Shown here piece by piece: positions 1 through 64,000 of a DNA stretch of 64,000 nucleotides (position 1 is the first letter of the stretch; every line of letters begins with the position of its first letter). The position numbers were made by a program, and so were the translations under genes. Below the pieces are notes generated by a model. It worked only from the letters and a program-made list of their open reading frames with translations, ran no database searches and was not told where the DNA came from. This stretch comes from Oscillatoriales cyanobacterium Centralia_MAG_596. GTDB lineage: Bacteria; Cyanobacteriota; Cyanobacteriia; Leptolyngbyales; Leptolyngbyaceae. Location of the stretch: assembly GCA_021323955.1 (NCBI GenBank), contig JAJPKC010000561.1, positions 8,234-72,233 of the forward strand, in the 5' to 3' direction.

Positions 1-317
1 TGTAGAGAGTTTAAATGGCTGTCACCTCGCGCTTTGAGTGGAGCCGTCTTCCGGCTGGTGTTGTTCACTGTGCTGCTTTTAGTGGCAGGTAACAACTTCC
101 TGCTCTGGTACTTATGCCCCTTGAGAATCTTGTTTGGCATTGCCCAGTTCATCTTCACTTGGATGCTGCATCACAGGCACGACAAACGCACGATCGACCT
201 CCACCTATCTCCCTGCTTCATGCCCATCATCGGCACGGTTGGCCTGAAAGAGCTTCGTGCCCATGCCGCACACCACAGAGTTTGCCACTAATCCATTGAT
301 TAACGTAGGAGTTAAGT

Positions 318-629
318 ATGCAATGCCAGTTTATCAAGGTTGGTCGTTTCATCATCAACCTCAGCCACATTACGCATCTTGCAGAAATCGCACCAGAGTC
401 TCACTCAACAATCGAAGCTGGGAGGCTCAAGCACAACGGACGACTCAGGATTTTCCTAGATTCCGTCACCAGTTTAGGTGATGGGGTAGAAGCTAGAACC
501 ATTTCATTTCCCTCTGAATCACCAGAAGCAATCGCGGTGCGATCCTTCTTCAACAATCGGGCACAAGACCTGACTCCGATGGATGAAGGAACGATCGAGA
601 ATGCCATTGCCGATTTAAGACCGTACTGA
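318..629 (+). CDS. hypothetical protein
   Basis: ORF with GGAG upstream; same strand as following phage genes. Confidence 0.55.
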   Translation: MQCQFIKVGRFIINLSHITHLAEIAPESHSTIEAGRLKHNGRLRIFLDSVTSLGDGVEARTISFPSESPEAIAVRSFFNNRAQDLTPMDEGTIENAIADLRPY

Positions 630-702
630 CCAAACGCATCACGATCGCCCCTCTGCTTAGCACGGGCGACCTAAATTTCACCCCTCATCTTCATCCCTCA
701 CC

Positions 703-1179
703 ATGCCAGAACCTATCACCTTTGAAGAAGAACGCTTGGAGCTTGAGCGAGAGCGTAATGCTTTGCTCCAGCAGCAGAATGATCTACTCAAGCAGCAAAA
801 CTCCCTCTTTTCGCGGATCGGGGCCACGCTTGGGAAAATGAACACGATCGCCGAGTTTTTAAGCCTGGCAATCATCAATAAAACCGTGTGCCGGTTCGTT
901 TATCCGTTGGACGCTTACTCAACCTTTAACTGGGACGAATTTGGTGCCACGATCCACAAAGCCGATCGCTCTGGCCCAGCAGTTGTGATTTGGCGTGGCG
1001 AAACCTACCTGCGCCGAAACTTTGAAAAGAACGGGAAAGACATTTGGTATAGCCGTTTGATCGGCACGACGGAAGGGGGCAAGCACATTTATGATGTGTT
1101 GGTAAAATTCTCCGAGAGCTATGGCAAAGTCCGCTCTCTGCCTGACGAAGTCAAAGAGGCAGCAGGCATCACAGCGTAA
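703..1179 (+). CDS. hypothetical protein with N-terminal coiled coil; possible ssDNA-binding family
   Basis: YPLDAYSTFNWDEFGA...IWYSR pattern recalls small cyanobacterial/Deinococcus proteins annotated as ssDNA-binding; function unverified. Confidence 0.5.
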   Translation: MPEPITFEEERLELERERNALLQQQNDLLKQQNSLFSRIGATLGKMNTIAEFLSLAIINKTVCRFVYPLDAYSTFNWDEFGATIHKADRSGPAVVIWRGETYLRRNFEKNGKDIWYSRLIGTTEGGKHIYDVLVKFSESYGKVRSLPDEVKEAAGITA

Positions 1180-1191
1180 TTTGCCGGTTTT

Positions 1192-1233
1192 CCAAAATGC
1201 GACACACTCAATTCTGGGGGTGTCGCATTTTGG
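1192..1233. repeat. perfect 14-bp inverted repeat with 14-nt spacer
   Basis: CCAAAATGCGACAC-N14-GTGTCGCATTTTGG, intergenic. Confidence 0.85.
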
Positions 1234-1273
1234 CATTTCTCGCCATAATCGGCATAAATCATGTGTACTAGCC

Positions 1274-1549
1274 ATGTCTCACCCTACAGACACAACCTGG
1301 AAAGCGATCGCGCCCATCGCTTACAACGCCTATGGATCAGTCGTTGGCTTCAAAAATTATCAGGGGCATCCCATGCCATCCTTTGACCAACTGCCAGAAA
1401 CCATCAAGCAGGCGTGGGAAGTGGCTGCCCGAACGGTAGCTGAAGCACTCCAGCATCCAGAGCTAATCACTTCAGCCGACAAACCACAGACAGGACAGCA
1501 AATTGTCGATGATGCCTTACGGAAAATTGAGGAAGGCGATTGCCCATGA
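1274..1549 (+). CDS. hypothetical protein
   Basis: ATG 1274 in ORF 1121-1549; ATGA overlap with next gene. Confidence 0.6.
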   Translation: MSHPTDTTWKAIAPIAYNAYGSVVGFKNYQGHPMPSFDQLPETIKQAWEVAARTVAEALQHPELITSADKPQTGQQIVDDALRKIEEGDCP

Positions 1550-1878
1550 CTGAGAGAGCTACCCCTCAGATTCCTCTGCCCACATTTGACAATTGGGCGA
1601 GTTTCTCTGTTGGGCAACTTGAGGCGATGCTGATTGCCTGGGAGTGGATTCGCGATCAGCCCGAATGGGCTATGTGGCACGAAGGCGCAAAAGGTTTCCT
1701 CAGAGAAATAGAGGCAGAACTTGATCGACGAGCACAAGAGCGATCACGCATTGCCCTCCGTCGTGCTATTGCGGATTGGAGCATGGCGCGCAATCGATTG
1801 TGGACACCAGTCGATGCACATCGCGTAACTGAAGCCGTCGAGAAACTTTTATCTGAATGGGGAGACTACCGCCCATGA
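1546..1878 (+). CDS. hypothetical protein
   Basis: Translationally coupled by ATGA overlaps at both ends. Confidence 0.65.
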   Translation: MTERATPQIPLPTFDNWASFSVGQLEAMLIAWEWIRDQPEWAMWHEGAKGFLREIEAELDRRAQERSRIALRRAIADWSMARNRLWTPVDAHRVTEAVEKLLSEWGDYRP

Positions 1879-2399
1879 GCCTGTCAGAATCACCATCACC
1901 ACCGCAGCATCAATGGACTGAAGAGGCGTGGGGAGAACAGCGCTACTACTGGGAGAATGGCTTTTTCTGCCTCAGTCAACGTCCGCCCTACTGCGATCGC
2001 GGTCGTTGGCAAGTGTTTTTAGAAGCCCAAGCCGTAGACGATCGGGGCTGGTCGCGCTACTTTTTCAGTAAAGACAATGCCAAAGAAGAGGTTGCGTCGT
2101 GGTTGGCAAATTGGCAGCAGTTGAAGACAGTTGGTTATACCTGCCCTTACCCTCATTTAAATCTGGCGTGCGATCCTTGCTGGAAAATGGACGGAACGCA
2201 CTGTACGGTTTCTCTGACAGCCCTCACAAACGATGCTGCAGTTGGCAGATTTGTGGGCATTGTGCAGGTTCATTCAGGTAGTGAGGCAGAATTCACTGTG
2301 GACTATCATGACTTATTCCCTCGCTTCTACTTCAGCCAGGAGATTGCGATCGGTGAGTTAACTGCCTGGATGGCCTGCCGCAAACAGGTTGCCCAATGA
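1875..2399 (+). CDS. hypothetical protein with internal duplication (WqvFleA...FPRfyFs-like halves)
   Basis: Coupled ORF; the two halves end RYFFSKDNAKEEVASWL and RFYFSQEIAIGELTAWM. Confidence 0.65.
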   Translation: MSLSESPSPPQHQWTEEAWGEQRYYWENGFFCLSQRPPYCDRGRWQVFLEAQAVDDRGWSRYFFSKDNAKEEVASWLANWQQLKTVGYTCPYPHLNLACDPCWKMDGTHCTVSLTALTNDAAVGRFVGIVQVHSGSEAEFTVDYHDLFPRFYFSQEIAIGELTAWMACRKQVAQ

Positions 2400-2758
2400 A
2401 CACAAAACGCTGGCGATGGCTGAAAATGATGTCCTATGTCATCGCCGCGTTCGGCTCAGGAATGTTTTGGGTATGGGGGATGTTAGGCCTCGACCCTGGG
2501 CAGTGGGTAGCTGAAGGCGATGCCTTGATCGTTCTGATTGCGATTTTAACGGCGCAAACAGCCGATGTACTTGGCGATCATTCCCGGCATCGTGAACGGG
2601 CTGAGGAAATTCAGCGTCATCCCAATACCATCGGCGATGCGTCCTGTCAGTTTAATGCGCGATCGCCCATCATTCGCTGTGCGGTTAATTCGGATGGCCC
2701 GTGCGATGGGTGCCCACACTATCAGATCAAAAAGACTGAGCCTACTTCTAGAGTGTAG
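2396..2758 (+). CDS. DUF6464-like membrane protein
   Basis: Two TM segments then IGDASCQFNARSPIIRCAVNSDGPCDGCPHY. Confidence 0.65.
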   Translation: MNTKRWRWLKMMSYVIAAFGSGMFWVWGMLGLDPGQWVAEGDALIVLIAILTAQTADVLGDHSRHRERAEEIQRHPNTIGDASCQFNARSPIIRCAVNSDGPCDGCPHYQIKKTEPTSRV

Positions 2759-2813
2759 AAAGAGCCATTATCACTTGCTAGAAGCGACAATAGCTCTTTC
2801 CTAAACCCCCAGA

Positions 2814-3008
2814 TTAGTTAGCTTCAGGCAACTTCCGTTGACTATTGGAGTTCCGACCATCGATAAAAACATGTCCGCTCGTTGGGCCAGCCTGAAAGCT
2901 CATCCCAATAACTCCGGGGTAACGAGTGACAATGGCGACTGCCAGCAAACTGGACAGTGACAGGGCAAGCGCTAAAGTGATAATAGTCAGAAAGTTTGGG
3001 TTTTTCAT
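2814..3008 (-). CDS. small single-pass membrane protein
   Basis: Hydrophobic N-terminus LTIITLALALSLSSLLAVAIV. Confidence 0.45.
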   Translation of the reverse strand: MKNPNFLTIITLALALSLSSLLAVAIVTRYPGVIGMSFQAGPTSGHVFIDGRNSNSQRKLPEAN

Positions 3009-3314
3009 AAAACCTCAGTAATGTTGACTTTGACGGAGCTAGGGTTTGGATCACCCTGGCTCTTTCTGTTGTCTGGTTTCGAGAAGCACGCCTCACATAG
3101 CTAACGTGTTCGGTAGCTATAGAGGCATTTGTTTATCCCAGATACAGGCATCAAACCAAACTGGTGATGGTAAAAAGTGGGCAGTCTTTGCTGGCACACA
3201 AGATGCACGGCAACTGATGTATATAGGATTGCTTACCTGCTATGCCGTAGACTGAGCAAGTGATACAGCTTGAGGTCATAGACCGGATTTTGTATCAAGT
3301 TCATCCTTTGGAAA

Positions 3315-3325
3315 GGAGGAATGCT
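3315..3325 (+). promoter_or_regulatory. J-box-like motif upstream of recombinase
   Basis: GGAGGAATGCT about 25 nt upstream of GTG 3350. Confidence 0.35.
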
Positions 3326-3349
3326 AAAGAGTCGCATTGCCTAACCTGC

Positions 3350-4312
3350 GTGAGCACTCTAGCCCAAACCAACGCTTCACCCTTTCTGTTCCACGTCACC
3401 GATCGCGATATTCTCGCCGAGCACCTGGCGGACAAGCGGAGCGAGAACACGCGACGGGCATACGCCAGAGACGTGAAAGACTTTTTCGTGACCGTTGCCA
3501 ACCAGGAACCAACACCAACGCTGATTGGGCAGTTTTTGAGCCTGGAACGCGCGGCGGCCATCTCTCTGGTACTGAAGTACAAAGCGATCCTAATTGAGCG
3601 CAATCTGAGCGAGGCCACGGTCAATCGGCGGTTGTCTGCCCTCAAGTCCCTCGTGGCGTTTGCCCAAAAGGTCGATCGCTGCCAGTGGAGCCTGGAGCAA
3701 GTAGAGAGCGAGAAAGTGCAGAGCTACCGGGATACCAGCGGGATTAGTTTAGAGGCCTATCGCAAGCTGCTATCTGTGCCCAACCGAAATACGCTAGCAG
3801 GCAGACGCAATTACGCTATATTGCGGTTGCTCTGGGAAAATGCCCTGCGCCGCAATGAAATCAGCCAGACCAATGTGGGAGACCTGGATATCGAGGCTCG
3901 CACGCTGCAAATTTTTGGGAAGGGGAAGGGCACGCAGGCCGAATCCATCAGCCTCAGCACAGCAACAACAGAAGCGATCGTTGATTGGGTGCTTGCCAGA
4001 GATCCCGTTCCAGCGCCAAACGCCCCATTGTTCGTGGCGCTCGATCGCGCGCATTATGGCCACCGGCTATCGGGGAACGCCATTTACAATTTGGTAGTGG
4101 AGACGGCAACCAGCGCTGGTATTACCAAGCATCTCTCTCCACACCGGTGCCGCCACAGCGCCATCACGGCTGCACTAAATGCTACCAATGGTAATGTGCG
4201 GGAAGTTCAAAAACTGAGTCGCCATGCGCGGCTAGAAACTCTAATGATTTACGACGACAATAGAGCCAACGCCCAGGGCAAAGTCACCAACCTCTTAGCT
4301 GATCTGCTTTAA
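3350..4312 (+). CDS. tyrosine recombinase / integrase (XerC/D-like)
   Basis: SAM-like N-terminus (SENTRRAY, TVNRRLSALKS) and catalytic R (ALRRNEI), K (GKG), HxxR (HRCRH), H (RHA), Y (MIYD); start set at GTG 3350. Confidence 0.92.
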   Translation: MSTLAQTNASPFLFHVTDRDILAEHLADKRSENTRRAYARDVKDFFVTVANQEPTPTLIGQFLSLERAAAISLVLKYKAILIERNLSEATVNRRLSALKSLVAFAQKVDRCQWSLEQVESEKVQSYRDTSGISLEAYRKLLSVPNRNTLAGRRNYAILRLLWENALRRNEISQTNVGDLDIEARTLQIFGKGKGTQAESISLSTATTEAIVDWVLARDPVPAPNAPLFVALDRAHYGHRLSGNAIYNLVVETATSAGITKHLSPHRCRHSAITAALNATNGNVREVQKLSRHARLETLMIYDDNRANAQGKVTNLLADLL

Positions 4313-4365
4313 ACGTCGAACCCCCAGCATTGCTGCCAGGGGTTGGAACCAGATTTGGATCCGAC

Positions 4366-4686
4366 TTAGGCGGACGGGGCCGCCGCTGTTGCCGGAGGCT
4401 CAGAAGCAGGAGCAGGGGCAGCGACAGGAGCAGGAGCAGAAGCAGCGGCAGGAGGATTAAATTCTCCTTCCACTGCCTGTAGACCAGCCTCAATCACAGA
4501 TACCCGATCAACAAGCCCTGCAAGGGTTGACTTCAAAGTTTCCACGTCTGATTGCACTGCTTCAACGACCTGCTTTACAGCAGGGATTTCGGCAATTTGC
4601 TCTACCAGGGATTCAACCTTACCTTCAACATCATGCAGCTCTTCTGCCGCGCGTTCAAGAACATCTTTGAGCATGTGAGATACCAA
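4366..4686 (-). CDS. coiled-coil protein with Pro/Ala-rich tail
   Basis: Heptad pattern then PAAASAPAP; divergent from 4758. Confidence 0.6.
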   Translation of the reverse strand: MVSHMLKDVLERAAEELHDVEGKVESLVEQIAEIPAVKQVVEAVQSDVETLKSTLAGLVDRVSVIEAGLQAVEGEFNPPAAASAPAPVAAPAPASEPPATAAAPSA

Positions 4687-4718
4687 ATCACTGCTGTAGC
4701 TTTCCCGCAGTAAGAGCA

Positions 4719-4729
4719 GTAGGAACCCT
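4719..4729 (+). promoter_or_regulatory. J-box-like motif; a divergent partner lies at 4698-4708 on the minus strand
   Basis: GTAGGAACCCT (+) and GCGGGAAAGCT (-) between divergent genes. Confidence 0.4.
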
Positions 4730-4757
4730 AGAGCGTTCTGCCGGAATTGCCCCTATT

Positions 4758-5801
4758 ATGGCATCTGACCTTACGCCTGAATTAACCAAAACTGACTGGG
4801 AAACGCTCAGTGATTTTCGACTGCTGCGGCTGCAGTCGATGTTTGCGGATTTACAACTTTGCCATTTACAGATCTCCTGCCTGACCAACGATCTGCTGTT
4901 AATCTGCGATCGCGCCGCCTGGGATAAGATTCAACCGATTTTGGTTGATCTACGCATGGCGAGCTGGGCCGTTGCAGCCGCTGATAACTTGTCCATTTTT
5001 GTGGATGGACACTTGACTTATTGCGCCATGACGCAATTGCCCCAAACAGTTGAAGTTGTAACACGTACACTGGATACAATCGATTTAAGGATTGATCCTA
5101 TGGTTACTGCAACCCCAACCAGACCTCGCTCCATAAAGCCAGCAGAAAAACAGTTAACAGCCACTCCCGCAGCATCAAATGACCTGCCGGATTTTATTGA
5201 CCTGATGCCATTGGCTCAAAAATCAGGCATTCCGATTGAACACATCGCCGCTGAAATCAAGCAGCTGGGTGGTGTGGCTGGACGTGATCGCACGGGCACT
5301 TACATCACTACCGAGGACGCCCAACGCACCTGGGTTACCAATTACCTGAAGCGACTAGAGGCAGACTTCCTCTTGCCACCACAGGCGGAATCGGTACCAA
5401 GCGTCGAACCAACCGCAAAAGCCGCAAAACCGAGACGTGCTCGCACCGCAGCACAAGACAACGGCAAGGTTATGCCGAAAGAGCGGCGGTTGAAAGACTT
5501 TAGCAAAGCGCAGAGCTACTCAGTCACCATTGGTCGATTCCTGGATGCTCAAGGCTGGGATGGAAGCAACCCTCTGAGAGCACAGGTGTTCGAGGGCATT
5601 GCAGCGCTACCAGACAACTTTATGCCAAAAGCAAAGGGTAGCAGCCTTGCTGAGCGATCGCTCTACAAAATCTTGTCCAAGTATCCAGCTTCCAGTCGAG
5701 CCGCTGCTTGTAAAGGGTTGATCAAAACTGCCCGTGAGACGATTGGTCAGCAGCCCTCTGAGCAACCAGCAAGCCGGCCAGATACAGCCACGGTTGAATA
5801 A
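4758..5801 (+). CDS. hypothetical protein
   Basis: 347-aa ORF followed by a terminator. Confidence 0.7.
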   Translation: MASDLTPELTKTDWETLSDFRLLRLQSMFADLQLCHLQISCLTNDLLLICDRAAWDKIQPILVDLRMASWAVAAADNLSIFVDGHLTYCAMTQLPQTVEVVTRTLDTIDLRIDPMVTATPTRPRSIKPAEKQLTATPAASNDLPDFIDLMPLAQKSGIPIEHIAAEIKQLGGVAGRDRTGTYITTEDAQRTWVTNYLKRLEADFLLPPQAESVPSVEPTAKAAKPRRARTAAQDNGKVMPKERRLKDFSKAQSYSVTIGRFLDAQGWDGSNPLRAQVFEGIAALPDNFMPKAKGSSLAERSLYKILSKYPASSRAAACKGLIKTARETIGQQPSEQPASRPDTATVE

Positions 5802-5836
5802 GGAACACTAAGCTAGATTGAGTAAGATGCACTCTG

Positions 5837-5861
5837 GACCCTGTATGTGGCAGGGTCTTTT
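5837..5861 (+). terminator. intrinsic terminator
   Basis: GACCCTG-N7-CAGGGTC-TTTT. Confidence 0.75.
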
Positions 5862-5865
5862 CTAT

Positions 5866-5887
5866 TTTTGCGTACTCAAAAACTCAC
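5866..5887. repeat. 22-bp direct repeat, copy 1 (operator-like)
   Basis: TTTTGCGTACTCAAAAACTCAC, identical to 6199-6220, near-palindromic core. Confidence 0.85.
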
Positions 5888-5963
5888 AAGTTTGGATCAG
5901 CACTACATGTAAACCTTTAAAACCCTGAAACCCTAGAAGGCTGAAACCTTTTTAGGGAAAGCA

Positions 5964-6182
5964 ATGTCAGACGGCAAACCAGGTAGACCAAAAGGCAAGC
6001 GGTCTAACCCGAACTTTATTCAAATCACCTCGTACATCTCCAAGAAGACCTACCGAGCAGTCAAAATACGCTGTGCAGAGTTGGATATGAACCGCTCGGA
6101 TTTGATTGAGGAGTTACTTGAGGAATGGTTAGAACGCACAAAGCCCAAACGAAATAAGCGCATCCGTGGAGACAATGCTTGA
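5964..6182 (+). CDS. ribbon-helix-helix (CopG/ParG-like) DNA-binding protein
   Basis: FIQITSYISKKTYRAVKIRCAELDMNRSDLIEELLEEWL fits beta-alpha-alpha. Confidence 0.8.
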   Translation: MSDGKPGRPKGKRSNPNFIQITSYISKKTYRAVKIRCAELDMNRSDLIEELLEEWLERTKPKRNKRIRGDNA

Positions 6183-6198
6183 TAATGGCTTGATAATG

Positions 6199-6220
6199 TT
6201 TTGCGTACTCAAAAACTCAC
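6199..6220. repeat. 22-bp direct repeat, copy 2
   Basis: Identical to 5866-5887. Confidence 0.85.
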
Positions 6221-6432
6221 GCCATATTTTTTGGATGTCATCAGCCGGAATTTGTGTCACAACAGGAATTAGATCTCAGGCTTAGTTTTAGTTTCAGGCT
6301 CTGCTTCTCACCCATACCGCAAGGCAAGTAGTACAACACGGCTCATCACAAGGGGTGGTGTAGCTAGGCACGGCTTCCAAATTGGCAAGCACACTAACGA
6401 CCTTAGCGAGTTCCCCTAACGGTCTTTCTCTG

Positions 6433-7092
6433 ATGGATAGTTTCACGCCACTATCAACGAACGATATCGCCCTTTTAAACTGGCTCAACTCCATTCCAAT
6501 CGATCCAAGTCAAGTAGACGTCAAAATTGAAGGTCTCCATGTCAAAATTAATTGCCGGAATGATTTTCTTGGGTTGAAACTATGGAGCCATCGCCAGGCG
6601 GTGCAGTCTATTGGTTTCTCGCTGGAAGTTAGTTCTAATGGCGAGTTGATCGATTCCACCAGACGCATGAAAAAAAACGCTAGCAGATGGGCTGCTCGCT
6701 ATCCTTTGCACTTGATCGACTTGAGTAACCTTTGCTCAGTGAGCATCCACAGTGAAGGTGAAGGTTATCCCTTTCTGGCCGTACAACCGTACCTCGGTAA
6801 TGAAGCTGCTCTCAATAAGCCTGTTGACGAGTTGTTAGGACAACCTCTCGTGACGGTTGCCAGCGAAATTGCTGAAGCAAAAGAGCACTGCATTAGACGA
6901 GCGATCGCCAATGGCGATATCGCCCATGAAAGCTATGAGATGTACTGGCAGGGCAATCTCTGGAAAAAACAGATTACCGCCATTTATCTACCAGGGTCAG
7001 GTGAAGTGATGACCAAAACCTCTCATGCCAAAGGAGAAGAATGGCAGATCGGCTATTGGCGCAATCACTTTAAGACCCTAAACCAGGAGTAG
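6433..7092 (+). CDS. hypothetical protein, C-terminal half PAS-like
   Basis: GNEAALNKPVDELLGQPL...RRAIANG...ESYE resembles a PAS core; start uncertain. Confidence 0.5.
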   Translation: MDSFTPLSTNDIALLNWLNSIPIDPSQVDVKIEGLHVKINCRNDFLGLKLWSHRQAVQSIGFSLEVSSNGELIDSTRRMKKNASRWAARYPLHLIDLSNLCSVSIHSEGEGYPFLAVQPYLGNEAALNKPVDELLGQPLVTVASEIAEAKEHCIRRAIANGDIAHESYEMYWQGNLWKKQITAIYLPGSGEVMTKTSHAKGEEWQIGYWRNHFKTLNQE

Positions 7093-7909
7093 AATGTGTG
7101 TGCCCATTGGTCGTTCCGTTGGGGGTGTTAAGGTTGGCCAAAACCTCAACGGTATACCGTTTATTGCCCGTAAACATTCGCAGCGCCTTGGCGACATAGC
7201 CAATAATGCGGTCATCCACAAAGGCAATTTGACCTTGCACAACATCTCGCAACTCTGCCACATCGGCCTCGTCATTCGCGGGGAAGTGACTCAAAAACTC
7301 GCGAAAACCTTCTTCTGTGGTTGGATCGAGGTTGCGTTCACTCATCTCTGCACGAATTAGCCTACCGACTGCACCGCTCCCTCTACCAATCGCATCCAGA
7401 TCCATTGCTTGCTCCCATCCAGGTGTCTGATTGTGGTATCTGCTGGGGGGCATTTGCGTCCGCAAAGTAGCGGATTTCTCGAAGTCGGCAGTGCCAATGC
7501 GGGCAAATTCGCGCCAGTCGTCTTCGTAAGTGTGGTCCAGGTCGAGCTGGATGTCGTCTCCGTTGATCGCTATCACTCTGAACACAAAAGGGGCAATCGC
7601 TTTAAGCGCCTCAGCTTTCGGTTGCTTAATTGTTGGCGGCGACCCTGCATAACGATTCAACGTACTGCCTGACAAGTGCAGCTCTGGTTGTCCTAGATCT
7701 TTCGCACGTTGCTGAATTTCTAGCCTCAATTTCCGCTCGGTCCATTCGCGCACCTTGATCGATGCACGAATAGCTTTCGCCATCCGCTCTATACCTTCCC
7801 GTGTATAACCTGTCGGTTCTGCGCCGATGTTAACTGAGACTACATTCATAGTTTGCATACGGTCTTTCTTAAGAATACCCTTCTTTTTCATTGTTGTCTC
7901 AAACAACAT
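7070..7909 (-). CDS. putative phage repressor (HTH-like)
   Basis: LSGSTLNRY...PKAEALKAIA resembles an XRE-type helix-turn-helix; divergent from the early operon; true start may be further downstream. Confidence 0.5.
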   Translation of the reverse strand: MLFETTMKKKGILKKDRMQTMNVVSVNIGAEPTGYTREGIERMAKAIRASIKVREWTERKLRLEIQQRAKDLGQPELHLSGSTLNRYAGSPPTIKQPKAEALKAIAPFVFRVIAINGDDIQLDLDHTYEDDWREFARIGTADFEKSATLRTQMPPSRYHNQTPGWEQAMDLDAIGRGSGAVGRLIRAEMSERNLDPTTEEGFREFLSHFPANDEADVAELRDVVQGQIAFVDDRIIGYVAKALRMFTGNKRYTVEVLANLNTPNGTTNGHTHSTPGLGS

Positions 7910-7943
7910 TTTTTAGGGTATGATGTCTCGAACACCTCGAACA
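7891..7943. promoter_or_regulatory. putative operator repeats in the divergent switch region
   Basis: TGTCTCAAACA, TGTCTCGAACA and CCTCGAACA in close succession. Confidence 0.45.
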
Positions 7944-7965
7944 CACAAATCACCTTACATGTCTT

Positions 7966-8343
7966 ATGCCTTCTCAGACATCAGAGCCAACACGCCGCCC
8001 ATCAAACCTTAGTCGAAAGGCGCTTGACGTTGCTAAAAGGCAGGCCAAGCTAAGCAGGAAGACGATGGCCGTTTGGGTTGGCCTCGCGATTCTTGAAAAG
8101 GCGGACAGAGAGGAGAAAGACCCCTCTGCCGTCAGCAAAACCTCACTTACTGAGGAGATGCTTCAACCATTGGGCCGTCCACCAAACCTGGCTAACGACG
8201 TGCTCCAGATTGCCAAAATCCGCTCGGCGATCGCTGGCAAGACGATGGCCGTTTGGTTGAGCGAAGCCATGTTTGAGAAGGCAGCACGGGACACACAAGG
8301 GGAGGGGAGTAAAACAGTCTCAAAAAAACTCGTTCACGCCTGA
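7966..8343 (+). CDS. regulator with two tandem RHH-like repeats (Cro-position gene)
   Basis: RRPSNLSRKALDVAK..KTMAVWVGLAILEKA and GRPPNLANDVLQIAK..KTMAVWLSEAMFEKA. Confidence 0.65.
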   Translation: MPSQTSEPTRRPSNLSRKALDVAKRQAKLSRKTMAVWVGLAILEKADREEKDPSAVSKTSLTEEMLQPLGRPPNLANDVLQIAKIRSAIAGKTMAVWLSEAMFEKAARDTQGEGSKTVSKKLVHA

Positions 8344-8523
8344 ACGTCAAGGGCGATCGCGGCTTGCACCACGATCGCCCTTCATTTTCTTTGCGCGTCC
8401 CGACTCCCAATCGTTGGCACTCAGAATTCACACGTTCACAGACAGAGGAATACGTATGAATGCACTACTTATAGCATCTCGCCCCCCAATCTTTACGCCT
8501 CACCACCTCAACCCGCGGAGGCA

Positions 8524-9615
8524 ATGGTGATGCCCAATAAAAAGCACATTCGCCCGCACATGCGGAAACAGGCTTTGCTAGAGCGCATCCGTCAAACGCC
8601 TGGCCTCGCTGTCGCGCAGATGCAATCGCATTGCCCAGGCGGAAACTTTGAGCAAATTTATCAACCGCTGTTAGAGGAATTGGTGGCAGAGGGCTTGGTG
8701 TTCTCCCACAAGTTTCCCTGGAGCGAGACAGTCTTCTGGTACGAAGCAGGCTACGACGTAGGCAAACTGTTCCGCCCTGCCACTGTCAAATTTGGCGAAG
8801 TCAGGAGCTACATCGACCCCACCTACAAAAGCGCGTGGTCGTCAGACGCTCCACCCGTGCGTCAAAGCATCGCTGATATCCCCACAGAGAGTCCCTGGAA
8901 GCCCATCATGCCCGACATAGAACCATTTGAAGGATATAGACAACAAATGACGCAGACCGACTCCCTACAACACGAAATTTGCCACCATCAGCAAAAAGAC
9001 GAGAAAACATCTGGTGATCGCCGGAACAACCCAAACCTCGACCGTCTGCTTGTTGGAATTGAATCAGCAGTCGAGCAAGCGATTACCGATGGCACTTACA
9101 GATTGCCCAGCCGTAATGAATTGTCACTGCGGTTGGAGCTTCGTAACTACTTCTACACATCCACACCGGCGGGTGAAGCGGCACGAAAGGCGTATGAAGA
9201 CGCGCAAGAGCGATTGGACGATTTGAAAAAGGCGCGTCAACGACGTGCCGAGGCAGTCACGGTTATTGACACCTCTATCCCGGTGGATACAGCACAGATA
9301 GACGTCGCGGCTCAACTCGAACAAGCGCGGCAGAAAGCGATCGAACTGGAGAAGCGTAATCGAGAGTTGCGCCAGCAGCTTGCAGTATTGCAGGAAACGC
9401 AACCGCAACGATCATCGTTGGTCGAGGTTGCGATACCCAGCAACTATTTTGAGCAACAGGCGCAACTATGGCAGAAAACAATCGATGAATTAGAGGCAGA
9501 CCTGGCATCCGCCCGCGCTAATCATGCCGCTTACCAACGGCTGATGTTAATTCACGAACCCGTCATCAACGTTGCGCTCAACGGCGATCGCAGCAGTACC
9601 CTTCAACCCGCTTAG
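8524..9615 (+). CDS. hypothetical protein (wHTH-like N-terminus, C-terminal coiled coil)
   Basis: 363-aa ORF directly upstream of the replicase. Confidence 0.7.
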   Translation: MVMPNKKHIRPHMRKQALLERIRQTPGLAVAQMQSHCPGGNFEQIYQPLLEELVAEGLVFSHKFPWSETVFWYEAGYDVGKLFRPATVKFGEVRSYIDPTYKSAWSSDAPPVRQSIADIPTESPWKPIMPDIEPFEGYRQQMTQTDSLQHEICHHQQKDEKTSGDRRNNPNLDRLLVGIESAVEQAITDGTYRLPSRNELSLRLELRNYFYTSTPAGEAARKAYEDAQERLDDLKKARQRRAEAVTVIDTSIPVDTAQIDVAAQLEQARQKAIELEKRNRELRQQLAVLQETQPQRSSLVEVAIPSNYFEQQAQLWQKTIDELEADLASARANHAAYQRLMLIHEPVINVALNGDRSSTLQPA

Positions 9616-9671
9616 AAAAATGTCCCGGCTCTGTCACAGGGCTGGGACATGCCTTATTTACTACCTCCATC

Positions 9672-12671
9672 ATGACAGCAACCCCTCAGAAGATCAGTCC
9701 CACAGCCCAAATTGACGCTCCAGGCACTATTGCGCTGGAACACTGGCAAGAGTGGCAGGCATCCGGCGTCAGTGGCGAGATCATCGCCGCAAACGTCGAG
9801 ACAATCTACGACATCGAGGTCGATCCTCATTCGCGGGAGCCACGCTACCCGATTCATGAGTTTTTGAACTGGACGGTCACGCGGTTTGGGCGACAGGCGC
9901 GAGAGAACCAGAGAGCATGGACGTTTCGGGGGTTAGACCCGCTTAACAACTGGGAGCGAATGGAGTGGGGATGTCTGAAACTCGATCGCGCGCGTAGCAG
10001 TAAGGGCAAAGAACTCAAGTATGAGCAGCCTGTGGGCAAAGGTTCAGCCAGAGCCTTCTTCGCGGCTGTGCCGAGCAATCCCCGGCTGTGGCTCGAAGCG
10101 CTGACCAACCCGGAGATCCCGATCATCATCACCGAGGGCGCGAAGAAGGGCGCTTGCCTTTTGAGCTTTGGTTTTGTGGCGATCGCCCTGGCCGGGGTCA
10201 GCGGAGCCGTCCGCACGAAAGACATTAGAGGAGAGGCGATCGAGCCTCATCTGATTGCTGATATCGCCATGTTTGCCTGCCCTGGCAGGCGGTTTTACAT
10301 CTGCTTTGATCACGACAGAAAGCCCAAGACCGTGGCCAACGTCAATCGGGAAATCAATAAGCTGGGCAAGCTCTTAAACCGTGCCGGATGCGAAGTCTAT
10401 GTCATCGACTTACCGGGTCCCGAAAAGGGTGTTGATGATTTTATCGTGGTACAGGGTGCAGAAGCCTTCCAGCGCTGCTACGACGCTGCCAAACCGCTGT
10501 GGCAGTGGCAGGTGCATCAGTACAGCAAACTGACCTATCCCGCCAGCCAGCGCGTCAGCCAGCGCTATTTGGGCAAGGTATCGCCGCCGGATAAGGCCAA
10601 GCTGGTTTGCCTCAAATCGCCCAAAGGGACGGGCAAGACGGAAAGTTTTATCGACATCGTGGAGCAAGCCACCCGAACAGGACAGCGCGTGTTGCTCATT
10701 GGGCATCGCGTGCAGCTCGTCCAGGCGATCGCGGACAGGGTAGGGTTGCCCTACGTGACGGAGCTACGGACGGCTGAGCAGGGTTCGCTGCTTGGGTACG
10801 GGCTCTGCGTCGATAGCTTGCACGAATCCTCGCAGGCACGGTTTCATGCGGAGAACTGGAACGACGCGATCGTCATTATTGACGAGTGCGAACAGGTGTT
10901 CTGGCATTTGCTGAGTGCTGACACCGAAGTCCGGAACCATCGGATCGAAATTCTCCAGCAGCTAAAAGAACTGCTGATCAACACGCTGACCAGCCAGGCC
11001 GGACGCATTTATCTTTCCGACGCTGACCTGACCAACCTCAGCATTGACTTCATCAAAGACCTCACCGGGTTACCGCTTCAGCCCTGGTTGCTAGTCAACG
11101 ACTGGAAGCCTCAAGACGAGGCCTGGACAATCCATCACTACAACCAGACCAAGCCTCAAGTCTGGTTGGGACAACTTGACGAGCATATTGGTGGTGGTGG
11201 CAGACCGTTTGTCGTCACCCACTCCCAAAAGGCGAAATCGCTCTGGAGTACGCGCACCCTTGAATCACTGTTGACCCAGCGCCATCCCGACAAGCGCATC
11301 CTGCGGATCGACTCAGAAACCATTGCCGATCCCAATCATCCAGCGTATGGCTGCGTGAGCAACCTCAATGAAGTCTTGCCCAATTTTGATGTGGTGATTG
11401 CCAGCCCCAGTATCGAAACTGGCGTCTCCATCGACATTCGCGGGCATTTCACCAGCGTTTGGGGGTGCTTCCAGGGCATCTGTGCGGAGAACTCGTCTCG
11501 TCAGTCACTCGCACGGGTGAGGGAACCCGTCCCGCGCCATATCTGGATCAGCAAGTATGGACTGGGACGAATTGGCAATGGAGCCGTCAGCCACAAGCTG
11601 CTGATCTACTCGCAAAATCAGCTTGCCTGGGCCAACCTGTCACTGACAAACGGGTCATTCACTCAGGCGATCGCCAATTTTGACCTGGATGAAATAAATT
11701 GCAGTGCGGCTGCAATGGAGTCCTGGTCAAAGTTCGCTGCTCGCATCAACGCAGGCATGGCCCACTACCGTGAGGTCATTCTCTACGGGTTGAAGGGTGA
11801 GGGGCACACCCTCATTGAAGCGATGCCAGCAATCGACCCAGCAGAGCTGGCAGTGACGATCTCCAGCCTCAAAAACGCGCGTGATAGGCAGTACCGGGCA
11901 TGGCGGGAAGCGATTGCCGCAGCCGATGACATCACGCCCAATCAGTATGAGCGGCTCAAGCAACAGAAGGCAAAAAGCCCAGAGGACACAGCCAAAGAGC
12001 GGAAGCATGCCCTGTACGATCGCTACCTCCAACCTGTCACAGCAGAAATCGTCGAGAAAGACGACAACGGCTGGTATCCCAAAATCAGGCTCTACTACTT
12101 CCTCACGCTGGGCAGAGAGTTCCTGCAAGAGCGTGATCGACGTGCTCTCGAGGGAGAGCTACACGACAACAAAGCCTGGTTTCCGACACTAAACCGCTCC
12201 CAGGTAGGCGGTGGCATCAAAATTATGGAGGTGTTAGGCATCACTGACCTGCTGCGACCTGATCGCCTGTTCACCCGCTTTAGCACTACCGTTGCCACGA
12301 TCGCTGACAAAGCACTCTACTATAGCCGCAGCATTCGGGATTTGTTGGGTCTAACCATCACGCCCAAAATGAGCCCGATCCAAATTGTGCAGGCGGTGCT
12401 CGGTAAGTTGGGCAAAAAGTTGAGCTATGTCGGGAAATTCACGCCCGACCAACGCGAGGAACGGTTTGATCTGCCAGACAACTTTGAGTGGCCCGAAGAC
12501 ATCCGATCGTATAGCCAGCGCTGCTACAGCTACCTGAATGTTGATGACGGGAGGGCTGCGGTTTACGAGGCGTGGCTCAACCGAGACCTAACTCATAATG
12601 AGTACGGACAGGACACCCCTTCTTTAAAAGATCAAGATCAGCAGGGGTGCCCCGCAGGAGGTGCTGCGTGA
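9672..12671 (+). CDS. CyRepA1-family primase-helicase replication protein (DUF3854)
   Basis: Toprim-like IITEGAKK, CFDHD, KGVDD; Walker A SPKGTGKT; Walker B IIDECEQ; SF2-like C-terminal motifs. Confidence 0.9.
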   Translation: MTATPQKISPTAQIDAPGTIALEHWQEWQASGVSGEIIAANVETIYDIEVDPHSREPRYPIHEFLNWTVTRFGRQARENQRAWTFRGLDPLNNWERMEWGCLKLDRARSSKGKELKYEQPVGKGSARAFFAAVPSNPRLWLEALTNPEIPIIITEGAKKGACLLSFGFVAIALAGVSGAVRTKDIRGEAIEPHLIADIAMFACPGRRFYICFDHDRKPKTVANVNREINKLGKLLNRAGCEVYVIDLPGPEKGVDDFIVVQGAEAFQRCYDAAKPLWQWQVHQYSKLTYPASQRVSQRYLGKVSPPDKAKLVCLKSPKGTGKTESFIDIVEQATRTGQRVLLIGHRVQLVQAIADRVGLPYVTELRTAEQGSLLGYGLCVDSLHESSQARFHAENWNDAIVIIDECEQVFWHLLSADTEVRNHRIEILQQLKELLINTLTSQAGRIYLSDADLTNLSIDFIKDLTGLPLQPWLLVNDWKPQDEAWTIHHYNQTKPQVWLGQLDEHIGGGGRPFVVTHSQKAKSLWSTRTLESLLTQRHPDKRILRIDSETIADPNHPAYGCVSNLNEVLPNFDVVIASPSIETGVSIDIRGHFTSVWGCFQGICAENSSRQSLARVREPVPRHIWISKYGLGRIGNGAVSHKLLIYSQNQLAWANLSLTNGSFTQAIANFDLDEINCSAAAMESWSKFAARINAGMAHYREVILYGLKGEGHTLIEAMPAIDPAELAVTISSLKNARDRQYRAWREAIAAADDITPNQYERLKQQKAKSPEDTAKERKHALYDRYLQPVTAEIVEKDDNGWYPKIRLYYFLTLGREFLQERDRRALEGELHDNKAWFPTLNRSQVGGGIKIMEVLGITDLLRPDRLFTRFSTTVATIADKALYYSRSIRDLLGLTITPKMSPIQIVQAVLGKLGKKLSYVGKFTPDQREERFDLPDNFEWPEDIRSYSQRCYSYLNVDDGRAAVYEAWLNRDLTHNEYGQDTPSLKDQDQQGCPAGGAA

Positions 12672-12955
12672 GCGAAATACGGCACTATTGGCAGACCGTC
12701 TTTCACCTCAATGGCGGTGATCGTCAGACGACCGTAGAGCATTGCAAAACGCTGGGCATTTGCCGTCAAACGGTTGTACAGCGGAAGGGTTATCAAATCC
12801 TTGAGGAGTTTTGCTTCTTTGAAGGCGAGAACAAACCCGATGACCCGGTCTACTCTCTGCACGAAATCTTGCGCGAGGTGCGCTACCGCGAGGCGGTGCG
12901 TTTGGGGGACGAGGGCTTGAAGGACGTTGAAGCGATCTCGCAGGGAGGTGTGTGA
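12668..12955 (+). CDS. hypothetical protein
   Basis: GTGA overlap with replicase stop. Confidence 0.6.
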   Translation: MSEIRHYWQTVFHLNGGDRQTTVEHCKTLGICRQTVVQRKGYQILEEFCFFEGENKPDDPVYSLHEILREVRYREAVRLGDEGLKDVEAISQGGV

Positions 12956-13155
12956 TGAAATTCCTTGACGGTCCGGTAGGTCTCGATATGACTGTGCGTC
13001 AACTGCTTGAAACCCAAACAGAAATGGCGGCAAGAGTCTCCACGCTCAAACTTGGGTCTGAAGATAAGACGTATTTTGCTGTAGTGGTCGTATTGCACAA
13101 GAGCGCTGAGCAAGTGATCGCGGCACTTGAAGCGTTGAGTGAGGAGGTTGAATAA
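12952..13155 (+). CDS. hypothetical protein
   Basis: Coupled ORF with GGAGG upstream. Confidence 0.6.
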   Translation: MMKFLDGPVGLDMTVRQLLETQTEMAARVSTLKLGSEDKTYFAVVVVLHKSAEQVIAALEALSEEVE

Positions 13156-13539
13156 GTGGTTGCCTACAACTTCAAACCACAATTCGCGCCATTGGTAGAA
13201 GCTGGTCTCAAGCTGCAAACCATTCGAGCAGAGCGCCGCACTCGTCACTCAAGGCCAGGCGAAGCGATGCAGCTTTATACGGGGATGCGGACCAAAACCT
13301 GTCGCAAGCTGCTAACGCCAGATCCGATTTGCCAGAGCATTGAGCCAATACTCATTCACTATGAGCTGGGCATCAAGATGGACGATCGCTGGCTGAAAAG
13401 AGAGGAGTGCACTCAGATTGCCATCGCAGACGGCTTTAGCGATTGGGGCGAGTGCTTTCGGTTCTTCAGAGATACGCATGGCCTCCCATTCAAAGGCCGC
13501 CTGATCAAATGGTCATCTGCATCGAGGGTTGTCGTATGA
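13156..13539 (+). CDS. ASCH/PUA-like domain protein
   Basis: YNFKPQFAPLVEAGLKLQTIR...PGEAMQLY...IAIADGF is an ASCH signature. Confidence 0.8.
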   Translation: MVAYNFKPQFAPLVEAGLKLQTIRAERRTRHSRPGEAMQLYTGMRTKTCRKLLTPDPICQSIEPILIHYELGIKMDDRWLKREECTQIAIADGFSDWGECFRFFRDTHGLPFKGRLIKWSSASRVVV

Positions 13540-13766
13540 ACCACGATCCATCCCAGTTTCACTGCACATCTATGCTGGTCTACAACGGCTTCCGCTACTG
13601 GATTGCGGGTTATCCAGAGCAATACCGCTTCACGATTCAGACGATGCAGGGTGGACGGGTATTCACCAGTGATCGCTATCCGACGATCGTCGCGGCTAAC
13701 CAGGAAGCCCGGCACCGCATCGATCTTGTAACGGCTGTATTGGGGGTGAGGCATGAATCAGCTTAG
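13536..13766 (+). CDS. hypothetical protein
   Basis: ATGA-coupled ORF. Confidence 0.55.
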   Translation: MNHDPSQFHCTSMLVYNGFRYWIAGYPEQYRFTIQTMQGGRVFTSDRYPTIVAANQEARHRIDLVTAVLGVRHESA

Positions 13767-14076
13767 TTTGCTCAACTGGCAACCACCACCAGAACTAATG
13801 GTGGTTCCTCAACCCGAAGTGCTCACAATTTGCGAGAAGCCTCAGCCGGTAGCCATCAACCCACACGCGATCGCCTGGTACGAAGGCAACATCGCCTACT
13901 ACCGCAAGCTGATGCTGCGGTTCATGGCGCAAGGACGCATCAATGCTGAGGCGAACACCATCAACCCACAGAAACAGGCAATGCGACGGCACATGATCAG
14001 CCATCTACACGCGCGCTGCCAGGACTGCCTCGCCAAACTTGACCAACTGCGGGGAGGAACAGATGCAAACACCTGA
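13753..14076 (+). CDS. hypothetical protein
   Basis: GAGG upstream; in early operon. Confidence 0.6.
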   Translation: MNQLSLLNWQPPPELMVVPQPEVLTICEKPQPVAINPHAIAWYEGNIAYYRKLMLRFMAQGRINAEANTINPQKQAMRRHMISHLHARCQDCLAKLDQLRGGTDANT

Positions 14077-14407
14077 CTTTAAGACGATCGCAGAAACCTT
14101 CAAAACATCACCTCCCATCACACTTGAGGTCGATCCCATTTACCTCTTTGTTCTGGTGGGCACGGTGCAACTCGCGCTGCGGCATCCCGGCAATCGAGGC
14201 AAGAGCGCAGAACTGGCCCGACAAGCCGCGATCTCTTTTCAGCAGCGACTGGGTGAAATCAACCCAGAGATTGCAGCAGCGCTAGAGCAAGGCTGGCATC
14301 CAGAGTTTGATGTCACGAGTAAAGAGTATGACGCGATCGAGGCTGAAAACGAATGGGATGACACGCTGTATGACTTACCAGGCGACGCGGAGGATTGCCA
14401 TGAGTGA
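14063..14407 (+). CDS. hypothetical phage protein
   Basis: GGAGG upstream; VQLALRHPGN motif. Confidence 0.65.
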   Translation: MQTPDFKTIAETFKTSPPITLEVDPIYLFVLVGTVQLALRHPGNRGKSAELARQAAISFQQRLGEINPEIAAALEQGWHPEFDVTSKEYDAIEAENEWDDTLYDLPGDAEDCHE

Positions 14408-15086
14408 CCGCATAAAAGACCGACAGGAAGCCGCAAAGTGGGCCTACGAACTGATGCAGCGCCAAGACTGGTGCATTCTCGATACCGAAACTACGGGGCT
14501 GAGTCGAGACGCCCAAATCGTTGAGCTTGGGGTATTAGCACCCGACGAAACCGTTTTGCTGGATACGCTCGTTACTCCAACCGTTGAAATTGAGCCAGAG
14601 GCAGTACAGGTGCATGGCATCACTCGCGATCGCCTCGCTACACGCAACGCGCCCGCATTTGAAACTGTGTTCATGCCGCTCCTCAAAGCCGTTGGTAGAG
14701 GGGACGTGGTGATTTATAACGCCGAATTTGATATCAGGCTGATCCGGCAATCGATCAAGCCCTACGGTATTCAGTTGGCGTTTCCCACCAGCGATCACCG
14801 TGGATGCCGCATCTTCCCAAACGGCGGCGGCATTTATTGTGCGATGCATTGGTACTCCCAATGGGTTGGGGAGCTGCGGCACGACGGCGAGTACAAGTGG
14901 CAGCGGTTACCCGGTGGCGACCATAGCGCGATCGGCGATTGCAAAGCCGTGCTGCGCATCATCAGGCAGATGGCGGCTGATTGGGAGCACAGCCTTACCA
15001 AGGCGGCAGAACCAACGAGTGCTGAAGCGGTTGCTGCGGGGGCTGAAACGGCAACCGCGATCGAGTTTGACGATATCCCGTTTTGA
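14400..15086 (+). CDS. 3'-5' exonuclease (DEDDh, DnaQ-like)
   Basis: ExoI ILDTETTGL, ExoII YNAEFD, ExoIII HSAIGDC. Confidence 0.9.
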   Translation: MSDRIKDRQEAAKWAYELMQRQDWCILDTETTGLSRDAQIVELGVLAPDETVLLDTLVTPTVEIEPEAVQVHGITRDRLATRNAPAFETVFMPLLKAVGRGDVVIYNAEFDIRLIRQSIKPYGIQLAFPTSDHRGCRIFPNGGGIYCAMHWYSQWVGELRHDGEYKWQRLPGGDHSAIGDCKAVLRIIRQMAADWEHSLTKAAEPTSAEAVAAGAETATAIEFDDIPF

Positions 15087-15271
15087 TTGAGGCGATCACC
15101 ATGACTGATCCACTAAACACACTGATAGATTTTTCGCCAACGACAACGCTGGGACAGTTACTAGAAGCTGCAAAGCACTATAACGCGGGACAAGTACAGA
15201 TGGTAACAAGACGTGTTGGACGCGATCAGCCAGCTAGAGGAAAACTCAACAGAAGAGGGAGATCGCAATGA
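15083..15271 (+). CDS. hypothetical protein
   Basis: Short coupled ORF. Confidence 0.4.
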   Translation: MIEAITMTDPLNTLIDFSPTTTLGQLLEAAKHYNAGQVQMVTRRVGRDQPARGKLNRRGRSQ

Positions 15272-15573
15272 GTAAGACCTCCAGAACCATCCATACGCCT
15301 GAAAATTCATGCCCCTATTGCAATCACGTCCTTGACGCCTGTAGCCCGCCAGGTGGTCTCGACTCTCCCAGCCCAGGTGATTTGTCTGTTTGCATCAAAT
15401 GTGGTGGTCTGTTGGAGCTAAAAAAAGACCTGACTGTACAAGCGCTAGAAGAAGGCAAGCTACTGCAGTTCCGTTTTGCTGACCCTAAAGGCTTTGCAAC
15501 GCTGATGCAGCTTCGTAATGGCATTTTGAGCCTTCAGAAAAATCGTGTGAAGGGAGGCGATCACAATGACTGA
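15268..15573 (+). CDS. zinc-ribbon protein
   Basis: CPYC...CIKC. Confidence 0.65.
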   Translation: MSKTSRTIHTPENSCPYCNHVLDACSPPGGLDSPSPGDLSVCIKCGGLLELKKDLTVQALEEGKLLQFRFADPKGFATLMQLRNGILSLQKNRVKGGDHND

Positions 15574-15898
15574 TTGGATGAACCGTTTAGCCAAATGGCG
15601 CTCAGTCTTTGCAGGCTGGCAGTTGGGCACCAGGACCGATACCGATTCTGAGTGCCAAGCGGTGCGAGACCACCGTGAGGTGACGATGATTCTGCGAGCC
15701 GAGGTGAACGCTCTGGTGGTGCTGCTGATCCAAAAGGGCGTGTTTACCGAAGCGGAGTATCGCGGGCAAATACAGGAAGAAGCCCGCTATCTATGTGAGG
15801 CCTACGAAAAACGTTTTCCAGGTTTTAAAGCGGCTGATGTGGGCATGAATATCGATCCACAGATTGCCGTCAACACAACGCGCACATGGAAACCCTGA
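15566..15898 (+). CDS. hypothetical phage protein
   Basis: GGAGG upstream; coupled ORF. Confidence 0.65.
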   Translation: MTDWMNRLAKWRSVFAGWQLGTRTDTDSECQAVRDHREVTMILRAEVNALVVLLIQKGVFTEAEYRGQIQEEARYLCEAYEKRFPGFKAADVGMNIDPQIAVNTTRTWKP

Positions 15899-16119
15899 TG
15901 ACTCCACTCAGCACTCTCAGCCTCACAAGAACGGCTCTCAATGCACTGGTCAATCACGGCATTGAAAGTGTCGAAGCCATGGGCAGACTGACGCATACTC
16001 AGATCCATCAATTGATGCCCTATTGCCATGCCCAAGTCGCACTGGCGCAGTTCAGGCAGTGGCATAACCAGCGGTATCCCTCACCAGAAAGGTTGATGAT
16101 TCGCAGGAGGCAACGCTAA
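15886..16119 (+). CDS. small protein resembling an RNAP alpha-CTD-like helical hairpin
   Basis: LSTLSLTRTALNALVNHGIESVEAM resembles LELSVRSYNCLKRAGINTV; weak. Confidence 0.4.
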   Translation: METLMTPLSTLSLTRTALNALVNHGIESVEAMGRLTHTQIHQLMPYCHAQVALAQFRQWHNQRYPSPERLMIRRRQR

Positions 16120-16430
16120 TGCCTGGACAAGGGTTTCAAAAAGTACCTCAACAGCAAAACTCGCTTGGCAAAGCGGCTGAGCTACTCCTTAACGTTGCAC
16201 AGCAAAGCGGTAGAGCTGTGGTATTGCCAATGTTTCCGCCTGGAAATAGCCGCGGGTTAGCACCAGGTGAAATAAAGCCAGGACAATCTGAAATTCCACC
16301 TGATTGTGATGGTCTTGTCATTGCGGTTGCTTGTTCTGCCGATGACGCCCAAGCGTTGATCGATTTGCTTATGAATTGGCAGAGAAAGCGGCTGCTCAGG
16401 CAGGAGGGAGGCGATTGTGCCAATCCTTAA
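16119..16430 (+). CDS. hypothetical protein
   Basis: Coupled ORF. Confidence 0.55.
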   Translation: MPGQGFQKVPQQQNSLGKAAELLLNVAQQSGRAVVLPMFPPGNSRGLAPGEIKPGQSEIPPDCDGLVIAVACSADDAQALIDLLMNWQRKRLLRQEGGDCANP

Positions 16431-16854
16431 CTACACCACCAAGATCGACCCATTCAGGACGATCGCCGAGATCCATGCTTGTCTCGTTAAGTACGGGGCT
16501 AAAAACATCAGTGTGGATTACGAGGGGCAGCTACCGGCAGCGCTGACCTTCCTGGCTGAGATCAACGGTGAATTTGTGAGCTTTCGCTTGCCTAGCAATC
16601 ACATCGGCGTGCTCAGAGCCATGAAAAAGGATCGAGACATCCCGCCGCGCTACAAAACTGAGGATCAAGCGCGCCGGGTAGCCTGGCGCATCACTAAAGA
16701 CTGGGTCGAAGCACAAATGGCGATCGTGCAGGCAGAATTGGCGACACTGCCAGAGGTCTTTTTGCCTTATCTGGTAACGCCGTCTGGACAGACCCTCTTT
16801 AATGCAGTGAATGATCGCGGGTTGAAACTGCTAACAGGAGAGCGATCGCAATGA
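16417..16854 (+). CDS. conserved phage hypothetical protein
   Basis: MPILNYTTKI...QARRVAWRITKDWVEAQMA pattern typical of temperate-phage early regions. Confidence 0.75.
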   Translation: MPILNYTTKIDPFRTIAEIHACLVKYGAKNISVDYEGQLPAALTFLAEINGEFVSFRLPSNHIGVLRAMKKDRDIPPRYKTEDQARRVAWRITKDWVEAQMAIVQAELATLPEVFLPYLVTPSGQTLFNAVNDRGLKLLTGERSQ

Positions 16855-17474
16855 CCATTCCACTGCTGCCGAACGTCGAACCGGATGTCGTCTTCACGAA
16901 TGCCTGGTTTACCGCCGATACCCATCAGCCTGGCGTCTACTGGCAGCTCAACGAAAAGAACGGGGTAATTTCTTTGACAGAGACGAGGGCCAAGGCGCAG
17001 GCGTTATTTCAGGCGGTAGGGTATGCCGAAGGAGAAGCGGCGATCGTGAAGGGTATGATCTACCTGCACAAAGCAGCCGATCGCAAGCAGAAAGGGTTTG
17101 GATCGCCAGCGCAGCTTGCAGAAAAGCAAGCCCTCCTCATAGCGGCTCAGTTGCGCGAGTTCCTCAAAACAGGGCGTTCGCCATTACTGGAAGGCGTTGA
17201 GGTGATTTTTGGACTCAAAACCCGCAAAGCCCTGATCAACATTGCCTGGTACGGCGAGCCGTGCCAGTGGGAAACGGCTCAGGCGCTAGAACACGCAATC
17301 ATCCTGATTGAGACGGCGGAAGCAGCCGAGAGTGATGCTTACTTTCGCTGGTTCTTGATGGAGGGGATTGGGGTTGCAGCAGAGGAAACCTATCCGCTCA
17401 TCGCCGAGTTTCAGACGTTCCGTAATCGACGGCGGTTGGAGGAGTTGTTTCAGGAGGGCGATCGCACCCCATGA
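16851..17474 (+). CDS. hypothetical protein
   Basis: Coupled ORF. Confidence 0.65.
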   Translation: MTIPLLPNVEPDVVFTNAWFTADTHQPGVYWQLNEKNGVISLTETRAKAQALFQAVGYAEGEAAIVKGMIYLHKAADRKQKGFGSPAQLAEKQALLIAAQLREFLKTGRSPLLEGVEVIFGLKTRKALINIAWYGEPCQWETAQALEHAIILIETAEAAESDAYFRWFLMEGIGVAAEETYPLIAEFQTFRNRRRLEELFQEGDRTP

Positions 17475-17842
17475 CGACGCTTCCAACATGGCTCACTCGT
17501 GACACATTCGTCTGCCACCAGCCGACGAAAACGGTGTTTCAACCAACGCGCTGCGGTCGCAAAGATGGCGTCGTGGTGGTGCTTGACCCATGTGGGCAGG
17601 ACTACAAGCTGGAAGAGTGCGATCGCCTCAATGTCGAGCACATCCGATCCGGCGTGGCGCTGTTTATCGTTGATCAGCACCAGGCGCTAACGCTAATCCC
17701 TTGCGAGGACGGGTTTATTGCCACCAGCGGCGATCGCCGCTGCAAGGTCGAAATTCCCGATATGGGTTTAGCAGCCGCCCGATCGCTGGCGGCTGCGTTT
17801 AACGGGGTCATTTATTCGGAGGAAACCCGCAATGGATGTTAA
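17471..17842 (+). CDS. hypothetical protein
   Basis: Coupled ORF. Confidence 0.6.
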   Translation: MTTLPTWLTRDTFVCHQPTKTVFQPTRCGRKDGVVVVLDPCGQDYKLEECDRLNVEHIRSGVALFIVDQHQALTLIPCEDGFIATSGDRRCKVEIPDMGLAAARSLAAAFNGVIYSEETRNGC

Positions 17843-18260
17843 CCGGATTCCAGATGAGCTGAGCCGCGCAGTCTATCAGCGATTGATCAAAAGCCGCGAG
17901 TTCGATACGTTTGTGCTGCAAATGATTTGGCAACGGCTGGCGTTGCAAACAAAAGAGATCCTGGAATGCTCCAAAACCTGGTATTTCGGTGAAATTGGTG
18001 TCGAGCCTGGCTGGTGTGTCCCCGCACTTGTAGTGCTGTTTGAGAATGCAGCACTGCTGGCAAAGGAGCAGTTTGGGGCCAACCTGATTGATCTGGCCGA
18101 GCAGTGCCAGTCCGTTTGCAAATGCGATCGCGTCCACGTCATCGGGTGCGATACTGGGCTGCGACTGTGGTTTGACTATCACACCAGCACATGGGTACGG
18201 GCTTCAATGACGTTGCCCGCAGACTGGCACCGGGAGGGCAGCCGCGATGCCGATGGATAA
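17832..18260 (+). CDS. hypothetical protein
   Basis: Coupled ORF. Confidence 0.6.
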   Translation: MDVNRIPDELSRAVYQRLIKSREFDTFVLQMIWQRLALQTKEILECSKTWYFGEIGVEPGWCVPALVVLFENAALLAKEQFGANLIDLAEQCQSVCKCDRVHVIGCDTGLRLWFDYHTSTWVRASMTLPADWHREGSRDADG

Positions 18261-18693
18261 AACTCGCTACCCGGCTAACTGGACTGAGATCGCGCTAGAA
18301 ATCAAGCAGGCCGCGCAGTGGCGGTGTAAGTCATGCGGCAAAGACTGCTTGCGACCTGACGATAATTTGGGAACGTTTATCGAGCGGATTCGCACGCAAC
18401 GGGTTTCAGAATGCCCCGTTGTTGCCGAATTTTTAGAGCATCCCCGGCGCTGGTTATTGACTGTTGCCCACCTCGATCAAGACCCTGGGAACAACGATCG
18501 CCGCAACCTCAAAGCGCTGTGCAGTGTTTGCCACCTCAACCACGATCGCCCGTTTCAAGCGGCCAACCACATGACGAAGCTGGAGCGAACCATCGGGCAG
18601 CTCAACCTCTTTGACCTCCGACCACCGGAGCCAGCCGGGAAGGGTGAGAGGTCAGATCGCATCCAAATTCCGCTACGTCAGGAGGTTGGCTGA
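18247..18693 (+). CDS. HNH endonuclease-like protein
   Basis: RCKSC...LTVAHLDQDPGNNDRRNLKALCSVCHLNHD. Confidence 0.8.
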   Translation: MPMDKTRYPANWTEIALEIKQAAQWRCKSCGKDCLRPDDNLGTFIERIRTQRVSECPVVAEFLEHPRRWLLTVAHLDQDPGNNDRRNLKALCSVCHLNHDRPFQAANHMTKLERTIGQLNLFDLRPPEPAGKGERSDRIQIPLRQEVG

Positions 18694-20597
18694 TGATTGC
18701 CGCTCTACCCTCAAACCTTAAACAAGCATCCGTGCTGGTGCCGTCGGTGCTGGTCATCGGCGATCGCACTCGCTATTACCACCCAGCTCCAATCGAACGG
18801 CTAACAGTGGCATCCGAAACACCGACGATGCTACGCGTGGCCGGACATAAAAACATCTTTCAGCACAAAGCCTACTGCATCCCCTCTGACACCGAATGGT
18901 TTGAAGGCACGCAACGTCACGACCAGTTCAAGCAAGCGCTAGACGAGCTGGCAAGCTACCTCATGCGACTGGGCAGCTATGCCAAGAATCTGGCCGCTGC
19001 CGGTGGCATCAAGCAAGCGCCTAACCCGCTCACATCCACTGTGATTAGTTGCAAAGACCCAGAAACTGACAACGGTGGATTAACCCTTAATCTCCCCTGG
19101 TACCTCTACACAACCGAAATCCGCTACACACTGGTAACGCACACGCCGAAGATGTTGCGCTACATCTATCCGGGCAGCAGCTATGAATCCATCACCACGC
19201 AGAATGATACCTTTTGCTGTCCCGATGATGCGGCCTGGGAGCAATTTCAAGCGCTGAGACAGGCCGCGATCACGGCATCCAATCACCTTCAGGACTATCT
19301 CAAACAACTCGGCACCTATCAGGAGGCAAAGCAAGATGGACGTTACAACACCAACGGCAGAGCGTATCCAAACCGTGTTGATGAACCTACTCCGGCAGAA
19401 ACCGCGTGCTCTGGAGGAATTGCACCAGCAGATGAACCACTTGCCAGCAGCGCAAGTAACGGAACAACTGGCGCTGCTGGCTCAAAAGAGAGCAGTGAAA
19501 CTGAAAGACAATCTGTATTATCGGTGCAACCCACAGAACTAAGACCGGGCGATCGCGGTTCCATCAGCAGACCAAGACTTGAAGTGGAAAACACAGCAAC
19601 AGTCGCGTCGGAGACAGCGGTGGGGGACTTCGTAGAACTCTACCGCAGCGAAAGCGGCGAGGAACTGCCAGAAACACAGCGCCGACGGGGAAAAGTGGTC
19701 GAGACCTTTGGCCAGAGCTTCCTGCGGGTTCACTATCGAGGGGAGACGTTTGCTGGTGGCAAAGACCAGGCGCAACGGTTTCGTAAGCTGCCCGATCGCG
19801 ACCCGCTGCCTTACCCCACTCAGCCCGTGCGAGCTGCCAGCCGGGGAGAAGAAGTGGTTGTCACAGCGCCAGATAACCCCTGCTATGGCGAAATCTTCAC
19901 CGTTCATGCCGTTTCCATTTTTGGCGTGTTTCGAGCAGATAATGACTTCTTCTACGATGAAGAATTGGGTTACCGGGTTGATGAGGACGATCCATACATT
20001 CAGCCAGTTTCACCTAATCGAGACGAGGCGTTTACGGTCACGCTCGAGCCTGGTGACTTGGTGCAGGTGATGGCTGACGACGATTTGTATGAAGCGATCG
20101 TCACCGTCTATCGCAATCTCCCCACTTTTGAAGTCGAAATTGATTATCAAGGACTGCTCCTCGCCTATCCCCGACATAGCCTCAGACTGTATGAACGAGC
20201 AACGCCAGAGTCACTCGCCTATCTCGCATCGAGGCATTCCATTCTTGCTCCCACAGAACCAACGTTGCAGCAGAGACGGGAAGACCTGTTGGCTCAGATA
20301 GATCGGATCCGTCAATCGGGCCCTGTAGCACCAGCAGGAGCTGAGTGGAAGCGCTACCGCAAAACTAAGACCATTGGGAAAGGCGATCACGCTCAAACCG
20401 TGACATACCCAACGGACGGTGGTTACTACTACACGGTCTGGCACCGTGATGCTATTTTCATGAACCAGGGCAAGCTAGTGAAATCCCTTCAGGTCGGCAC
20501 AAACGGTTCAGATAGCTACAAAGACTGGCAGCAGCGTTTCGAGCGCAGACGGGCGATTAAACAGTTACAGAAGGAGTTAAGCGCGATTAGTCAGTAG
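18693..20597 (+). CDS. large multidomain hypothetical protein
   Basis: 634 aa; duplicated N-terminal module and several KOW/SH3-like GDxV segments. Confidence 0.7.
   Translation: MIAALPSNLKQASVLVPSVLVIGDRTRYYHPAPIERLTVASETPTMLRVAGHKNIFQHKAYCIPSDTEWFEGTQRHDQFKQALDELASYLMRLGSYAKNLAAAGGIKQAPNPLTSTVISCKDPETDNGGLTLNLPWYLYTTEIRYTLVTHTPKMLRYIYPGSSYESITTQNDTFCCPDDAAWEQFQALRQAAITASNHLQDYLKQLGTYQEAKQDGRYNTNGRAYPNRVDEPTPAETACSGGIAPADEPLASSASNGTTGAAGSKESSETERQSVLSVQPTELRPGDRGSISRPRLEVENTATVASETAVGDFVELYRSESGEELPETQRRRGKVVETFGQSFLRVHYRGETFAGGKDQAQRFRKLPDRDPLPYPTQPVRAASRGEEVVVTAPDNPCYGEIFTVHAVSIFGVFRADNDFFYDEELGYRVDEDDPYIQPVSPNRDEAFTVTLEPGDLVQVMADDDLYEAIVTVYRNLPTFEVEIDYQGLLLAYPRHSLRLYERATPESLAYLASRHSILAPTEPTLQQRREDLLAQIDRIRQSGPVAPAGAEWKRYRKTKTIGKGDHAQTVTYPTDGGYYYTVWHRDAIFMNQGKLVKSLQVGTNGSDSYKDWQQRFERRRAIKQLQKELSAISQ
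19336..19542 (+). CDS. nested out-of-frame winged-helix-like protein
   Basis: AGGAGG at 19321-19326, 9 nt before ATG; helix-helix-helix-wing pattern; host frame here is low-complexity linker. Confidence 0.5.
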   Translation: MDVTTPTAERIQTVLMNLLRQKPRALEELHQQMNHLPAAQVTEQLALLAQKRAVKLKDNLYYRCNPQN

Positions 20598-20626
20598 CAC
20601 CAAAGCTTTTATTAATTACTTGGTTG

Positions 20627-20657
20627 ACAGCACTGGCAAGGTCAGTGCTGTTTTTTT
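20627..20657 (+). terminator. intrinsic terminator ending the early operon
   Basis: ACAGCACTG-N7-CAGTGCTGT followed by a T run. Confidence 0.85.
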
Positions 20658-20842
20658 GTTTGCTTAAATAACTAAATTTTTATTTTTTGCAATCCCTGCG
20701 CTGTGCCTACAGCTATAGCTTGCTAAGCATTTCCGATTAAATCAGTTGATCAACTAACTCAATTTAAAGCCAACTCTCCACTTGCATTGAAAGGGCAGTG
20801 GAAGGTATTTAGAAGCAGCTACTCAATAGTAATTAAAAACAA

Positions 20843-21406
20843 CTAATTGCTAAGAGGAAACGAGATTGCCTGGAATCCGTTCCGGTCCAATAGCGAGCGC
20901 ATTGTCGTAATCTGGCTCTGGCTGAAGGTCTGGTTGAAGCCTTGGAGTGCCGCAAACAAATTACTAATACAGCTTTGCAATGCCGGCAGGCTTGGTGAGG
21001 GCGTCGTTAACGCGCTGACAAAATCGCCGTAAGCATTGGCGATCGGCAGGTTCTGATCACTGAGCGAACGCACAAACAGAAACACGCTAAGGCCGTCCGG
21101 TGATAGTAGCTCATTGTAAAGGCCGATATACTGCGGCTGTGGATCTGGTGCAGGGGTGTTAGCGGTTTCAAAGGTGGTTTGATACTGCGCCTTCTTTGCT
21201 AAGTAACCATCCCCTTCGGGCCAGGGCATCGCGTCAGCCCATTGACTGCTGCCATCAAAAAGTATATGCCGGATGTTGGGCACATATTCACGCCCAGTCG
21301 CCCCTTCTGGTAAAACGTAGCCTGGTTCCTGTTGTTGAAAAAACAGTAAGGGGAGGCATAACTCGTTGATGTAAATTAAACCATCGGGATGATGTCTGAA
21401 ACTCAT
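20843..21406 (-). CDS. putative tail fibre-associated / chaperone protein
   Basis: Last gene of the virion module, coupled to the fibre gene. Confidence 0.55.
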   Translation of the reverse strand: MSFRHHPDGLIYINELCLPLLFFQQQEPGYVLPEGATGREYVPNIRHILFDGSSQWADAMPWPEGDGYLAKKAQYQTTFETANTPAPDPQPQYIGLYNELLSPDGLSVFLFVRSLSDQNLPIANAYGDFVSALTTPSPSLPALQSCISNLFAALQGFNQTFSQSQITTMRSLLDRNGFQAISFPLSN

Positions 21407-22155
21407 CGCGCCCCTGCTGAAATAATAAAATGTTCGATTTGAGATGGCTGCATTGTATTGTGCGCCCCGCCCCCACCTGTACTGTTAGAAGTCTGACCGG
21501 TTGTTTGATTGGTGCCAGCTGCTTGGAATGACACAGTACCCCCAGTACCCATTGAGGTCTGTAGGGGAACGGGGTGAAAGTGGGATGGTAGCTCAGCCGT
21601 CGTCAGAGTGTGACTTTCTTCCCCAATCTGCGCGTGTTGTGTTCGGGCGGTCAAGCCGGAACCTGCGCCAGCGCTGATAAACCCTCGCCCCCTGACATCA
21701 GGCAGCGTCAGCCGACGATTGGCTGCATAATCACTGGCAGCGCTTGATCCACGACTGGCTGCGTTACCAGAGGAATCCAAGAGTGGGCATTGCGTGTTTG
21801 AATACTGGTTCCAGATGTGCGTGAACAGGGTCGCCGTCCAGGTAGCGGCGATCGCCGCGCCACTGCTGGCATTCCCGATCGTGCGAATGGTATCGCTGGT
21901 GAGATAGACCCACTTTCCATCGAAGTCGTCAAAGTAGCCCTGTGATAGACCAGTTGTGCCGGTGTAAAAATAGCCAACGCCGACTGTTCGTGTGTAAGTG
22001 CTGACATCCTGTCCAATACACACCACAACCCCACCACTGGTTTTGAGGTAGACTTTGCCGTCAGCCGCGTTAATTGCCAACTCACCGATTGCAAGCTGCG
22101 CCGTGGATGGCACGCTGCCAGCGTTTGTGGATCGTTTGAGCTGAATTGTACCCAT
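21403..22155 (-). CDS. tail fibre / tail-collar domain protein
   Basis: Mtd_N-like IQLKRS..GELAIN N-terminus; collar-like LTLPDVRGR..GEESHTLTTAELPSH..AHNTMQP. Confidence 0.75.
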   Translation of the reverse strand: MGTIQLKRSTNAGSVPSTAQLAIGELAINAADGKVYLKTSGGVVVCIGQDVSTYTRTVGVGYFYTGTTGLSQGYFDDFDGKWVYLTSDTIRTIGNASSGAAIAATWTATLFTHIWNQYSNTQCPLLDSSGNAASRGSSAASDYAANRRLTLPDVRGRGFISAGAGSGLTARTQHAQIGEESHTLTTAELPSHFHPVPLQTSMGTGGTVSFQAAGTNQTTGQTSNSTGGGGAHNTMQPSQIEHFIISAGAR

Positions 22156-23126
22156 TAGAAGGTGCCACCGTCGATCGTCGATGCGGGTGAGAGGTAATCT
22201 GTTCCGGCGACCGCTGCACTATAGGTTGTAGCCCCGTCACCCTTCACTAAGCCATTAATCACTGAACTGAGGCCCAAACCACCATTGGCAAAGCCCAGGA
22301 TGCCTGTCACAGCATTGGTGTTACCCAATGGCAGCGCGCCATAGCCGGCTGATCCAGACCCGTTGCTCAAAATGACCTGATTAGCGGTGGTTGAGCTTTT
22401 GATCGCGAGCTGGTTGGAGCCGTTCGCGTAGATGGTGACGTTATCAAACAGGACGTTCAGCGTGTTGACACTGCGCTGAATCGCCGTTCCAGCCACAATG
22501 CCACCAGCGCCGGGGAACGGGATGAAGTTCAGGCTCGTGGTGCCCAGCGTGATCGGGTCTTGCGTTTGCAGGAACCAGACCGTATCGGCGTTGCTGGTGC
22601 CTTCAGTAACGGTCACGATCATGCCGCTGGTCACATCGGCGGAAATGTTGGCATCGGCGGAGCGGGTGAGTGCTGACGATGCGCCATTCCAGACGTAAAT
22701 CCCATTTTGCGAGCCGGTTGTTTGCCCAAATAGCGCGATGCGATCAACGCCGCTATTGGTCAACGTGACCCCATCAAACGCCGCGCCGGGACTGGCAATA
22801 TTGACGTTGGTAGTGACAGCGACACGCACCGAGTCCTTAATGTCTTTGGCCTGCAGGATCGCCGCGATCGCCGCCTGTACATAGGCAGTGCTGGCAATCT
22901 GCGTGCTGTTGGTGCCCGTGCTTGCTGTGGGGCAGGTCGGTATGCCCGTAAATGCAGGCGAGGCTAGTTTGGCAAACACACCCGCACCACCGATCGCCTC
23001 GACAGTCGTATCTGATCGACCGACAAACAGGGTGTCTGATGCCTGCGAAAACGCCAATTCCCCAAACTGCAAGCCAGTGGGCGTATTGGTCGATTGTGAT
23101 CGCTTGATTTGTACTGTGTTAACCAT
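22155..23126 (-). CDS. tail fibre / receptor-binding protein
   Basis: Mtd_N-like VQIKRS..GELAFS; SVRVA..GQTTGSQNGIYVWNG..LTRSADA module seen in phage fibres. Confidence 0.7.
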   Translation of the reverse strand: MVNTVQIKRSQSTNTPTGLQFGELAFSQASDTLFVGRSDTTVEAIGGAGVFAKLASPAFTGIPTCPTASTGTNSTQIASTAYVQAAIAAILQAKDIKDSVRVAVTTNVNIASPGAAFDGVTLTNSGVDRIALFGQTTGSQNGIYVWNGASSALTRSADANISADVTSGMIVTVTEGTSNADTVWFLQTQDPITLGTTSLNFIPFPGAGGIVAGTAIQRSVNTLNVLFDNVTIYANGSNQLAIKSSTTANQVILSNGSGSAGYGALPLGNTNAVTGILGFANGGLGLSSVINGLVKGDGATTYSAAVAGTDYLSPASTIDGGTF

Positions 23127-23440
23127 CAGAATTCGCCTCCATCAAGGCTCGTGGTTGTGAAATAGCGAATCCCGTTACTGACCAGCAATCCCGCACCAGG
23201 AGCAGCGCTTTCGAGACTGTCTAGCGTGTCTGTGTGAGGCTGCTTTGTGCTGAGTACTGCCTCCAGGTCAGTCTGTTGGCTTAAATCCCCGGTGATGTTC
23301 CCCCAACGAGAATCGGCGTTTTTCCCTGGGACTCCGGCTGTGCTGTGAATTGCCGTTACTTTTGCCACCGGACTGCTGTGAACGATCGCCACCTCCGGTC
23401 GCACAATCACAGTTGTTGTTTGGCGTACAGTTTCGGTCAT
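23126..23440 (-). CDS. virion-associated hypothetical protein
   Basis: WGNITGDLSQQTDL motif common in fibre-associated proteins. Confidence 0.55.
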   Translation of the reverse strand: MTETVRQTTTVIVRPEVAIVHSSPVAKVTAIHSTAGVPGKNADSRWGNITGDLSQQTDLEAVLSTKQPHTDTLDSLESAAPGAGLLVSNGIRYFTTTSLDGGEF

Positions 23441-24054
23441 GGCGTCACAGTCGCGGGGGGCAGAATCTGGGGATAGACTACAATCAGCCCTTTGTAGGGA
23501 CTTTCAACCCGATCATCGGGATAGATAATTTCCATCTCCCAGTCATAATCATTTGACTGCCGTTGCCGGGTTTGTAGAACCTCATCAGTGATGATGGTCC
23601 CAACGGACAAGTTGGCAGGCAATAAGCTGGTCTGGGTGTGGAGCAACATCAGGTCGATCCGCCCACTTAGTGGATCCGTATCGAAGACAGGTGTCAATTG
23701 GCTGGGACTGGTGGAAGTCTGCAATTTGCCCTTAATGGGGGCGCTGGCTGTACAGCCCGTCAGATCCGCACAGATCCAGCCTTTGGTTTTCTTGGCAATG
23801 GGTAGTGGGGTGGGATCAATCGGCAAAGACACCGCACCCACGTCCACCGCTGCACTTACGGTCAGCACCAGGTCATCCCCTAGCAGCAGCTTCCTGCCAC
23901 TGGCGATCGCCTGCCGGATGGGCTCTACCGAAATCGCTACTGCCCCAGCCAATACATCAGTCGTCGTGCGAATCACGTCTCCCTGCAACAGCGTTACAGA
24001 AAGGACGTAACTGGCACCTTGCTTGATGTACAGGTTGAGGTCAGCAGGAATCAC
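23437..24054 (-). CDS. virion-associated protein (BppU-like beta sandwich)
   Basis: LNLYIKQGASY..DLTGCTASAPI..GRIDLML..YDWEMEI pattern. Confidence 0.55.
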   Translation of the reverse strand: MIPADLNLYIKQGASYVLSVTLLQGDVIRTTTDVLAGAVAISVEPIRQAIASGRKLLLGDDLVLTVSAAVDVGAVSLPIDPTPLPIAKKTKGWICADLTGCTASAPIKGKLQTSTSPSQLTPVFDTDPLSGRIDLMLLHTQTSLLPANLSVGTIITDEVLQTRQRQSNDYDWEMEIIYPDDRVESPYKGLIVVYPQILPPATVTP

Positions 24055-24416
24055 GGCGTTAGCCCTTCCTTCTCCAGAATCAGTGGAATGGCATCGGCCC
24101 AGCCGCCTTTCGGCTTCTCAGGCATCTCCAATTCCTTGGCAATCCGCTCGATATTGCGCCAACCCTGGTCTTCCTTCAACAGGGATTCCAGTTGCGCTTT
24201 ACGAGCCTCATACGGCGTTGGTTCTGTGGGTGAGAGGGGAGGCAGATCTGAATCCGGGGCGATCGTCGGTGCAGTGTCCGCTGTTGCAGGTGGCTGGCGT
24301 TCCAACGCCCAACCCTTTGCCGCCCAGGCTGGATAATCCACGCCATGAACGTGCTTGGTCTGACCGTCTTTGTAAATAGGAAACGGATCGATGGGTTGAG
24401 GCATAGGAATTAGCAA
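24051..24416 (-). CDS. hypothetical head-region protein
   Basis: Coupled ORF downstream of capsid genes; Pro-rich linker. Confidence 0.55.
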   Translation of the reverse strand: MLIPMPQPIDPFPIYKDGQTKHVHGVDYPAWAAKGWALERQPPATADTAPTIAPDSDLPPLSPTEPTPYEARKAQLESLLKEDQGWRNIERIAKELEMPEKPKGGWADAIPLILEKEGLTP

Positions 24417-24829
24417 TCAGAATCAGGAGCAAGGAACGCACCATAGGACAGGTCGCCAGGGGTGCCTGTCTTCGTTGCTTTAACGCGAACATACGACGCA
24501 TTTGGAATGACCGCTTCTACTGCACCACCGGACAGCGCAATTTCAAGCTGGCTCAGTACGCCCGTCAGGACGAGCGAGTTCCCAACCTGGTAGAAGGTGA
24601 CGTTATCGGCTGAAAATTCCACATCCACCGCCCATTGCGCCGTAGGAGACACATAGCCTGTGTAGCCAGTAACATTAATGACGGCTTTGAATTCCAGTTG
24701 TTTGTTCGCGGGAAAGGCGATGGCGGTTTCAGCAGTGGTCGCTGAGACGGCGGTTGCCGCCTGGTCGCGCAGTTGCAGGTTGAGGTCAAACTGTGTTGCG
24801 CGACGGTTAGGGAGAGTAGAACGAGGCAT
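24410..24829 (-). CDS. capsid decoration / minor capsid protein
   Basis: Beta-rich 139-aa protein immediately after the capsid gene. Confidence 0.6.
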   Translation of the reverse strand: MPRSTLPNRRATQFDLNLQLRDQAATAVSATTAETAIAFPANKQLEFKAVINVTGYTGYVSPTAQWAVDVEFSADNVTFYQVGNSLVLTGVLSQLEIALSGGAVEAVIPNASYVRVKATKTGTPGDLSYGAFLAPDSDC

Positions 24830-24843
24830 GAGTGTCTCCTGAA

Positions 24844-24885
24844 GGATGAAGGCTAAAGGATGAAGGCTAAAGGCTAAAAGCTAAA
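24844..24885. repeat. heptamer tandem array (GGATGAA/GGCTAAA), STRR-like
   Basis: GGATGAA GGCTAAA GGATGAA GGCTAAA GGCTAAA AGCTAAA. Confidence 0.85.
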
Positions 24886-24888
24886 AAC

Positions 24889-25824
24889 TTACACAATCAC
24901 AGGTGCATTGGTGATGCCGCGTAGACGGGACACCGAACGACCATGCTTGACAGTGATGGCAACATCCCATTCAACGCGCGTGCGGTAGGCAGGCTTGGTT
25001 TCCAGTTCGCCAAGGTCACGAACGCTAATGCCAAAATTGCCTTTGATTTTGCCCTGGATGCCGCTGACCATCTGATCGCCAAAACTGACGACATAGATGG
25101 AGGTGCAAAGGGTGCTGGAGCCGTCGCCGCTGGCTTCAGTGAAGGGCATGATATCTGCGCCGGTGTTGTCGTAATCGGCAATCAGAATGGGTAAGCCCTG
25201 GTAGTACATCACCTTTTGCCCAAACTGATTGAGTTCGTAGTTGATGTGACCAGACACATAGGGGTTCCGCGCTGCGGCTGTGATCAGGCGGCGCATCCCT
25301 TTATTCATGATTAATGCGCTTGGCATATCAACCTGGTCAATGGCCGCATCCAATTGCAGTAAGCTCAAAGGGCCACCAGCCATTGCGTTATCAAGCAATT
25401 GGGTACCACCAACACGCATCTGTAGCCCGTCAAAGGCGCGAGGGTTAGCGCGGCTATCGCCTTTGATAAAGTTGCGCGTCCAGGCCAAGCTCAAGGCCTT
25501 GACCTTCATCAATTCCTGGGAGGAGCGTTCCTGGTCGCCTTTTTGATCCACGATCGCGCGGTCAACGTCCAGGTCGCCACCGGCTGTCTTCAGTGCTTCA
25601 CTTTGAGGGTTGAGAATGCCTGTGCTGGCATCAAAGCCTTCATTGATACCGCGAAAGCCAATCCCAGGAAGTGTATCTTCCCGGTTGTAATGTTCGCCAG
25701 AGCCTTCAATGTTGCGGAACGGAATTGCTTGGAGGATATCGGACGTGGCAGCGTATTCTTCAATAATCGTCGCCGTGCCCATGTCAGGAGCCAGTTTTGC
25801 GGCTTCCAAAAGGGTTAATGACAT
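24889..25824 (-). CDS. major capsid protein (HK97-like fold)
   Basis: MSLTLLEAAKL..SDILQAIPF..YNREDTLPGIGFRGINEG..GGDLDVD..FDGL; follows scaffold. Confidence 0.85.
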   Translation of the reverse strand: MSLTLLEAAKLAPDMGTATIIEEYAATSDILQAIPFRNIEGSGEHYNREDTLPGIGFRGINEGFDASTGILNPQSEALKTAGGDLDVDRAIVDQKGDQERSSQELMKVKALSLAWTRNFIKGDSRANPRAFDGLQMRVGGTQLLDNAMAGGPLSLLQLDAAIDQVDMPSALIMNKGMRRLITAAARNPYVSGHINYELNQFGQKVMYYQGLPILIADYDNTGADIMPFTEASGDGSSTLCTSIYVVSFGDQMVSGIQGKIKGNFGISVRDLGELETKPAYRTRVEWDVAITVKHGRSVSRLRGITNAPVIV

Positions 25825-25950
25825 CGGTGTTCACCTGTAAATTCTGTGGTTGGTTGCGTTCCCGTTGGTGAAGGCATCCCGCCATTGCCAGAGGGGTGTT
25901 TGCCCGATGACATCCCGTCGATCGAGGCGCTTGAACGTGTTATTCCCACG

Positions 25951-26010
25951 GGAGTAGGAGTGAGGGGAGTAGGAGTGAGGGGAGTAAGAGTGAGGGGAGT
26001 AGGGTGTAGG
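25951..26010. repeat. 4 x 15-bp tandem repeat GGAGTAGGAGTGAGG
   Basis: Two exact and two degenerate units upstream of the capsid gene. Confidence 0.85.
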
Positions 26011-26019
26011 GGAAGCTCA

Positions 26020-26047
26020 TTCAGCCTTTAGCCTTCATCCCTCATCC
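26020..26047. repeat. heptamer array, inverted relative to 24844-24885
   Basis: TTCAGCC TTTAGCC TTCATCC CTCATCC. Confidence 0.8.
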
Positions 26048-26267
26048 TTTGCCAGTAGAAGCGTTCAACTCGTCCCTCAAACCACAACAGTTGGTAGTTT
26101 GAGAGATGTTTGTCTTTAGCGGCAAAGTGAAAATGCTTGTCTTTGCTACGCACGTACCAGTAGCAATGGGGAATCTCGGTTTTGACTGTCCAGCGCACTT
26201 TGAATTGCACGTCTGACCAGTGCAAAGCCTTTTGGGTAAGGGCTACGAACAAACAATTGCTTCTCAT
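26028..26267 (-). CDS. small hypothetical protein (SNC...H.YW)
   Basis: 79-aa ORF between scaffold and capsid genes. Confidence 0.55.
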   Translation of the reverse strand: MRSNCLFVALTQKALHWSDVQFKVRWTVKTEIPHCYWYVRSKDKHFHFAAKDKHLSNYQLLWFEGRVERFYWQRMRDEG

Positions 26268-26279
26268 AGCCCTTACGCC

Positions 26280-27116
26280 CTAACCCGCTGCTTGCTGACG
26301 GGCAATAGTCAACCGTTCCGATCGCGGCAATTTGCTCCAGTCTTCGCGGGTATTGCCAAAGCCATTGCCACTACCAGGAGGCATCCCCCCACCTGCGCCG
26401 CGAGCTTGCGGCTCAAAGCAATGCCCTAATACCGGGTCATTTCGCAGACTCTCGAAATATTCTTTGGGAGTCATCGGCTTAGTTGCATCCGTCTTGCTAA
26501 ACAGGCGAGTGCCGTTAGCATCAATCACTTCCACTTGCCCTTTATCGTTGAGCCGCAGGTTCTTGCTAACGACGGACAGCAGGCTATCAAAGAAAGTAAT
26601 GCCTGCATCACCTGCACCGCTGCGTCCCTTTGCTGCCTGGAAAGCTTTCTCGGCTTCGGTGCGCTTCACCAGGTCGAGGTACTTGCCCTCAAACTCTTTT
26701 GTCTTGGTCATTTCAGCTTGAAGCTTGGTAGACCACTCCGTTTCCACTTCGTTACGAATGGTGATCTTCTGCTTATTCCATTCCTCTGCTTGCTGCTGCA
26801 ATTGTTCAAACTGCTTGTATTTCTCCGGATCCATTCCTTTGACGGATTCCTGCAGTTGCTTCAGTAAGCGGTCCGATTCTTTGTTGCGTTTGCGCTCTGC
26901 TTCCAGGGCTGCTTTTAAGCCTGAAACGTCTTCAGGTGGCGTAGAATCGGCTGCCGGTGTTGGTGTGGGAGCAGGGGCAGGGGCTGGATCGCCGCCGCCA
27001 GCGCCAGAACCATCATCGGCATTGAAAAAAATCGATGGACGGAACAAACGTCCAGAGCCTTGAAAGACCTCCGGGAACATCCCGTAACCAGAGGGTTGAT
27101 TGAAGTGATAAGACAT
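26280..27116 (-). CDS. capsid scaffolding protein
   Basis: Gly/Pro N-terminus, EDVSGLKAALEAERK coiled coil, GGMPPG tail; upstream of capsid. Confidence 0.8.
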   Translation of the reverse strand: MSYHFNQPSGYGMFPEVFQGSGRLFRPSIFFNADDGSGAGGGDPAPAPAPTPTPAADSTPPEDVSGLKAALEAERKRNKESDRLLKQLQESVKGMDPEKYKQFEQLQQQAEEWNKQKITIRNEVETEWSTKLQAEMTKTKEFEGKYLDLVKRTEAEKAFQAAKGRSGAGDAGITFFDSLLSVVSKNLRLNDKGQVEVIDANGTRLFSKTDATKPMTPKEYFESLRNDPVLGHCFEPQARGAGGGMPPGSGNGFGNTREDWSKLPRSERLTIARQQAAG

Positions 27117-27138
27117 AGGGCATCCCGCCGCTAGAGTA

Positions 27139-27155
27139 TGCCCTGGAGTTCCCCC
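27139..27155 (-). promoter_or_regulatory. putative late promoter (extended J-box-like)
   Basis: GGGGGAACTCCAGGGCA upstream of scaffold ATG. Confidence 0.7.
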
Positions 27156-27218
27156 ACAGCGATTGGTCGATTGACGCTGTTGCTCGTATCACCAATTTGG
27201 TTTGATGGTTGAGCGTCA

Positions 27219-27494
27219 CTAACTCGCACTAATGCCATCGACCCAACCGCGCAACCCGCCAGAATCGCTGACAACGACGCTATTGGGTAGTTGTCCAGAG
27301 CTGAGCGAGTTGGTCGGCACAGCGTTGCCATCAACGTCAACCATCAACACTCCCTGATCAGCGTTAAACCCCAGCGGTGTGCCTGCACGTTGCTGATTGC
27401 GTGCAGTCTGTACTCGCGCCCTGGCCGCCTGCTGTACTGCAAACTGAGCGCGATTATCCGATCGTTGTTGGGCCAGTAATTCTAAAACGTCCAT
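27219..27494 (-). CDS. small tail-tip protein, paralog of the N-terminus of the upstream gene
   Basis: DVLELLAQQRSDNRAQFA vs DVLQLLANQRSLNRANFA. Confidence 0.6.
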   Translation of the reverse strand: MDVLELLAQQRSDNRAQFAVQQAARARVQTARNQQRAGTPLGFNADQGVLMVDVDGNAVPTNSLSSGQLPNSVVVSDSGGLRGWVDGISAS

Positions 27495-27498
27495 AGCT

Positions 27499-28854
27499 TT
27501 AAGGGTGATAAGAACCGGCGTAGATTATTGGCTGTGCACCATTTGGCAAAGGTAGCGGATAGACCGCAATTTCGAGCTGCTCATACAGTGCAAATAGCGT
27601 GCTGTATGTGTTCAAGTGCAGCGTCGTGTTCTCAGTCCAATAGATCGCAGCGTAGAAGGTGCTGATGTCGCTGGGATCAAGCATTGTGAAGTTGCCATTG
27701 AACACGTCAATCAATGCAGGCACAACGAAGAAATCAGCATCCTCATCAACATTATTTTCATCAGGATCAACCCAGATGTATTGAGTGTTTCCAGGTAATG
27801 GATACAGGGTGTTTTGCCCTACACCCCCAGAACCATCAGCATTGATCCGGAGAATGATCTGATCCTGAATCGTGCCCGACACTGATGGCGTATCTAAGCC
27901 CGCGCCGTCGGATGAAACTATCGCAGTCACGATGTAATCGCCATAGTTTCGCGTCGTTACGGGACTACTAAACTCGCTGTCTCCCGGCAGTAAAAGCTGA
28001 TCGTAGCTATATTGAATTGTTGCGCTGGCGTTATTGTTGCTCGTGCCACCGTAGCCATAATCAACGATGTGGATCGTATTGGTGTAGGTGTAGCCGGGGA
28101 TGTCCATCACCTTCTGCACTTGATTGAACAGATAGAACTGCTGTGAGCTGCCGACTACCGTAGTCTCTGTGATCGTTATGGGCAGCGTCGTACCGCTGCT
28201 CTGTGAATTGGTCGAGCTGGGCTGCTCATTCAACGTTGCAGTGAAAAATCCATAGCCCTTAGAGACGCAAAGCACGGGCGTCTCGTGCTTATAATTGCGG
28301 CTACCGTCGCTCGAAATGACTTCAGCGTAGTAATGCCCCGCGATCGCGTAGCACAGGTCAACTTGCCAATCATCGCCGCCCAGGTTCGCTAAGGTTGCAT
28401 TCAGATCAAAGCCAACCTGATTCGCACTCACACCCGTCAGCGTTGCCACCAGCACTGGATCTGACTGCCACCCACCGACATAAATTTCAATCCCGTTGGC
28501 AGTGATGACACTCGCGAGAATCTTGATATTGGCAGGCGTGCTGCTGGTTGTAGTGGTCTTCGTCTGCACCCGCGCGGCTGGTCGCTGGTCAACCCGCACA
28601 GTACCGCCGGATGCATTGACCCTGACCGGTTGGCCCCGTTTCATCAAACCGCTGGTAGTGCTTACTCCCAGCAGTTGTGCGTCACCCCCTGATGGGGCGA
28701 TCGCCATCGTGCCTGAGTCAGCATCGCGCCCATAGTGCTCCCATTGCCGTGGCCTACTCGCTGCCACTTCCGCATGCGCTGACTGACTATCAGCAAAATT
28801 AGCGCGATTCAGCGATCGCTGATTGGCTAACAGTTGCAGCACGTCATCAATCAT
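27499..28854 (-). CDS. tail tip / spike-like protein
   Basis: Beta-rich, Thr/Ser-rich; ATG 28854 overlaps upstream TGA. Confidence 0.6.
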   Translation of the reverse strand: MIDDVLQLLANQRSLNRANFADSQSAHAEVAASRPRQWEHYGRDADSGTMAIAPSGGDAQLLGVSTTSGLMKRGQPVRVNASGGTVRVDQRPAARVQTKTTTTSSTPANIKILASVITANGIEIYVGGWQSDPVLVATLTGVSANQVGFDLNATLANLGGDDWQVDLCYAIAGHYYAEVISSDGSRNYKHETPVLCVSKGYGFFTATLNEQPSSTNSQSSGTTLPITITETTVVGSSQQFYLFNQVQKVMDIPGYTYTNTIHIVDYGYGGTSNNNASATIQYSYDQLLLPGDSEFSSPVTTRNYGDYIVTAIVSSDGAGLDTPSVSGTIQDQIILRINADGSGGVGQNTLYPLPGNTQYIWVDPDENNVDEDADFFVVPALIDVFNGNFTMLDPSDISTFYAAIYWTENTTLHLNTYSTLFALYEQLEIAVYPLPLPNGAQPIIYAGSYHP

Positions 28855-29267
28855 CAGGAATTCGAGAAGTAATAGATCGACTTCCAATCATTAACCGTCG
28901 AGCCGACCGCTACCCAGACCGTACAGCTCCCGCTCGACGTTCCACCGACAAAAAACTGACCGGCAAAGTCGGGTGCAATATTGTCGGCGATTGGATTTGT
29001 ACTGTCACTCCGATAGATGGGCATTCCCCCACCCCCAGTACTACCCCCACCGCTCGTTGTGGGTGTGCCAAGCGCTAACCATTGCCCATCACCGGTGCTC
29101 GGAGTCACGATTAGATTATCGTCGGGCGTCTGCACTGAGCCGCTGCTGAACTGATACCACGCTTTTTTTTCGAGGACTGCAATGCACATTAAATTGCAGC
29201 GGTCTTCTGGTGGGATCGCCTTTAAATCAGCCAAGTAATTGACTCCATAACCTGCGTAAGTCGTCAT
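28854..29267 (-). CDS. tail-associated hypothetical protein
   Basis: Coupled ORF; Gly-rich linker. Confidence 0.55.
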   Translation of the reverse strand: MTTYAGYGVNYLADLKAIPPEDRCNLMCIAVLEKKAWYQFSSGSVQTPDDNLIVTPSTGDGQWLALGTPTTSGGGSTGGGGMPIYRSDSTNPIADNIAPDFAGQFFVGGTSSGSCTVWVAVGSTVNDWKSIYYFSNS

Positions 29268-29974
29268 ACTCCTGGCCCATACACAGTGTTCATTTCGACC
29301 ACGGCAAGTTCATAGACATTCGGCTTGCTGTCCTGGATGATCACCGGATCAGATTCGATTTGCAGCAGCACAACCGAACCGGTCGCATAGCGCATCCTGA
29401 AGTTACCGCTACCCACATTTGAAATTGTCAGAGGCGTGCCATCGACTGTATTTGTCACCTGAAAAGTACCAGCGACATTGTTGACACTGGCTGCATAGTA
29501 GACCGTTGCAGCCGTTAACCCAGTCGGCAATGTGCTTCCTGGCAATGCTTCAAAAATGATGCTGTCATTTGTGGCGAGCAAATTGCTTGCGATTGTGATG
29601 TGGTTCGCGGCGGGGTCTACGTCTGTGGTGGTGAACGTCTCTTGCGCTTTGGCGTGTGCGTCTGCGAGCAGAAACGCGGTTTGAAATTGAATTGAGCCAC
29701 CAGAAGCCGTCCAAGTTGCCTCGATTAACGGCAACTCATGGCGTAAGTTTGTGTTTGAAAAACTGCCATCCTCTGGCCAGACCAGATTCTTACGCTGATA
29801 GCCGTATTGGGTTATTAGCTCTGCGTTCACAAAATCTGATAGAGGGCTAGAACGGCTTAAGCTCGTAGTGTCCGCAAAGCACAGTTGAAATTTGCCTGCT
29901 TGGGGTGGAGTTGCCCCCCGGTACATGACTTTCGCCTTACGGCTGATCCAATCGTTGTGATAGTAGGCAGACAT
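29264..29974 (-). CDS. tail-associated structural protein
   Basis: YQRKNLVW..FSN..ATWTASGGSIQF plus inserted beta module. Confidence 0.6.
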   Translation of the reverse strand: MSAYYHNDWISRKAKVMYRGATPPQAGKFQLCFADTTSLSRSSPLSDFVNAELITQYGYQRKNLVWPEDGSFSNTNLRHELPLIEATWTASGGSIQFQTAFLLADAHAKAQETFTTTDVDPAANHITIASNLLATNDSIIFEALPGSTLPTGLTAATVYYAASVNNVAGTFQVTNTVDGTPLTISNVGSGNFRMRYATGSVVLLQIESDPVIIQDSKPNVYELAVVEMNTVYGPGV

Positions 29975-29995
29975 GGCAGGCAGCTTTAGAAATAC

Positions 29996-30012
29996 TGCCC
30001 TGTCGTTCCCAC
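29996..30012 (-). promoter_or_regulatory. putative late promoter (extended J-box-like)
   Basis: GTGGGAACGACAGGGCA. Confidence 0.7.
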
Positions 30013-30017
30013 CGTTG

Positions 30018-32426
30018 CTAGTAAGGCGCGATGATCTTGCGATACTGTCGATCGCTCATTTGCTGCCATCTTTCGGGCGTTACCTCCGCCCAGGTCAGAG
30101 ACTTCACCATGTCCACAGCGCTGCCACCCGCTACACGCACTGCATGAGTGCTGTGTTGCCCTCTGGCGGCACCTGCGCCCGCCACGCTGATCCGTCTTGG
30201 CTGATAGTCTTTCAGCCCTGAACCGCTTGCTACCTGGATCGATCGCGTCACTGGTGACAAATCATAGTCGCGTCGTGTCAGGCTGATCGCACTGCCTGAA
30301 GACGCTTGCAACGCTTTCCAGTTGATAAAAGGCGGTGAAATCATGTCTGTCGTTGTCGTGACCGCCGGAGTGATCAACGTCCCATGCTCGTCATAGACCG
30401 CTGGTGTTGTGATCGGCGTCTGCACAATTTGCCCTAGCAGAATGCCATCAAAGCTAACAGCACAGCGCTTGCCTGCGATCGCAATAGAGAATCCATCACC
30501 GAGGTAGGCAAAGCGAGCTTGCGGCTCGTTTACGTCGATTCTGGTCAGTGGTTTGTAGCTCCACCATGAATCGCTTAAATCGGTCGTGTAAGACGAGCTC
30601 TTGTAACGTCCCCACAGCACCGCTCCCCAGACTTTTGCCAGTGCCAAACATTGCGCTTCCGCACTATATTTTGCCGCAAGCCCCACACCTGTTGCGCTGA
30701 TGTACTCAAACGTCAGGTCACGCCGCGATTGCCGGTACGGCGAGGCTGCATTCGTTGGCATCTTAAAGACGATTTGCGCGGTCTTCTCGGTTACCGTATA
30801 CGTTGCACTGTAAGTATCCGGTGCCGGTGGGTTTGCCTGCCCTGAGTTTGAAATCGTCGTCGCATCGTCTACCTCATTGAGTTGAGTAACGAGTAACGCA
30901 ATTTTGTTGCGCGGGATGGCTTTGTTCTGCCGGATCAGTTTGGCTGCCTCCGGATTACTGATGCACATCGATTGGTAAATCTGATGCTCTTTTTTCCATT
31001 CACCCGGAGAAGCCTCGTAGTAGTAGTCCACGGTGTACTCACTCGGCGTCGGCTCTTCCGGTGTCCCCAGGCTGGTCTTTGAGCGATAGAGAAAGTCATC
31101 AGGGTCGATCGCACCGATTGGTTGATATTTGAGGGTCGTGATTTTGGGACCGTAGCCTAAAACTACAGTCCACTGAGCCGCATATCCATCTGAGTAGTCA
31201 TCAACAAAGAGTCCCAGGTTGTAGGTGTACTGGGTCTCGGTCTGCTCTGCCAGAATCAGCCGCGTCTTATCGACTTTCATTGTCTTGGGATAGCTAGCGT
31301 AGACTGTTTTCAGTGCTACACCTGCAGGGCGATAAATCTCGATCGTGTGGCGTTGCAACCTGCCTTGATTGCCCTGCTGGCAAAGACTTGCTGCCGAGTT
31401 ACCAATTATTGGGCTGTATTGCTCGTAGTAGTACGTTTCACGGGTCACCGAGCTGAGGATCAGGTCTGTGACTCCAGCGTATTGTTTATCTCCAGCAAAC
31501 ACAATTCCTGCTGGCTCTCTGATCACCGTCAGAATGACGCGCTGCTTGCCGGAACGCTGAAAGTTGTCATCCACGCTTGTCTCACGAATGATCATCTCAC
31601 CCGCAGGGGACGCCGTTGTACCAGCTTTCAAACCGGCCAAAACCAGGGGGCCAAACTGCTGATCGTCTGAGCTGGTGTGATCGTTCGCAGGTTTGACCAC
31701 GGCTGCTTTGCCTTTAATCACCAGCTCGCATGGCGGCGCTTCGCCTGCAACGCGTTCAGTTTGCACGATGCTGCTGCTGTTGATGGTAAAAGCGGCCGCG
31801 CGGTTGCTGGTATCAAGGGCACTTGCCCGCACATTTCCTGCTGTGTCTACCCACAGAAAATAGCCAGCGCTGGCGGCGATCGCTGAGGCCTGGTCGATAT
31901 AGCTCCCGTCTAACAGCTTTGGCGTCGGGATGCTGAGCAAGCCGGGGACAGCATCACCTGCAAAAAGTTGCGGTGCACCGGCTGCTGCCAGCAGATTGCT
32001 GATCACTTCTGTCTTGGCTGAATTGGTGCCCAGACAAATTTTTGACGCATTCATCAACGGTTCCCGCATTCGCAGCAACTCAAGCACATCAGCGACTTGC
32101 AGCGTCAGCTTGCGGGTTTTGAGGTCATACGCTGCCTCTAGAATGTGCAGCGTTCCGCCTCGGGGGGGCAGTCGCAGGCTGCCTGACGAGTCAGCAAGTT
32201 GAATCGTTAGCGAGTTACCCCGACTCCAGCGATCGTTAACGCGATCGTCCAGGCTCTCAAAGCTACCACCTTCTGGATAGCCCAGCACTAATGTCCCTTT
32301 GAAGGTGACCAATCCAGACGCGTTGTCTAGCTTAGTGTCTGAGCCAGTGAAGCTCACCACGGCGTTGTTGCAGTTCAATCCAGCAATGGTGACGCTGTAA
32401 TGGCGAATGCTGAGATTAATCGTCAT
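30018..32426 (-). CDS. tail hub / baseplate-like protein
   Basis: ~800 aa after Dit-like gene; hub-like LQVADVLELL..AASAGYFLWVDTAGNVR; ATG 32426 overlaps upstream TGA. Confidence 0.65.
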   Translation of the reverse strand: MTINLSIRHYSVTIAGLNCNNAVVSFTGSDTKLDNASGLVTFKGTLVLGYPEGGSFESLDDRVNDRWSRGNSLTIQLADSSGSLRLPPRGGTLHILEAAYDLKTRKLTLQVADVLELLRMREPLMNASKICLGTNSAKTEVISNLLAAAGAPQLFAGDAVPGLLSIPTPKLLDGSYIDQASAIAASAGYFLWVDTAGNVRASALDTSNRAAAFTINSSSIVQTERVAGEAPPCELVIKGKAAVVKPANDHTSSDDQQFGPLVLAGLKAGTTASPAGEMIIRETSVDDNFQRSGKQRVILTVIREPAGIVFAGDKQYAGVTDLILSSVTRETYYYEQYSPIIGNSAASLCQQGNQGRLQRHTIEIYRPAGVALKTVYASYPKTMKVDKTRLILAEQTETQYTYNLGLFVDDYSDGYAAQWTVVLGYGPKITTLKYQPIGAIDPDDFLYRSKTSLGTPEEPTPSEYTVDYYYEASPGEWKKEHQIYQSMCISNPEAAKLIRQNKAIPRNKIALLVTQLNEVDDATTISNSGQANPPAPDTYSATYTVTEKTAQIVFKMPTNAASPYRQSRRDLTFEYISATGVGLAAKYSAEAQCLALAKVWGAVLWGRYKSSSYTTDLSDSWWSYKPLTRIDVNEPQARFAYLGDGFSIAIAGKRCAVSFDGILLGQIVQTPITTPAVYDEHGTLITPAVTTTTDMISPPFINWKALQASSGSAISLTRRDYDLSPVTRSIQVASGSGLKDYQPRRISVAGAGAARGQHSTHAVRVAGGSAVDMVKSLTWAEVTPERWQQMSDRQYRKIIAPY

Positions 32427-32914
32427 GACGCTGGCACCGGGTCTAGCTCGCGCAGCACGCACCGGGCGATGTATGGATAGAGCAGATTATTAGAATGCTC
32501 CCAGCGTGGCTCGTACATCCGAGCGTGGAAGAGGGCTGGATATTCGATGCCACCACCGTCTAACGCAACGACCTCACCATCAGGCGCTAATGCTCTGCTG
32601 CGTCCATCCTGGTCTTCAACGTATGCTTCGACGTAATCCGCGACAGTGATGCTAAATGGTTGATCTTGTGCCCGCTTCCGCTCTGATCGCCGATAGATCA
32701 ACCACAGTTGCCGCCATTCCGCTTCACTGAGAAACGCTGCTAGCGTCCAGACGTACTTCGGCTCATAGAGTTGCCCATCAACAGTTGGAGTGCCATTAAG
32801 CGAATACTCTACTTCACCACCCGGCGCAATCACCGTGCGCTCATAACCGTTGAGCACAAACTCTTGTAGTGAAACAGCGAAAGTGTCGATGGAAAGGGCA
32901 ACGGCATTCGGCAT
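32423..32914 (-). CDS. distal tail (Dit/gpM-like) protein
   Basis: EVEYSLNGTPTVDGQLYEPKYVWTL pattern and position. Confidence 0.55.
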   Translation of the reverse strand: MPNAVALSIDTFAVSLQEFVLNGYERTVIAPGGEVEYSLNGTPTVDGQLYEPKYVWTLAAFLSEAEWRQLWLIYRRSERKRAQDQPFSITVADYVEAYVEDQDGRSRALAPDGEVVALDGGGIEYPALFHARMYEPRWEHSNNLLYPYIARCVLRELDPVPAS

Positions 32915-32932
32915 CGTGGGCAGAGATGAGAC

Positions 32933-32949
32933 TGCCCTGGTGTTCCCGC
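32933..32949 (-). promoter_or_regulatory. putative late promoter (extended J-box-like)
   Basis: GCGGGAACACCAGGGCA, identical to 37239-37255. Confidence 0.7.
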
Positions 32950-32958
32950 AAATCCAAA

Positions 32959-33594
32959 CTACTCTGCGATCTTGAATTCAGCCCCCAACACCCACCGCCG
33001 TTCCCCTGGCGGTAACTGCACACGAAACAAGGTGCCAGAATCCACGTCACGTAGAGAAAGACTGCCCTGGCGCTTCGTGCTAACAAACGCCAGTGGACAG
33101 CGTACGGTATTGCCTTCAATGTGTGGCAAAATCAGCAGCACGCCATCGCCAGACCATGCACGGACGCGACCAGGCAGCCGCTTGCCATTGCCTTTATGAG
33201 CACGCAAAGTATCCATAGGTGCCATGCCCACAACCCATCCCGGCATTTTGTTCTCTTTGGTCAGGGCAAAGAACGTATCGCAGGCTGGGGCCGGAATTTT
33301 GATTTTCTGATCTTTGGGCTGGAAGTAGAAGAAATCTGACGCCTTTGCAGGTTCGCCCTTTTTGGGGTCACGGTTGGCGTTGATAAAGCAGCTCGTTAGC
33401 GTGGCAATGCCCAATTCTTGATGGTGCAACGCTTCCAGCTTCAATTTCGCCCCATGCTCAAGTGCCTGAAGGATCAACCAGGTTGGTTGAAACCCAAAGT
33501 TTTCAGCGTCGAATCGTGTGTCGTGTGGCCAGTAACGCTGAATACGCCAAAAAATCCCTTCCCAGTCTGGATCTTCAGGCGCTTGAGCTAGAAG
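32959..33594 (-). CDS. tail assembly chaperone C-terminal extension (gpT-like, -1 frameshift product)
   Basis: -1 frame open from the slippery site (GKLLAQAPEDPDWEGIFWRIQRYWP..) into ORF 32959-33477. Confidence 0.75.
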   Translation of the reverse strand, partial: LLAQAPEDPDWEGIFWRIQRYWPHDTRFDAENFGFQPTWLILQALEHGAKLKLEALHHQELGIATLTSCFINANRDPKKGEPAKASDFFYFQPKDQKIKIPAPACDTFFALTKENKMPGWVVGMAPMDTLRAHKGNGKRLPGRVRAWSGDGVLLILPHIEGNTVRCPLAFVSTKRQGSLSLRDVDSGTLFRVQLPPGERRWVLGAEFKIAE

Positions 33595-34103
33595 TTTCCC
33601 AATTCTTCGTCGGAGGGGTTTTCTGGTGGTGCCGTTTCTTCAGCCCATCCCGTTTCCTCTCTATGGGCAAAGATGACAATTTCTTTGACCAGCGCTGGCG
33701 GAAGTAAATCGGTGTTTAGCGTGTCTTCGATCGTCCAGTCCTCATCCCGCATCACACGAAACCGCAGAATCGCCGTCGCTAATGCTAATGCCTTCTGGTC
33801 ATTAGCTTCATCAACTAAATCCTGGAAGATAATCAGTTCGCCAAGATAGTCACTCAGAGCCGTCATATCATTTTGGATGAGGGCAGAGTAGATGTCACTG
33901 AGCCGTGCTCCTTCTTTAGTTGCAATTTCGGCTGCCAGCTTTATCCCTTCTCTCCGTATATCGATCAAGTTTTGCTGCTTCAAAAATCGACGTTCTACAG
34001 GCGATAGGTCACCTAGTTTAGGGATATTCAAGATTCCAGTCGCTTCGTTGCCGACAGCAACGGTTTCAACAGCTTTAGGTTCAACAACAAATGGAAGTTT
34101 CAT
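33588..34103 (-). CDS. tail assembly chaperone (gpG-like)
   Basis: Follows tail tube; ends EELGNF*; start ATG 34103 (MKLPFVV). Confidence 0.75.
   Translation of the reverse strand: MKLPFVVEPKAVETVAVGNEATGILNIPKLGDLSPVERRFLKQQNLIDIRREGIKLAAEIATKEGARLSDIYSALIQNDMTALSDYLGELIIFQDLVDEANDQKALALATAILRFRVMRDEDWTIEDTLNTDLLPPALVKEIVIFAHREETGWAEETAPPENPSDEELGNF
33594..33600 (-). other. programmed -1 ribosomal frameshift site G GGA AAC
   Basis: X XXY YYZ heptamer in frame, one codon before TAG. Confidence 0.8.
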
Positions 34104-34125
34104 GGCAGTTTTTTGGCTCAACTGA

Positions 34126-34140
34126 CTGTGGAGTTCCCAC
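34126..34140 (-). promoter_or_regulatory. putative late promoter
   Basis: GTGGGAACTCCACAG upstream of chaperone ATG. Confidence 0.6.
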
Positions 34141-34218
34141 CGCATCTCAAGGTAGGAATGACTAAGAGGTCGGGCAGTCTCGCTCAACTACGACTGCTCG
34201 ACTTCCTTCAGTGATTGG

Positions 34219-35136
34219 TTAGGCGTAGTGCCCAATCGTTGGTGTACCGCGGCCTTTGAACGTGCATTTGCCTGTGATGATATTGTCCGAAGGGTTAGTC
34301 TTCGAAAAATCAGTCACGTCGCAAACGCCTTCAATGCGTTCCCCAACGGTGTAACCATCGGGAGCCGGATCAAGCTTTCTCACCCAGCCGCGCACACCTG
34401 CGATCGCATTCGCTGCGGCATATTTCAAGCTGAAATAGCCAGGGTCGCTGGGCAGCACGTTAAACGAATAGCTGACCTGCCAGCTTGCACCAGTGACTTT
34501 CCCGGTGCTGTAAATCAAGCCCTTGCCGTAAATCTGCGATTCGGTGTCCTTGGACTGGATTTGTTCGTCGGATGTCGTCCCACCTTGCAGTAGTTGCAAC
34601 CCAGAGTGCAGGCACACAGAACCAGTTGCGATCGTTTCTGCCAGTGGTTCAACAAACAAGCTGGTATCGCCTGTCTTGGCATCTTTGGTGGAATACGCGA
34701 GCTTAAATGCCGTGGTGAAGTAGTAACCAACCGCACCGCTCTCTAGGGCCGCAGGCAATGGATCGATCGGTACGGTCGTCGCAGCGTTGGCGGCCTCTGC
34801 CGTAGTGTTGACCTGAAAGCCAGCATTAAAGAAGTAGATCGTGGAGTTGTCAGGAATATCGCCTGACAATGCTGATACAGCCAGGCTGGTTGCATTCTCG
34901 GCGGCATTGGCAGAGAGCGTTACCAGCACGGGCACGGCAAACTTGAGTAAGCTACCAGCCGCAACGGGCTTGGTCAAGGCGGTCAGCGCGATCGTTGCAG
35001 TACCGGCATTTGCGGCAGCGCTGGTGGTCATCACGACATCGGGCGGAGCGGTCGGATTGTCGAGCAAGAGTAGCTCACCCGGCATAATGCCAAACAGAAT
35101 TTCGGTTTGTACACCGATGACAAAATTTTGAGACAT
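34219..35136 (-). CDS. major tail tube protein with inserted beta domain
   Basis: C-terminal VTDFSKTNPSDNIITGKCTFKGRGTP; position before chaperone; ATG 35136. Confidence 0.75.
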   Translation of the reverse strand: MSQNFVIGVQTEILFGIMPGELLLLDNPTAPPDVVMTTSAAANAGTATIALTALTKPVAAGSLLKFAVPVLVTLSANAAENATSLAVSALSGDIPDNSTIYFFNAGFQVNTTAEAANAATTVPIDPLPAALESGAVGYYFTTAFKLAYSTKDAKTGDTSLFVEPLAETIATGSVCLHSGLQLLQGGTTSDEQIQSKDTESQIYGKGLIYSTGKVTGASWQVSYSFNVLPSDPGYFSLKYAAANAIAGVRGWVRKLDPAPDGYTVGERIEGVCDVTDFSKTNPSDNIITGKCTFKGRGTPTIGHYA

Positions 35137-35168
35137 GGAAGCGGAATCCCTCGCGAGGGTGGTCGCTT

Positions 35169-35181
35169 GTGGTATTCCCTC
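35169..35181 (-). promoter_or_regulatory. putative late promoter, closest J-box match
   Basis: GAGGGAATACCAC (core GGGAATAC). Confidence 0.6.
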
Positions 35182-35200
35182 GCTCTGCTCTTCCAGGCCT

Positions 35201-35608
35201 TTATTGTTTGGCAAACTCCGTCATGTCAGGAATCTTGACGCTAACCTGTTCGCGGATGTTCTTCTGTTGGTTTGCACCAATGACAATCGATTTTGTATTG
35301 GGGAAGGACAACTCTAACTTGTCGATCGCGGTCTGTAGAGTGTGGCAGCCCTGGTGCTGCACCAGAAAAAGTTGCCATACTCTCTGGCGATGAACACCGC
35401 CATAAACGGCTGGAGAGTTTCGTTCAGGACTACGACGAATAATGATCTCTAGCCCAGTGATGGCGCGATCATTAGGCCGTGTCTCACCCGAATCCTGGAT
35501 GCAGATCGCAGGCGAATCATTGGTCAGCGGGGGCTTCCCAATGGTGTAGGTGCCTAACTCCTCCGCTAAGAGGAGAAGGATGCGATCGCGCAAATCTTCA
35601 GCTTTCAT
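35201..35608 (-). CDS. tail terminator / completion protein
   Basis: Size and position directly upstream of tail tube. Confidence 0.55.
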   Translation of the reverse strand: MKAEDLRDRILLLLAEELGTYTIGKPPLTNDSPAICIQDSGETRPNDRAITGLEIIIRRSPERNSPAVYGGVHRQRVWQLFLVQHQGCHTLQTAIDKLELSFPNTKSIVIGANQQKNIREQVSVKIPDMTEFAKQ

Positions 35609-35877
35609 GGCCCTCTCCTAAGGGTTGGGTCTGATTGATAGGTTTGATAGGTCGCCGCTGGTTTTGGCTTTACGTCTTCCCAGGTATCCAAAAGTAGCTT
35701 CCAGGTTTGTGTGGCTACCAGCATTGCCTGAGCAAACTGGTTAGAGTCTTCGGCATTGTTCCTGATACAGGCTTCTCTAAGTCGTTTTTGAAGGTCGACA
35801 ATGAGCGCTGCTTGCTTGTCGATCGTGCCTTTAATACAGGGTGCTTTATCTTCAATCACAGGTTTATCTTCGGTCAT
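35605..35877 (-). CDS. hypothetical protein
   Basis: Coupled ORF. Confidence 0.5.
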   Translation of the reverse strand: MTEDKPVIEDKAPCIKGTIDKQAALIVDLQKRLREACIRNNAEDSNQFAQAMLVATQTWKLLLDTWEDVKPKPAATYQTYQSDPTLRRGP

Positions 35878-36281
35878 AGTCCTAGCTCCTTCTTCAAGTG
35901 TTCGGCAAAATGCTGAGTCACATTCATGTGCTCCTGAGCCGCTTTATCCCACTGACGACCAGGATAAACCGTCTGATCATCCGTCCAGCCTGTGTAGACT
36001 ACTGCTGCATGGTCACAGTCATATTCGATTGTGGCAACCGTCACGTCACCCTTTTCTTCAATCACCACCGGCTGCTGCGAATCTAATAGTTCTGCCGTGT
36101 CGTTGATGTCCCGTGGGGAATCGACGACTTCCCCGTTACGCCGTTTGGTTTCCTTTCCTGTCCACTGCCACTCAGGGGTGTCCAGTTCTACCTGCAACTG
36201 AGCCGCATACACCTCAGCGGTTTTCGTGAATGCTTTGGTGATGCCAGCGTTGAGCTTGGCACGATCGAAATTAATCCCCAT
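35874..36281 (-). CDS. HK97 gp10-like neck/tail completion protein
   Basis: DSPRDINDTAELLDS..YDCDHAAVVYTG..YPGRQW resembles VDTG.L.S..Y..YA..V..G..PGRP. Confidence 0.65.
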   Translation of the reverse strand: MGINFDRAKLNAGITKAFTKTAEVYAAQLQVELDTPEWQWTGKETKRRNGEVVDSPRDINDTAELLDSQQPVVIEEKGDVTVATIEYDCDHAAVVYTGWTDDQTVYPGRQWDKAAQEHMNVTQHFAEHLKKELGL

Positions 36282-36582
36282 CGACTGGTTCCAGAAGTTG
36301 TTTCACATCGCCAGAGATGGTGAATGAGCCAGTGTAAGAGACGGTTTTAGTCAGCAGGTGCCGATTTTCGCCTTCACCCCCCAGCCGCAGGTTGCCATTC
36401 GCGTCGGTTTCATGGAAATGAATTTTGAGTATCGCCAGTCCATTAGCTGGAATGGCAAGCTCAAGCTCAATGTTGAACGCACGATCGCCAATATCTTGCC
36501 CATCCAGCGTCACGGTGGTACTGCGTGGAGTAGCATTGCCCGTTGTTTTGAGTTCAAAATTCATCGTTGTCTTCTGCCTCAA
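36271..36582 (-). CDS. hypothetical protein
   Basis: Coupled ORF, beta-rich. Confidence 0.55.
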   Translation of the reverse strand: MRQKTTMNFELKTTGNATPRSTTVTLDGQDIGDRAFNIELELAIPANGLAILKIHFHETDANGNLRLGGEGENRHLLTKTVSYTGSFTISGDVKQLLEPVDGD

Positions 36583-36769
36583 TGCCTTTAATTTTGCCCA
36601 ACCGCACCAAACCTATAAAAAGCAAAACCGCCGCACAGGAGAGATTAATGATCGCGTAGGGATTGAGCGGGTCGTGTGCTTTCAGCACATTGGCAATCCA
36701 GCCGCTAAAACTACTGCCAGCCATGACGAAATCTAAGATGGCGATTCGCTGATTTGACCAGTTAAACAT
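36554..36769 (-). CDS. small two-TM membrane protein (holin candidate)
   Basis: Two hydrophobic segments and a charged C-terminus. Confidence 0.45.
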   Translation of the reverse strand: MFNWSNQRIAILDFVMAGSSFSGWIANVLKAHDPLNPYAIINLSCAAVLLFIGLVRLGKIKGIEAEDNDEF

Positions 36770-37220
36770 TTGCCGACTCCTGTGAGTTTGCTAGTTTGAG
36801 CAAGGCACCCGCGATCGCGTTAATCGTCCACTCCATTGCCATACACTCAGTCTGTTCACTTGAGTCTGGTTCAAACGGTGCCATGTGCAGATGCAGCAAC
36901 TCATGGATCAGCGTCTCTTCAAGGTTGTAGGGTCGCATTGGGTTCTGCTTAACAGCATCTTCCGGTGTAACCAGCTTAATGTCTGCCGTTTTCTCGGTTA
37001 TGCGCCAGTGAATACAGCCCTGCGCTTGCGTACTGCTCATATCCATGGCAGGCACAACTTTTACAGTTACATCCCAATCAGCCAGCCTCAGCCGTTGCTG
37101 CCATTCTCGGCATTTCTGCTGCATCTGCTGTTCGAGCGTGAGTTCTGGTGGTGAGCACTTCTGCTGTGTCTGCTGTTCAAGTGCGATGTCCTGGTGGTGC
37201 AATTGTTTGGGTTCAGTCAT
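36762..37220 (-). CDS. zincin-like metallopeptidase
   Basis: EETLIHELLHLH (HExxH) with downstream E. Confidence 0.7.
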   Translation of the reverse strand: MTEPKQLHHQDIALEQQTQQKCSPPELTLEQQMQQKCREWQQRLRLADWDVTVKVVPAMDMSSTQAQGCIHWRITEKTADIKLVTPEDAVKQNPMRPYNLEETLIHELLHLHMAPFEPDSSEQTECMAMEWTINAIAGALLKLANSQESANV

Positions 37221-37238
37221 CGTCTCAGAGCATAATAG

Positions 37239-37255
37239 TGCCCTGGTGTTCCCGC
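37239..37255 (-). promoter_or_regulatory. putative late promoter (extended J-box-like)
   Basis: GCGGGAACACCAGGGCA. Confidence 0.7.
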
Positions 37256-37260
37256 AGCGG

Positions 37261-37884
37261 TTAGTTCAGAGTACGCTTGCTCGACTGTGCCGCACGTTTG
37301 GCAAAGCCCTTAAACTGCTCCACTACTTCCTCTGCCTGTTGATTTGCCTCTGCACATTCCTGCATGATTTGCCGAGCGACTTGCCGTAGGCGATCGATGA
37401 CTTCCTGACGATCAGACAGATGTTCCCGGTTGTACTGCCACCAACGGCGATCGGTCTCCACCAGAAAATCGATCGTGCCTGTTGAGACCAGCAAATCATT
37501 GACCCCTTTGTGAGTCGATGCGGGAAAGGTTTGGAGTAATTCTTCCCGGTACGCCTGGGCGCGATCGTGTGCTTCTTGGGGCGCAATCATCCCTGAAAGG
37601 CAATCAAACGCTTTCTGCATCACTGGGTCTACCCAGGTCAGCAGTACACCGCAAAATTTGTCGATTTCATCGTCTGGTGATGCCTCTACCCATTCCTGTG
37701 GTGGGCGATCACGAATGGCATCCAACACACTCTCATGGGAGTAGCGCACCAGCGCTGTCGTCACCAGCACCATGATGTTTTCGGGCACTTTGGGATATCG
37801 TCGCTTCAGCCCCTCGCAGTAAGTCTCTCCACTCTTGACCGAGTGCAGCCAGATCTGGTGCTGAACGTTAAACGGAATGCTCAT
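37261..37884 (-). CDS. hypothetical protein
   Basis: 207-aa helical ORF. Confidence 0.65.
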   Translation of the reverse strand: MSIPFNVQHQIWLHSVKSGETYCEGLKRRYPKVPENIMVLVTTALVRYSHESVLDAIRDRPPQEWVEASPDDEIDKFCGVLLTWVDPVMQKAFDCLSGMIAPQEAHDRAQAYREELLQTFPASTHKGVNDLLVSTGTIDFLVETDRRWWQYNREHLSDRQEVIDRLRQVARQIMQECAEANQQAEEVVEQFKGFAKRAAQSSKRTLN

Positions 37885-38012
37885 GGCACGTCTTTCTTAA
37901 AGCCCTTCAATGATGGCAGTTTTCGCTTGGGCTGACCCAGCTTCAATTTCTCCAGCCGTCGTGCTTCCTTGCTCCGCCGCGCCGATCGATTCCAGTCCCA
38001 GTTGCCAGACAT

Positions 38013-38858
38013 CTACGTTTTTGCCTTAAAGTCACTGCAGTTTTCCCCATTGCCGTAAGGATGCATACCACAAACCAGCTTGGTGCCGCGGTAGGTATGG
38101 CCGTGCAAGTATTGACATCCATTACAGAGTGCAGGCTGTTTGATAAGTGAGTGAGATTGCGCCTGATTGAATGCATTAAGCACGGCTCGCCCTTGACTGA
38201 ATTCTTCTAGCGCTTCAGCGCGATCGGGTAGCAGCCCAGCACGATCTAACCGTCGATAGTAGGAGTCAGGAGCTTCATGGTTGTACCGGAATGTAGAGAG
38301 CGATTGCCCCCCCTCAATCAGCAGTTCTTCGCGTGTCGCATTGCGCAGATATTGGGCAGTGGATACTGTGCACCTATACCTGACGGCTTCGCCTCGTTGA
38401 GCACTCATTTCAAATGATTCTGGCCGTAGCCGTAGGATCACGTTGAGCGCTAAGTCACCAGCATCTCTGTGATAGCGCCATTCCAAGATGTCGCCAAAAA
38501 TATCTCCTTCCTGGAGCCGTAAAAAAGTCCGGATGGGTGCTCGAAACTCAGCAGCCAAAACAGTGAATCGAATGATGATTGCGTCGTTGTTGAGTGTGAA
38601 ATCTAACAGTGGGAAGGCCAGCCAGTGGGGGCCAAGACGGACTTGGCATAGACCCGGATCGCCCAGGCAGAGTTCCCAGTGTTGTAAATGCAGGAATCTT
38701 GGTGCGGGGATGGATCTGCTTTGTATCGAAGGCTGAGTCCGATCAAAATCAGCCCCCATCCGCGGCTGTATCCTGTTCAGAATCATGCTCTCATAATCGT
38801 GTATGAGCTCTGACTGCCGGCGCAATTCCTCGCCCGATGGCTCTTGAAAATCAGGCAT
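38013..38858 (-). CDS. hypothetical protein with C-terminal Cys/His cluster
   Basis: CNGCQYLHG..VCGMHPYG..CSDF. Confidence 0.6.
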   Translation of the reverse strand: MPDFQEPSGEELRRQSELIHDYESMILNRIQPRMGADFDRTQPSIQSRSIPAPRFLHLQHWELCLGDPGLCQVRLGPHWLAFPLLDFTLNNDAIIIRFTVLAAEFRAPIRTFLRLQEGDIFGDILEWRYHRDAGDLALNVILRLRPESFEMSAQRGEAVRYRCTVSTAQYLRNATREELLIEGGQSLSTFRYNHEAPDSYYRRLDRAGLLPDRAEALEEFSQGRAVLNAFNQAQSHSLIKQPALCNGCQYLHGHTYRGTKLVCGMHPYGNGENCSDFKAKT

Positions 38859-39267
38859 ACTCCGCCCTCGATGTTTGAAACCATCCTACGATTTTAGTCC
38901 CAGCGCTCTCCTCCATCACTGCCCCAATTCCCTCCCTGCCGTAAGGTGGGTTAATCGGAACATTGAGGTAAAAGAAGCCTGGAGTGCCGCTCCAAGTGGC
39001 TACTGCCCAATTTTTGGGCAGAATGCTGAGTGGCAATTTCATCGGCTCCAGACAATAGCCTTCTAGATACAGTGCCGTCTCGTCAATTTCTGGAGCGCGC
39101 TGAATGGTATTGCCATAAGCGGGTACCTTGGCCTCAAGCATGGCGGTGACTCTGATGCTAGTAGTCTCCGCGATCGCATTGCCCACCTCATCAAAAGTAA
39201 TGTCGCCCGTCGGCACCTCAAAAGTGAGTGTGGTGTTGCGAACAAAATCAGGGAATGGGGTTGCCAT
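38851..39267 (-). CDS. head closure / stopper-like protein
   Basis: Size, beta-rich pattern and position. Confidence 0.55.
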   Translation of the reverse strand: MATPFPDFVRNTTLTFEVPTGDITFDEVGNAIAETTSIRVTAMLEAKVPAYGNTIQRAPEIDETALYLEGYCLEPMKLPLSILPKNWAVATWSGTPGFFYLNVPINPPYGREGIGAVMEESAGTKIVGWFQTSRAEYA

Positions 39268-39334
39268 ACAGAAAAGCCCTCTACTCAGAGGGCAGAATAT
39301 CGTTTGAATTTATTGCTCTAGCGTTCCCCGTTCC

Positions 39335-39610
39335 CTACTCAGGGTTGCGGATTTGTGCGATCGCCGCTTCAAACCATTGCAATTGCTCTGGCGATAGGTC
39401 TCGTTGCACAGTGCGGAATGCCCAACGGGCATCCAGGTCAGGGCTAGTAACAGCGATCTGGCGCAAGACCTGGCGCAACAGATCTACGTCTTGCTGGCGA
39501 ATGGCATTGCCCATCAGCAGTGCCAGTTCGCCCAATATTTGGTTAGCTTCGTCCGAGGGTACCATTGCCATAGGTTGAGGGAACTGGGAGTTCCAGATAA
39601 AGTGCTGCAC
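39335..39610 (-). CDS. hypothetical protein
   Basis: Short helical ORF; overlaps upstream gene, start uncertain. Confidence 0.45.
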   Translation of the reverse strand: MQHFIWNSQFPQPMAMVPSDEANQILGELALLMGNAIRQQDVDLLRQVLRQIAVTSPDLDARWAFRTVQRDLSPEQLQWFEAAIAQIRNPE

Positions 39611-39956
39611 AAAGTTCCTGCACCCAAAGCGCTTCGAGCTGGTCCATGCCGTCTGACTTGGCTCCTGGTTGCCACTCTAGTACATCTGCTTTAATCAGTG
39701 CACTACTGGCATCACCCAAGGTGGCCATCCGTTTCGCCCGGTTGTTGTCCAGGTTGTCCAGGATTTCCTGTACCGTAGCGATCGCGTCAGGGGCTTGCAG
39801 CTCCAGACGGCTCATTGATAAGCGGATGATATCCAGATAGGTCTTCTCCGCAGGCACTTTCAGTGCCCGACGAATGCGCTCCAGGTCGGTGGGGATAGAG
39901 GTGGTGTTCCAGGGCATGGATAAGGGTGGGGAGTGGGGAGTGGGGGAACAGTTCAA
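39543..39956 (-). CDS. head-tail adaptor protein
   Basis: LIKADVLEW motif; likely start ATG 39917 (MPWN). Confidence 0.65.
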   Translation of the reverse strand: MNCSPTPHSPPLSMPWNTTSIPTDLERIRRALKVPAEKTYLDIIRLSMSRLELQAPDAIATVQEILDNLDNNRAKRMATLGDASSALIKADVLEWQPGAKSDGMDQLEALWVQELCAALYLELPVPSTYGNGTLGRS

Positions 39957-39971
39957 AACTTAGAACATTTC

Positions 39972-40637
39972 TCACGCGGCTAGAGTTCCCCGGTTGAGGA
40001 TGGTTGGGTTGGGTCGGTTGCTGCGTCGGTAATAGATCTGACATTTGCAGTGCTGCCCACACGCGCAGTTAGTGCCTGGAGGGACAACCTGGCTCGTCGG
40101 TCGCCATTCGCCATTGGTGCTGTGCTCAACACACGATCCGCAATGCCGTGCCTGTGGATCGAGCGATCGCAGCGCTTCATCAAACCCTTCATCCTCCCGG
40201 CTGATTTGCTCTGCCCGGTGAAAGGTAGTGTTAATCGAATCGGCGTAGCTGCCCGCACGTCTTAATGCCTGCTCTCGGGTTAACTTACCTTCGTACAGCG
40301 CCCGTGCAAAGCCGTCCACGTATTGATATTGGCGTCGTAGTTGATATCCGATTGCACCGAAATGCTGTGATTGAGCACGAGCCTGACCACCCGCGCCCAA
40401 AATGCCTATTCGCAAATGGCTATCCCGTAGGCTTTCGCTCATCCGTAGCTGCCATTCTGTCAGCGTGATCTGCTGGTTTGTCATCAAACGAGTATGAGCT
40501 TGCAAACGTACCTTGAGCTGCTGTTGTTCTTGATCTACCAGGTTGCGGATCACTTCTTTGCCCACGAATTTGCCATCGCTGCGGACATACCGACCAGCAC
40601 GGGGATTGTAAGAAATTTCTTCGGTGCTAAACGGCAT
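39972..40637 (-). CDS. minor head morphogenesis protein (MuF / SPP1 gp7-like)
   Basis: RHCGSC..VPPGTNCACGQHCKCQIYY terminal Cys cluster; near portal. Confidence 0.7.
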   Translation of the reverse strand: MPFSTEEISYNPRAGRYVRSDGKFVGKEVIRNLVDQEQQQLKVRLQAHTRLMTNQQITLTEWQLRMSESLRDSHLRIGILGAGGQARAQSQHFGAIGYQLRRQYQYVDGFARALYEGKLTREQALRRAGSYADSINTTFHRAEQISREDEGFDEALRSLDPQARHCGSCVEHSTNGEWRPTSQVVPPGTNCACGQHCKCQIYYRRSNRPNPTILNRGTLAA

Positions 40638-40640
40638 GGT

Positions 40641-41033
40641 TCACTCGCATGGGGGTGGACTTTGGCCTAAACCGCCAGCCTCAATCGCCGGTTTATCGGT
40701 TGGCTGTGCGAAGACGCAACCTCGGAACCCTGGCACCAGCCAGCCTTTGGGATGCGCCTCCGTATCACCAGCGGTTACGCTGCCCGTGACCGCATAAACA
40801 TAATTGGGGCTTTCTAGCGCAATGCCTGCTTGTAGATCGTTAGCATTCGTGGCAAAGGCGTTGTGCTGCAAAAAGTAAAGTAGCTGGGCCTGGTTTGCTG
40901 CTCTGAGAGTGGTATATGCCTCAGCAGTTTTAGCTTTGTTTGCCTGAGTGAGCCACAGTGGGAGCGCGATCGCCGACAGCAACCCAATGATGATGACAAC
41001 GACAAGCAATTCAATCAGCGAAAAGCCTTTCAT
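40641..41033 (-). CDS. type IV pilin (Pilin_GH-like) with prepilin peptidase site
   Basis: MKG|FSLIELLVVVIIIGLLSAIALP..QANKAK..EA..NQAQ..YF..F..SPNYVY matches cyanobacterial PilA-like pilins. Confidence 0.9.
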   Translation of the reverse strand: MKGFSLIELLVVVIIIGLLSAIALPLWLTQANKAKTAEAYTTLRAANQAQLLYFLQHNAFATNANDLQAGIALESPNYVYAVTGSVTAGDTEAHPKGWLVPGFRGCVFAQPTDKPAIEAGGLGQSPPPCE

Positions 41034-41056
41034 GGAGCAGTAGTAGCAACTGCCTC

Positions 41057-41067
41057 AGCATTCCTAC
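41057..41067 (-). promoter_or_regulatory. J-box-like promoter of the pilin gene
   Basis: GTAGGAATGCT right after a terminator, 23 nt upstream of ATG. Confidence 0.55.
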
Positions 41068-41095
41068 AAAAAACCCACCGGGCTGCGCGGTGGGT
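41068..41095 (-). terminator. intrinsic terminator upstream of the pilin gene
   Basis: ACCCACCG-N7-CGGTGGGT then TTTTT on the minus strand. Confidence 0.8.
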
Positions 41096-41138
41096 AAGGT
41101 AAACCCATACAGGAGGCAATATGCTGATTGCAGCCGAC

Positions 41139-41312
41139 CTAGCGTTCCCTCACCTTTGCCTTGAGATAACGGCGTAAGCGTGGGTTCGCGGTGGTGATTG
41201 CCCGGTCCAGATCAGCCTGAGTGAAGTTAGAGAGCTTCATCAACGTTTCAAGCGCGATTGGCTGTCCTAATGGTTTGACTATTTGCTGACCCGGTTCTGT
41301 GGGTGCGCTCAT
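41139..41312 (-). CDS. 57-aa hypothetical protein (below the ORF-track cutoff)
   Basis: MSAPTEPGQQ..RRYLKAKVRER*; ATGA-coupled to 41309-41488. Confidence 0.5.
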   Translation of the reverse strand: MSAPTEPGQQIVKPLGQPIALETLMKLSNFTQADLDRAITTANPRLRRYLKAKVRER

Positions 41313-41488
41313 TTCTTACCGAAAATTGTTTTGAAGGCAGAGAGGATGGTAGAGAGCAGCGAAAATCCAGCCGCTACTTTGCTGGTTGTAGCAGCAGCTT
41401 TAGCGCCGACTACACCGCTTTCCGCCACTCCTTCCGTCGCTTGTGAGGCCAGTTCAGCAGCGCTTGCTGCTTTGTCTAAGTTGTCCAT
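41309..41488 (-). CDS. 59-aa Ala-rich peptide with amphipathic C-terminal helix
   Basis: MDNLDKAASAAELASQ..GFSLLSTILSAFKTIFGKK*. Confidence 0.55.
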   Translation of the reverse strand: MDNLDKAASAAELASQATEGVAESGVVGAKAAATTSKVAAGFSLLSTILSAFKTIFGKK

Positions 41489-41535
41489 CGATTTTAGTTC
41501 CTAACGAATTGGCTGTACAGTCCGCTGTGGTATTC

Positions 41536-43038
41536 CTACGCGGCAACGGGCAACGTTTGAACGGCATGTCGTGCTGCTTCGGCTGCGATCGCGTCGGGTG
41601 TAGGCAACACGGTCTGGTTCTGGGCCTCAAGATCACCAATTTGCCGTAACTCTTCCTTGATATCCGTGTCTGGTGGCAGCCATTTCCGCTCTTGCAGCAT
41701 TTGTAACCCGAGCTGGTTGCTAATCTTGACCCCCATCGCATCCAAAATGGTCTGTACTTCCTGGGGACTCGCAGGCGTTTGCAGAATAGACTCGTTGACA
41801 GTGATCGTGCCGCCCTGGTCTTCTCCGGTGTACTGCACCCAGAGCGCAAAAAGTCGCTGCACAGTGGATTCCTTCCGACGTGCCATGTTTTTCAGGCTGC
41901 ACTGGGTTTGGGCAGTGTCCATCACCACTTCCGTTGCCGTTTTTGCCGCTTCCCCGCCAGTCAAGAAGGCTAGGGACATCCGATCCATGGAGCGTTCCAG
42001 CTTTTCAATATCGGTTTGGGTGGCATTAATGGCATTGCCCGTTGGCTCCGCAAAGAAAAAGTCCCCGTCTGCGGGGATGTCTACAACAGAGTTGGGACCG
42101 ATGATCAGCTTGACCACGCCTTTCAGCAGATCAGCGAGGTTTTTGATCAATCCTTTACGCACGGGCACAGGTAGATTGCATTTATGAATCACCTCATTGA
42201 GGCTCGATCGTTTCTGATAATGCTCAATATTCAACTGAGCCAGATTGAGAAACGGAGGCTGACTTTCAAACCATTTGCTATCGCTAACCGAGTACCAGAC
42301 AAACGGCACAACTTCTAAACCTGTTGCGCCGGATAGCTCCGGTACTAAAACCTTCTGATATTTGCCGCCCTGGATCTGTACCAGTTCATAAACATCAAAT
42401 CTGCCAGGGGTTAGCACCCGATAGTAAGTTTTGGTTTCGACGCCATAATCATCTACTGCTACCAGGCGGCTTTCCTGAATTGTTAAGCGTTGAATGATCG
42501 GCTTACCTTGCTCATAGATAATGCTCCAGTTAAGGATGTTGCGTCGATCGACGGCAACGAGGTACGGTCGTAGCGCATAGTTTTGCTCGTCAGCCGCACT
42601 TTGGATCAGTGGGTTGCCATTTTCATCGGTGGGTTGTGGCGGATGCTCCACCAGAATGCCCATCCCGCCGTCCCGCAGTACTGTCTCATCCTGGTCTGTC
42701 AGAAATGATTCAATGCTGCTGCCTTGCAGGTCGATGTCGTCGCGTGCAGCGGCGATCGACGGTGCCACATCGTCAGATAGAACAAACTCAGATAACAGTC
42801 CGGCGTGACCCTTCAGCGCTGGCTTAAAGCGCGAGTCGAACTGTGTCCGGGCAAGACGGTTTTTGTACGCAAGCGGTGGTTCTTCCTCTTCTTTAGAGAG
42901 GTAATCGCCTTTGCAGCCCTTTAGCTCCTGCCACACATCCCAAACGATTTGCAGTTCGTTTGCCGCGTCGAGATACGTGGGGTGCAGGAAAGAAGGCAGC
43001 GATGGATCTTTGGTGAGTGCGGGGGAAGAGGGATTCAT
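41536..43038 (-). CDS. portal protein (DUF4055-type)
   Basis: YLSKEEEEPPLAYKNRLART..RRNILNW..PPFLNLAQLNIEHYQKRS..AKTATE. Confidence 0.9.
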   Translation of the reverse strand: MNPSSPALTKDPSLPSFLHPTYLDAANELQIVWDVWQELKGCKGDYLSKEEEEPPLAYKNRLARTQFDSRFKPALKGHAGLLSEFVLSDDVAPSIAAARDDIDLQGSSIESFLTDQDETVLRDGGMGILVEHPPQPTDENGNPLIQSAADEQNYALRPYLVAVDRRNILNWSIIYEQGKPIIQRLTIQESRLVAVDDYGVETKTYYRVLTPGRFDVYELVQIQGGKYQKVLVPELSGATGLEVVPFVWYSVSDSKWFESQPPFLNLAQLNIEHYQKRSSLNEVIHKCNLPVPVRKGLIKNLADLLKGVVKLIIGPNSVVDIPADGDFFFAEPTGNAINATQTDIEKLERSMDRMSLAFLTGGEAAKTATEVVMDTAQTQCSLKNMARRKESTVQRLFALWVQYTGEDQGGTITVNESILQTPASPQEVQTILDAMGVKISNQLGLQMLQERKWLPPDTDIKEELRQIGDLEAQNQTVLPTPDAIAAEAARHAVQTLPVAA

Positions 43039-43054
43039 GCCCTGGGGTTCCCAC
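43038..43054 (-). promoter_or_regulatory. putative late promoter abutting the portal ATG
   Basis: GTGGGAACCCCAGGGC-ATG. Confidence 0.7.
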
Positions 43055-43115
43055 TGGAAGCGATCGCTGAAAGCAGCTAAACTTAATCTAATTTCGTGGT
43101 TACTACTTACTAGGC

Positions 43116-43427
43116 TTGTCCATGAATCAGCCTGAGAATCAGCCTGACCTAAAGCGAATAGCTTGCAATTATGCGATCGCTACAAGTGCCTCTGCTAAAG
43201 GTAGTTTGGCGTATGTATTAAACCCAAACGCAGGAAACGGCTTTGAGCGCATGAAATTGTTGAGCCGATCGCGTGGTCATCGGTGGATTGAAATATGGGA
43301 GCCACTTGCCAGGCTAGAAAACTTTAGAGCAAAGACCATCTCGCCTGAAGATTCGCTTTATGTCAAATTGCTGCTGGCTTTTGATGATAGGCACTTAGAA
43401 GCGATTCAAGAAGTTGTTTGCAAGTGA
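43116..43427 (+). CDS. hypothetical protein
   Basis: 103-aa ORF. Confidence 0.55.
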   Translation: MSMNQPENQPDLKRIACNYAIATSASAKGSLAYVLNPNAGNGFERMKLLSRSRGHRWIEIWEPLARLENFRAKTISPEDSLYVKLLLAFDDRHLEAIQEVVCK

Positions 43428-43465
43428 TCCGCCACCTGCGCCGTGATCGCGGTTATTTGCGATCG

Positions 43466-43753
43466 CTACTCTAGTTCTGGAGTGCTGTCGTCGTCTTCTT
43501 CACCGTCAATGGGGTTCTCTTTCAACCATTTCGGATTCCGTATTAGTAGATCAAACAGTTCGTCAGGTTCCATGCCGCGTCGCTTGGCTGAATGTTCGAG
43601 TAACTCCTGAATGGATTGTTTGCGATCGCGAATTCTAAAGGCCAGAACCATAGTGGCTTGATCGCTTTTGGATCTGCCCGTAAGTGCTGCCCAAGCCGTT
43701 AGCCACTCGTCATCGTGTTCGCCTAGTGGACCGACTTGAAAACGTTTGGGCAT
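43466..43753 (-). CDS. RHH/CopG-like regulator
   Basis: RFQVGPL..DEWLTAWAALTGRSKSDQATMVL. Confidence 0.55.
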   Translation of the reverse strand: MPKRFQVGPLGEHDDEWLTAWAALTGRSKSDQATMVLAFRIRDRKQSIQELLEHSAKRRGMEPDELFDLLIRNPKWLKENPIDGEEDDDSTPELE

Positions 43754-43931
43754 AACTTTAACTATAAAGATATTGCATTATTGTACCGAACTTGTACCAG
43801 ATCGTTCGCTTTTACGAACAAGAGATTGTACTATGGCAATGTGCATCATGCGCGCAAGTTTGGGATAGCAGAGAGGATAGTTTGGTCGCTCCCTCCCTGC
43901 CAGTGCCCAGACTCCAGAGCAGTTAACCCTA

Positions 43932-44246
43932 GTGGAGTCCAAAACAATGTTATTACGCTTTTTCTCCTCCGTTCTGGGGGTGGCAGGCGCGATCGCTGTT
44001 TGTGCGATCGCGATTGCACCCATTGAAACTGTCGCCGCGCCAGCTTCAAGACCAGCTTCAAGATCGGCAAAGGTTTACAGTGCTGATATTGGCTGGAGTA
44101 AAGAGGTTGTAAAAAAGACGAACGGCGACCCTGATCGCAAGTCGAAAGACGGGCGAACCTGGTACTACGGAACAGGAAACAGGGTGTTCGTAGTTCATTT
44201 CAACGCTCAATGGAAGGTCGATCAGTTTCCGGGGGCGAAGGGATGA
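43932..44246 (+). CDS. secreted small protein
   Basis: N-terminal signal-peptide-like segment. Confidence 0.55.
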   Translation: MESKTMLLRFFSSVLGVAGAIAVCAIAIAPIETVAAPASRPASRSAKVYSADIGWSKEVVKKTNGDPDRKSKDGRTWYYGTGNRVFVVHFNAQWKVDQFPGAKG

Positions 44247-44542
44247 AATTTCTTCGCTTTCACTTGCTGCTTCTTTGTTCGATTGGATCAATTGCTGGCA
44301 TACAAATTGCCAGCGTTTTACTGGTTCAGCAAACCGCTTACGGCTACACATACCACTGGGGCGACTTGAACCGTGGGGCCGATTGGCTGGGGCAGCGAAT
44401 CAAGCGCTATCGCCCAGGCGATCTCAACTCATGGGCCGACACAATCGGCTTAAAGTTGCATAGTCGCTATTTGAATCGACATCGCCGTCCTGCCGTTTCA
44501 GTGCGATACCCAGACGCTTATAGGGACTGGGGTTCAAACTGA
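44243..44542 (+). CDS. secreted small protein
   Basis: MKFLRFHLLLLCSIG..AYG signal-like; ATGA-coupled. Confidence 0.55.
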   Translation: MKFLRFHLLLLCSIGSIAGIQIASVLLVQQTAYGYTYHWGDLNRGADWLGQRIKRYRPGDLNSWADTIGLKLHSRYLNRHRRPAVSVRYPDAYRDWGSN

Positions 44543-44614
44543 TCATTGTTGCAGGTCAGGGTGCTACTCTGGCCTGCATTCAGAATGCATTGAAATTAAA
44601 ACGGAGAAACCAAG

Positions 44615-45343
44615 ATGCGAACTACCCAAGCTTTAGCCGTTGCAATCGTATTGATGTCTCTACCAGGCTGTATGAGATCGGGTGAATTTGCGGTGCCTGC
44701 TCCTGCTGTTGGTGATATTGCCGAAGGGATTAGCAAGGCTTGGCAAGGGCAGGATCAAGCGCCTGCCACTGTTCCAGCTCAACCAGCACCGGCACCAGCT
44801 CAGCCGAATGTCCCCGCAACCGGGACAGCGATCGCGCTGTCTGAGATGCAAGCAAAACGGCACTCCAGAGCCAGCGCCGAGGATTTTCAAGAAATCGACG
44901 GGGTGAAAGAGGCTCACCCTGCTCGAAATGCGGGGGAGTGCGAAAGGCTAAGACTCTGGTTTTTTCAGCACAATCTTCGGTTGACACTGCGGATCAAGTC
45001 CAATCCAATGCCGGGAAACCGGCGACAAGTGCTCTGTGTCTTTCTTGGCAAAGACGCAAGGGCGAACCGCTTTGCCTACAACGATATGTATCGTGAAATT
45101 GGGATTCCGTACCCGGAGAGTGCCGCTGAGTACCCTGAAAATCCTTATGTTGATCGAACACACCCGTTTGAAAATCCCCCCAATGGGATTCCCAAATACA
45201 TTGAAGATCCGAATTGGCATGATACGCAGCGACTCCAGCCACAGCCCCCGCCGATTCCCGACGATACCGCTCCATTTACCGATGAAGATGCTGCGCGGTT
45301 GAGGGATCTTGACGAATACAATCGCAGACATCCAAAGCAGTAG
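44615..45343 (+). CDS. lipoprotein
   Basis: Signal peptide with lipobox LPGC; Pro-rich linker. Confidence 0.75.
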   Translation: MRTTQALAVAIVLMSLPGCMRSGEFAVPAPAVGDIAEGISKAWQGQDQAPATVPAQPAPAPAQPNVPATGTAIALSEMQAKRHSRASAEDFQEIDGVKEAHPARNAGECERLRLWFFQHNLRLTLRIKSNPMPGNRRQVLCVFLGKDARANRFAYNDMYREIGIPYPESAAEYPENPYVDRTHPFENPPNGIPKYIEDPNWHDTQRLQPQPPPIPDDTAPFTDEDAARLRDLDEYNRRHPKQ

Positions 45344-45375
45344 CTTATACTTTAGGGATACTTGAGAATCCAGCC

Positions 45376-45873
45376 ATGCAGCAACATTTGACGTTATTTG
45401 AACTTGCTGATCCCAACGCGGATAACGTAGACGCAATCATGAATGATGCCTGGTTCGTGGCGTCTCCACCTCAGATTGGTCAGATCGTTGAGTATGATGG
45501 CATCAAATGTAAGGTGCTGCAAACTTATAGCTATAAGGCTGCATCGTCTGAATTCAGTCTCACGCTTGCGATCATTCACCCCCCAGAACTAGAAGCGCCT
45601 GAGAAGCAGGATTGGTGGTGTAATTCGAGCGCTCGCGTTCAAGCGGAAGTAGGAGCAATGTCCTACGAGACGCGGCATATTTTCGTCAGCGAGAAAACAC
45701 AGACAATTTTTGACCTTGCCAGTGTCTACAGTTGGGATGATGACCTGGAGCCAACTGAGGCGAGTAGCGGATGGCAGATTAAGCAGTGCTACAAATTTGA
45801 GTGCGAAGACAGCCCGATAGCAGTGCTGTACGTAGCACACTGCATTAAGCAACGCGTGTTAGTCGCGGCTTGA
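45376..45873 (+). CDS. hypothetical protein
   Basis: 165-aa ORF preceded by AGGGATACT. Confidence 0.6.
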   Translation: MQQHLTLFELADPNADNVDAIMNDAWFVASPPQIGQIVEYDGIKCKVLQTYSYKAASSEFSLTLAIIHPPELEAPEKQDWWCNSSARVQAEVGAMSYETRHIFVSEKTQTIFDLASVYSWDDDLEPTEASSGWQIKQCYKFECEDSPIAVLYVAHCIKQRVLVAA

Positions 45874-45903
45874 GCCTCGACATTCGGCATTATTCACAAA
45901 ACA

Positions 45904-45931
45904 AAAGCCCCCGAATCACTCAGGGGGCTTT
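45904..45931. terminator. bidirectional terminator between convergent genes
   Basis: AAAGCCCCC-N10-GGGGGCTTT. Confidence 0.8.
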
Positions 45932-45976
45932 GTTTTAGACTTTTGGCTTTTGGCATCTATACACCGCGATCGCCTT

Positions 45977-48900
45977 CTAATAACTGGGCTGTGACCGTAA
46001 TGCATTGCCTGTTTGCCGATTCTGGTAGTCGGCATAGCTTTCAACCGGATCCGTCGCGTGGAAGGTCAGCGATTTGGGGTTGCCCATGTCCTGCCGCATT
46101 AGTTCAATCACCATGTCTAGGCGTTGAGTTACCGCCGAGGTCAGGCTATCAAAGAAAGAACCCAGTCGATCGCCCGTCGAACCTGATGCTTCGACCACAC
46201 CGCTGCTGCGATCAGGAGCGGGCGTACTGGGTTGTGGTGAGAACGACGATCGGGTATCGCGTAACCCCCGATCGTCGTTGTAGTATCCTCCACGACGAGC
46301 ATAGTTGCCCGACTGCACACCATAGTTAGTCTGCACGCCACCACCGTTCAGCACCTTGTCTGGGTCTAACCCTGCTTCAACTCGTTCAGTAGCTTGACTG
46401 ACGGTGAGGTTTTGTTGCTCCTGGGCAGTTTGAGCAAAGGCTGTGTCACGCTCGACGTCGAATTTAGCTCTGGCATTCGCCTCCAGCTCACCGATTGCAG
46501 CGACCCCTTCCTGCGCTCCAGCAGTGTTTTGCTTGGCTAAGTCATAAGCTTGAAGAGAAGAATCCAGGTTGTCTTTCGCTTCAGCAATTTTTTCAGGATC
46601 GCCATTCTGAATGGCTTTCTTGAGTTCTCCTGTGCTCTTGGTGAAATCCTTTTTCGCGTTCAACTCCGCAATTTGAGCCTCTCGATATGCCTGCTCTGCC
46701 TGCAAGCGATCGCGCTTGAGATCCAATTCTAGAAGCTGTTGTTTGATGGCATATTCGGTTTGCAGCGCTCTTTCTTTAATGGCGGCAAGGTTCTTTTCAG
46801 CCGCCTCCTTTTGGTCAAGTAACCGTTCCCGATCGGTATCATCGTCGCCAGAAGGTTGAAAGCCCTGGGCACGTAAAATCTTTCGATAACCTTCCTGTTT
46901 ATTTGGGTCCTGTTCCTGGGTCGATTTGTTGAAGAGATCCAGGATTTTCGATGCACTGTCCGCCGCACCTTGCGCGATTGTCTGGTTGTAAGCAGCGACC
47001 GCCTGCTGCAAATCACCCCGGCTCTGCGTTAATTTGCGAGTGATTTCAAGTGATTGGTTAATACGGTCGATCGCTGCCTTCTGGCGCTCGTAGCCACGAA
47101 TGGCCACATTGTCAGCGCGATTTTGGGCATTGACTTGCTTATCAATTTCGCGGTTGTAAATGTCCTGAAGCTGTTTCTGGCGCTGGATTTGGAGATCTAC
47201 AAGTTTGCCATTGCTCTCTGCTAACTGCTGGTTAAACTCCAGCAATTTTTGCGTTAGCTCTTTACCAGAAATTCGTTTTTCAGCGGCGGCTCGCTTATAG
47301 TCAACAATCTCCTTTTGCAATAGCTGAGAACGCTGCTGGGTGGCTCTTTCATCTACTCCGGTTTGTTCCAGATCAGCTTGCTTTTGGGCATCGTCGGTTA
47401 GCCCTGCTGCCAGGAATTTTCGCTTAACCGCAGTCGATTGGTTAGTTTCTGATAGTTGAATAGCGGCGGCGGCTTTTGCATTGGCTAACTCCAACCCTTC
47501 AATGATTCTACGGTTGGTCGCTTCCACCTTCTTTGCCAGTGCCTCCTCCACCGTCGCCGCCGCGTTAGCTTTTTCAACGCGCAGGTCTGCCAACTGTGTC
47601 GTCAACTCACGTTGGCGCTTGTTAAACTCTTCAGCGCTGAGCTGGTCTTTCTTGGCATTTAACTCCTCCAAGGACTGCTGCGTGTTGTCGGTCTTCTGAT
47701 CGATTGAAGTAGCTTGATTTTGAGCAGTCTTAATGCCAATGTCCGCTTCTGCTACTGCGGCATCTGACTCGCTGAAAAATTTGTTATTGGCCTTGTCTCG
47801 TGCCAGGTCAGCGCTGGCCTGACGCACTGGAACAGCACGGGCATCGTCATCCTGCTTGAGCTTCTGGTCGCGCTTCGTTGCATCGCGATCGAGCACAGCC
47901 AGTGTATTTGTTTGAACCTGATCCTGCACCTTCAAATCAGCTTCGTCCAAATTGACCTGCAAATCACCGCGCTTCTGTTGCAACTCCTTGAAGTTCAACA
48001 ATTGCTGGAGCAAGGTGCGTTTGGCCTTTCCAGAATCGTCTTGGGGTGTGGCTTCTAGCTCTTTTTTAATATCTTCAATCGAATTATCTTTACTGACGCC
48101 AAACCCCCTCAACGCGGCTTCGTTTTCAGGTCGATCAAGCAATGTCCCGCCATCTTTCAATGCCTTATCAGTACTGTCCAAATTTTGTTGGATACCCTGA
48201 CGGTCGGAAATTGCATTGCTGAGTGCGGCGCTGCGGGCCGCGTCCTCATCGGTACCAAACGTTTTGAGTTGACCCTTGAGAATGAAATCTTTCTGTTGAC
48301 TGACGAAAAGTTTCGTTGCACGTTCGGCACTCTCGATCGCTGCTGCCAAATTTCTGAAGCCGTCGGTCATACCCAAAATGGGATCGACCTTCAGTGACCC
48401 CAATTTTTCCTCAGCCTGATTCTTAAAGTCGGTGACGTCTTTGAGCGATTGCTGGAGCTGCTTACGCCGTTCCTCCGTTTGAGCTTTATTGCCAAAATGC
48501 CCTTCATTTTTGGGGTCATCCAGCTCTTTCAACTTTGACTTGTAAGCGTCGATCAGTTTATTAGCTGAGTTCAGGTCGTCAGTAAATGGCTTCGCTGCGT
48601 CACCGCGCTTGTCCACAAGGCTCTGAATGTTAGTGTTGGCATCCTGAAGCTGTTGTTGAAGCGCCGCCGGAATGGTCTTTCCTTTGCGGGTATAGTCTTG
48701 CTCCGCTTGGGCTTGCAGACTCTTACGCTGCTGTTCAGCATTCTGAAGCTGTTGATCAATCGCCTGTAAATCAGCCCCTTCTCCGGTTTTAGTGTCCAGG
48801 GTTGTGAGACGAGCACGACCTTTAGATAGGAGTTGACCTGTTTCACTGACTGATTTATCGATGTCACCACCGACGCGATCACGCTCCACATCGCCAAAGT

Positions 48901-51900
48901 TGCGGAAGGTCGTTTTACTGCCAACAAGCTTGGGATGATTTGGATCGCTGAAATCAATATTGCCGCGGGTCAAAACGTCTAATGGTCCTGCTAACGGCGC
49001 GGGCTTTTCGGCATCTTCTTTTGCCTCCTGCTTCGAGTTGTCCGGTTTTTCTGGTTGTCCGGGAAGTTTCACCTCTTTTGAGTTGTCAGCCGCCCGTTTG
49101 GCAGAATCGGCTAAGTCATCAAACGACTTCACCAACTCGGTGTTAATGGTTTCGGACAATAATCTGAAATATTCAATCAGCGCAAAAATGCCCACAGCAC
49201 CAATGACGGCTTTCGAGGTGTTGAGCGTTTGAAAGAACGATTGCAATCCTCCAATCGCAGTGCCAGTAGCTGCTTTGGTGAGAATTAAATCACCAATCAA
49301 TTTAAATAGTGCGGGTGCCGTTTGGACACCAATGGTGAGGGCGATCGCCGTTAGCCCTGCAATGATCTCAGGCGCGATCGCTGTCACTCCTTGCAGCACC
49401 GATGTGAGGATTTTGAATCCAACCACTGACCCTGGCTGCAACTCCTTACCAACAGTTTGCTGGAGGGTTAGGTAAGCGTTTTGAAATCTGAAAATCGCGC
49501 TCTGTGCATTGTCGCCAGCCGTTTTGGCTGCGTCACCAAATTCGGCTTGTAGCTGCTTTCCGAATCGGGGTAGAAAATCATCTGCCAGCAAAGAGCCCGT
49601 TTCGAGCATCTTGTTCAACTGGGCCTCGGTGACCCCCATTGCTCGTGCTGCAATGCCTAATGCTCCGGGAATGCGTTCACCTAATTGCCCCCGTAGCTCC
49701 TCAGCCTGGACGGAGCCTTTGGACGCAATTTGGGTCAGCGCTGACAAGGAACCACCTGTCTGTTCAGCGGATAGCCCCAACACAGTGGAAGCTTGCTCAA
49801 TCCCTAAAAAGACATCTTTGGTCGTTTTGCCCGCTGCGGCTGTGCCCCGTGTTGCCGCCGAGAGTTGGCTAAAACCTTCAATAGATGATTCTAATGGCGT
49901 CCCCAAGTCCGCCACTGTCTTGCGAACAAACTCCAGACTCTGAGTGCCCTGGCTAGCACCCCCCACAGAAAAATCGAGCGCTGTTTTGAGGTTGTCCAAC
50001 TTGATGGATGCGTTGATTGCATCGGCGGATAGCCCCTGGAAAAGCTGCTGGATTGAACCAATAACCTGGAAGCCGATCGACTGCACTAATTGCAGCCCCA
50101 CAAATCCAGCCAAAAATCCAGCGGTAGCCCCTTTTGCTTTCTCTAAAAGGTTAGATAGGGTTGCTAAACCACCGGGATTAGTAGGTGCCGGACGATCGAG
50201 CAGTGCATAGACACTCCGCAACTCCTTGCTGAACCCTTGCAGTGCCGAAATATCTTTGCTGGTCACTTGTGCAGCAGGTTTTGCCAGAATGGCTTCCGAA
50301 CCAGCAATGGCTCGTTCAGTGCGATCGCCTGCTTTTCGTAGCCGCGTTTCCTGGGTTCTGTCGCCCGATCCTTTTGCAACCGCCTGGCCGGTACGGATAT
50401 CGTTCAACAGGCTCTTGCTTTCAACAGCCAGCGCTTCAGCATCCTTTGCAACAGCGGCGCGAATATCAGCCTGAACACCTTTCAAGACATTTCGTAAGGT
50501 GCTAAACACACCCTTGAAGTCATCACCGGCGATCGGGTCTTCAATGCGTGTTAAGCCTGGATCAGCCGCTTCCCCGGTTTGGCGCTCTAACTCAAAGGCG
50601 CGACGTTTGTTTGCTCGCAGATCTTGCTGGTTTTCGCCAATGACTTGCTGCGACTTTGCCTGGGTGCCGTCATTAATCGCCCGGTCTGCCAGTAGCCCAA
50701 AGTCAGGTCGAGCAGCGGTCTTAGCGGCAATACGTTGCCCGATCTCCAGCAGCTCCTGATTGGCGCGAGTCATCTCCGCATCAAACGTTTCGTTGATGAT
50801 CTCCCCACGTTCTTCTAGCAGTCGTTCAACGGTTTGGTTGAGCTGATTGAGTGCCCGAATCTCCTGTTTGCCTGCATGTCCGGCGTAGTCTTTATCGCTG
50901 GAGAGCGCCAGGGCTAGATTGTCAATCGTGTCTCCAAGTTGCTTCTCCAACTGCGAAAGCAACTGTCGAGATTTGCTGGTAAGAGTGCGTTTTAGCCCAG
51001 TTGCACCGCCAACCAGATTGGCCGACTCTAAATCTTCGCCGCTTGCCTTCGCTTCATCGTCCTCTCCCAACCGGCCCTGGATGCGTTGCCGCAATTTGCT
51101 CAATTGAGGAACGGCTGCCAGTGCAACTGCTGCTCCTTTGAGCGGCACCCCGCCCAACCCTGGAATAGCACCCAATGCTGCGGCTGAAGCGTTCCCGATC
51201 GCAAATCCAGCCAGGTCGCCGAACAACTCATCCCCCTGCCCGTGCTGTCCTCCTGAAAGGACATGCCGTGCCGTGATCGCCCCAATCAAATCGCCTGCGG
51301 CTCCACCAACTGCCCCACCAAAGTGGTTGCCTGCTACCGATGCCGCAAAGCCTGCCGTATTGACCAGCAAATCTCGCCCTTTGGGAGTGTTCGCGGCTTT
51401 TTGCAGTGTGGCCGGCAACGTTGCCTCTGGTTCAATTTCAGCAAAGCGAGCAACCTCGCGTCCGATAGTTTCGGCGAGGCTGTGTTGTGCCTGATTAAAT
51501 CGCTCGATCGCAGCACTCAGTTCGCGGTTGACCGCTTGCCCACCTTCACGCAGCGATGCCAGCAAGTTGGCTGCATTCAGGTCATCGCCTGCGGAAACAT
51601 CGACGACTGTAGCGTTAACGGTTTGAAAGTTTCGTGAAGTGCTGCCCTGACGTTGGGTCTGCTGAATTTGTTGGCGTGCCACGTCACGTGCTTCTGCCCT
51701 GGGTGCTTCCGACTTTTGAATCGCCTGTGTCCGAAAACCTGAGAGCTGTTGGGCAGTCCTGCCTTCAATCTGGTATTGCTTGAATGCGTCTTCAATTGCG
51801 GCAACCTGTTGATCCGAAGCCGTTGCTAGTGCTTGAGCGATCGCAACGCGTTCCTGTCCCTGCGCCGCCTGGAACTGTTTGTAAAGCTGCTTGATCTTGT

Positions 51901-54900
51901 CATTCGACTTTTGAATCGCCGTGAGCGCTGAGGCTGGCAATGTTGGCACAGCCGCGCTTTTAGCCCCATCTTGAAACGCTTTGAGTTTCGCACTGTCACC
52001 AACTTCAGCTAATACCTTGTCGATCGACACGCCAAAGTCAGTAAACGCTAACTCGCGCGCCAGGTCTTCTTTCTTCAGGCTCCTCGCCCGTGAACTGGTA
52101 ATACCAACGCGCTTGGCAATCTCGCGCAAACCAGCGGCGGAATACTGGCTATTGAGTTCTTCAAACCGCTGTTCTTTGCCGCTGGGACTCGATACGACTT
52201 CAACTTGAGGGCTTTGAGCTGATGCAGGCGACGGCGGCAACGCGGTAATGGCGCTCTCAGGTGTGTTAGCCGGTGCTGGAGGAAGTGCTTTTGCCTGGGT
52301 TGGAGGAAGTGCTGCTAAATTGTTAACCGCTTGCGCTGCGCCACCCAATGTGCGACCCGCAGCCGTTTGAATGACTTTGCCACCCAGCAGGGCCGCACCA
52401 GCCTGAGCCACTCCGGCTGAGGCCGCGTTAACGGCACTATCAATCGCCCCTGTCAGCGCTGTGGTAATGCCGTTCGCCAATCCAAACGCATTAGGCACAT
52501 GACCTGCGATCGCTGACGTTGCTGCGTCGGTTGCCCCTGCACCGGCTGCATGGAGTAACGGCGATGCCACTCCGCCAACGACATGACTCAGCCCTGCTGC
52601 GACACTCGCACCACCGGGAAGTAATGCCGTTGCGCCCGCAAACAAGGCGGCAGGCACAACCGTTTGTTGGGCGATCGCTTTGATTGCTCGTCCGGCTGGA
52701 ACAAGATCCAGCGCCAGGGCTTCCATGCCGGACGCAACGGTATAACCCACCTTCCCAACAGCCAATAGCGCCTTGCCTGCGGTTCCTGCTGCCTGTACTG
52801 CATTTTGCACAGGTGCAGAGGTTGCTATGTCCTGGACTTTGCTGGCTGTCGCGCCTGCCAGTTCAACGGCTCCTCTGGCAACGCCCCCGGCTGTTTGAGC
52901 CAGTGCCGCACGTTGTTCCTGCCGCTCTAATTGCTGCTGTGCTTTGGTTCTAGTCAGTTCAAAAACTTTTGGCTCTAACTGCCTGGGGTCAGCGGTTGTC
53001 GTTAGCTGCTGAATTAGCTCCTTTTTCTTAAGAGAGCCAGCATCTTGGACGCCAAATTGCTCCGCCAGTGGCGTTAGCTCTTTCTTACTAAATTGCTTGA
53101 GCAGTCCAGCAAGTTCCTGCTGCCGCTCTTGGAGTGCGTCTTCAGGAGCGATCGCCTGCACGCGTTGAATCTCGCTTCGCACCTGGTCGAAGATGTGGCT
53201 GAGGGAACCGATCGCCTGGTTCATTTCTTCCTGCAATGCAGCAACTTCTTCGCGAGTTGCCGTGCCTGCCGATTGGGCCGCTCTTTGAGAAATTGATTCG
53301 ATCTCGGTGAGCGACTCTTTGTAGCTGTCGATGAACTGGCCGATTGCCTCATCCGATTCCACAAATCGCTTTGAGGCTTCTTGTTTAAGGGTGATCAGTG
53401 CGTCTTTGAAAACCGCCTTGCGTGCAGGAGCCGTAAACTTCTCACCCTGAACTGCCACATCGCTGGCATCGCTGATTGCTTGCAGCCGATCCTGCCGTTG
53501 CAGGTAATCTTCGGCCCCCCTTGCGCCCTTGACTTTGGCGTTTAGCTCTGCCTCTCGTTTTTCGGGTGCATACCGCCCTAGCTCTGGTGCAAACCTGGTT
53601 GCTTCTTCGGCTGTAGGAGTAACTTTGCGCCCGATCGGACGGCTATCTTTCGCTGCCTGGATGCCCTTGAAAGACCCAAAATCGAAGTCTTCAGCGTGGG
53701 CAATCTCTTCCCCTAATACCTCTGCCTGTTGCTGCGTTAGGGATGCGCTTTTGACCGCCTCATAAATTTTGTTGGTCGTGATGATGGCATTTTCAGCCGG
53801 GACGTAAAGTGACCCTGCGCCAACGGCTTTAAGCCGCGCTTCGTCAACAACTAATTTGGGCAGTTTGTCAGCATCAAAGGCTTCACCAAGCGTGCTTTGA
53901 GCCAGTTCGGCGTAAGCCCTGGACTGTTGCTGCGGGCTAACCTGATCGAGTTGTTGTCGTGCGGCAAGGCGTTTCTGCTTTGCCTCTTGCACGGCATTGG
54001 TGGCAATATCCCGTGCCTGTACCAGTGCAGTGAGGGACTGCGATAGCTGCTGAAAGTCCTGTGCTGTGGCATTAAGTTGAGCGGCTAATGGTTCAATGTC
54101 TGCAACCTTAGCCCCGCCTGCCTCCGCTTTCTGAATGGCGATCGCGAGCTGCTCGTATTGTTGCCCTACTTCTGCAACCTCTCGCTGTCTGACGGCAATC
54201 TGCTGTTCTAATGTGGCTTTGCTCTGTGTAGCGCGAGCTTCGACACTTTTGCTGGTGGCGATCGATTCACGAAATTCGGTAACTGCTTCCTCTCTCAAGA
54301 CAGGAGTTTTGGCTTGCTCCGTCTGCCTACGCTGCCCCCGCTGGAATAATCCTTCCCGATTGATATTGTCTTGACCGATCGTCCCTTGAACGGCTTGCCC
54401 AACTTGCCCAGGCAGCTCAACCACTGACTGAAGCTGTTCTCGCAGTTTGGTTCGTAGTTTGCCGTCCTGAATTTTGTCGATCTGCTGTTCCAGTACCTGA
54501 GCCAGGTTCTGAGTTTGAGTTTGAAACTCCTGCACTACGGCAGAACCGATTGCACCCCCAACCTTCTCCCCCAACAGTTCGGAACTGCCAACGCTCTTAG
54601 ACAGTGCTCCTTCCAGTGCGGTAGACAGTCCCTTACCCAAATTCCGCGAGACTTCCTGGGTGGCTCCTAGCGTTAGACCACTCAAGGTAGTGCTCAAAGC
54701 GCCGCCTGCCAGCTTGAGCGGAGCCGTCAGCACACTGCCTAATCCACTGAGTAATCCTCCACCCTTAACCCGCTGAAATGCTCGTTCAACGCTGTTACCC
54801 AGCGAGTCTTCAATGCCCTTCGTGTCAATCTCAACCTTTTGGGTCAGAGCTGCTAAGGGTTGGGCATTGGCGTAGCGGAGAACCACTGGCACATCTAAGG

Positions 54901-55447
54901 TGCCGATCTGCGATCGCAGATCGGCGACATTGACCTGTGCGTCAATGGTGACTTTATAGCTACTGGTCTGGAACGATTGCAGCCGTCGCTCCAGGGCGTC
55001 TAGTTGCTGAAAATCAACTCGCGGTGTTAGCGGGGAGCTTTTGAAATAGGCATTGACTTGAGCAAAGTGCCTTTGCTTGAGGTCTAAATGTTTGTTGAGG
55101 GCCGTGAGCTGGCTATCATCAACCAGCGCCGACAGCTTTAGAGTCCGTTCCCCTGCAAAGCGTTTGAGTTGCTGTTCCGCTGCGGCCGTATCCAGTCTGG
55201 CGGTGACAACAACTGTGGCACTGAATGCCTGCAACTGTTTCTCTAGGGCGCTAGTATCGGCACGTAGCCCTACAGTGAGTGGATTAAGAGCGATTCCCTT
55301 AAGCTGGCGTTCAAGTTGCTGAAGGTTGAGATTCACCCCCAACGCGATCGGCTTCAGCGCTAGCGTCTCTAGATCGCGCAGATCACGATTGAATCGACTC
55401 CGATCTAACTGCAACTCAATCGCAGCACTGCCAACGACTTCACTCAT
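45977..55447 (-). CDS. tape measure protein, multidomain (3156 aa)
   Basis: Tape-measure domain IKLDNLKTAL..GSVQAEELRGQLGERIPGALGIAARAMGVTEAQLNKMLETG; N-terminal VGSAAIELQLDRSRF; long coiled coils. Confidence 0.92.
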   Translation of the reverse strand: MSEVVGSAAIELQLDRSRFNRDLRDLETLALKPIALGVNLNLQQLERQLKGIALNPLTVGLRADTSALEKQLQAFSATVVVTARLDTAAAEQQLKRFAGERTLKLSALVDDSQLTALNKHLDLKQRHFAQVNAYFKSSPLTPRVDFQQLDALERRLQSFQTSSYKVTIDAQVNVADLRSQIGTLDVPVVLRYANAQPLAALTQKVEIDTKGIEDSLGNSVERAFQRVKGGGLLSGLGSVLTAPLKLAGGALSTTLSGLTLGATQEVSRNLGKGLSTALEGALSKSVGSSELLGEKVGGAIGSAVVQEFQTQTQNLAQVLEQQIDKIQDGKLRTKLREQLQSVVELPGQVGQAVQGTIGQDNINREGLFQRGQRRQTEQAKTPVLREEAVTEFRESIATSKSVEARATQSKATLEQQIAVRQREVAEVGQQYEQLAIAIQKAEAGGAKVADIEPLAAQLNATAQDFQQLSQSLTALVQARDIATNAVQEAKQKRLAARQQLDQVSPQQQSRAYAELAQSTLGEAFDADKLPKLVVDEARLKAVGAGSLYVPAENAIITTNKIYEAVKSASLTQQQAEVLGEEIAHAEDFDFGSFKGIQAAKDSRPIGRKVTPTAEEATRFAPELGRYAPEKREAELNAKVKGARGAEDYLQRQDRLQAISDASDVAVQGEKFTAPARKAVFKDALITLKQEASKRFVESDEAIGQFIDSYKESLTEIESISQRAAQSAGTATREEVAALQEEMNQAIGSLSHIFDQVRSEIQRVQAIAPEDALQERQQELAGLLKQFSKKELTPLAEQFGVQDAGSLKKKELIQQLTTTADPRQLEPKVFELTRTKAQQQLERQEQRAALAQTAGGVARGAVELAGATASKVQDIATSAPVQNAVQAAGTAGKALLAVGKVGYTVASGMEALALDLVPAGRAIKAIAQQTVVPAALFAGATALLPGGASVAAGLSHVVGGVASPLLHAAGAGATDAATSAIAGHVPNAFGLANGITTALTGAIDSAVNAASAGVAQAGAALLGGKVIQTAAGRTLGGAAQAVNNLAALPPTQAKALPPAPANTPESAITALPPSPASAQSPQVEVVSSPSGKEQRFEELNSQYSAAGLREIAKRVGITSSRARSLKKEDLARELAFTDFGVSIDKVLAEVGDSAKLKAFQDGAKSAAVPTLPASALTAIQKSNDKIKQLYKQFQAAQGQERVAIAQALATASDQQVAAIEDAFKQYQIEGRTAQQLSGFRTQAIQKSEAPRAEARDVARQQIQQTQRQGSTSRNFQTVNATVVDVSAGDDLNAANLLASLREGGQAVNRELSAAIERFNQAQHSLAETIGREVARFAEIEPEATLPATLQKAANTPKGRDLLVNTAGFAASVAGNHFGGAVGGAAGDLIGAITARHVLSGGQHGQGDELFGDLAGFAIGNASAAALGAIPGLGGVPLKGAAVALAAVPQLSKLRQRIQGRLGEDDEAKASGEDLESANLVGGATGLKRTLTSKSRQLLSQLEKQLGDTIDNLALALSSDKDYAGHAGKQEIRALNQLNQTVERLLEERGEIINETFDAEMTRANQELLEIGQRIAAKTAARPDFGLLADRAINDGTQAKSQQVIGENQQDLRANKRRAFELERQTGEAADPGLTRIEDPIAGDDFKGVFSTLRNVLKGVQADIRAAVAKDAEALAVESKSLLNDIRTGQAVAKGSGDRTQETRLRKAGDRTERAIAGSEAILAKPAAQVTSKDISALQGFSKELRSVYALLDRPAPTNPGGLATLSNLLEKAKGATAGFLAGFVGLQLVQSIGFQVIGSIQQLFQGLSADAINASIKLDNLKTALDFSVGGASQGTQSLEFVRKTVADLGTPLESSIEGFSQLSAATRGTAAAGKTTKDVFLGIEQASTVLGLSAEQTGGSLSALTQIASKGSVQAEELRGQLGERIPGALGIAARAMGVTEAQLNKMLETGSLLADDFLPRFGKQLQAEFGDAAKTAGDNAQSAIFRFQNAYLTLQQTVGKELQPGSVVGFKILTSVLQGVTAIAPEIIAGLTAIALTIGVQTAPALFKLIGDLILTKAATGTAIGGLQSFFQTLNTSKAVIGAVGIFALIEYFRLLSETINTELVKSFDDLADSAKRAADNSKEVKLPGQPEKPDNSKQEAKEDAEKPAPLAGPLDVLTRGNIDFSDPNHPKLVGSKTTFRNFGDVERDRVGGDIDKSVSETGQLLSKGRARLTTLDTKTGEGADLQAIDQQLQNAEQQRKSLQAQAEQDYTRKGKTIPAALQQQLQDANTNIQSLVDKRGDAAKPFTDDLNSANKLIDAYKSKLKELDDPKNEGHFGNKAQTEERRKQLQQSLKDVTDFKNQAEEKLGSLKVDPILGMTDGFRNLAAAIESAERATKLFVSQQKDFILKGQLKTFGTDEDAARSAALSNAISDRQGIQQNLDSTDKALKDGGTLLDRPENEAALRGFGVSKDNSIEDIKKELEATPQDDSGKAKRTLLQQLLNFKELQQKRGDLQVNLDEADLKVQDQVQTNTLAVLDRDATKRDQKLKQDDDARAVPVRQASADLARDKANNKFFSESDAAVAEADIGIKTAQNQATSIDQKTDNTQQSLEELNAKKDQLSAEEFNKRQRELTTQLADLRVEKANAAATVEEALAKKVEATNRRIIEGLELANAKAAAAIQLSETNQSTAVKRKFLAAGLTDDAQKQADLEQTGVDERATQQRSQLLQKEIVDYKRAAAEKRISGKELTQKLLEFNQQLAESNGKLVDLQIQRQKQLQDIYNREIDKQVNAQNRADNVAIRGYERQKAAIDRINQSLEITRKLTQSRGDLQQAVAAYNQTIAQGAADSASKILDLFNKSTQEQDPNKQEGYRKILRAQGFQPSGDDDTDRERLLDQKEAAEKNLAAIKERALQTEYAIKQQLLELDLKRDRLQAEQAYREAQIAELNAKKDFTKSTGELKKAIQNGDPEKIAEAKDNLDSSLQAYDLAKQNTAGAQEGVAAIGELEANARAKFDVERDTAFAQTAQEQQNLTVSQATERVEAGLDPDKVLNGGGVQTNYGVQSGNYARRGGYYNDDRGLRDTRSSFSPQPSTPAPDRSSGVVEASGSTGDRLGSFFDSLTSAVTQRLDMVIELMRQDMGNPKSLTFHATDPVESYADYQNRQTGNALRSQPSY

Positions 55448-55473
55448 CCCGAACGCCCAAAACCGTGCAGAGT

Positions 55474-55484
55474 AGAGTTCCTAC
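55474..55484 (-). promoter_or_regulatory. putative late promoter of the tape measure gene
   Basis: TTTGTAGGAACTCT; shares TTTGTAGGAA with the pilin promoter. Confidence 0.55.
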
Positions 55485-55534
55485 AAAGAGGCAACTGGGC
55501 AAATTAAGTAGGAACGCAAGGAGGGCAAATTGTA

Positions 55535-55798
55535 GTGAACGGATCTTCTGTACCCAAGTCGATTCAGCGTCTTCGAATTGGGCTAATTATTGGCTTTGTG
55601 CTGCTGACGTTTAGCAGTTGTGGTTATTGGGTCGGTCGTCCCTGGACGTGCGGGCAAGCAAAAGACATGCTGAAAGCAGAAGAAGCAGATACGCCTCGAT
55701 TTGACAGCTCCGACGTAGCCGCAACCGTCACCAAAACACAATCCCACGTTTATGCGCTCCAGGACGCGCACGCAAATGTTGAACGACTGTGTTATTGA
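55535..55798 (+). CDS. small membrane protein
   Basis: One TM helix; GTAGGAACGC upstream. Confidence 0.55.
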   Translation: MNGSSVPKSIQRLRIGLIIGFVLLTFSSCGYWVGRPWTCGQAKDMLKAEEADTPRFDSSDVAATVTKTQSHVYALQDAHANVERLCY

Positions 55799-55875
55799 TC
55801 TGACTTCACCGTAAGCAATCGTTTCAAAGTGCCACGTACTGCCTAAAATCAAGGCTGTAGCGTTCTAGAGTTGAT

Positions 55876-56166
55876 ATGAACAAAGCTGAATTAGTTGATG
55901 CGATCGTGGCAAAGGCTTCGGTTACCAAAAAGCAAGCAGACGAAATTCTCAGCGCAGCCGTCGATGCCATCATCGAAACGGTGTCAACTGGGGACAAAGT
56001 GACCTTGGTGGGTTTCGGTACGTTTGAATCTAGAGAGCGGCAGGCACGGGAGGGACGTAATCCCTCTACCGGGAAACCGATTCAAATCCCAGCAACCAAG
56101 GTGCCAGCTTTTTCTGCTGGCAAGCTGTTTAAAGAGAAAGTCGCACCAACCAAAGCATCAGTTTAA
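55876..56166 (+). CDS. hup: histone-like DNA-binding protein HU
   Basis: MNKAELVDAI..VTLVGFGTFE..REGRNPSTG..IPA.KVPAFSAGKLFKEKV. Confidence 0.95.
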   Translation: MNKAELVDAIVAKASVTKKQADEILSAAVDAIIETVSTGDKVTLVGFGTFESRERQAREGRNPSTGKPIQIPATKVPAFSAGKLFKEKVAPTKASV

Positions 56167-56170
56167 ACCG

Positions 56171-56222
56171 CAAGCATTCAAGTATTCAGACAGTCTTGAA
56201 TGCTTGAATGCTTGAATGCAAG
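56171..56222. repeat. ATTCAAGC octamer array downstream of the par operon (centromere-like)
   Basis: caagc ATTCAAGT attcaga facing TCTTGAAT GCTTGAAT GCTTGAAT. Confidence 0.85.
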
Positions 56223-56242
56223 GTTGCTTATATGCTTGGATA

Positions 56243-56719
56243 CTACAAACCAAGCTTTTCAGCCGTGCGCTTAGCCCGGGTGATTGCAGGTTTCAATTCT
56301 TGTGCTCGTGCGCGTCGGGCATGGTGGATTCTCGCTTCAGCGATCGCGTCTTCCAGCAACCCTGGTCTATCTTGCGCCACGGCCCACAATCCTTGCAGAA
56401 GTGTTTCTGGTGTAACGCCTGCCTGGTCAGCCGCCTGCTGGATTTGGCGTTTATACCCCTCTTCAACGCGCAACTGAAAGTTAACGACCTTTGGCAAGGC
56501 TGCCAGTTCTCGCTCCAGTGCCGAGATGCCAAAGTCTACAGGTGCGGCAGTTAAGTTGTTTGACCGTTCTTTGACAGGCATTGATTTAGCAGGTGTTGAA
56601 TCAGCTTCTGTGGCTGGACTACCTGTATTTGATTGTAGCGAGGCGGACACCTCGTCAACTCGTTTTTCTACAGTTGGCCGAGTGCGGTTCATGAAGCGAT
56701 CGGCTGCGGTCGGTTTCAT
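56243..56719 (-). CDS. putative centromere-binding adaptor (ParG/ParB type Ib-like, RHH)
   Basis: Coupled to parA; VNFQLRVEEGYKRQIQQAADQAGVTPETLLQ fits RHH. Confidence 0.65.
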   Translation of the reverse strand: MKPTAADRFMNRTRPTVEKRVDEVSASLQSNTGSPATEADSTPAKSMPVKERSNNLTAAPVDFGISALERELAALPKVVNFQLRVEEGYKRQIQQAADQAGVTPETLLQGLWAVAQDRPGLLEDAIAEARIHHARRARAQELKPAITRAKRTAEKLGL

Positions 56720-57531
56720 ACAGGGACTACCTCACTATGAATGGCTGGTACGTACTTGCTCAGACGCTCTAACAGCACGTCGAAAGGCGCTTCCAGCTCC
56801 GCTTTATCGGCATCAAGCTCAGAAGGCAATTGTCCATAATTGAGAGCCTTTTGATAGATAACGGACTCAACTACTGAGGGCAGTATCGTTGCGCCAATGA
56901 AGCTCTCCATCTTGGCAAGCGTGCTCGAGGCCTCACCTGTAAGATGCAATCCAACCACTCGTGCCCGGAAAGGCAGAACGCCAATCAGTTCACCGTCAAA
57001 CGCGTCTCCGTCACGACATTCTTCCAGCAGCGCCCAGGTCTCGGTTAATGACCCCAGCCCTTTCGCAACGGCCTCGGCTGGAATGACGACCACATCTGCC
57101 GCACCGATCGCAGTCAGATTGATGTGATTCTTCTGCGGTGGCGAGTCAATCATAATCAGCCCAAAATCCTGCATGACAGGCTCCAGGCGTTTTTTCAATA
57201 CACGTGAGCAATTCGCTGACGAAGCCAGGTAATGCTGAGCATTGACCAAGGCTCGATCCGAAGGGACGAGAAAGAGATTTTCGCGATCGGGAACAGGGTA
57301 AATCGCGTCCTCAATCGAGCATTTGTTTGTGATGACTTCTAGCAGTGTGGGCTGATTTTCCACTTCAACGCCCAGAAGGTCGGTCAAATTCCGTTGAGGA
57401 TCGCCGTCGATTAGTAGGGTTGGTATACCGAGCTTAGACACTTTCAATCCAATCATATAGGCGGTCAGAGTCTTGCCCTGTCCTCCGCTCAACGACAGCG
57501 ACAGCGCGATCGTTGCTTGGTTGTTTGGCAT
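56716..57531 (-). CDS. parA: ParA/Soj partition ATPase
   Basis: Deviant Walker A SLSGGQGKT, LIDGDPQRNLT, IMIDSPP; start ATG 57531. Confidence 0.92.
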   Translation of the reverse strand: MPNNQATIALSLSLSGGQGKTLTAYMIGLKVSKLGIPTLLIDGDPQRNLTDLLGVEVENQPTLLEVITNKCSIEDAIYPVPDRENLFLVPSDRALVNAQHYLASSANCSRVLKKRLEPVMQDFGLIMIDSPPQKNHINLTAIGAADVVVIPAEAVAKGLGSLTETWALLEECRDGDAFDGELIGVLPFRARVVGLHLTGEASSTLAKMESFIGATILPSVVESVIYQKALNYGQLPSELDADKAELEAPFDVLLERLSKYVPAIHSEVVPV

Positions 57532-57592
57532 ATTGCATCCTTGCACTGATGAATGCATGTAAGTTTGCAGTGTTGTGATCTTATATTCAAAG

Positions 57593-57625
57593 TTGCTTGA
57601 ATGCAAGCATTCAAGCATTCAAGCA
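57593..57625. repeat. ATTCAAGC array upstream of parA
   Basis: GCTTGAAT gcaagc ATTCAAGC ATTCAAGC. Confidence 0.85.
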
Positions 57626-57662
57626 GCTAGGACTAGAAGTCGCCATGAATGAGGATAACAAG

Positions 57663-57693
57663 CCCAACTGGGGACAATTTGTCCCCAGTTGGG
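57663..57693. repeat. 31-bp palindrome (15-bp perfect arms, 1-nt centre)
   Basis: CCCAACTGGGGACAA-T-TTGTCCCCAGTTGGG. Confidence 0.9.
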
Positions 57694-57720
57694 AACGTCC
57701 ACTGTTAGAACTTTTGACGC

Positions 57721-57760
57721 ATTCAAGCATTCAAGCATTCAAGCATTCAAGTATTCAAGC
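57721..57760. repeat. 5 x ATTCAAG(C/T) tandem array
   Basis: ATTCAAGC x3, ATTCAAGT, ATTCAAGC. Confidence 0.9.
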
Positions 57761-58085
57761 ATTTTTGAAGAATGGGGTTATGTTGTGGATATGGCTGAGG
57801 GAATACCAGAGCAGCGTTACCCAACCTGCCATGCAAACCTTTGCGCTTTGTACAGCCGTTTTCACCTCCGAACCATTCCAGAAGTTACCTGATCGCAAGG
57901 TTGCTGATGTTGTTGAAGAAGATAGTGGTCTCGTGCGATTAACCTATCTACACCCTGCAATCAAAAGTCCACAAATTTATCAGTCGATGGACGAGTTGAA
58001 ACAGATTTACTGTGGTGACGGTAGTAAATTCAGATTGGTTTTTCAATCATAGTGGTCATACTTGACACTCATTGATCTCGCCCTC

Positions 58086-58403
58086 TCAAAGGGCGATTTT
58101 TGTAATGCACTGACGGCTCAGTTGATCAAGGTCAAGGTAGCCGTCCGTAATCAGGCCAGACTCTAGCAAGCAAAGGTAGAGGGCCAAAGCGACATCCGCT
58201 TCTAGCTTGGCAGCAAGCCGCTGAAAGTAGTCCGTCTCCTGAGGCGTCAAATCTGTCATGCTGCTATCGCGAAAGTGATGAATTTGTTGCAGGAGTCGAA
58301 TCAGCTTCGTAGCGGCATCTCTGCAATGCATGGTGGATTGGGCGATCGCTTGCAAATCAGAGTTACTGAAAACAAAGGGCTGTAGCTTGAGCTTGAGTCT
58401 CAT
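58086..58403 (-). CDS. hypothetical protein
   Basis: Coupled to upstream ORF. Confidence 0.55.
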   Translation of the reverse strand: MRLKLKLQPFVFSNSDLQAIAQSTMHCRDAATKLIRLLQQIHHFRDSSMTDLTPQETDYFQRLAAKLEADVALALYLCLLESGLITDGYLDLDQLSRQCITKIAL

Positions 58404-59140
58404 CAGAACCTTCTAGGGCGTTTAGGTTGCAAGACATGGGATGGTCCCAACGCCTGCTTTGTATAAAAATCCAGCCACTTCAACCAGTCAATTTTGTTGA
58501 TGAATTCAGTGACGTTACTGTGCTTGCCTGGAGACATCCTTCCTAAACGAGCCACAATCACCCGCGTAATTTTTCGTGCGGCGTGGTGGCGTGCATTCCA
58601 GTAACGGGAGTTCCCTTCCAAATCACAGATGATGGCACAACGACATTCAGTGCGGCGAACCATGCGATCGCGACCTGTCTGATCCGTCTGTTTGAACCGT
58701 CGTCGGCTAATCCACGTGACCATAAATATGTGTTCACCGGCAGCCATCTCATCTCCCATTGAACTCGCAGTCGGAGTTGCGTCCACCGACTCAACGGACA
58801 GGCTGTTTTGCCAATCAGTATAGGTAGGAGCGCTTGGATCTGTGGATCGATAACGTCCGAGGTCTTCGCGCAGCCAGGGGACGTAGATGAGGGTAACGAG
58901 CAAGTCTCGCCAGCAGTAACGGTGGATGATGCGCCAGCTTTCAACAACCCCGGGCGCGTCTGATTCCAGCCTAAGAATAGTCGCGTAGTCGGTAAATAGC
59001 TCCTCAAGGATTTTCGGTTCTGGCTCAGCACCGAGCCGTTCTCGAAACCAGTTGAGCAAGCGTTGGATGAATCGCTGAAAAGTGTTTCCGTTTCCATTAG
59101 AGGCTGTCACAGGAGTAAATTCGATAGGGTTGTTGGTCAA
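58403..59140 (-). CDS. hypothetical protein
   Basis: 245-aa ORF. Confidence 0.65.
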   Translation of the reverse strand: MTNNPIEFTPVTASNGNGNTFQRFIQRLLNWFRERLGAEPEPKILEELFTDYATILRLESDAPGVVESWRIIHRYCWRDLLVTLIYVPWLREDLGRYRSTDPSAPTYTDWQNSLSVESVDATPTASSMGDEMAAGEHIFMVTWISRRRFKQTDQTGRDRMVRRTECRCAIICDLEGNSRYWNARHHAARKITRVIVARLGRMSPGKHSNVTEFINKIDWLKWLDFYTKQALGPSHVLQPKRPRRF

Positions 59141-59149
59141 GACCCTCAG

Positions 59150-59494
59150 CTATTTCGGAAATAGCTGTTTATAGGCATTGATGCGATCTGTTGGAGCGAG
59201 CCGTACAACTGCAGCCGCCAGGGCAATGACGCCAAACCAGCCAGCTCCTTCCTGCCAGGTAAAATTCTCGCTGTTGGCCCGACGAGAAGCTGGCACCAAC
59301 AAAACCGTCAAAACAGCAAAATGGACCAGGATCTCAACCGGATCAATGGGTTGTCCAAAAATACGGATGCGATTTGCCTTTGCACGATTGGGGCAATCGA
59401 TTGGACAGTGTGGAGGGGAATCTTGTGGACTAGAGCCTGGTTCAGACATGGTGATTCCTATTGATAACTCTCCAGGATTCCCGCACGCAGGCAC
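59150..59494 (-). CDS. two-TM membrane protein (holin candidate)
   Basis: Two hydrophobic helices; true start probably MSEPG. Confidence 0.5.
   Translation of the reverse strand: MPACGNPGELSIGITMSEPGSSPQDSPPHCPIDCPNRAKANRIRIFGQPIDPVEILVHFAVLTVLLVPASRRANSENFTWQEGAGWFGVIALAAAVVRLAPTDRINAYKQLFPK
59472..59484 (-). promoter_or_regulatory. J-box-like promoter after the sigma terminator
   Basis: GCGGGAATCCTGG. Confidence 0.5.
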
Positions 59495-59496
59495 GC

Positions 59497-59520
59497 AAAA
59501 AAGCCCCTAATGAGGGGCTT
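59497..59520 (-). terminator. terminator of the sigma factor gene
   Basis: AAGCCCCT-N4-AGGGGCTT plus U run on the minus strand. Confidence 0.8.
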
Positions 59521-59557
59521 GAAAAGGGAGTAATGATAGCCTTACTAGACCTTAAAA

Positions 59558-60304
59558 CTAACTGATTAATGCGACCAGCGCCTTCTGCAAGGTCTGTTTT
59601 ACAGCCCCAGGCTCGATCTGCAACTGGAGAGCAATGGCCTTGCGGCTTTGCCGCTGGAAGTAGATGCCCTGAATCAGTGATCGCTCAACCGGAGATAACC
59701 GATCCACTCGTTGCCGCAATTGGCTCCATGCTGAATCTAAGCGTGCACTTGATTCTTGCTGGTCTGCATAAGTTGAAGGGTCTGCAATTTCTAACGGTTT
59801 GTGGTCTAACGAAATAGCCTGCTGGTTGCCGATCGCCTCACGCACCACGCGCAATTTCTTGACCTCGACTCCCATCAAATCGGCAACCATCTGATCGTCA
59901 GGGATACGGCCATGATGGCGCTCGGCCCAGGCCCGTTCGACTACGTTTGCATTGGCATGCAGTTCACGCCAGCGCCGGGGGATTTTAATGCCTGTCCCGT
60001 GGTCCCGTAGAAAATGAAGGATTTCGCCGCGAATGTAGGGGACGGCAAAGGAGCTAAAGGCCACGCCTTTGGTGGGGTCAAATCGCTCGATTGCTCGGAG
60101 CGCCCCACAAAAGCCAATCTGCTCTAAATCTTCGTAGCTCTCAGTACAGCGGTTCTTCATTCGATGCGCAATTTCCCGCACCAGATTCATGTGGTCAAGC
60201 GCCACCTCGTTCCGCAACTGCGCATCCTGCTGCTGGGAGACCGTTCTTTGTTTGTAGTATCTCCAGAGCTTCTCTGAAGGGTTACGGGTTGGCGCGGCTA
60301 TCAT
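59558..60304 (-). CDS. group 3 sigma factor, SigF/SigJ (SigB/F/G-like)
   Basis: Region 2 LVREIAHR..YEDLEQIG..RAIERFDPTKGVAFSSFAVPYIRGEILHFLRD; region 3 VKIPR; region 4 LSPVERSLIQGIYFQRQSRKAIA. Confidence 0.9.
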   Translation of the reverse strand: MIAAPTRNPSEKLWRYYKQRTVSQQQDAQLRNEVALDHMNLVREIAHRMKNRCTESYEDLEQIGFCGALRAIERFDPTKGVAFSSFAVPYIRGEILHFLRDHGTGIKIPRRWRELHANANVVERAWAERHHGRIPDDQMVADLMGVEVKKLRVVREAIGNQQAISLDHKPLEIADPSTYADQQESSARLDSAWSQLRQRVDRLSPVERSLIQGIYFQRQSRKAIALQLQIEPGAVKQTLQKALVALIS

Positions 60305-60900
60305 GGGTATGGAGAAACTCGATAAGCCTATTCAGCCAGATGTCAGGGTTTTTTAAGATTCGTATCTCTACGGATTTTTGAGATACTGGCTTAAAAGTTT
60401 ACAAAAAAGTTCGGTTTGACTACTGAAAGCCGTACGCCCTTCCTGAGGCTCATTCTTCCCGTGAGACAAGTCTGTCTCGTTTGAGGCACGTTTTTCCAAC
60501 TAATCAGTCTTTTTGATGCCCGTTTGAGGCCGTACTACAGCCCTGGCCTACTTTTGGACTTTTTGGCGGTGTAGTATCCGTAATCCAGGCAGTTTTTGAC
60601 CCAATTTAGCGGCTGAAACGCCCATTCTGTCGTTGCACTTCTGCTGCACAAGCAGGTAGCCAGTCCAAACCCGAATATCAGCAGAATTTATTGATTGAAA
60701 CGAGATTTTTGCACGTCAAATTGCGGAAACGCCCTGCTGTGAAGTGTTAGGCAGATTTCAGCAAGAGTCTAGCAAAAATCTAGCAAAGTAAGCGTACAAT
60801 CGCACTATTCTTTAGCGATTGACGTTATGGGCATTTACAGAACCAAACGACGGAATCAACCATTTGACTGCTTTAACTTCTGAGATTGGAGCGAGTTGTC

Positions 60901-61377
60901 ATGCCCAGGGGAATTGTCCAGAAGTGCCGATCATGCGCCAAGCTCTCTGCTGAAGACGCGATCGCCCTCCACGGCAGTGGGGGCACTGGCTGCTGGGTGC
61001 AATCTGTTTGCCCCAAGCGTCGTTACTACTACCGCAACCGTGACCTGCTCAATAAAAAGCGTCGTAAGGGAGCTGAAAAGGAACCAATTGAACTCTTGCC
61101 ACCCACAGCACCGGCTGCCATCCTTCACCTCTATCGAGAACGGGTTGACGCACCACTGCACGCTGTTGGAGCCGAACTCTGGATTGGGCAGAAACGCCAG
61201 CAGGAAATCGCCGCCATGCATTGCTTGGGTCTCACGACTGGGCAGATTGCTACTCACTTACAAGCAGTGTTGCAGCGATTGAGTGTGGAGTGCGATCGCC
61301 CGTTGGATAAGTTCGCTGCCCAAGTAGAGCTAGACCCTGGGCAATGCCCGATCGAACCGTGCCCTTGCACACGTTGA
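60901..61377 (+). CDS. Cys-rich hypothetical protein
   Basis: CRSC..C..SVC..RRYYY and terminal CPIEPCPC. Confidence 0.65.
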   Translation: MPRGIVQKCRSCAKLSAEDAIALHGSGGTGCWVQSVCPKRRYYYRNRDLLNKKRRKGAEKEPIELLPPTAPAAILHLYRERVDAPLHAVGAELWIGQKRQQEIAAMHCLGLTTGQIATHLQAVLQRLSVECDRPLDKFAAQVELDPGQCPIEPCPCTR

Positions 61378-61408
61378 AGAATGGTGTCTGATTCCTGCTA
61401 GTGAATCT

Positions 61409-61669
61409 CTAGCTTTGTGCGTCCTCGTTTTGAATAATCGTCTTGGCGCGTTGTGCCAGTGAAGCACATGAAAAACCGGAGCGTTTAAAGTATTGAAGCC
61501 CCCGCAGCTCTAAAACAGGCGTACGGCAATTTGGACAATGAAGATTGTCGTTGTCAATCATGTCATCAATCAACCACCAGTCATAACACCGAGGGCAATG
61601 ATAGTGAAATAGAATTTCAAGTATTTTTCTGTCAATCATTTTGAAATTGCTGTTTGGCAGCAGCAACAA
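61409..61669 (-). CDS. zinc-ribbon protein
   Basis: CPRC..CPNC. Confidence 0.5.
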   Translation of the reverse strand: MLLLPNSNFKMIDRKILEILFHYHCPRCYDWWLIDDMIDNDNLHCPNCRTPVLELRGLQYFKRSGFSCASLAQRAKTIIQNEDAQS

Positions 61670-61829
61670 TCACCTCGCGCAACCAAGCTGACGGGTTGGG
61701 CAACGCTCTCACCCAATCGTCAACGTCTTGCGGCACCTTGGTACACAACGGCTTCCTTGCCAACGCTGTATCGCCTAGCGGCTTAAACGGAGCCTTCTTC
61801 AAATTCTGTAAACTGCGATCGCTTGGCAT
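61632..61829 (-). CDS. small RHH-like regulator
   Basis: KPLCTKVPQDVDDWVRALPNPSAWLREVI. Confidence 0.6.
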   Translation of the reverse strand: MPSDRSLQNLKKAPFKPLGDTALARKPLCTKVPQDVDDWVRALPNPSAWLREVIVAAAKQQFQND

Positions 61830-62000
61830 CTCTTTATATGAACTCTATTCCTAGAATAGATTCTCACCGGTATACCAGGCATTAGCTTTACAGAAGCTCC
61901 ATAAATAAATAATCAGATTTTACATTAATTTCACCTATTATCACTGGTATACCAGCGATAATAGGCATATGAGGGAAACGAATTCACCCCTCATCAGGAG

Positions 62001-62216
62001 GTGAGACACATAACAGACACGGATAATCCAAACGGCAACGGACAGGGCAACGGTAAAGGTGAAGAGCCAACTGAGCCAACCACAACCTACGAACACCTCC
62101 ATGACCGAACATGGGCAAAAGTGGACGAAGAAACTGGGGAAGCTGAGATCTCTTACGAAATCCAAAAGGATGAAGACCTTAACCTTCCACCCGATACCGA
62201 AGCCGACGAGAACTAG
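62001..62216 (+). CDS. acidic hypothetical protein
   Basis: AGGAGG upstream; terminator hairpin at 62232-62258. Confidence 0.6.
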   Translation: MRHITDTDNPNGNGQGNGKGEEPTEPTTTYEHLHDRTWAKVDEETGEAEISYEIQKDEDLNLPPDTEADEN

Positions 62217-62284
62217 CCTCTAGCTAGTATCAGCCCCCATCTGACACATGGGGGCTTTCATCCTAAGCATATCAAGGTTTTCTG

Positions 62285-62602
62285 ATGGCTAAAACAACAA
62301 TTTTGCATCCGCTCTATTTTCGTGTGATCAGACGTGAAGGGGTTCAATGGTTCGTCAAAGGGTCACCGCTTGAGCGTACGGATAATGCTCCTGTGGGGCT
62401 TGACGATGTAGAAAGCTACGGTATTACTGCAACGCAACTGGTAACAGCTCTGTTTAGAATCAATGGGGGCAAGCCTGGCTACTACTTAGCCAACCTCAAA
62501 ACCAAGCAATACTATTACTGTGGCGATTCCTTGGAGGGTGTTCGCACACAGCTTTTAAGCTTGGGTATTGGTCGCTCTGACCCGATGGAGGGCAAATGTT
62601 AG
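62285..62602 (+). CDS. cyanobacterial plasmid-type hypothetical protein
   Basis: LFRINGGKPGYYLANLKTKQYYYCG..LGIGR. Confidence 0.65.
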   Translation: MAKTTILHPLYFRVIRREGVQWFVKGSPLERTDNAPVGLDDVESYGITATQLVTALFRINGGKPGYYLANLKTKQYYYCGDSLEGVRTQLLSLGIGRSDPMEGKC

Positions 62603-63222
62603 ACGAACTCTGGCGATCGCTCCGTACCGCCACAGCCAAACCCGAAGCTGCCGAATTGGCTTCCCTTTGGCAAGCGCTAGAGTCTGCCCTAGCACCGTTA
62701 TCGAAAGAGGCTCAACTGCGAGTTGCCGCCGAAGCGATCGCGCAGATTGCCGAGGTGTATACCGCGCGTGCTGATGCCATCCTTAAAACGTTGGATGGAG
62801 AACCCGCACCCACAGAACCGATTTTAGGTGCTGACTTTCTGGCTGGACTGGTCAAGCAAAGCACAGCATTAAACCTTGATGCTCTGGTCGAAGCGGCACC
62901 AGCAGAGCGGCGATCGCGGGTGAGTAATCCAATCGATTCTGTCGCCGGAGTAATAGACAAACAAAGATTACTGGATGCACTGGATGCTATGCAGCCGTTA
63001 TCTGTGGCTCATACCGAGAATGTGGGTGATTGGTCGAGGGCGATCGCCACTTATCTGCAACAGCACCCGTCTGTTTCGCTGGTCGAAGCGCAGCACAACC
63101 TCAAAATGCCGTTAGTCGAACTCTGGATTGGTGCATTGCTCTCTGGTCAGGTCAAACTAGAGCAGCGTGGCAACTTTTATCAGGCTGATAGTATTTGGTT
63201 GGTGAATCGATGCCAGATCTAA
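62596..63222 (+). CDS. hypothetical protein
   Basis: Coupled ORF; C-terminal wHTH-like segment. Confidence 0.65.
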   Translation: MLDELWRSLRTATAKPEAAELASLWQALESALAPLSKEAQLRVAAEAIAQIAEVYTARADAILKTLDGEPAPTEPILGADFLAGLVKQSTALNLDALVEAAPAERRSRVSNPIDSVAGVIDKQRLLDALDAMQPLSVAHTENVGDWSRAIATYLQQHPSVSLVEAQHNLKMPLVELWIGALLSGQVKLEQRGNFYQADSIWLVNRCQI

Positions 63223-63254
63223 GCACGTATACCGGCATCGATGCACAATCAGAA

Positions 63255-63572
63255 TCAGGAGGAATGATCATTCTCTGCCGTCACTTGCTCGGCTTCAGAG
63301 ATCGCCTCTGCTAATGCCTCTGGTCCATCAAAAGCTTCTGCTAACTCTTCAACCGTACACTGATAAAGACGAGTCAGTTTAACGACTCTAGAGAAGGTTA
63401 GAGAGGGGTATTTCTCCAGCCGCTCCCAGTCTGAAACTGTGGCACGGCGGACATTGAAGATTGATGCTACACGTGATTGAGTGAGGCGCTTGCCATTAGA
63501 CAAACGACGGCGCGAACGAAGCTTAGCAGGTGTAATCTGCTCAGAAGCTTTCATGGGACTAAAATCGTTCAT
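63255..63572 (-). CDS. XRE-family helix-turn-helix regulator
   Basis: LTQSRVASIFNVRRATVSDWE..LTRLYQCTVEEL. Confidence 0.85.
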   Translation of the reverse strand: MNDFSPMKASEQITPAKLRSRRRLSNGKRLTQSRVASIFNVRRATVSDWERLEKYPSLTFSRVVKLTRLYQCTVEELAEAFDGPEALAEAISEAEQVTAENDHSS

Positions 63573-63573
63573 G

Positions 63574-63978
63574 CTAATTTCGTCGATGCGGTTGCCAGCC
63601 TTCTCTCAAGGCTTTGGTGAGACAGTTTGTTGCATGATACTGGTCTTTGAGTGCCTGGTCTTTTTCTCGCAAACGATCGGCATATTCCAGTACGGCTTCA
63701 ATCGCGGCTTCAATGTTCTGAGGATAGCCATTCAGCGTATCTTGCAGCGCTTCACTTTCCAGCAGTACGCCGATCGATTGCAACTCCTCTACATATTTAG
63801 CAAATACTTCAAAGGTTTCTTCATCCAGGTCTACAGCAGGCATCAATTCTAAGCGCAATCGCTCTGCCTCACTCTGTGGTTGAGGACGAGAGAGCTTTCG
63901 AGCTGTACGACTAATCTCTGCAATGCTCCATCTCATGGCCAGATTGCATTTAGCACTTCTTTGAGTATGCCAATTCAT
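63574..63978 (-). CDS. hypothetical helical protein
   Basis: C-terminal TNCLTKALREGW resembles replication-protein tails; likely start ATG 63843. Confidence 0.5.
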   Translation of the reverse strand: MNWHTQRSAKCNLAMRWSIAEISRTARKLSRPQPQSEAERLRLELMPAVDLDEETFEVFAKYVEELQSIGVLLESEALQDTLNGYPQNIEAAIEAVLEYADRLREKDQALKDQYHATNCLTKALREGWQPHRRN

Positions 63979-64000
63979 AAGGCAACTGTGAAGGCTACAG

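What the first reader, a model, noticed from the sequence alone, without database searches (positions are those of the whole stretch)
35169..60304. Possible cross-wiring between the phage late programme and the host motility (SigJ/SigF-pilus) regulon
Known: SigF in Synechocystis and SigJ in Nostoc activate pilA and pilus/hormogonium genes. Seen: this element carries both such a sigma and a pilin, and its putative late promoters resemble the J-box. Inference, two testable directions: (a) the phage sigma switches on host pilus/motility genes so infected filaments disperse or present receptors; (b) host SigJ/SigF fires phage promoters during hormogonium differentiation, linking virion production to the motile stage.
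Basis: inference. Interest (0 to 1): 0.75.

Follow-up and report, generated by a model that had tools for sequence, protein, structure and literature searches.

The report
Phage SigF-like sigma with own promoters
A virus of a filamentous cyanobacterium carries its own copy of a motility-type sigma factor, and about sixteen matching promoter-like boxes sit in front of its particle genes, one of them ahead of a borrowed pilin gene; this looks like the virus's private late-gene switch, not shown wiring into the host's motility programme.

Summary
A SigF-family sigma gene lies at 59558-60304(-). A type IV pilin gene lies at 40641-41033(-). A repeated box, G-N-(G/A)GGAA(C/T)-N-C-(C/T)-A, sits 5-110 nt upstream of about 16 genes, mostly virion genes. 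The box shares GGGAA..C.A with the cyanobacterial J-box (GGGaAtacT). Most copies have C where every true J-box examined has T, and they score only 3-10 bits on a J-box matrix (true J-boxes mostly 14-21 bits).

The window is part of a 73-kb siphovirus contig of the P-SS2/S-CBS2 lineage, binned with a Stenomitos-like host. That lineage has been known since 2009 to carry a group-3 sigma next to its terminase genes. S-CBS2 shows an analogous box (16 copies on the gene strand, 0 on the other).

The phage box is 28 times rarer per base in the host genome and is absent from host pilus genes. The pilin is missing from nine sigma-bearing relatives, and it sits behind a promoter-like site that also exists in a pilin-less relative.

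Best reading: a self-contained phage late-transcription system descended from the SigF/SigJ-J-box system, with the pilin as sporadic cargo. Cross-wiring is mechanistically possible but has no positive evidence. No transcript data could be obtained.

The parts
59558..60304 (-). Phage sigma factor, SigF family (group 3), 248 aa
   Evidence: Pfam r2 and r4. NF005644 SigF is the best model, at 194 bits, below its cut-off. It falls in a phage-only clade with 100/100 support. No J-box-like box lies directly upstream.
59501..59520 (-). Intrinsic terminator after the sigma gene
   Evidence: 8-bp stem followed by a T run. Conserved in L005.
59474..59482 (-). Box GGGAATCCT just after that terminator, ahead of the gene starting at ATG 59449
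   Evidence: L005 has GGGAATGCT at the orthologous place. J-box matrix score 10.4 bits.
58086..59449 (-). Three genes of unknown function downstream of that box (59150-59449, 58403-59140, 58086-58403)
   Evidence: No Pfam, PHROG or NCBIfam hit.
57799..57813 (+). Box GGGAATACCAGAGCA in the divergent gap between the parA operon and the small gene at 57831-58052(+)
   Evidence: L001/L005 carry GGGAATACCAGGGCA at the orthologous place.
55474..55482 (-). Box (GT)AGGAACTCT ahead of the 3156-aa tape-measure-like gene (45977-55447)
   Evidence: The sequence is identical in L005 ahead of its TMP gene.
55510..55518 (+). Box (GT)AGGAACGCA facing the other way in the same 87-nt divergent gap, ahead of 55535-55798(+)
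   Evidence: No sigma-70-type promoter was found in this gap.
43038..43052 (-). Box GGGAACCCCAGGGCA whose last base is the A of the portal start codon (portal 41536-43038)
   Evidence: The portal N-termini are conserved from Met1 in the window and L005, so the portal mRNA is a candidate leaderless transcript.
41529..41537 (-). Box (GT)AGGAATACC ahead of two small genes (41309-41488, 41139-41312)
41073..41095 (-). Intrinsic terminator upstream of the pilin
   Evidence: Also present in the pilin-less relative L005.
41057..41065 (-). Box (GT)AGGAATGCT, 23 nt upstream of the pilin ATG
   Evidence: The 27-nt stretch TTTTTTGTAGGAATGCTGAGGCAGTTG is identical in L005, which has no pilin.
40641..41033 (-). 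Type IV pilin (Pilin_GH family), 130 aa, leader MKG, two C-terminal cysteines
   Evidence: It is 45-54% identical to host PilA-like proteins on C441 and C406. The next gene starts 3 nt after its stop codon.
39314..39328 (-). Box GGGAACGCTAGAGCA, followed by a hairpin (39276-39293) and gene 38851-39267
   Evidence: L005 has GGGAACCCTAGAGCG plus a hairpin that differs in its loop.
37239..37253 (-). Box GGGAACACCAGGGCA ahead of gene 36762-37220
35171..35179 (-). Box GGGAATACC ahead of the 305-aa tube-like gene (34219-35136)
   Evidence: Weak tail-tube hit. Identical box in L005.
34130..34138 (-). Box GGGAACTCC ahead of the gene starting at ATG 34103
   Evidence: Identical box in L005.
32933..32947 (-). 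Box GGGAACACCAGGGCA ahead of gene 32423-32914
   Evidence: Followed by the hairpin GGGCAG..CTGCCC, z = -3.3.
29996..30010 (-). Box GGGAACGACAGGGCA ahead of gene 29264-29974
27135..27153 (-). Box GGGAACTCCAGGGCATACT ahead of the scaffold gene (26280-27116); its second half, GGGCATACT, is the most J-box-like site in the window
   Evidence: Scaffold identified by PHROG 206. J-box matrix score 13.1 bits.
25939..25947 (-). Box GGGAATAAC, 114 nt upstream of the major head gene (24889-25824)
   Evidence: Major head protein identified by PHROG 212. This is the weakest assignment because of the distance.
4721..4729 (+). Box (GT)AGGAACCCT in the divergent gap ahead of gene 4758-5801(+)

Best explanation
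The window is most of the genome of a siphovirus of the P-SS2/S-CBS2 cyanophage lineage. It is probably temperate or plasmid-like, and it is binned with a Stenomitos/Leptolyngbya-like filamentous cyanobacterium.

The phage carries a SigF-family (group 3) sigma factor from an old, phage-only branch. This sigma most likely joins the host RNA polymerase core and starts transcription at about 16 promoters that have no -35 element. Their conserved part is an extended -10-like box, G-N-(G/A)GGAA(C/T)-N-C-(C/T)-A, often followed by GGGC-A. These promoters sit in front of the portal, scaffold, head, tube, tape-measure and other virion genes. They also sit in divergent gaps and directly after terminators.

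The box descends from the J-box read by cellular SigJ/SigF, but it has drifted (C instead of T at the last -10 position, a G+C-rich discriminator) and is almost absent from the host chromosome. The system is therefore mainly the phage's private late switch. The pilin gene is lineage-specific cargo dropped behind one pre-existing promoter of this kind, so it would be made together with late proteins.

Shown: the genes, the boxes, their enrichment, their positions and their conservation in relatives. Inferred: that the boxes are promoters, that this sigma reads them, the timing of expression, and what the pilin does.
For: Sigma identity and branch:
- Domain and family hits and 39-43% identity to cellular SigF.
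- 19 phage-type sigmas form a clade with 100/100 support, apart from cellular SigF including both host paralogs.
- Regions 2.3/2.4/3.0 are almost identical to host paralog C542, while the region 4.2 helix has diverged. This fits promoters that depend on the -10 element and lack a -35.

Boxes:
- Five exact copies of a box with 13 specified bases, all upstream of genes.
- Top hexamer enrichment in upstream regions.
- 6 of the 8 genome-wide copies of the composite box lie on this one contig.
- No conserved position upstream of -2 in 27 aligned sites.

Placement expected of promoters:
- Three divergent gaps that must hold promoters, where no sigma-70-type match was found.
- Two sites directly after intrinsic terminators.

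Conservation with the sigma:
- Same boxes at orthologous places in L005, whose sigma is 72% identical.
- GGGAAT boxes ahead of the gene that precedes the terminase-sized gene (probable terS) in L001, L002 and L004, whose sigmas are 72%, 51% and 44% identical.
- Four same-strand composite boxes in a provirus whose sigma is 47% identical.
- S-CBS2, with the syntenic group-3 sigma gp077 (FSSLAIPTIRGELLHWVRD), has GG[CA]A[TC][AC]CTA 16 times on the gene strand and 0 times on the other, against about 3 expected.

Geometry: the portal ATG lies 6-7 nt after the 9-mer in two phages. That is where the J-box paper places the start site relative to its -10 element.

Pilin as cargo: absent from L001/L005, L002, L004, S-CBS2 and 9 IMG/VR relatives. 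The terminator and box upstream of it are identical in pilin-less L005.
Against: - No transcript ends are available, so neither promoter activity nor the start sites are shown.
- In the five composite sites the conserved AGGGCA pairs with a complement just before the ATG (z from -1.3 to -3.3, with one compensatory change at the scaffold site). A start site 6-7 nt after the 9-mer would cut that hairpin. This fits an RNA-level role at least as well.
- C at the position equivalent to -7 is unusual for sigma-70-family -10 elements.
- The sigma gene has no recognisable promoter of its own, so the trigger is unknown.
- The host link rests on binning plus shared short repeats.
- The site list was partly assembled by eye, and the phage matrix was trained on it.
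Confidence: 0.6

Rival explanations
1. Cross-wiring, direction (a). The phage sigma also reads host J-boxes (pilB, the neighbouring dnaK, and others) and so changes host pilus or motility gene expression during infection or lysogeny, while the phage supplies its own pilin.
For: The -10-reading segment of the phage sigma is almost identical to that of the host SigF-family paralog C542. The host has canonical J-boxes at pilB (GGGCATATT) and at the adjacent dnaK (GGGAATATT, 15.9 bits). J-box promoters do not need a -35 element, so the diverged region 4 of the phage sigma need not prevent recognition. There is a precedent: Bacillus phage sigma homologues alter the host sporulation programme (PMC9429907, title and abstract only).
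Against: The box the phage actually uses is 28 times rarer per base in the host and is not upstream of any recognisable pilus gene. Ten of 16 phage boxes have C at the position where all 36 pilB J-boxes have T, which suggests a shifted specificity. The sigma-plus-box pair also exists in marine picocyanobacterial phages. The pilin does not travel with the sigma.
Confidence: 0.13
2. Cross-wiring, direction (b). Host SigJ/SigF fires some phage promoters, linking phage gene expression to the host's motile state. The best candidates are the boxes that keep T at position 9: 59474-59482, 39320-39328, the pilin box, the TMP box, and the second half of the scaffold box.
For: A minority of boxes score 10-13 bits on the pan-cyanobacterial J-box matrix. 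That lies within the range of true J-boxes, whose lowest score is 4.6 bits. In relatives L002 and L004 the sigma gene lies downstream of terS-terL, which carry a GGGAAT box. A host sigma of this family could therefore be what first switches the system on.
Against: Most boxes score 3-8 bits. About 0.03-0.2% of random host positions do as well. The sigma gene in this phage has no such box upstream. The host is a Leptolyngbya-like organism for which a hormogonium programme is not established.
Confidence: 0.12
3. The box plus hairpin is an RNA-level signal, not a promoter. It would act within long late transcripts as a processing or stabilising site, or as a translational operator placed just before start codons.
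For: Hairpins begin right after the 9-mer and end 0-3 nt before the ATG at the composite sites. There is one compensatory change, AGGGCAT/ATGCCCT against GGGCAG/CTGCCC. There is little room for a ribosome-binding site.
Against: Boxes occur in both orientations in divergent gaps, where transcripts must begin. Two boxes sit directly after terminators. Half of the sites have no significant hairpin. The box resembles the -10 element read by the sigma's cellular relatives.
Confidence: 0.15
4. The boxes are bound by another phage-encoded transcription factor, and the sigma factor has different targets that were not identified here.
For: No direct link between this sigma and these boxes has been shown. 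Several small DNA-binding proteins are encoded nearby: HU at 55876-56166 and an HTH protein at 63255-63572.
Against: The box co-occurs with the sigma across relatives with 35-72% sigma identity. It matches the family's known -10 grammar. It is not palindromic, unlike most sites bound by dimeric factors.
Confidence: 0.07

Closest known systems
Group-3 sigma factor of cyanosiphoviruses P-SS2 (ORF003) and S-CBS2 (gp077)
   Same: Same phage lineage: the portal is 34-37% identical. In P-SS2, S-CBS2 and the relatives L002/L004 a short SigF-like sigma is encoded right after terS-terL. The region 2 signature FSS.A.P.IRGE.LH..RD is shared. S-CBS2 also has a J-box-like box on the virion-gene strand.
   Different: Identity is only 35%, over region 2 only. 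In this phage the sigma gene is separated from the terminase genes. The P-SS2 paper searched only for sigma-70-type promoters and named no target for the group-3 sigma. Most boxes here end in C rather than T.
Cyanobacterial SigJ and the J-box, GGGaAtacT (Gonzalez et al. 2019, PMC6495340)
   Same: Same sigma family. Same promoter plan: a G-rich extension plus a -10 element, with a weak or absent -35. The box shares GGG, A, A, C at position 8 and A at position 10. GGGAAC variants occur naturally at pilB in several cyanobacteria.
   Different: T9 is invariant in the 36 pilB J-boxes but is present in only 5 of 16 boxes here. True J-boxes are followed by A/T-rich sequence, these by AGGGC. Five boxes begin AGG. 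Matrix scores are 3-10 bits here against mostly 14-21 bits for true J-boxes.
Synechocystis SigF and the pilA1 promoter (-32 TAGGC, -12 GGTAA; Asayama and Imamura 2008, PMC2532724)
   Same: Same sigma family, with a G-rich -12/-10 element. The host pilA here carries GGGTAC.
   Different: The phage boxes read GGGAA(C/T), not GGGTA, and have no conserved -32 element.
Bacillus phage SigF/SigG-like sigma factors that alter sporulation (PMC9429907)
   Same: A phage copy of a host developmental group-3 sigma. These are the nearest hits among cultured phages outside cyanophages, at 27-34% identity.
   Different: Different host phylum and regulon. Here a full set of cognate boxes sits on the phage's own virion genes, which points to a role in phage transcription.
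Classical phage late sigma systems (SPO1 gp34, T4 gp55)
   Same: A phage-encoded sigma redirects the host core polymerase to -35-less late promoters in front of virion genes (established knowledge).
   Different: Unrelated sigma lineages and promoter sequences. No co-activator has been identified here.
Phage-borne pilin genes (PHROG 3433 'pilin', moron category)
   Same: N-terminal prepilin motif and small size, carried by a tailed phage.
   Different: The match covers only the N-terminal 45 residues. No GenBank phage has a homologue. The gene is not an autonomous moron, because it shares its transcription unit with the next virion gene.

Membership tests
Sigma-70 family, group 3 (SigB/SigF/FliA type) | Regions 2, 3 and 4 present, no region 1.1, about 250 aa | tested here: met
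   r2 63 bits and r4_2 28.6 bits. r3 scores 19.8 bits, just under its cut-off. Length 248 aa. TIGR02980 SigBFG scores 130 bits.
Cellular cyanobacterial SigF/SigJ (NCBIfam NF005644) | Score above the curated cut-off of 261 bits | tested here: not met
   194-195 bits, against 416 and 400 bits for the two host paralogs. It branches in a separate phage clade. I could not tell which host paralog is SigF and which is SigJ.
Cyanosiphovirus group-3 sigma (P-SS2 ORF003 type) | Encoded in a P-SS2/S-CBS2-like siphovirus, syntenic with terS-terL, SigF-like region 2 | tested here: inconclusive
   Lineage and region 2 are met. Synteny is met in relatives L002 and L004 but not in this phage, where the terminase lies about 4 kb away across opposite-strand genes.
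J-box promoter | Invariant GGG trio | tested here: inconclusive
   11 of 16 window sites have GGG and 5 have AGG.
J-box promoter | Near-invariant A (position 5) and T (position 9) of the -10 hexamer | tested here: not met
   A5 is present in 16 of 16 sites. T9 is present in 5 of 16, with C in 10. All 36 pilB J-boxes have T9.
J-box promoter | Transcript start about 7 nt downstream, dependence on SigJ | not testable with these tools
Only the portal ATG spacing is suggestive.
Type IV pilin | Prepilin leader ending in G, then F-x-L-I-E and a hydrophobic helix | tested here: met
   MKG|FSLIELLVVVIIIGLLSAIALP. TIGR02532 scores 29.5 bits against a cut-off of 16.3.
Type IV pilin | Globular domain of the cyanobacterial Pilin_GH type with a C-terminal cysteine pair | tested here: met
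   Precomputed Pfam PF16734. It aligns with host PilA-like proteins over about 100 residues. C106 and C129 are present. Processing and assembly were not tested.
Moron (autonomous cargo gene) | Own promoter and own terminator flanking the gene | tested here: not met
   The upstream terminator and box pre-exist in pilin-less L005. There is no downstream terminator, and the next gene starts 3 nt after the stop codon.

The most novel reading that the evidence does not exclude
The phage sigma and the host SigJ/SigF still share enough -10 grammar for real two-way traffic. A host motility-stage sigma would give the first push to the phage late genes. The phage sigma would in turn switch on the host pilB/J-box genes while the phage pilin is made. 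Infected filaments would then build a phage-modified pilus, for dispersal, receptor display or receptor masking. This would be a cyanobacterial counterpart of Bacillus phage sigmas that rewire sporulation.
Probability: 0.1. Interest if true: 0.8.

Novelty: new member of a known kind. Interest (0 to 1): 0.45.

Why it matters
Group-3 sigma genes have been noted in cyanosiphoviruses since 2009, but the P-SS2 paper named no target for them. This window, its metagenomic relatives and the cultured phage S-CBS2 together give a concrete candidate promoter set. That set ties the phage late programme by descent to the SigF/SigJ-J-box system that controls pili and motility in cyanobacteria.

This makes several things directly testable with ordinary reporter and in vitro transcription assays:
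- the specificity of this sigma family, in particular the T-to-C difference at the last -10 position;
- possible leaderless late mRNAs;
- whether a phage pilin made late alters the host pilus.

If cross-talk exists, it would link phage production to host motility. If it does not, the system is a natural example of a promoter and sigma pair that has become orthogonal to its cellular ancestor.

Tried and rejected
- Literal J-box search: GGGAATACT with 1 mismatch and GGGNATNNT are both at chance level.
- GTAGGAATRC as a stand-alone 10-mer is not significant by itself: 7 matches against 4.5 expected.
- Two-block (ECF-like or -35/-10) architecture: no conserved position upstream of -2 or beyond +12 in 27 aligned sites.
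- Sigma-70-type promoters: fewer consensus matches than in shuffles across the region.
- Assigning the two host paralogs (C438, C542) to SigF or SigJ: both exceed the same NCBIfam cut-off, and public names call the C542 type SigF. No labelled reference sequence could be fetched, so the assignment is unresolved.
- CRISPR-type host link: there are no spacer-like exact matches between C32 and the rest of the bin, only shared short repeats.
- Single-protein scan of IMG/VR found nothing. The alignment-based scan found 10 loci.
- Pilin in GenBank phages: no match.
- tRNA genes: none in the window.
- Terminal repeat on the contig: none. The contig is cut inside the terminase gene.

Full report
**What the window is**

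The window is C32:8234-72233 of a 704-contig, 6.96-Mb metagenome-assembled genome. The genome is 92% complete with 0.7% contamination. The 73.4-kb contig looks viral from end to end and is cut inside a terminase-like gene, with no terminal repeat.

Its portal (41536-43038, minus strand; PHROG 145, 293 bits) is 34-37% identical to the portals of the cyanosiphoviruses S-CBS2, S-CRES1-3 and P-SS2. Other virion genes were recognised: scaffold (26280-27116), major head protein (24889-25824) and head-decoration or fibre proteins, plus a weak tail-tube match at 34219-35136.

The rest of the bin is close to Stenomitos/Leptolyngbya. Its SigF-type protein is 96% identical to that of Stenomitos frigidus. 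The phage contig shares short heptamer-type repeats with at least 15 host contigs. That, together with binning, is the only host link.

**The sigma factor**

The gene is at 59558-60304 (minus strand) and encodes 248 aa with sigma-70 regions 2, 3 (weak) and 4. Its best curated family is cyanobacterial SigF (NF005644), at 194 bits, under the 261-bit cut-off. Identity to cellular SigF proteins is 39-43%.

The host bin has two full-scoring members of that family, on C438 and C542 (416 and 400 bits). They are presumably SigF and SigJ, but I could not tell which is which.

In a maximum-likelihood tree, 19 phage-type proteins (42-75% identical to this one, from metagenomic contigs of up to 69 kb) form a clade with 100/100 support. 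The clade is separate from cellular SigF and from both host paralogs. This is therefore an old viral lineage, not a recent capture.

The segment that reads the -10 element, FSSFAVPYIRGEILHFLRD...KIPRRW, is almost identical to that of host paralog C542. The region 4.2 helix has diverged.

**The sigma is not new as a kind**

P-SS2 was reported in 2009 to encode a group-3 sigma (ORF003) directly after terS and terL. Its targets were unknown, because only sigma-70-type promoters were searched (PMC2784084). S-CBS2 has the same arrangement, terS-terL-gp077. Region 2 of gp077 is 35% identical to the sigma here and carries the same signature. The metagenomic relatives L002 and L004 show the same layout, a 165-170-aa gene and a 534-538-aa gene (the size of terS and terL) followed by the sigma gene.

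Among cultured phages outside this lineage, the nearest hits are Bacillus phage SigF-like sigmas (27-34%) and a Microcystis phage FliA-like protein (29%).

**The promoter-like boxes**

The published J-box is GGGaAtacT. It is an extended -10 element with a weak -35, and the start site lies about 7 nt after the final T (PMC6495340). A literal search for it in the window gives chance numbers.

Reading the upstream regions showed a different, recurring box. GGGAACNNCAGGGCA occurs five times exactly, always on the minus strand, and 0-22 nt before the start codons of the portal, the scaffold gene and three other virion genes. With up to 2 mismatches there are 8 matches against 2.0 expected, and 0 of 100 shuffles reach 8. 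Six of the eight copies of the composite box in the whole 6.96-Mb bin lie on this contig.

An unbiased count of hexamers in 45 upstream regions puts GTAGGA (6 seen, 0.39 expected), GGGAAC (7 seen, 0.8 expected) and TAGGAA (5 seen, 0.32 expected) at the top.

Sixteen window sites and eleven sites from the relative L005 align to G-N-(G/A)GGAA(C/T)-N-C-(C/T)-A-(G/C)-(A/G)-G. No position upstream of -2 is conserved.

**Why these are most likely promoters**

- They occupy three divergent gaps where transcripts must begin. In two of those gaps a box faces each way (55474-55482 and 55510-55518; 57799-57813; 4721-4729). No sigma-70-type match was found there.
- Two of them follow intrinsic terminators directly: one after the sigma gene and one before the pilin gene.
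- They recur at orthologous places in L005 (sigma 72% identical), while the flanking sequence has changed.
- GGGAAT boxes precede the 165-171-aa gene upstream of the terminase-sized gene (probable terS) in L001, L002 and L004.
- A provirus whose sigma is 47% identical has four composite boxes, all on one strand.
- S-CBS2 has GG[CA]A[TC][AC]CTA sixteen times on the virion-gene strand and never on the other strand, against about three expected in total.
- The portal ATG lies 6-7 nt after the 9-mer in both the window and L005, and the two portal proteins are conserved from the first methionine. That is where a J-box-type start site would fall, so the portal mRNA may be leaderless.

**How J-box-like the boxes are**

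I built a matrix from 36 pilB J-boxes of diverse cyanobacteria listed in Data Set S2C of the J-box paper. True J-boxes mostly score 14-21 bits (lowest 4.6). The phage boxes score 3-10 bits, a level reached by 0.006-0.2% of random host positions.

The shared part is GGG-A-A, C at position 8 and A at position 10. GGGAAC variants do occur at pilB in Geitlerinema, Stanieria, Microcystis and others.

The differences are systematic. Position 9 is T in all 36 J-boxes, but it is C in 10 of the 16 window boxes. The downstream sequence is G+C-rich rather than A/T-rich. Five boxes begin AGG.

The most J-box-like site in the window is GGGCATACT (27135-27143), the second half of the scaffold box, at 13.1 bits.

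**Testing the cross-wiring idea in silico**

The host does appear to have a J-box regulon:
- pilB carries GGGCATATT 32 nt before its ATG.
- The adjacent dnaK carries GGGAATATT, scoring 15.9 bits.
- Exact GGGAATACT is 2.3 times denser in intergenic DNA than in coding DNA.
- The host pilA has a GGGTAC element of the SigF -12 type.

A matrix built from the phage boxes finds 21.8 hits per 100 kb on the phage contig and 0.77 per 100 kb in the host. Only five host hits are intergenic and point at a gene, and none of those genes is a recognisable pilus gene. GGGAACNCC shows no intergenic enrichment in the host.

So the phage's own promoter type is not part of the host motility regulon, and most phage boxes are poor J-boxes. 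Even so, the near-identity of the -10-reading segment means that cross-recognition cannot be excluded. This applies to the phage sigma on host J-boxes, and to host SigJ/SigF on the few phage boxes that keep T9.

The sigma-plus-box pairing is also present in S-CBS2, and the syntenic sigma is also in P-SS2. Both are phages of marine picocyanobacteria, and the P-SS2 paper reports that group-3 sigmas are uncommon among Prochlorococcus. This argues that the primary job of the sigma is phage transcription.

**The pilin**

The gene is at 40641-41033 (minus strand). It encodes a 130-aa prepilin with a three-residue leader (MKG|FSLIE), a Pilin_GH domain and two C-terminal cysteines. It is 45-54% identical to the two PilA-like proteins of the bin and 60% identical to one other metagenomic protein, which is encoded next to an HU gene. 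The identical gene sits at the same place in contigs from two other samples.

It is absent from L001/L005, L002, L004 and S-CBS2. It is also absent from nine IMG/VR records that carry the sigma, three of them complete. The same search finds six pilins in the window's own genome, which serves as a positive control. No GenBank phage has a homologue.

In pilin-less L005, the terminator and the 27 nt TTTTTTGTAGGAATGCTGAGGCAGTTG are identical to those in the window. They are followed by a short remnant, a second terminator-like hairpin and a second box. In the window, the next virion gene starts 3 nt after the pilin stop codon.

The pilin is therefore cargo in a variable slot behind a pre-existing promoter-like site. 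It is not a gene with a promoter of its own, and it is not a conserved partner of the sigma.

My guess, by inference only, is that it is made late, processed by the host prepilin peptidase, and either masks or alters the host pilus. A receptor-masking role of the kind known from other phages is the simplest version.

**What remains unexplained**

At the composite sites the conserved AGGGCA(G) pairs with a complement that ends 0-3 nt before the ATG. The fold z-scores run from -1.3 to -3.3, and there is one compensatory pair of changes at the scaffold site. If transcription starts 6-7 nt after the 9-mer, the 5' arm of this hairpin is not in the RNA. The hairpin would then matter only on read-through transcripts or at the DNA level. 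Alternatively, the start site lies further upstream than the J-box geometry predicts.

This is the main reason I give the RNA-element rival 0.15.

The trigger for the sigma gene itself is also unknown.

**Verdict**

The feature is a new member of a known kind: a phage-encoded sigma with cognate late promoters, in a lineage already known to carry the sigma. It adds a newly defined promoter set, a candidate leaderless portal mRNA and a sporadic pilin cargo. I treat that as agreement, not as independent evidence.

Noticed in passing
window 56243-57760: A ParA-like ATPase (56716-57618) is followed by a 158-aa gene. The homologue of that gene in relative L001 carries Pfam McdB, the partner protein of the carboxysome-positioning system. 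ATTCAAGC repeat arrays flank the operon. This looks like a plasmid-style partition module on a phage.
   Followed up: partly
window 45977-55447 compared with L005:19485-21497: The 3156-aa tape-measure-like gene and its divergent promoter gap lie between the HU gene and the portal gene here. In the relative they follow the tail chaperone genes, the usual position. This indicates a block translocation between close relatives.
   Followed up: no
window 24840-24877 and about 26020-26045; host contigs C26, C68, C189, C563 and others: Heptamer-type tandem repeats (CCTTTAG/CCTTCAT, and CT-rich CTCCCCTCACTCCTA units upstream of the head gene) are shared between phage intergenic regions and at least 15 host contigs. 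They resemble cyanobacterial STRR repeats and support the phage-host link.
   Followed up: partly
window 43038-43052; L005:9984-10003: The portal start codon abuts the promoter-like box in two phages, leaving no room for a leader or ribosome-binding site. The portal mRNA is a candidate leaderless transcript.
   Followed up: partly
window 27116-27146, 29974-30001, 32914-32938, 37220-37244: Hairpins are formed by the conserved AGGGCA(G) and a complement that ends just before the ATG, with one compensatory change at the scaffold site. Their role is unexplained.
   Followed up: partly
L005:11780-11928: At the place where this phage has the pilin, the relative has an 'empty slot': box, about 45 nt, terminator-like hairpin, second box, then the 221-aa gene. 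This suggests a recurrent cargo insertion site.
   Followed up: partly
L101 (S-CBS2) 7387-41505: The cultured phage S-CBS2 has GG[CA]A[TC][AC]CTA 16 times on the virion-gene strand and 0 times on the other, 15-30 nt before start codons. I found no description of this in the papers I read.
   Followed up: partly
C32:44-8233 (left of the window): Read from translations only: a LexA-like N-terminal domain, QueE-like and QueD-like proteins, and a ParB-like protein. This suggests a 7-deazaguanine DNA-modification module and a repressor.
   Followed up: no
host contig C185:14979-16850: The host dnaK and pilB are divergent neighbours, each with a canonical J-box (GGGAATATT and GGGCATATT). This fits the published link between a DnaK system and type IV pili.
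   Followed up: no
IMG/VR records behind L105, L108, L109, L110: Four of the nine sigma-bearing viral records are classed as proviruses, and relative L004 encodes an integrase next to a GGGAACTCC box. The lineage is therefore at least partly temperate.
   Followed up: no

Follow-up and report, generated by a model that had tools for sequence, protein, structure and literature searches.

What does a type IV pilin gene do among the head genes of a temperate cyanophage? The question is raised by an open reading frame (ORF) in a 64,000-nucleotide stretch of DNA (hereafter the window), taken from the 73-kb contig C32. This contig was binned with a cyanobacterial metagenome-assembled genome (MAG) of 6.96 Mb that is 91.7% complete. 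C32 belongs to a temperate tailed phage, encoding an integrase, a replication protein, ParA, a LexA-like repressor and a tape-measure gene (3156 aa), together with structural genes for a DUF4055 portal, a scaffold, a major head protein and decoration proteins. Its GC content is 0.522, against 0.528 for the genome. We recognised no host flank and no terminal overlap on C32, and its link to the host is that of metagenomic binning alone. The PHROG scan of the ORFs, those of 634 and 462 aa included, revealed no large terminase subunit; this gene is either highly divergent or located outside the contig. Outside the window, C32 also encodes a radical-SAM protein (C32:4552-5235), which we take to be QueE-like, and a protein whose match to ParB_N stays under the cut-off (C32:3165-4046; 20.2 bits against 26.3), and these two genes may hint at a DNA-modification module.

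The gene in question, an intact 130-codon ORF on the minus strand (40641-41033), encodes a genuine type IV pilin carried by the phage. Its translation begins MKGFSLIELLVVVIIIGLLSAIALP (MKG|FSLIELLVVV), with a class III signal peptide (MKG|F) whose prepilin motif is complete (Gly at -1, a hydrophobic residue at +1 and Glu at +5), and the protein further contains Pro at +22 and two cysteines, Cys106 and Cys129. Since an in-frame stop codon lies 27 nt 5' of the ATG, the leader truly consists of three residues (Met-Lys-Gly). In every match to a PDB pilin sequence, residue 1 of the mature chain aligns with residue 4 of the query, which is consistent with cleavage after Gly3. The protein matches Pfam Pilin_GH (PF16734; E 2e-11, 44.8 bits against a gathering cut-off of 28.9, and 44.5 bits in the whole-genome scan), Pfam N_methyl (PF07963; 25.7 bits, cut-off 21.2), NCBIfam TIGR02532 (29.5 bits, cut-off 16.3), and PHROGs 27437 and 3433, the latter being annotated as 'pilin' in the moron category. 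Its similarity to NCBIfam GspG is weak and well under the cut-off. The first-pass annotation, made from the letters of the DNA, had described an intact Pilin_GH-like protein with a minimal leader (MKG|FSLIE), and the ORF, the upstream stop and the Pfam, NCBIfam and PHROG matches bear this description out. An AlphaFold2 model built with 40 homologues is confident (pLDDT 85.6) and places a helix (residues 6-57) on a four-stranded sheet (78-84, 88-95, 103-110 and 116-124). When the model was compared with the PDB using Foldseek, the top match was PilA4 of Thermus thermophilus (6xxd, TM 0.61), followed by gonococcal PilE (1ay2/5vxx), and full-length major pilins were the sole significant fold matches. 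The same search of the BFVD viral structures returned no match at E <= 0.001, and no PADLOC defence-family model matched the pilin or its neighbouring genes.

The gene order on the minus strand is the portal, a 59-aa gene, a 57-aa gene, a hairpin with a T-run, 33 nt, the pilin, 3 nt and a 221-aa gene. The portal protein (DUF4055, PHROG 145; 41536-43038) was assigned by Pfam and PHROG, and it is followed by the ORFs of the 59-aa gene (41309-41488) and the 57-aa gene (41139-41312), the second of which ends right before the hairpin. The hairpin (41067-41095, minus strand), found by scanning, is terminator-like, with a stem of 8 bp, six of them G-C, followed by TTTTTT, and a folding energy of -14.8 kcal/mol. 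Read along the coding strand, it precedes the pilin instead of following it, and no terminator is found downstream of the pilin, whose stop codon is separated from the ATG of the 221-aa gene by 3 nt. A consensus promoter scan of the 33-nt gap between the hairpin and the pilin ATG gave no sigma-70-like match. Near the locus the scan gave a single sigma-70-like match, TGTACA-17-TAAAAT (41491-41519, minus strand), which is located 5' of the 59-aa gene rather than of the pilin, and such matches are not above chance (2 sites against 5.0 expected in the region). The 221-aa gene (39972-40637, minus strand) encodes a protein with conserved cysteines that belongs to PHROG 24776 (function unknown) and is homologous to gp013 of phage S-CBS4, which directly follows the portal there. 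This protein matches no Pfam family at E <= 0.01, nor at E <= 1, and none of nine homologues matches Pfam Phage_Mu_F. We therefore reject the earlier label 'MuF-like' for this neighbour, while the rest of the described position, after a DUF4055 portal and two small genes, is correct.

The strongest evidence on how the pilin came to this site is from a complete sister phage in IMG/VR, IMGVR_UViG_3300034134_000022 (89,480 bp, with direct terminal repeats), whose portal and 221-aa gene are 82% and 78% identical to those in the window. The sister phage keeps the order of portal, 59-aa gene, 57-aa gene, hairpin and 221-aa gene, and its homologous hairpin with a T-run (L016, 857-894) ends 10 nt before the 221-aa gene. 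The pilin is absent from this site, and no Pilin_GH match was found anywhere in the 89-kb genome even at E <= 1. As the same layout occurs without the pilin, the difference amounts to a gain of ~410 nt, essentially the ORF alone. The pilin thus entered the phage as an ORF-sized insertion between the ancestral hairpin and the 221-aa gene, and it now sits in the short leader of the latter. The idea that the gene was inserted among the head genes is thereby established by presence and absence at the same site. A synteny comparison, of the kind that had been suggested as a check, bears out the insertion: no pilin is seen in the sister phage, in S-CBS4 or in ten prophages (five cyanobacterial, and five from Nostoc/Desmonostoc that were retrieved with a three-sequence alignment and searched within 4 kb), where the pilin motif is absent within 1.5-4 kb of the 221-aa homologue. 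Among the relatives of this phage, the pilin is unique to that of C32. On a larger scale, ~13 kb of the window (27100-41000, minus strand), from the portal region to the scaffold and major head genes, consists of genes with no PHROG match or with PHROGs of function unknown, including ORFs of 814 and 462 aa. As S-CBS4 carries glycosyltransferases and other cargo at the equivalent place, this stretch looks like a plastic cargo region of the phage group.

The same comparison bears on how the gene may be expressed. The first-pass annotation had seen a moron-like unit that had its own promoter and was insulated by a terminator (41068-95). The hairpin is real, but it is upstream and ancestral, being also present in the pilin-less sister phage; only 3 nt separate the pilin from the next gene; and no promoter was detected in the 33 nt before the ATG. 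An autonomous moron, bringing a promoter and a terminator of its own, is therefore not supported. A 'J-box-like' 11-mer that had been pointed out at 41057-67 is not conserved in the sister phage either. Since the hairpin ends only 10 nt before an ATG in the sister phage, it is probably an attenuator or an RNA-stability element within a late operon, not a full stop. With no promoter match and the hairpin directly 5' of the gene, expression of the pilin in the lysogen is doubtful, and it may be restricted to late lytic growth.

To place the protein among known pilins, we searched 5.8 billion protein clusters and ran phmmer exhaustively on 1.84 billion representatives. All significant matches are type IV pilins of the cyanobacterial PilA1-like radiation, and in the phmmer search E <= 1e-30 was reached only by the query itself and a 132-aa protein, P0002, its closest relative (60% identical). 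A further full-length short relative, P0127 (136 aa), is 37% identical. A tblastn search of 50,697 GenBank phage records with the pilin gave no match at E <= 1e-3, and a megablast search with the 10-kb region likewise gave none. In the tree the window pilin groups with P0002 and P0127 (support 99/91, in 100% of the bootstrap trees). This clade is nested in the PilA1-like radiation, where the MAG copies are not its sisters, and the window pilin stands on a long stem branch. The leaders of the window pilin, P0002 and P0127 have 3, 3 and 8 residues, respectively, whereas all 38 cellular sequences in the alignment have leaders of ~20-24 residues. In all three proteins the first cysteine has moved to an 'RGCV' motif and the C-terminal GQS..P.C is retained, with both C106 and C129 kept in P0002 and P0127; the 'LCE' cysteine of the cellular sequences is missing from the window pilin. 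Two members of the clade are clearly phage-borne. The gene for P0127 (CP170648.1, GCA_042919575.1; 8001-8411 of the locus) lies in a prophage of a complete 6.3-Mb chromosome, where it shares 8 nt with the end of a gene for a tape-measure/Peptidase_M23 protein (1313 aa) that is apparently split by an IS21-type insertion. P0002 is found on a short contig (2.3 kb) with phage-like neighbours, one encoding an HU-like protein of PHROG 379 and the other an HTH protein that weakly resembles small terminase subunits. Judged from these sequences, the clade appears to be a small pilin lineage that has so far been found mainly in phages. When the window pilin is compared with P0002, pS is 0.825, so that synonymous sites are saturated, against a pN of 0.284, which indicates long-term purifying selection.

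The MAG itself encodes the pilus machinery that such a protein could use: one PilD (Peptidase_A24, C166), nine matches to T2SSE-family ATPases and two secretins, whereas C32 carries no PilD, assembly ATPase or secretin. Its pilins comprise a canonical PilA1 of 179 aa (on C406; leader MKSDFKAKFLQHLVEKKQDKG|F), another protein of the major type and three minor pilins. A prophage origin of this PilA1 was considered and rejected, since its gene is flanked by dtd and other housekeeping-like genes and is thus chromosomal. Three further MAG proteins, C306:1390-2496 (368 aa), C230:15965-16591 (208 aa) and C96:1138-1965 (275 aa), have a Pilin_GH domain at the C-terminus and no prepilin motif, which suggests that the pilin head domain has been reused in non-pilins.

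The phage pilin shares with cyanobacterial PilA1, for example that of C406, the Pfam family PF16734, a near-identical assembly helix with E5 and P22, and a C-terminal cysteine. The N-terminal helices of the phage pilin and MAG PilA1 are identical at 19 of 22 and 26 of 32 positions, but the similarity is limited to the N-terminal two-thirds of the phage protein, the best local alignment being 52% identical over 84 aa; for the other major-type pilin of the MAG the value is 48% over 94 aa, and for the MAG pilins as a whole it is 45-54% in partial alignments of 82-104 aa. Unlike PilA1, the phage pilin lacks the conserved leader of 20-24 residues (MK.E.KAKFLQHL...), has its first cysteine in 'RGCV' instead of 'LCE', and is smaller, with a mature chain of 127 aa against ~150-160 aa. 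It thus has neither the long leader nor the full-size head nor the 'LCE' cysteine that define a PilA1 orthologue. Given this level of identity, and because the tree does not place the phage pilin as sister to the MAG copies, we reject a recent capture from the binned host; the phylogeny against host PilA proposed earlier in fact nests the phage protein elsewhere in the PilA1-like radiation. Two further metagenomic copies of the pilin, in JGI 3300027965 and SRR5579883, share 100% DNA identity over a stretch of 1.6 kb and must be from the same population, and we rejected them as independent evidence. The suspicion that the gene might occur in this genome only, as a recent passive capture, is therefore right in that no relative of this phage carries it, and wrong in that its lineage is old, associated with phages and kept under purifying selection.

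Pilins are also present on other viral contigs. A scan of IMG/VR with the single pilin sequence found no relative, while a scan with the pilin alignment found 87 viral contigs with pilin-like genes, the best of which are full cyanobacterial-type pilins. At least six other cyanobacterial-type pilins occur on IMG/VR viral contigs, and three of them, all PilA1-like, lie beside tail-fibre or virion-structural genes: at 4812-5432 of L033 (3300035002_000022), where the gene overlaps the end of a 1237-aa fibre-like ORF, at 4917-5483 of L036 (3300034630_000009) and at 4977-5483 of L039 (3300015208_000001). The pilins of L033 and L036, both classed as proviruses, are 74% identical to the MAG PilA1 and have non-canonical leaders. 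As the viral pilins fall in at least three separate places in the tree, they point to repeated captures. On two unrelated contigs of this set, small homologous membrane proteins of 120 aa (L030, 5468-5830) and 96 aa (L035, 5497-5787) are encoded directly 3' of the viral pilin with overlapping stop and start codons. They end in ...GNILTSGRRID and ...GSALSGGRKLE, respectively, and may represent a conserved pilin partner.

Phage-encoded pilus subunits have precedents in other hosts. P-FimU is encoded within the tail cluster of F10-like Pseudomonas prophages and blocks phages that bind the pilus tip (Sztanko et al. 2024, 10.1101/2024.03.29.587342); the same study describes P-PilA of Xylella prophages, ~50% identical to host PilA, and truncated PilA-like genes in lytic Pseudomonas phages. 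Like P-FimU and P-PilA, the window pilin is a phage homologue of a host pilus subunit, encoded inside a morphogenetic cluster and relying on host machinery, and its 52% identity to the MAG PilA1 over the N-terminal 84 residues is similar to that of Xylella P-PilA. It differs from both in the host phylum, in its pilin family (cyanobacterial Pilin_GH/PilA1-like), in its three-residue leader and in its reduced head domain, and from the minor pilin FimU in resembling a major pilin. In haloarchaea, the pilins PilA1-2 of the SNJ2 provirus of Natrinema sp. J7 hijack host PilB and PilC, and provirus relatives of SNJ2 repeatedly carry pilins (Xiang et al. 2025, PMC12426801). SNJ2 is thus another temperate virus that encodes type IV pilins, although its pilins are archaeal and the virus is an enveloped pleolipovirus. 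Tip of D3112, Aqs1 and PfsE, cited in the same paper, block type IV pili as small inhibitors of PilB or PilC (PMC12426801). Their outcome, a pilus unusable for superinfecting phages, is the same as that proposed below, but the phage pilin would reach it as a mimic of a pilus subunit.

Our preferred reading, to which we give slightly less than even odds, is that the phage pilin is functional and acts on the host pilus, the most plausible target, leading to the exclusion of superinfecting phages that bind pili. The pilin would be transcribed with the downstream head-region genes, either by a polymerase reading through the hairpin or from a promoter that escaped the scan. The protein would then enter the inner membrane, where host PilD would cleave it after Gly3, and pass into the host pilus machinery, an ability suggested by the 19 of 22 helix positions shared with PilA1. 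The very short leader, and the absence of the conserved 20-24 residues, count against taking processing by PilD as certain. Once in the machinery, the phage pilin would either co-polymerise with PilA1, altering the pilus surface, or jam assembly; either way, the pilus would be lost as a landing site for pilus-binding cyanophages, sister virions included. Cyanophages do bind along the type IV pili of Synechococcus (10.1101/2025.09.20.677514), and the expected outcome, superinfection exclusion, is drawn by analogy with P-FimU of the Pseudomonas prophages.

The main rival to phage exclusion would be a host-benefit role of the SNJ2 kind, in which a pilus made of, or dominated by, the phage pilin would bring new properties in motility, flocculation, biofilm formation or DNA uptake, so that exclusion would not be the selected function. 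Such lysogenic conversion would suit a temperate phage with an integrase, ParA and a LexA-like repressor, and the modelled protein has a complete, compact major-pilin fold like that of the filament-forming PilA4 of Thermus; the SNJ2 pilins, which make up the main surface filament, set a precedent (PMC12426801). We nevertheless consider it unlikely, as the gene shares the strand of the structural genes and is preceded by a hairpin but by no detected promoter, which argues against steady expression from the prophage, and as the lineage is found in head and tail modules, as is P-FimU. A role away from the pilus, as a pilin-like membrane protein such as a pseudopilin for secretion or release, or as a factor in virion assembly or envelope passage, would fit the location among head genes here and at the end of the tape-measure gene in the case of P0127, and could draw on the faint resemblance to GspG, far under the cut-off as it is. 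It is improbable, given that the significant matches are all to PilA1-like type IV pilins and the fold matches are to pilus subunits; moreover, we know of no PilD-processed pilin in the virion of a tailed phage. Least probable of all is that the gene is passive cargo, a recently captured host gene with no function in the phage, a view that its sole occurrence among the relatives of this phage and the DNA identity of the three metagenomic copies would permit, but that is opposed by its distance from the MAG pilins, by nearest relatives that are prophage-borne (P0127) or have phage-like neighbours (P0002), by the retention of the motif, the cysteines and GQS..P.C while synonymous sites are saturated, and by a base composition that matches the adjacent phage genes.

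A bolder extension of superinfection exclusion, which we regard as doubtful, is that the three-pilin clade represents an ancient, dedicated cyanophage lineage of 'minimal' pilins (3-8 leader residues, a reduced head domain and a disulfide in a new place) that has moved between the head and tail modules of unrelated phages. Such pilins would be optimised for taking over the pilus, bypassing control through the long leader and re-coating the pilus or shutting it down. If this were true, then together with the independent captures of PilA1 beside tail-fibre genes, pilus remodelling would be a common and so far undescribed battleground between cyanophages.

Our literature searches found no report of a pilin encoded by a cyanophage, in line with the first-pass annotation, which knew of none; phage pilins as such are already known from prophages of Pseudomonas and Xylella as well as from a haloarchaeal virus. 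What is new here is therefore not a phage-encoded pilus subunit but a small, mainly phage-borne pilin lineage and the recurrent capture of pilins by cyanophages. Should superinfection exclusion prove true, a mechanism so far demonstrated only in Pseudomonas would extend to another phylum and another pilin family, and the pilin-less sister phage offers a natural comparison. Cyanobacteria use type IV pili to move, to flocculate, to stay buoyant and to take up DNA. Phages that re-coated these pili or shut them down would affect superinfection and host range, and might also alter how infected cells or lysogens behave in mats and blooms.

Follow-up and report, generated by a model that had tools for sequence, protein, structure and literature searches.

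A giant predicted tape measure protein of cyanobacterial origin with a zincin-type metallopeptidase module ahead of its tape-measure core

Two kinds of phage protein already known form the background here, tape measures into which an enzyme is built and polyvalent proteins that are injected into the host. In the injected polyvalent proteins, zincin peptidases are the commonest domain and helix-extension-helix (HeH) motifs of the Rho-N/SAP type occur occasionally, and the zincins have been proposed to serve in self-processing or to act after injection (Iyer, Burroughs, Anand, de Souza & Aravind 2017, PMC5512222). Among tape measures, Pb2 of phage T5 carries a metallopeptidase motif, has muralytic activity and is cleaved in assembly. 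Cleavage of the tape measure during morphogenesis is established in lambda and T5, and the known cuts lie near the C-terminus. The protein described here resembles the polyvalent phage proteins of PMC5512222 in being a giant, putatively virion-borne protein with a minimal zincin (one to three there) amid other modules, and in having an active-site motif helix (HExxH there) followed by a later helix with a glutamate. It differs from them in its carrier, a tape measure ('tape' is a word that never appears in that paper), in holding the zincin and HeH motif(s) only, with Pfam detecting no other effector domains in it, and in the replacement of the first histidine by glutamate. With Pb2 it shares a ruler bearing an enzyme-type module and hydrophobic stretches, Pb2 being processed; whereas the enzyme of Pb2 is C-terminal, tip-proximal and acts on the cell wall, the zincin fold is here N-terminal and head-proximal. 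A muralytic role of this module is unlikely, and as some relatives have an M23 peptidase C-terminal to the TMP_3 domain, wall cutting appears to be handled elsewhere in the protein.

The window is the whole analysed stretch of 64,000 nucleotides from Oscillatoriales cyanobacterium Centralia_MAG_596. An earlier sequence-only reading had described one giant tape measure gene in it, and we recovered the same single ORF with the sequence features where that reading had placed them (Table 1). Full-length homologues of the protein measure 2881-3495 aa. The best explanation, to which we give a probability of about 0.6, is that the ORF encodes the tail tape measure of a temperate cyanophage or phage-plasmid, a giant whole-length ruler with a built-in zincin that is predicted to cut the ruler itself after ejection. 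Phage genes for portal, major head protein, scaffold and tail fibre are present in the surroundings. Upstream of the gene lies a parA operon; downstream follow small ORFs on the opposite strand and then the portal gene. The gene is not in a tail module and stands at a distance from the remaining tail genes, and that of the Trichocoleus homologue is isolated as well. PHROGs and Pfam recognised no genes for tail tube, sheath, chaperone, Dit or Tal, and this, together with the isolated position, speaks against the tape-measure explanation. The terminator-like hairpin behind the gene is weak taken alone, the scan giving one site against 0.9 expected in shuffles.

Table 1. Features of the giant ORF and its 3' flank, with positions in the window
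Feature	Residues (aa)	Position	Strand	Basis
Giant tape measure protein gene (predicted)	1-3156	45977..55447	-	Uninterrupted ORF, 3156 codons + stop
N-terminal domain, short repeated strand-helix units	1-215	54803..55447	-	Profile
Zincin-type (gluzincin-like) metallopeptidase module	509-652	53492..53923	-	Profile, AF2, fold matches
Active-site motif E580-E581-I-A-H584-A-E-D587-F-D-F590-G591, EEIAHAEDFDFG	580-591	53675..53710	-	EExxH variant of HExxH
E634, candidate third metal ligand (E-x-x-A, later helix)	634	53546..53548	-	Alignment; ligand role inferred
HeH motif 1 (Rho_N-like, PF07498)	783-812	53012..53101	-	Pfam, 25.2 bits
Gly/Ala-rich hydrophobic long stretch without charged residues	924-1002	52442..52678	-	Hydropathy and charge-free scan
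HeH motif 2 (probable)	1098-1134	52046..52156	-	Sub-threshold Rho_N, hhalign, AF2
TMP_3 tape measure core (PF20155)	1810-1997	49457..50020	-	Pfam, E 7e-26, 91.6 bits
Hydrophobic segments directly past TMP_3 core	2006-2099	49151..49432	-	Hydropathy scan
Terminator-like hairpin + T-run, ~50 nt past stop codon		45908..45926	-	Pattern scan

The tape-measure domain does begin near residue 1810 (~50.0 kb), as had been proposed. Pfam finds TMP_3 at this one site only in the protein, above its cut-off of 41 bits, and the PHROG tape-measure families and the solved tape measures 9ndy_F and 9zd7 from the PDB likewise match from ~aa 1790 onward only. Sequence searches of the PDB with the whole protein and with module profiles of 7 and 52 sequences returned tape measures for the core and nothing else. 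In ordinary tape measures TMP_3 usually lies ~250 aa from the N-terminus, judging by profile and PDB positions. The stretch of ~1800 aa ahead of TMP_3, which the sequence-only reading took for an extension of this particular protein, is present but is the standard build of a family, whose median length is 3190 aa and median TMP_3 start aa 1494. Profiles of the N-terminal domain and of aa 880-1030, which includes the charge-free Gly/Ala-rich stretch, match 97 and 62 of 157 family proteins, respectively. A cultured cyanophage, Cylindrospermopsis raciborskii virus CrV-01T (MH636380), has the same build apart from the zincin; no other cultured phage of the collection showed similarity to the window's protein. 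The tape measure gp064 of CrV (4416 aa) shares the N-terminal domain (gp064 aa 2-110; profile, E 3e-16) and has TMP_3 in mid-protein (aa 1961-2135) but, unlike the window's protein, lacks the zincin module and any [HE]ExxH motif. These tape measures of ~3000 aa form a large and so far uncatalogued family, the named sources of which are cyanobacterial genomes and viral contigs; related prophages occur in Leptolyngbya sp. FACHB-36 and Trichocoleus desertorum.

The zincin motif proposed at ~53.7 kb from GSLYVPAENAII (aa 545-556, 53780-53815) and EEIAHAEDFDFG belongs to a real domain of ~145 aa. Residues Y548, N553, E581, H584 and G591 are invariant in eight full-length homologues with identity down to 26% and are 94-98% conserved across 175 domain copies, which argues that EEIAH is not a chance motif. 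Across the family E581 is kept in 171 of 173 copies, H584 in 170 of 173 and G591 in all 172, while position 587 is Q in 110 and D in 62; the motif is followed by F-G and by a conserved downstream Glu, the E634-x-x-A637 pair being invariant in alignments A1 and A3. A search with the module profile gave 160 protein clusters (made at 50% identity) at E<=1e-3, 87 of them at <=1e-10, and the proteins bearing the module are nearly all 2500-5500 aa long. Of the 138 that exceed 2000 aa, 132 contain TMP_3, and in 131 of these the zincin precedes it on the N-terminal side; some relatives have extra zincin copies. No cultured phage with the module came to light when 50,697 phage records were searched by tblastn, with three distinct modules as queries, nor by megablast. 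The ~145-aa module is a well-folding, uncatalogued domain family and with its 160 clusters a candidate addition to domain databases. A protease-type domain retained family-wide suggests that the ruler probably also delivers a predicted protease, which would enter the cell immediately before the DNA.

The relatives of the module by profile and fold point to zincins. When 52 family members were compared with Pfam, the recurring matches were to zincin families only, namely DUF6782 (13 members), SprT-like (9), DUF3920 (6), M91 (6), M90 (4), BSP (3) and Tox-MPTase3 (2). The best member match to DUF6782 had an E-value of 1.4e-6, and one of ten tested relatives passed the threshold of that family (28.2 bits, cut-off 27; the others 15-25 bits), with matches confined to profile positions ~30-118 of 241. 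The SprT-like matches (PF10263) stayed under the cut-off of 25.6, at ~15 bits and E 0.002-0.03. The window's own module matched no zincin Pfam family, DUF6782 included, its best match being an unrelated one at E 0.06. The AlphaFold check suggested for this region gave an AF2 model of aa 509-652 with pLDDT 92.8 and pTM 0.89, in which an N-terminal helix is followed by three strands, the motif helix and a later Glu helix (120-143 of the model) that includes E634. The order of these elements is that of the zincin core described in PMC5512222. Foldseek against the PDB ranked a selecase minigluzincin, the VgrG2b metallopeptidase and deuterolysin on top, none below E 0.89, and against BFVD it found a 'proteolytic enzyme', IrrE-N-like and SprT proteins and an N4-like virion RNA polymerase, with a best E of 8e-3 at probability 1.0. 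The model of aa 509-652 has zincin topology, and its best fold matches are zincins with weak scores. Like DUF6782, SprT-like and selecase (PDB 4qhi), which are its best sequence and fold relatives, the module has a strand/HExxH-helix core. In SprT the third ligand is a His; unlike SprT, the window's module keeps the distal Glu. The likeness to ImmA/IrrE proposed earlier was not borne out: the 25 Pfam families to which the largest numbers of members matched do not include Peptidase_M78, and ImmA/IrrE was set aside as the specific relative for want of Pfam support, the 'IrrE N-terminal-like' match in BFVD having E 0.033. DUF4157, an eCIS-associated HExxH domain suspected from the pattern HExxHxxQ, was absent from the Pfam matches of the 52 members and was dropped, and MPTase-PolyVal (PF18818) was not among the recurring ones.

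The window's motif EEIAH (aa 580-584) departs from canonical HExxH by having E580 in place of the first His. The sequence-only reading likened EExxH to the EELGH of ImmA/IrrE-type proteins. Across the 175 copies the first position is H in 118 and E in 52; HExxH is the commoner state in this family, and the Glu of the window is a clade-specific substitution. A tree of 168 modules needs five H/E changes against 43 in shuffles, and the window falls within an all-Glu clade of 32 clusters (SH-aLRT 95). The Glu-for-His exchange is, on this tree, an old and stable state that defines the clade. Branches of the tree are deep, with a median terminal branch of 0.7 substitutions per column, and members of the Glu-first clade differ by more than one substitution per site. 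The 52 Glu-first copies keep E581 and H584 in every case and E634 in 50; given this retention of catalytic Glu, second His and distal Glu, we predict that the site most likely still works as a metal site, perhaps with a changed metal preference. A search of the literature found no precedent for a Glu-first zincin peptidase. In the ZIP8/ZIP14 transporters a change from HEXXH to EEXXH is thought to broaden metal specificity rather than to do away with binding (PMC5661630). A stable switch from HExxH to EExxH in which the other catalytic residues are kept amounts to a natural experiment on the plasticity of zincin metal sites.

Two HeH-like segments had been proposed at ~53.05 and ~52.1 kb, and of these the first stands while the second is probable only. 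The first (FSKKELTPLAEQFGVQDAGSLKKKELIQQL, aa 786-815, 53003-53092) reaches a borderline 25.2 bits against the Rho_N cut-off of 24.9 in the whole protein and 23.8 bits when scanned alone, and is conserved in P0001-P0006. The second (YSAAGLREIAKRVGITSSRARSLKKEDLARE, aa 1102-1132, 52052-52144) scores 16.1 bits with Rho_N (E 0.011), which is under threshold, and aligns to the profile of the first with 86.8% and E 4e-6 in hhalign; it is restricted to the window's clade, P0001-P0005. Its AF2 model (pLDDT 73) has the proposed succession of helix, short element and helix (13-23, 27-32 and 35-44), but Foldseek gave no significant match, the SAP-containing FAN1 appearing only at E 4.8-7.6. It is probably a genuine HeH motif. 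A detectable HeH occurs in 21 of 158 family proteins; of 26 cases, 21 place it between the zincin and the TMP_3 domain.

The proposed mechanism combines these parts. The minimal gluzincin-type zincin, with its [H/E]ExxH helix and later E-x-x-A helix, sits in the front half upstream of TMP_3, with one HeH/Rho_N motif, probably two, C-terminal to it. The whole protein would fill the tail lumen and set a very long tail of ~0.45-0.5 um. At infection it would be expelled C-terminus first, the Gly/Ala-rich hydrophobic stretches possibly aiding conduit formation, and the front half would exit last, beside the leading end of the DNA, with the HeH motifs possibly gripping that end. Next, the zincin would cleave the ruler, either in cis or across the copies in the tail, and thereby free the DNA end or release pieces, which is the role proposed for the zincin domains of injected polyvalent proteins. 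The suggestion of the sequence-only reading that this is a polyvalent ejected protein, possibly self-processed, agrees with PMC5512222; it is upheld as far as a zincin-type module and one HeH motif ahead of TMP_3 go, while we infer the protease activity, the self-processing and the DNA binding. The missing canonical first His and the absence of a zincin Pfam match for the window's module weigh against this explanation, as do the lack of a PDB sequence match for the module and its weak Foldseek scores against the PDB. Furthermore, three folded 16-kDa domains must fit, or unfold, inside the narrow tail lumen. If the module is active, an entire family of long-tailed cyanophages has a protease at the rear of the very protein that enters the cell before the DNA. 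This would add a function of tape measures besides measuring, pore forming and wall cutting, and tie them to the 'polyvalent protein' strategy so far known mainly from capsid-packed and conjugative proteins.

Other targets of the zincin are conceivable. As an injected effector it could cut a host defence, regulatory or DNA-bound protein while the HeH holds it on DNA, as in DNA-dependent proteases of the SprT/Wss1 type, and Iyer et al. (PMC5512222) list such an alternative role; the weak Pfam matches (Peptidase_M91, Tox-MPTase3, SprT-like, M90) are to zincins of effector or conflict type, the VgrG2b effector is among the fold matches and HeH motifs recur beside the zincin. We nevertheless hold an effector unlikely, for the module is fixed at one site in a structural protein, its tree is deep-branched and the HeH is detectable in a small part of the family. 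A bolder version, in which the head-proximal half is a Spartan/Wss1-like DNA-tethered protease that enters with the DNA end, clamped by the HeH, and whose zincin clears host DNA-bound or defence proteins or cuts itself off the DNA, the Glu-first site perhaps using Mn/Fe instead of Zn, is to be taken as an improbable elaboration. In the window's clade the module might instead have lost its activity and persist as a folded element with a structural task, such as a stopper or docking knob where the ruler faces the head. This would suit the replaced first metal ligand, the lack of a peptidase family match for the window's copy and the lack of a Glu-first precedent, yet the other three catalytic positions are retained in 50-52 of 52 Glu-first copies despite their divergence, and Glu is common as a metal ligand, the EEXXH of ZIP8/ZIP14 being thought still to allow binding; we regard loss of activity as distinctly unlikely.

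The extent of the ruler can be argued from lengths. At 0.15 nm per residue the full protein gives 3156 x 0.15 = 473 nm and the C-terminal part 1347 x 0.15 = 202 nm, so the figures of the sequence-only reading were right. Across the family, total length has a coefficient of variation of 0.17, the two halves have 0.26 and 0.28, and the lengths of the halves are negatively correlated (Spearman -0.28, p 0.0014), these being raw statistics without phylogenetic correction and with some truncated sequences included. As total length varies less than either half, the balance tips towards a whole-length ruler, with a predicted tail of ~470 nm rather than ~200 nm after removal of the front half. If the front ~1800 aa were removed ahead of tail assembly or in its course, perhaps by the zincin, the C-terminal ~1350 aa would be left to measure a tail of ~200 nm; this would suit the place of TMP_3 in ordinary tape measures and has a parallel in the processing of the lambda and T5 tape measures, but the cleavages known so far are at the other end, and the N-terminal domain is kept even in the zincin-less CrV, which is what one would expect of a ruler that ends at the true N-terminus. 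Together with the length statistics this renders front-half removal decidedly unlikely. A polyvalent ejection protein packed in the capsid and holding a mere TMP_3-like segment would account for a gene beside the partition operon, upstream of the portal and apart from tail genes here and in Trichocoleus, and for the unrecognised tube, sheath and chaperone. It is very improbable, considering that TMP_3 scores far above its cut-off, that solved tape measures are matched, that tail-fibre genes are present and that the build of N-terminal domain, hydrophobic stretches and long helical C-terminal part is common to the annotated tape measure of CrV.

With the whole protein as ruler, the predicted tails of these phages come near half a micrometre. 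Aphanizomenon phage CL131 was considered as a natural 'split' version through its gp047-gp048-gp049, but no similarity was detected by profiles or BLASTP, and it was therefore used as a length yardstick only. Its tail measures 361 nm (PMC6293099) and its tape measure 2131 aa (record annotation; length confirmed), and the tail of Mic1 measures 400 nm with a largest ORF of 2572 aa (PMC7156551). These two cultured cyanophages show ~1.6-1.7 A of tail per residue.

The window encodes a giant tape measure protein whose head-proximal half contains a conserved module of zincin fold together with a Rho_N-type motif. Genes for the portal, the scaffold, the major head protein and tail fibres on the same strand give the gene phage surroundings, although it stands separate from them. 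Upstream of it are genes for ParA and a sigma factor, and its stop codon is followed by a terminator-like hairpin. As a block of plus-strand ORFs intervenes between the tape measure and the portal, the tape measure is a transcription unit of its own, parted from the head genes. No tail tube or chaperone gene was recognised, and neither the candidate 89-aa ORF nor the plus-strand ORF 44615..45343, the one tested from that block, had a PHROG match. The small ORFs on the opposite strand within the giant gene are most likely by-products of its long frame. All strings quoted by the sequence-only reading were found at the positions it gave.

Features of the tape measure region (window nucleotides, or aa of the named protein)
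Feature	Position	Strand	Remarks
Giant tape measure gene	45977..55447	-	one ORF, 3156 codons
TMP_3 core (PF20155)	aa 1810-1997	-	Pfam, 91.6 bits (cut-off 41)
Portal gene	41536..43038	-	same strand as tape measure
Plus-strand ORF block	43100-45900 (44615..45343, 45376..45873 and smaller)	+	between tape measure stop and portal start
Candidate 89-aa ORF, TTG start	55583-55852	-	immediately upstream of tape measure, usual place of tail chaperones
Several 80-144-aa ORFs	49509-51637	+	opposite strand, inside giant gene
Peptidase_M23 (family proteins P0015 and P0034)	P0015 aa 2221-2342; P0034 aa 2042-2129		C-terminal half, past TMP_3

TMP_3 and Rho_N were the only two Pfam matches of the protein, and its matches to PHROG tape-measure families and to the solved tape measures 9ndy_F and 9zd7 were confined to about aa 1790 onward. 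The sole cultured relative, Cylindrospermopsis raciborskii virus CrV-01T, whose annotated tape measure has 4416 aa, shares the same N-terminal domain and TMP_3 (aa 1961-2135) but lacks the zincin, so the long stretch before TMP_3, described earlier as an N-terminal extension, is the normal build of these giant tape measures and not peculiar to this gene.

The EEIAH motif (E580, E581, H584), noted beforehand as zincin-like, belongs to a real domain (aa 509-652) that is conserved across homologues. In seven full-length homologues (2881-3495 aa, at least 26% identity), one of them annotated as Trichocoleus desertorum, Y548, N553, I555, L578, E581, H584, G591 and P611-T612 were invariant, and two distant homologues carry HELTH and HEIVH where the window has EEIAH. 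A search of the domain profile against 1.84 billion representative proteins returned 160 proteins at E<=1e-3, of which 87 reached <=1e-10; nearly all measure 2500-5500 aa. Residues were tallied over 175 domain copies from 157 proteins, where the first motif position was His in 118 and Glu in 52, the catalytic Glu was kept in 171/173 and the second His in 170/173. The motif is followed by a Phe-Gly pair (Gly in 172/172), Tyr and Asn of the upstream strand are conserved in 94-98% of copies, and E634 (E-x-x-A), about 50 residues downstream, was invariant in two MAFFT alignments.

The window's own copy matched no Pfam peptidase family, and among 52 family members scanned zincins were the only families matched repeatedly, namely DUF6782 (13, best 1.4e-6), SprT-like (9), DUF3920 (6), Peptidase_M91 (6), M90 (4), BSP (3) and Tox-MPTase3 (2). 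In ten members examined closely, one DUF6782 score exceeded the gathering cut-off (28.2 vs 27) and the remaining scores of 15-25 bits spanned the strand-plus-motif-helix core only. AlphaFold2, for which the earlier reading had proposed this segment, gave a confident model from a seven-sequence alignment (pLDDT 92.8, pTM 0.89), predicting a helix, three strands, the motif-bearing helix and a later long helix with E634, the same element order as the zincin core of Iyer et al. (PMC5512222). Fold searches with this model gave matches that are weak yet agree in direction. The best in PDB were selecase (a minigluzincin), the metallopeptidase effector VgrG2b and deuterolysin, each with E of at least 0.89. 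In the viral library (BFVD) the leading matches were small proteins of Synechococcus phages (E 8e-3, probability 1.0, TM 0.54); next came a 'proteolytic enzyme', proteins of the IrrE-N-like and SprT types and a virion RNA polymerase of N4-like kind. Our conclusion is that this minimal domain of gluzincin type constitutes a family of its own, outside every listed Pfam family.

Only five changes in the His/Glu state were required on a tree of 168 modules, against 43 with shuffled labels, and the window module falls within a supported clade of 32, all Glu. The 52 Glu-first copies retain E581 (52/52), H584 (52/52) and E634 (50/52), positions that a dead site would be likely to lose, so the site is probably still in use. 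Our literature search found no published Glu-first zincin peptidase; the identical HEXXH to EEXXH change in the ZIP8/ZIP14 transporters, thought to broaden metal specificity (PMC5661630), may serve as an analogy only.

Of 401 genomes sampled across the window's phylum, five contain the module, the window's own counted. It also occurs in Leptolyngbya sp. FACHB-36 and in nine viral contigs from IMG/VR, which span 9-114 kb and of which seven reach at least 50 kb; among 50,697 phage genomes on deposit, none had it. The family has a median length of about 3190 aa; TMP_3 is present in 132 of its 138 proteins above 2000 aa, with the zincin N-terminal to it in 131. Several members (P0010, P0015, P0018, P0036, P0050 and P0057) have two or three zincin copies, all upstream of TMP_3, and in this resemble multi-MPTase polyvalent proteins. 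Some members carry an M23 peptidase after TMP_3, whereas none was detectable in the window's tape measure; the P0019 cluster bears the source label 'muramidase', with no such domain by Pfam. The most pertinent papers in a partially covered full-text literature ('tape measure' with 'zincin' or 'HEXXH') describe no such module. The module forms a distinct domain family of considerable size within giant tape measures, observed to date in genomes of cyanobacteria and in viral contigs, and its hallmarks are the fixed N-terminal position and the stable Glu-first subclade.

Of two helix-extension-helix (HeH) segments proposed previously, motif 1 (aa 783-812) narrowly passes the Rho_N cut-off (25.2 bits against 24.9) and is conserved in six homologues. 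Motif 2 (aa 1098-1134) falls below it (16.1 bits, E 0.011); its alignment to the motif 1 profile has a probability of 86.8%, and its model, a helix, short element and helix of moderate confidence (pLDDT 73), had no significant match in the fold search. By iterated profile, HeH-type motifs occur in 21 of 158 family proteins, two only in the window's clade, and 21 of 26 motifs lie between zincin and TMP_3. Judged by these matches HeH is a recurrent, optional accessory of a family in which the zincin is defining by construction, the set having been collected with the zincin profile.

Total length varied least among 125 proteins (coefficient of variation 0.17, against 0.26 before and 0.28 after TMP_3) and the two parts were negatively correlated (Spearman -0.28, p 0.0014, ignoring phylogeny and with a few incomplete sequences included), which fits selection on total length and hence a ruler made up of the whole protein. 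Two long-tailed cyanophages in culture work out at 1.6-1.7 A per residue: Aphanizomenon phage CL131, whose tail measures 361 nm (PMC6293099), has a tape measure of 2131 aa (record annotation, length confirmed), and Mic1 has a 400 nm tail and a largest ORF of 2572 aa, the presumed tape measure (PMC7156551). At 450-500 nm, a tail would be long yet in keeping with both. In CL131 (MG209611, 41716-54576) three large ORFs of 330, 1811 and 2131 aa (sum about 4270 aa) lie in a row, none detectably related to the window's protein; the record notes similarity of the first to a cyanobacterial tape-measure-domain protein and annotates the last as tape measure.

We propose that the tape measure occupies the tail lumen and would exit C-terminus first, with the Gly/Ala-rich charge-free stretches at aa 924-1002 and 2006-2099 possibly contributing to a conduit. 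The front half would be last out, adjoining the DNA end, possibly held there by the HeH motifs. As substrate of the zincin we propose the tape measure itself; a host protein is a less likely target. For lambda and T5, cleavage of the tape measure is well established, and in injected polyvalent proteins the zincin is the commonest domain, with self-processing as its favoured role (PMC5512222). T5 Pb2 also has a muralytic metallopeptidase motif, but at its C-terminal end, unlike the head-proximal zincin of the window.

In a genome from the same family as the window's (contig C69, 13921-17321) the homologous gene appears as two open frames of 1024 and 2017 aa with a zincin copy in each. This could reflect a tape measure that is split or frameshifted, or else a two-copy protein that an assembly error has interrupted. 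In Trichocoleus desertorum (CP116619, 4864764-4895251) a 3495-aa homologue stands alone between DDE transposase and HNH endonuclease genes, with no recognisable virion gene within 10 kb on either side, and so may represent a decayed or rearranged prophage.
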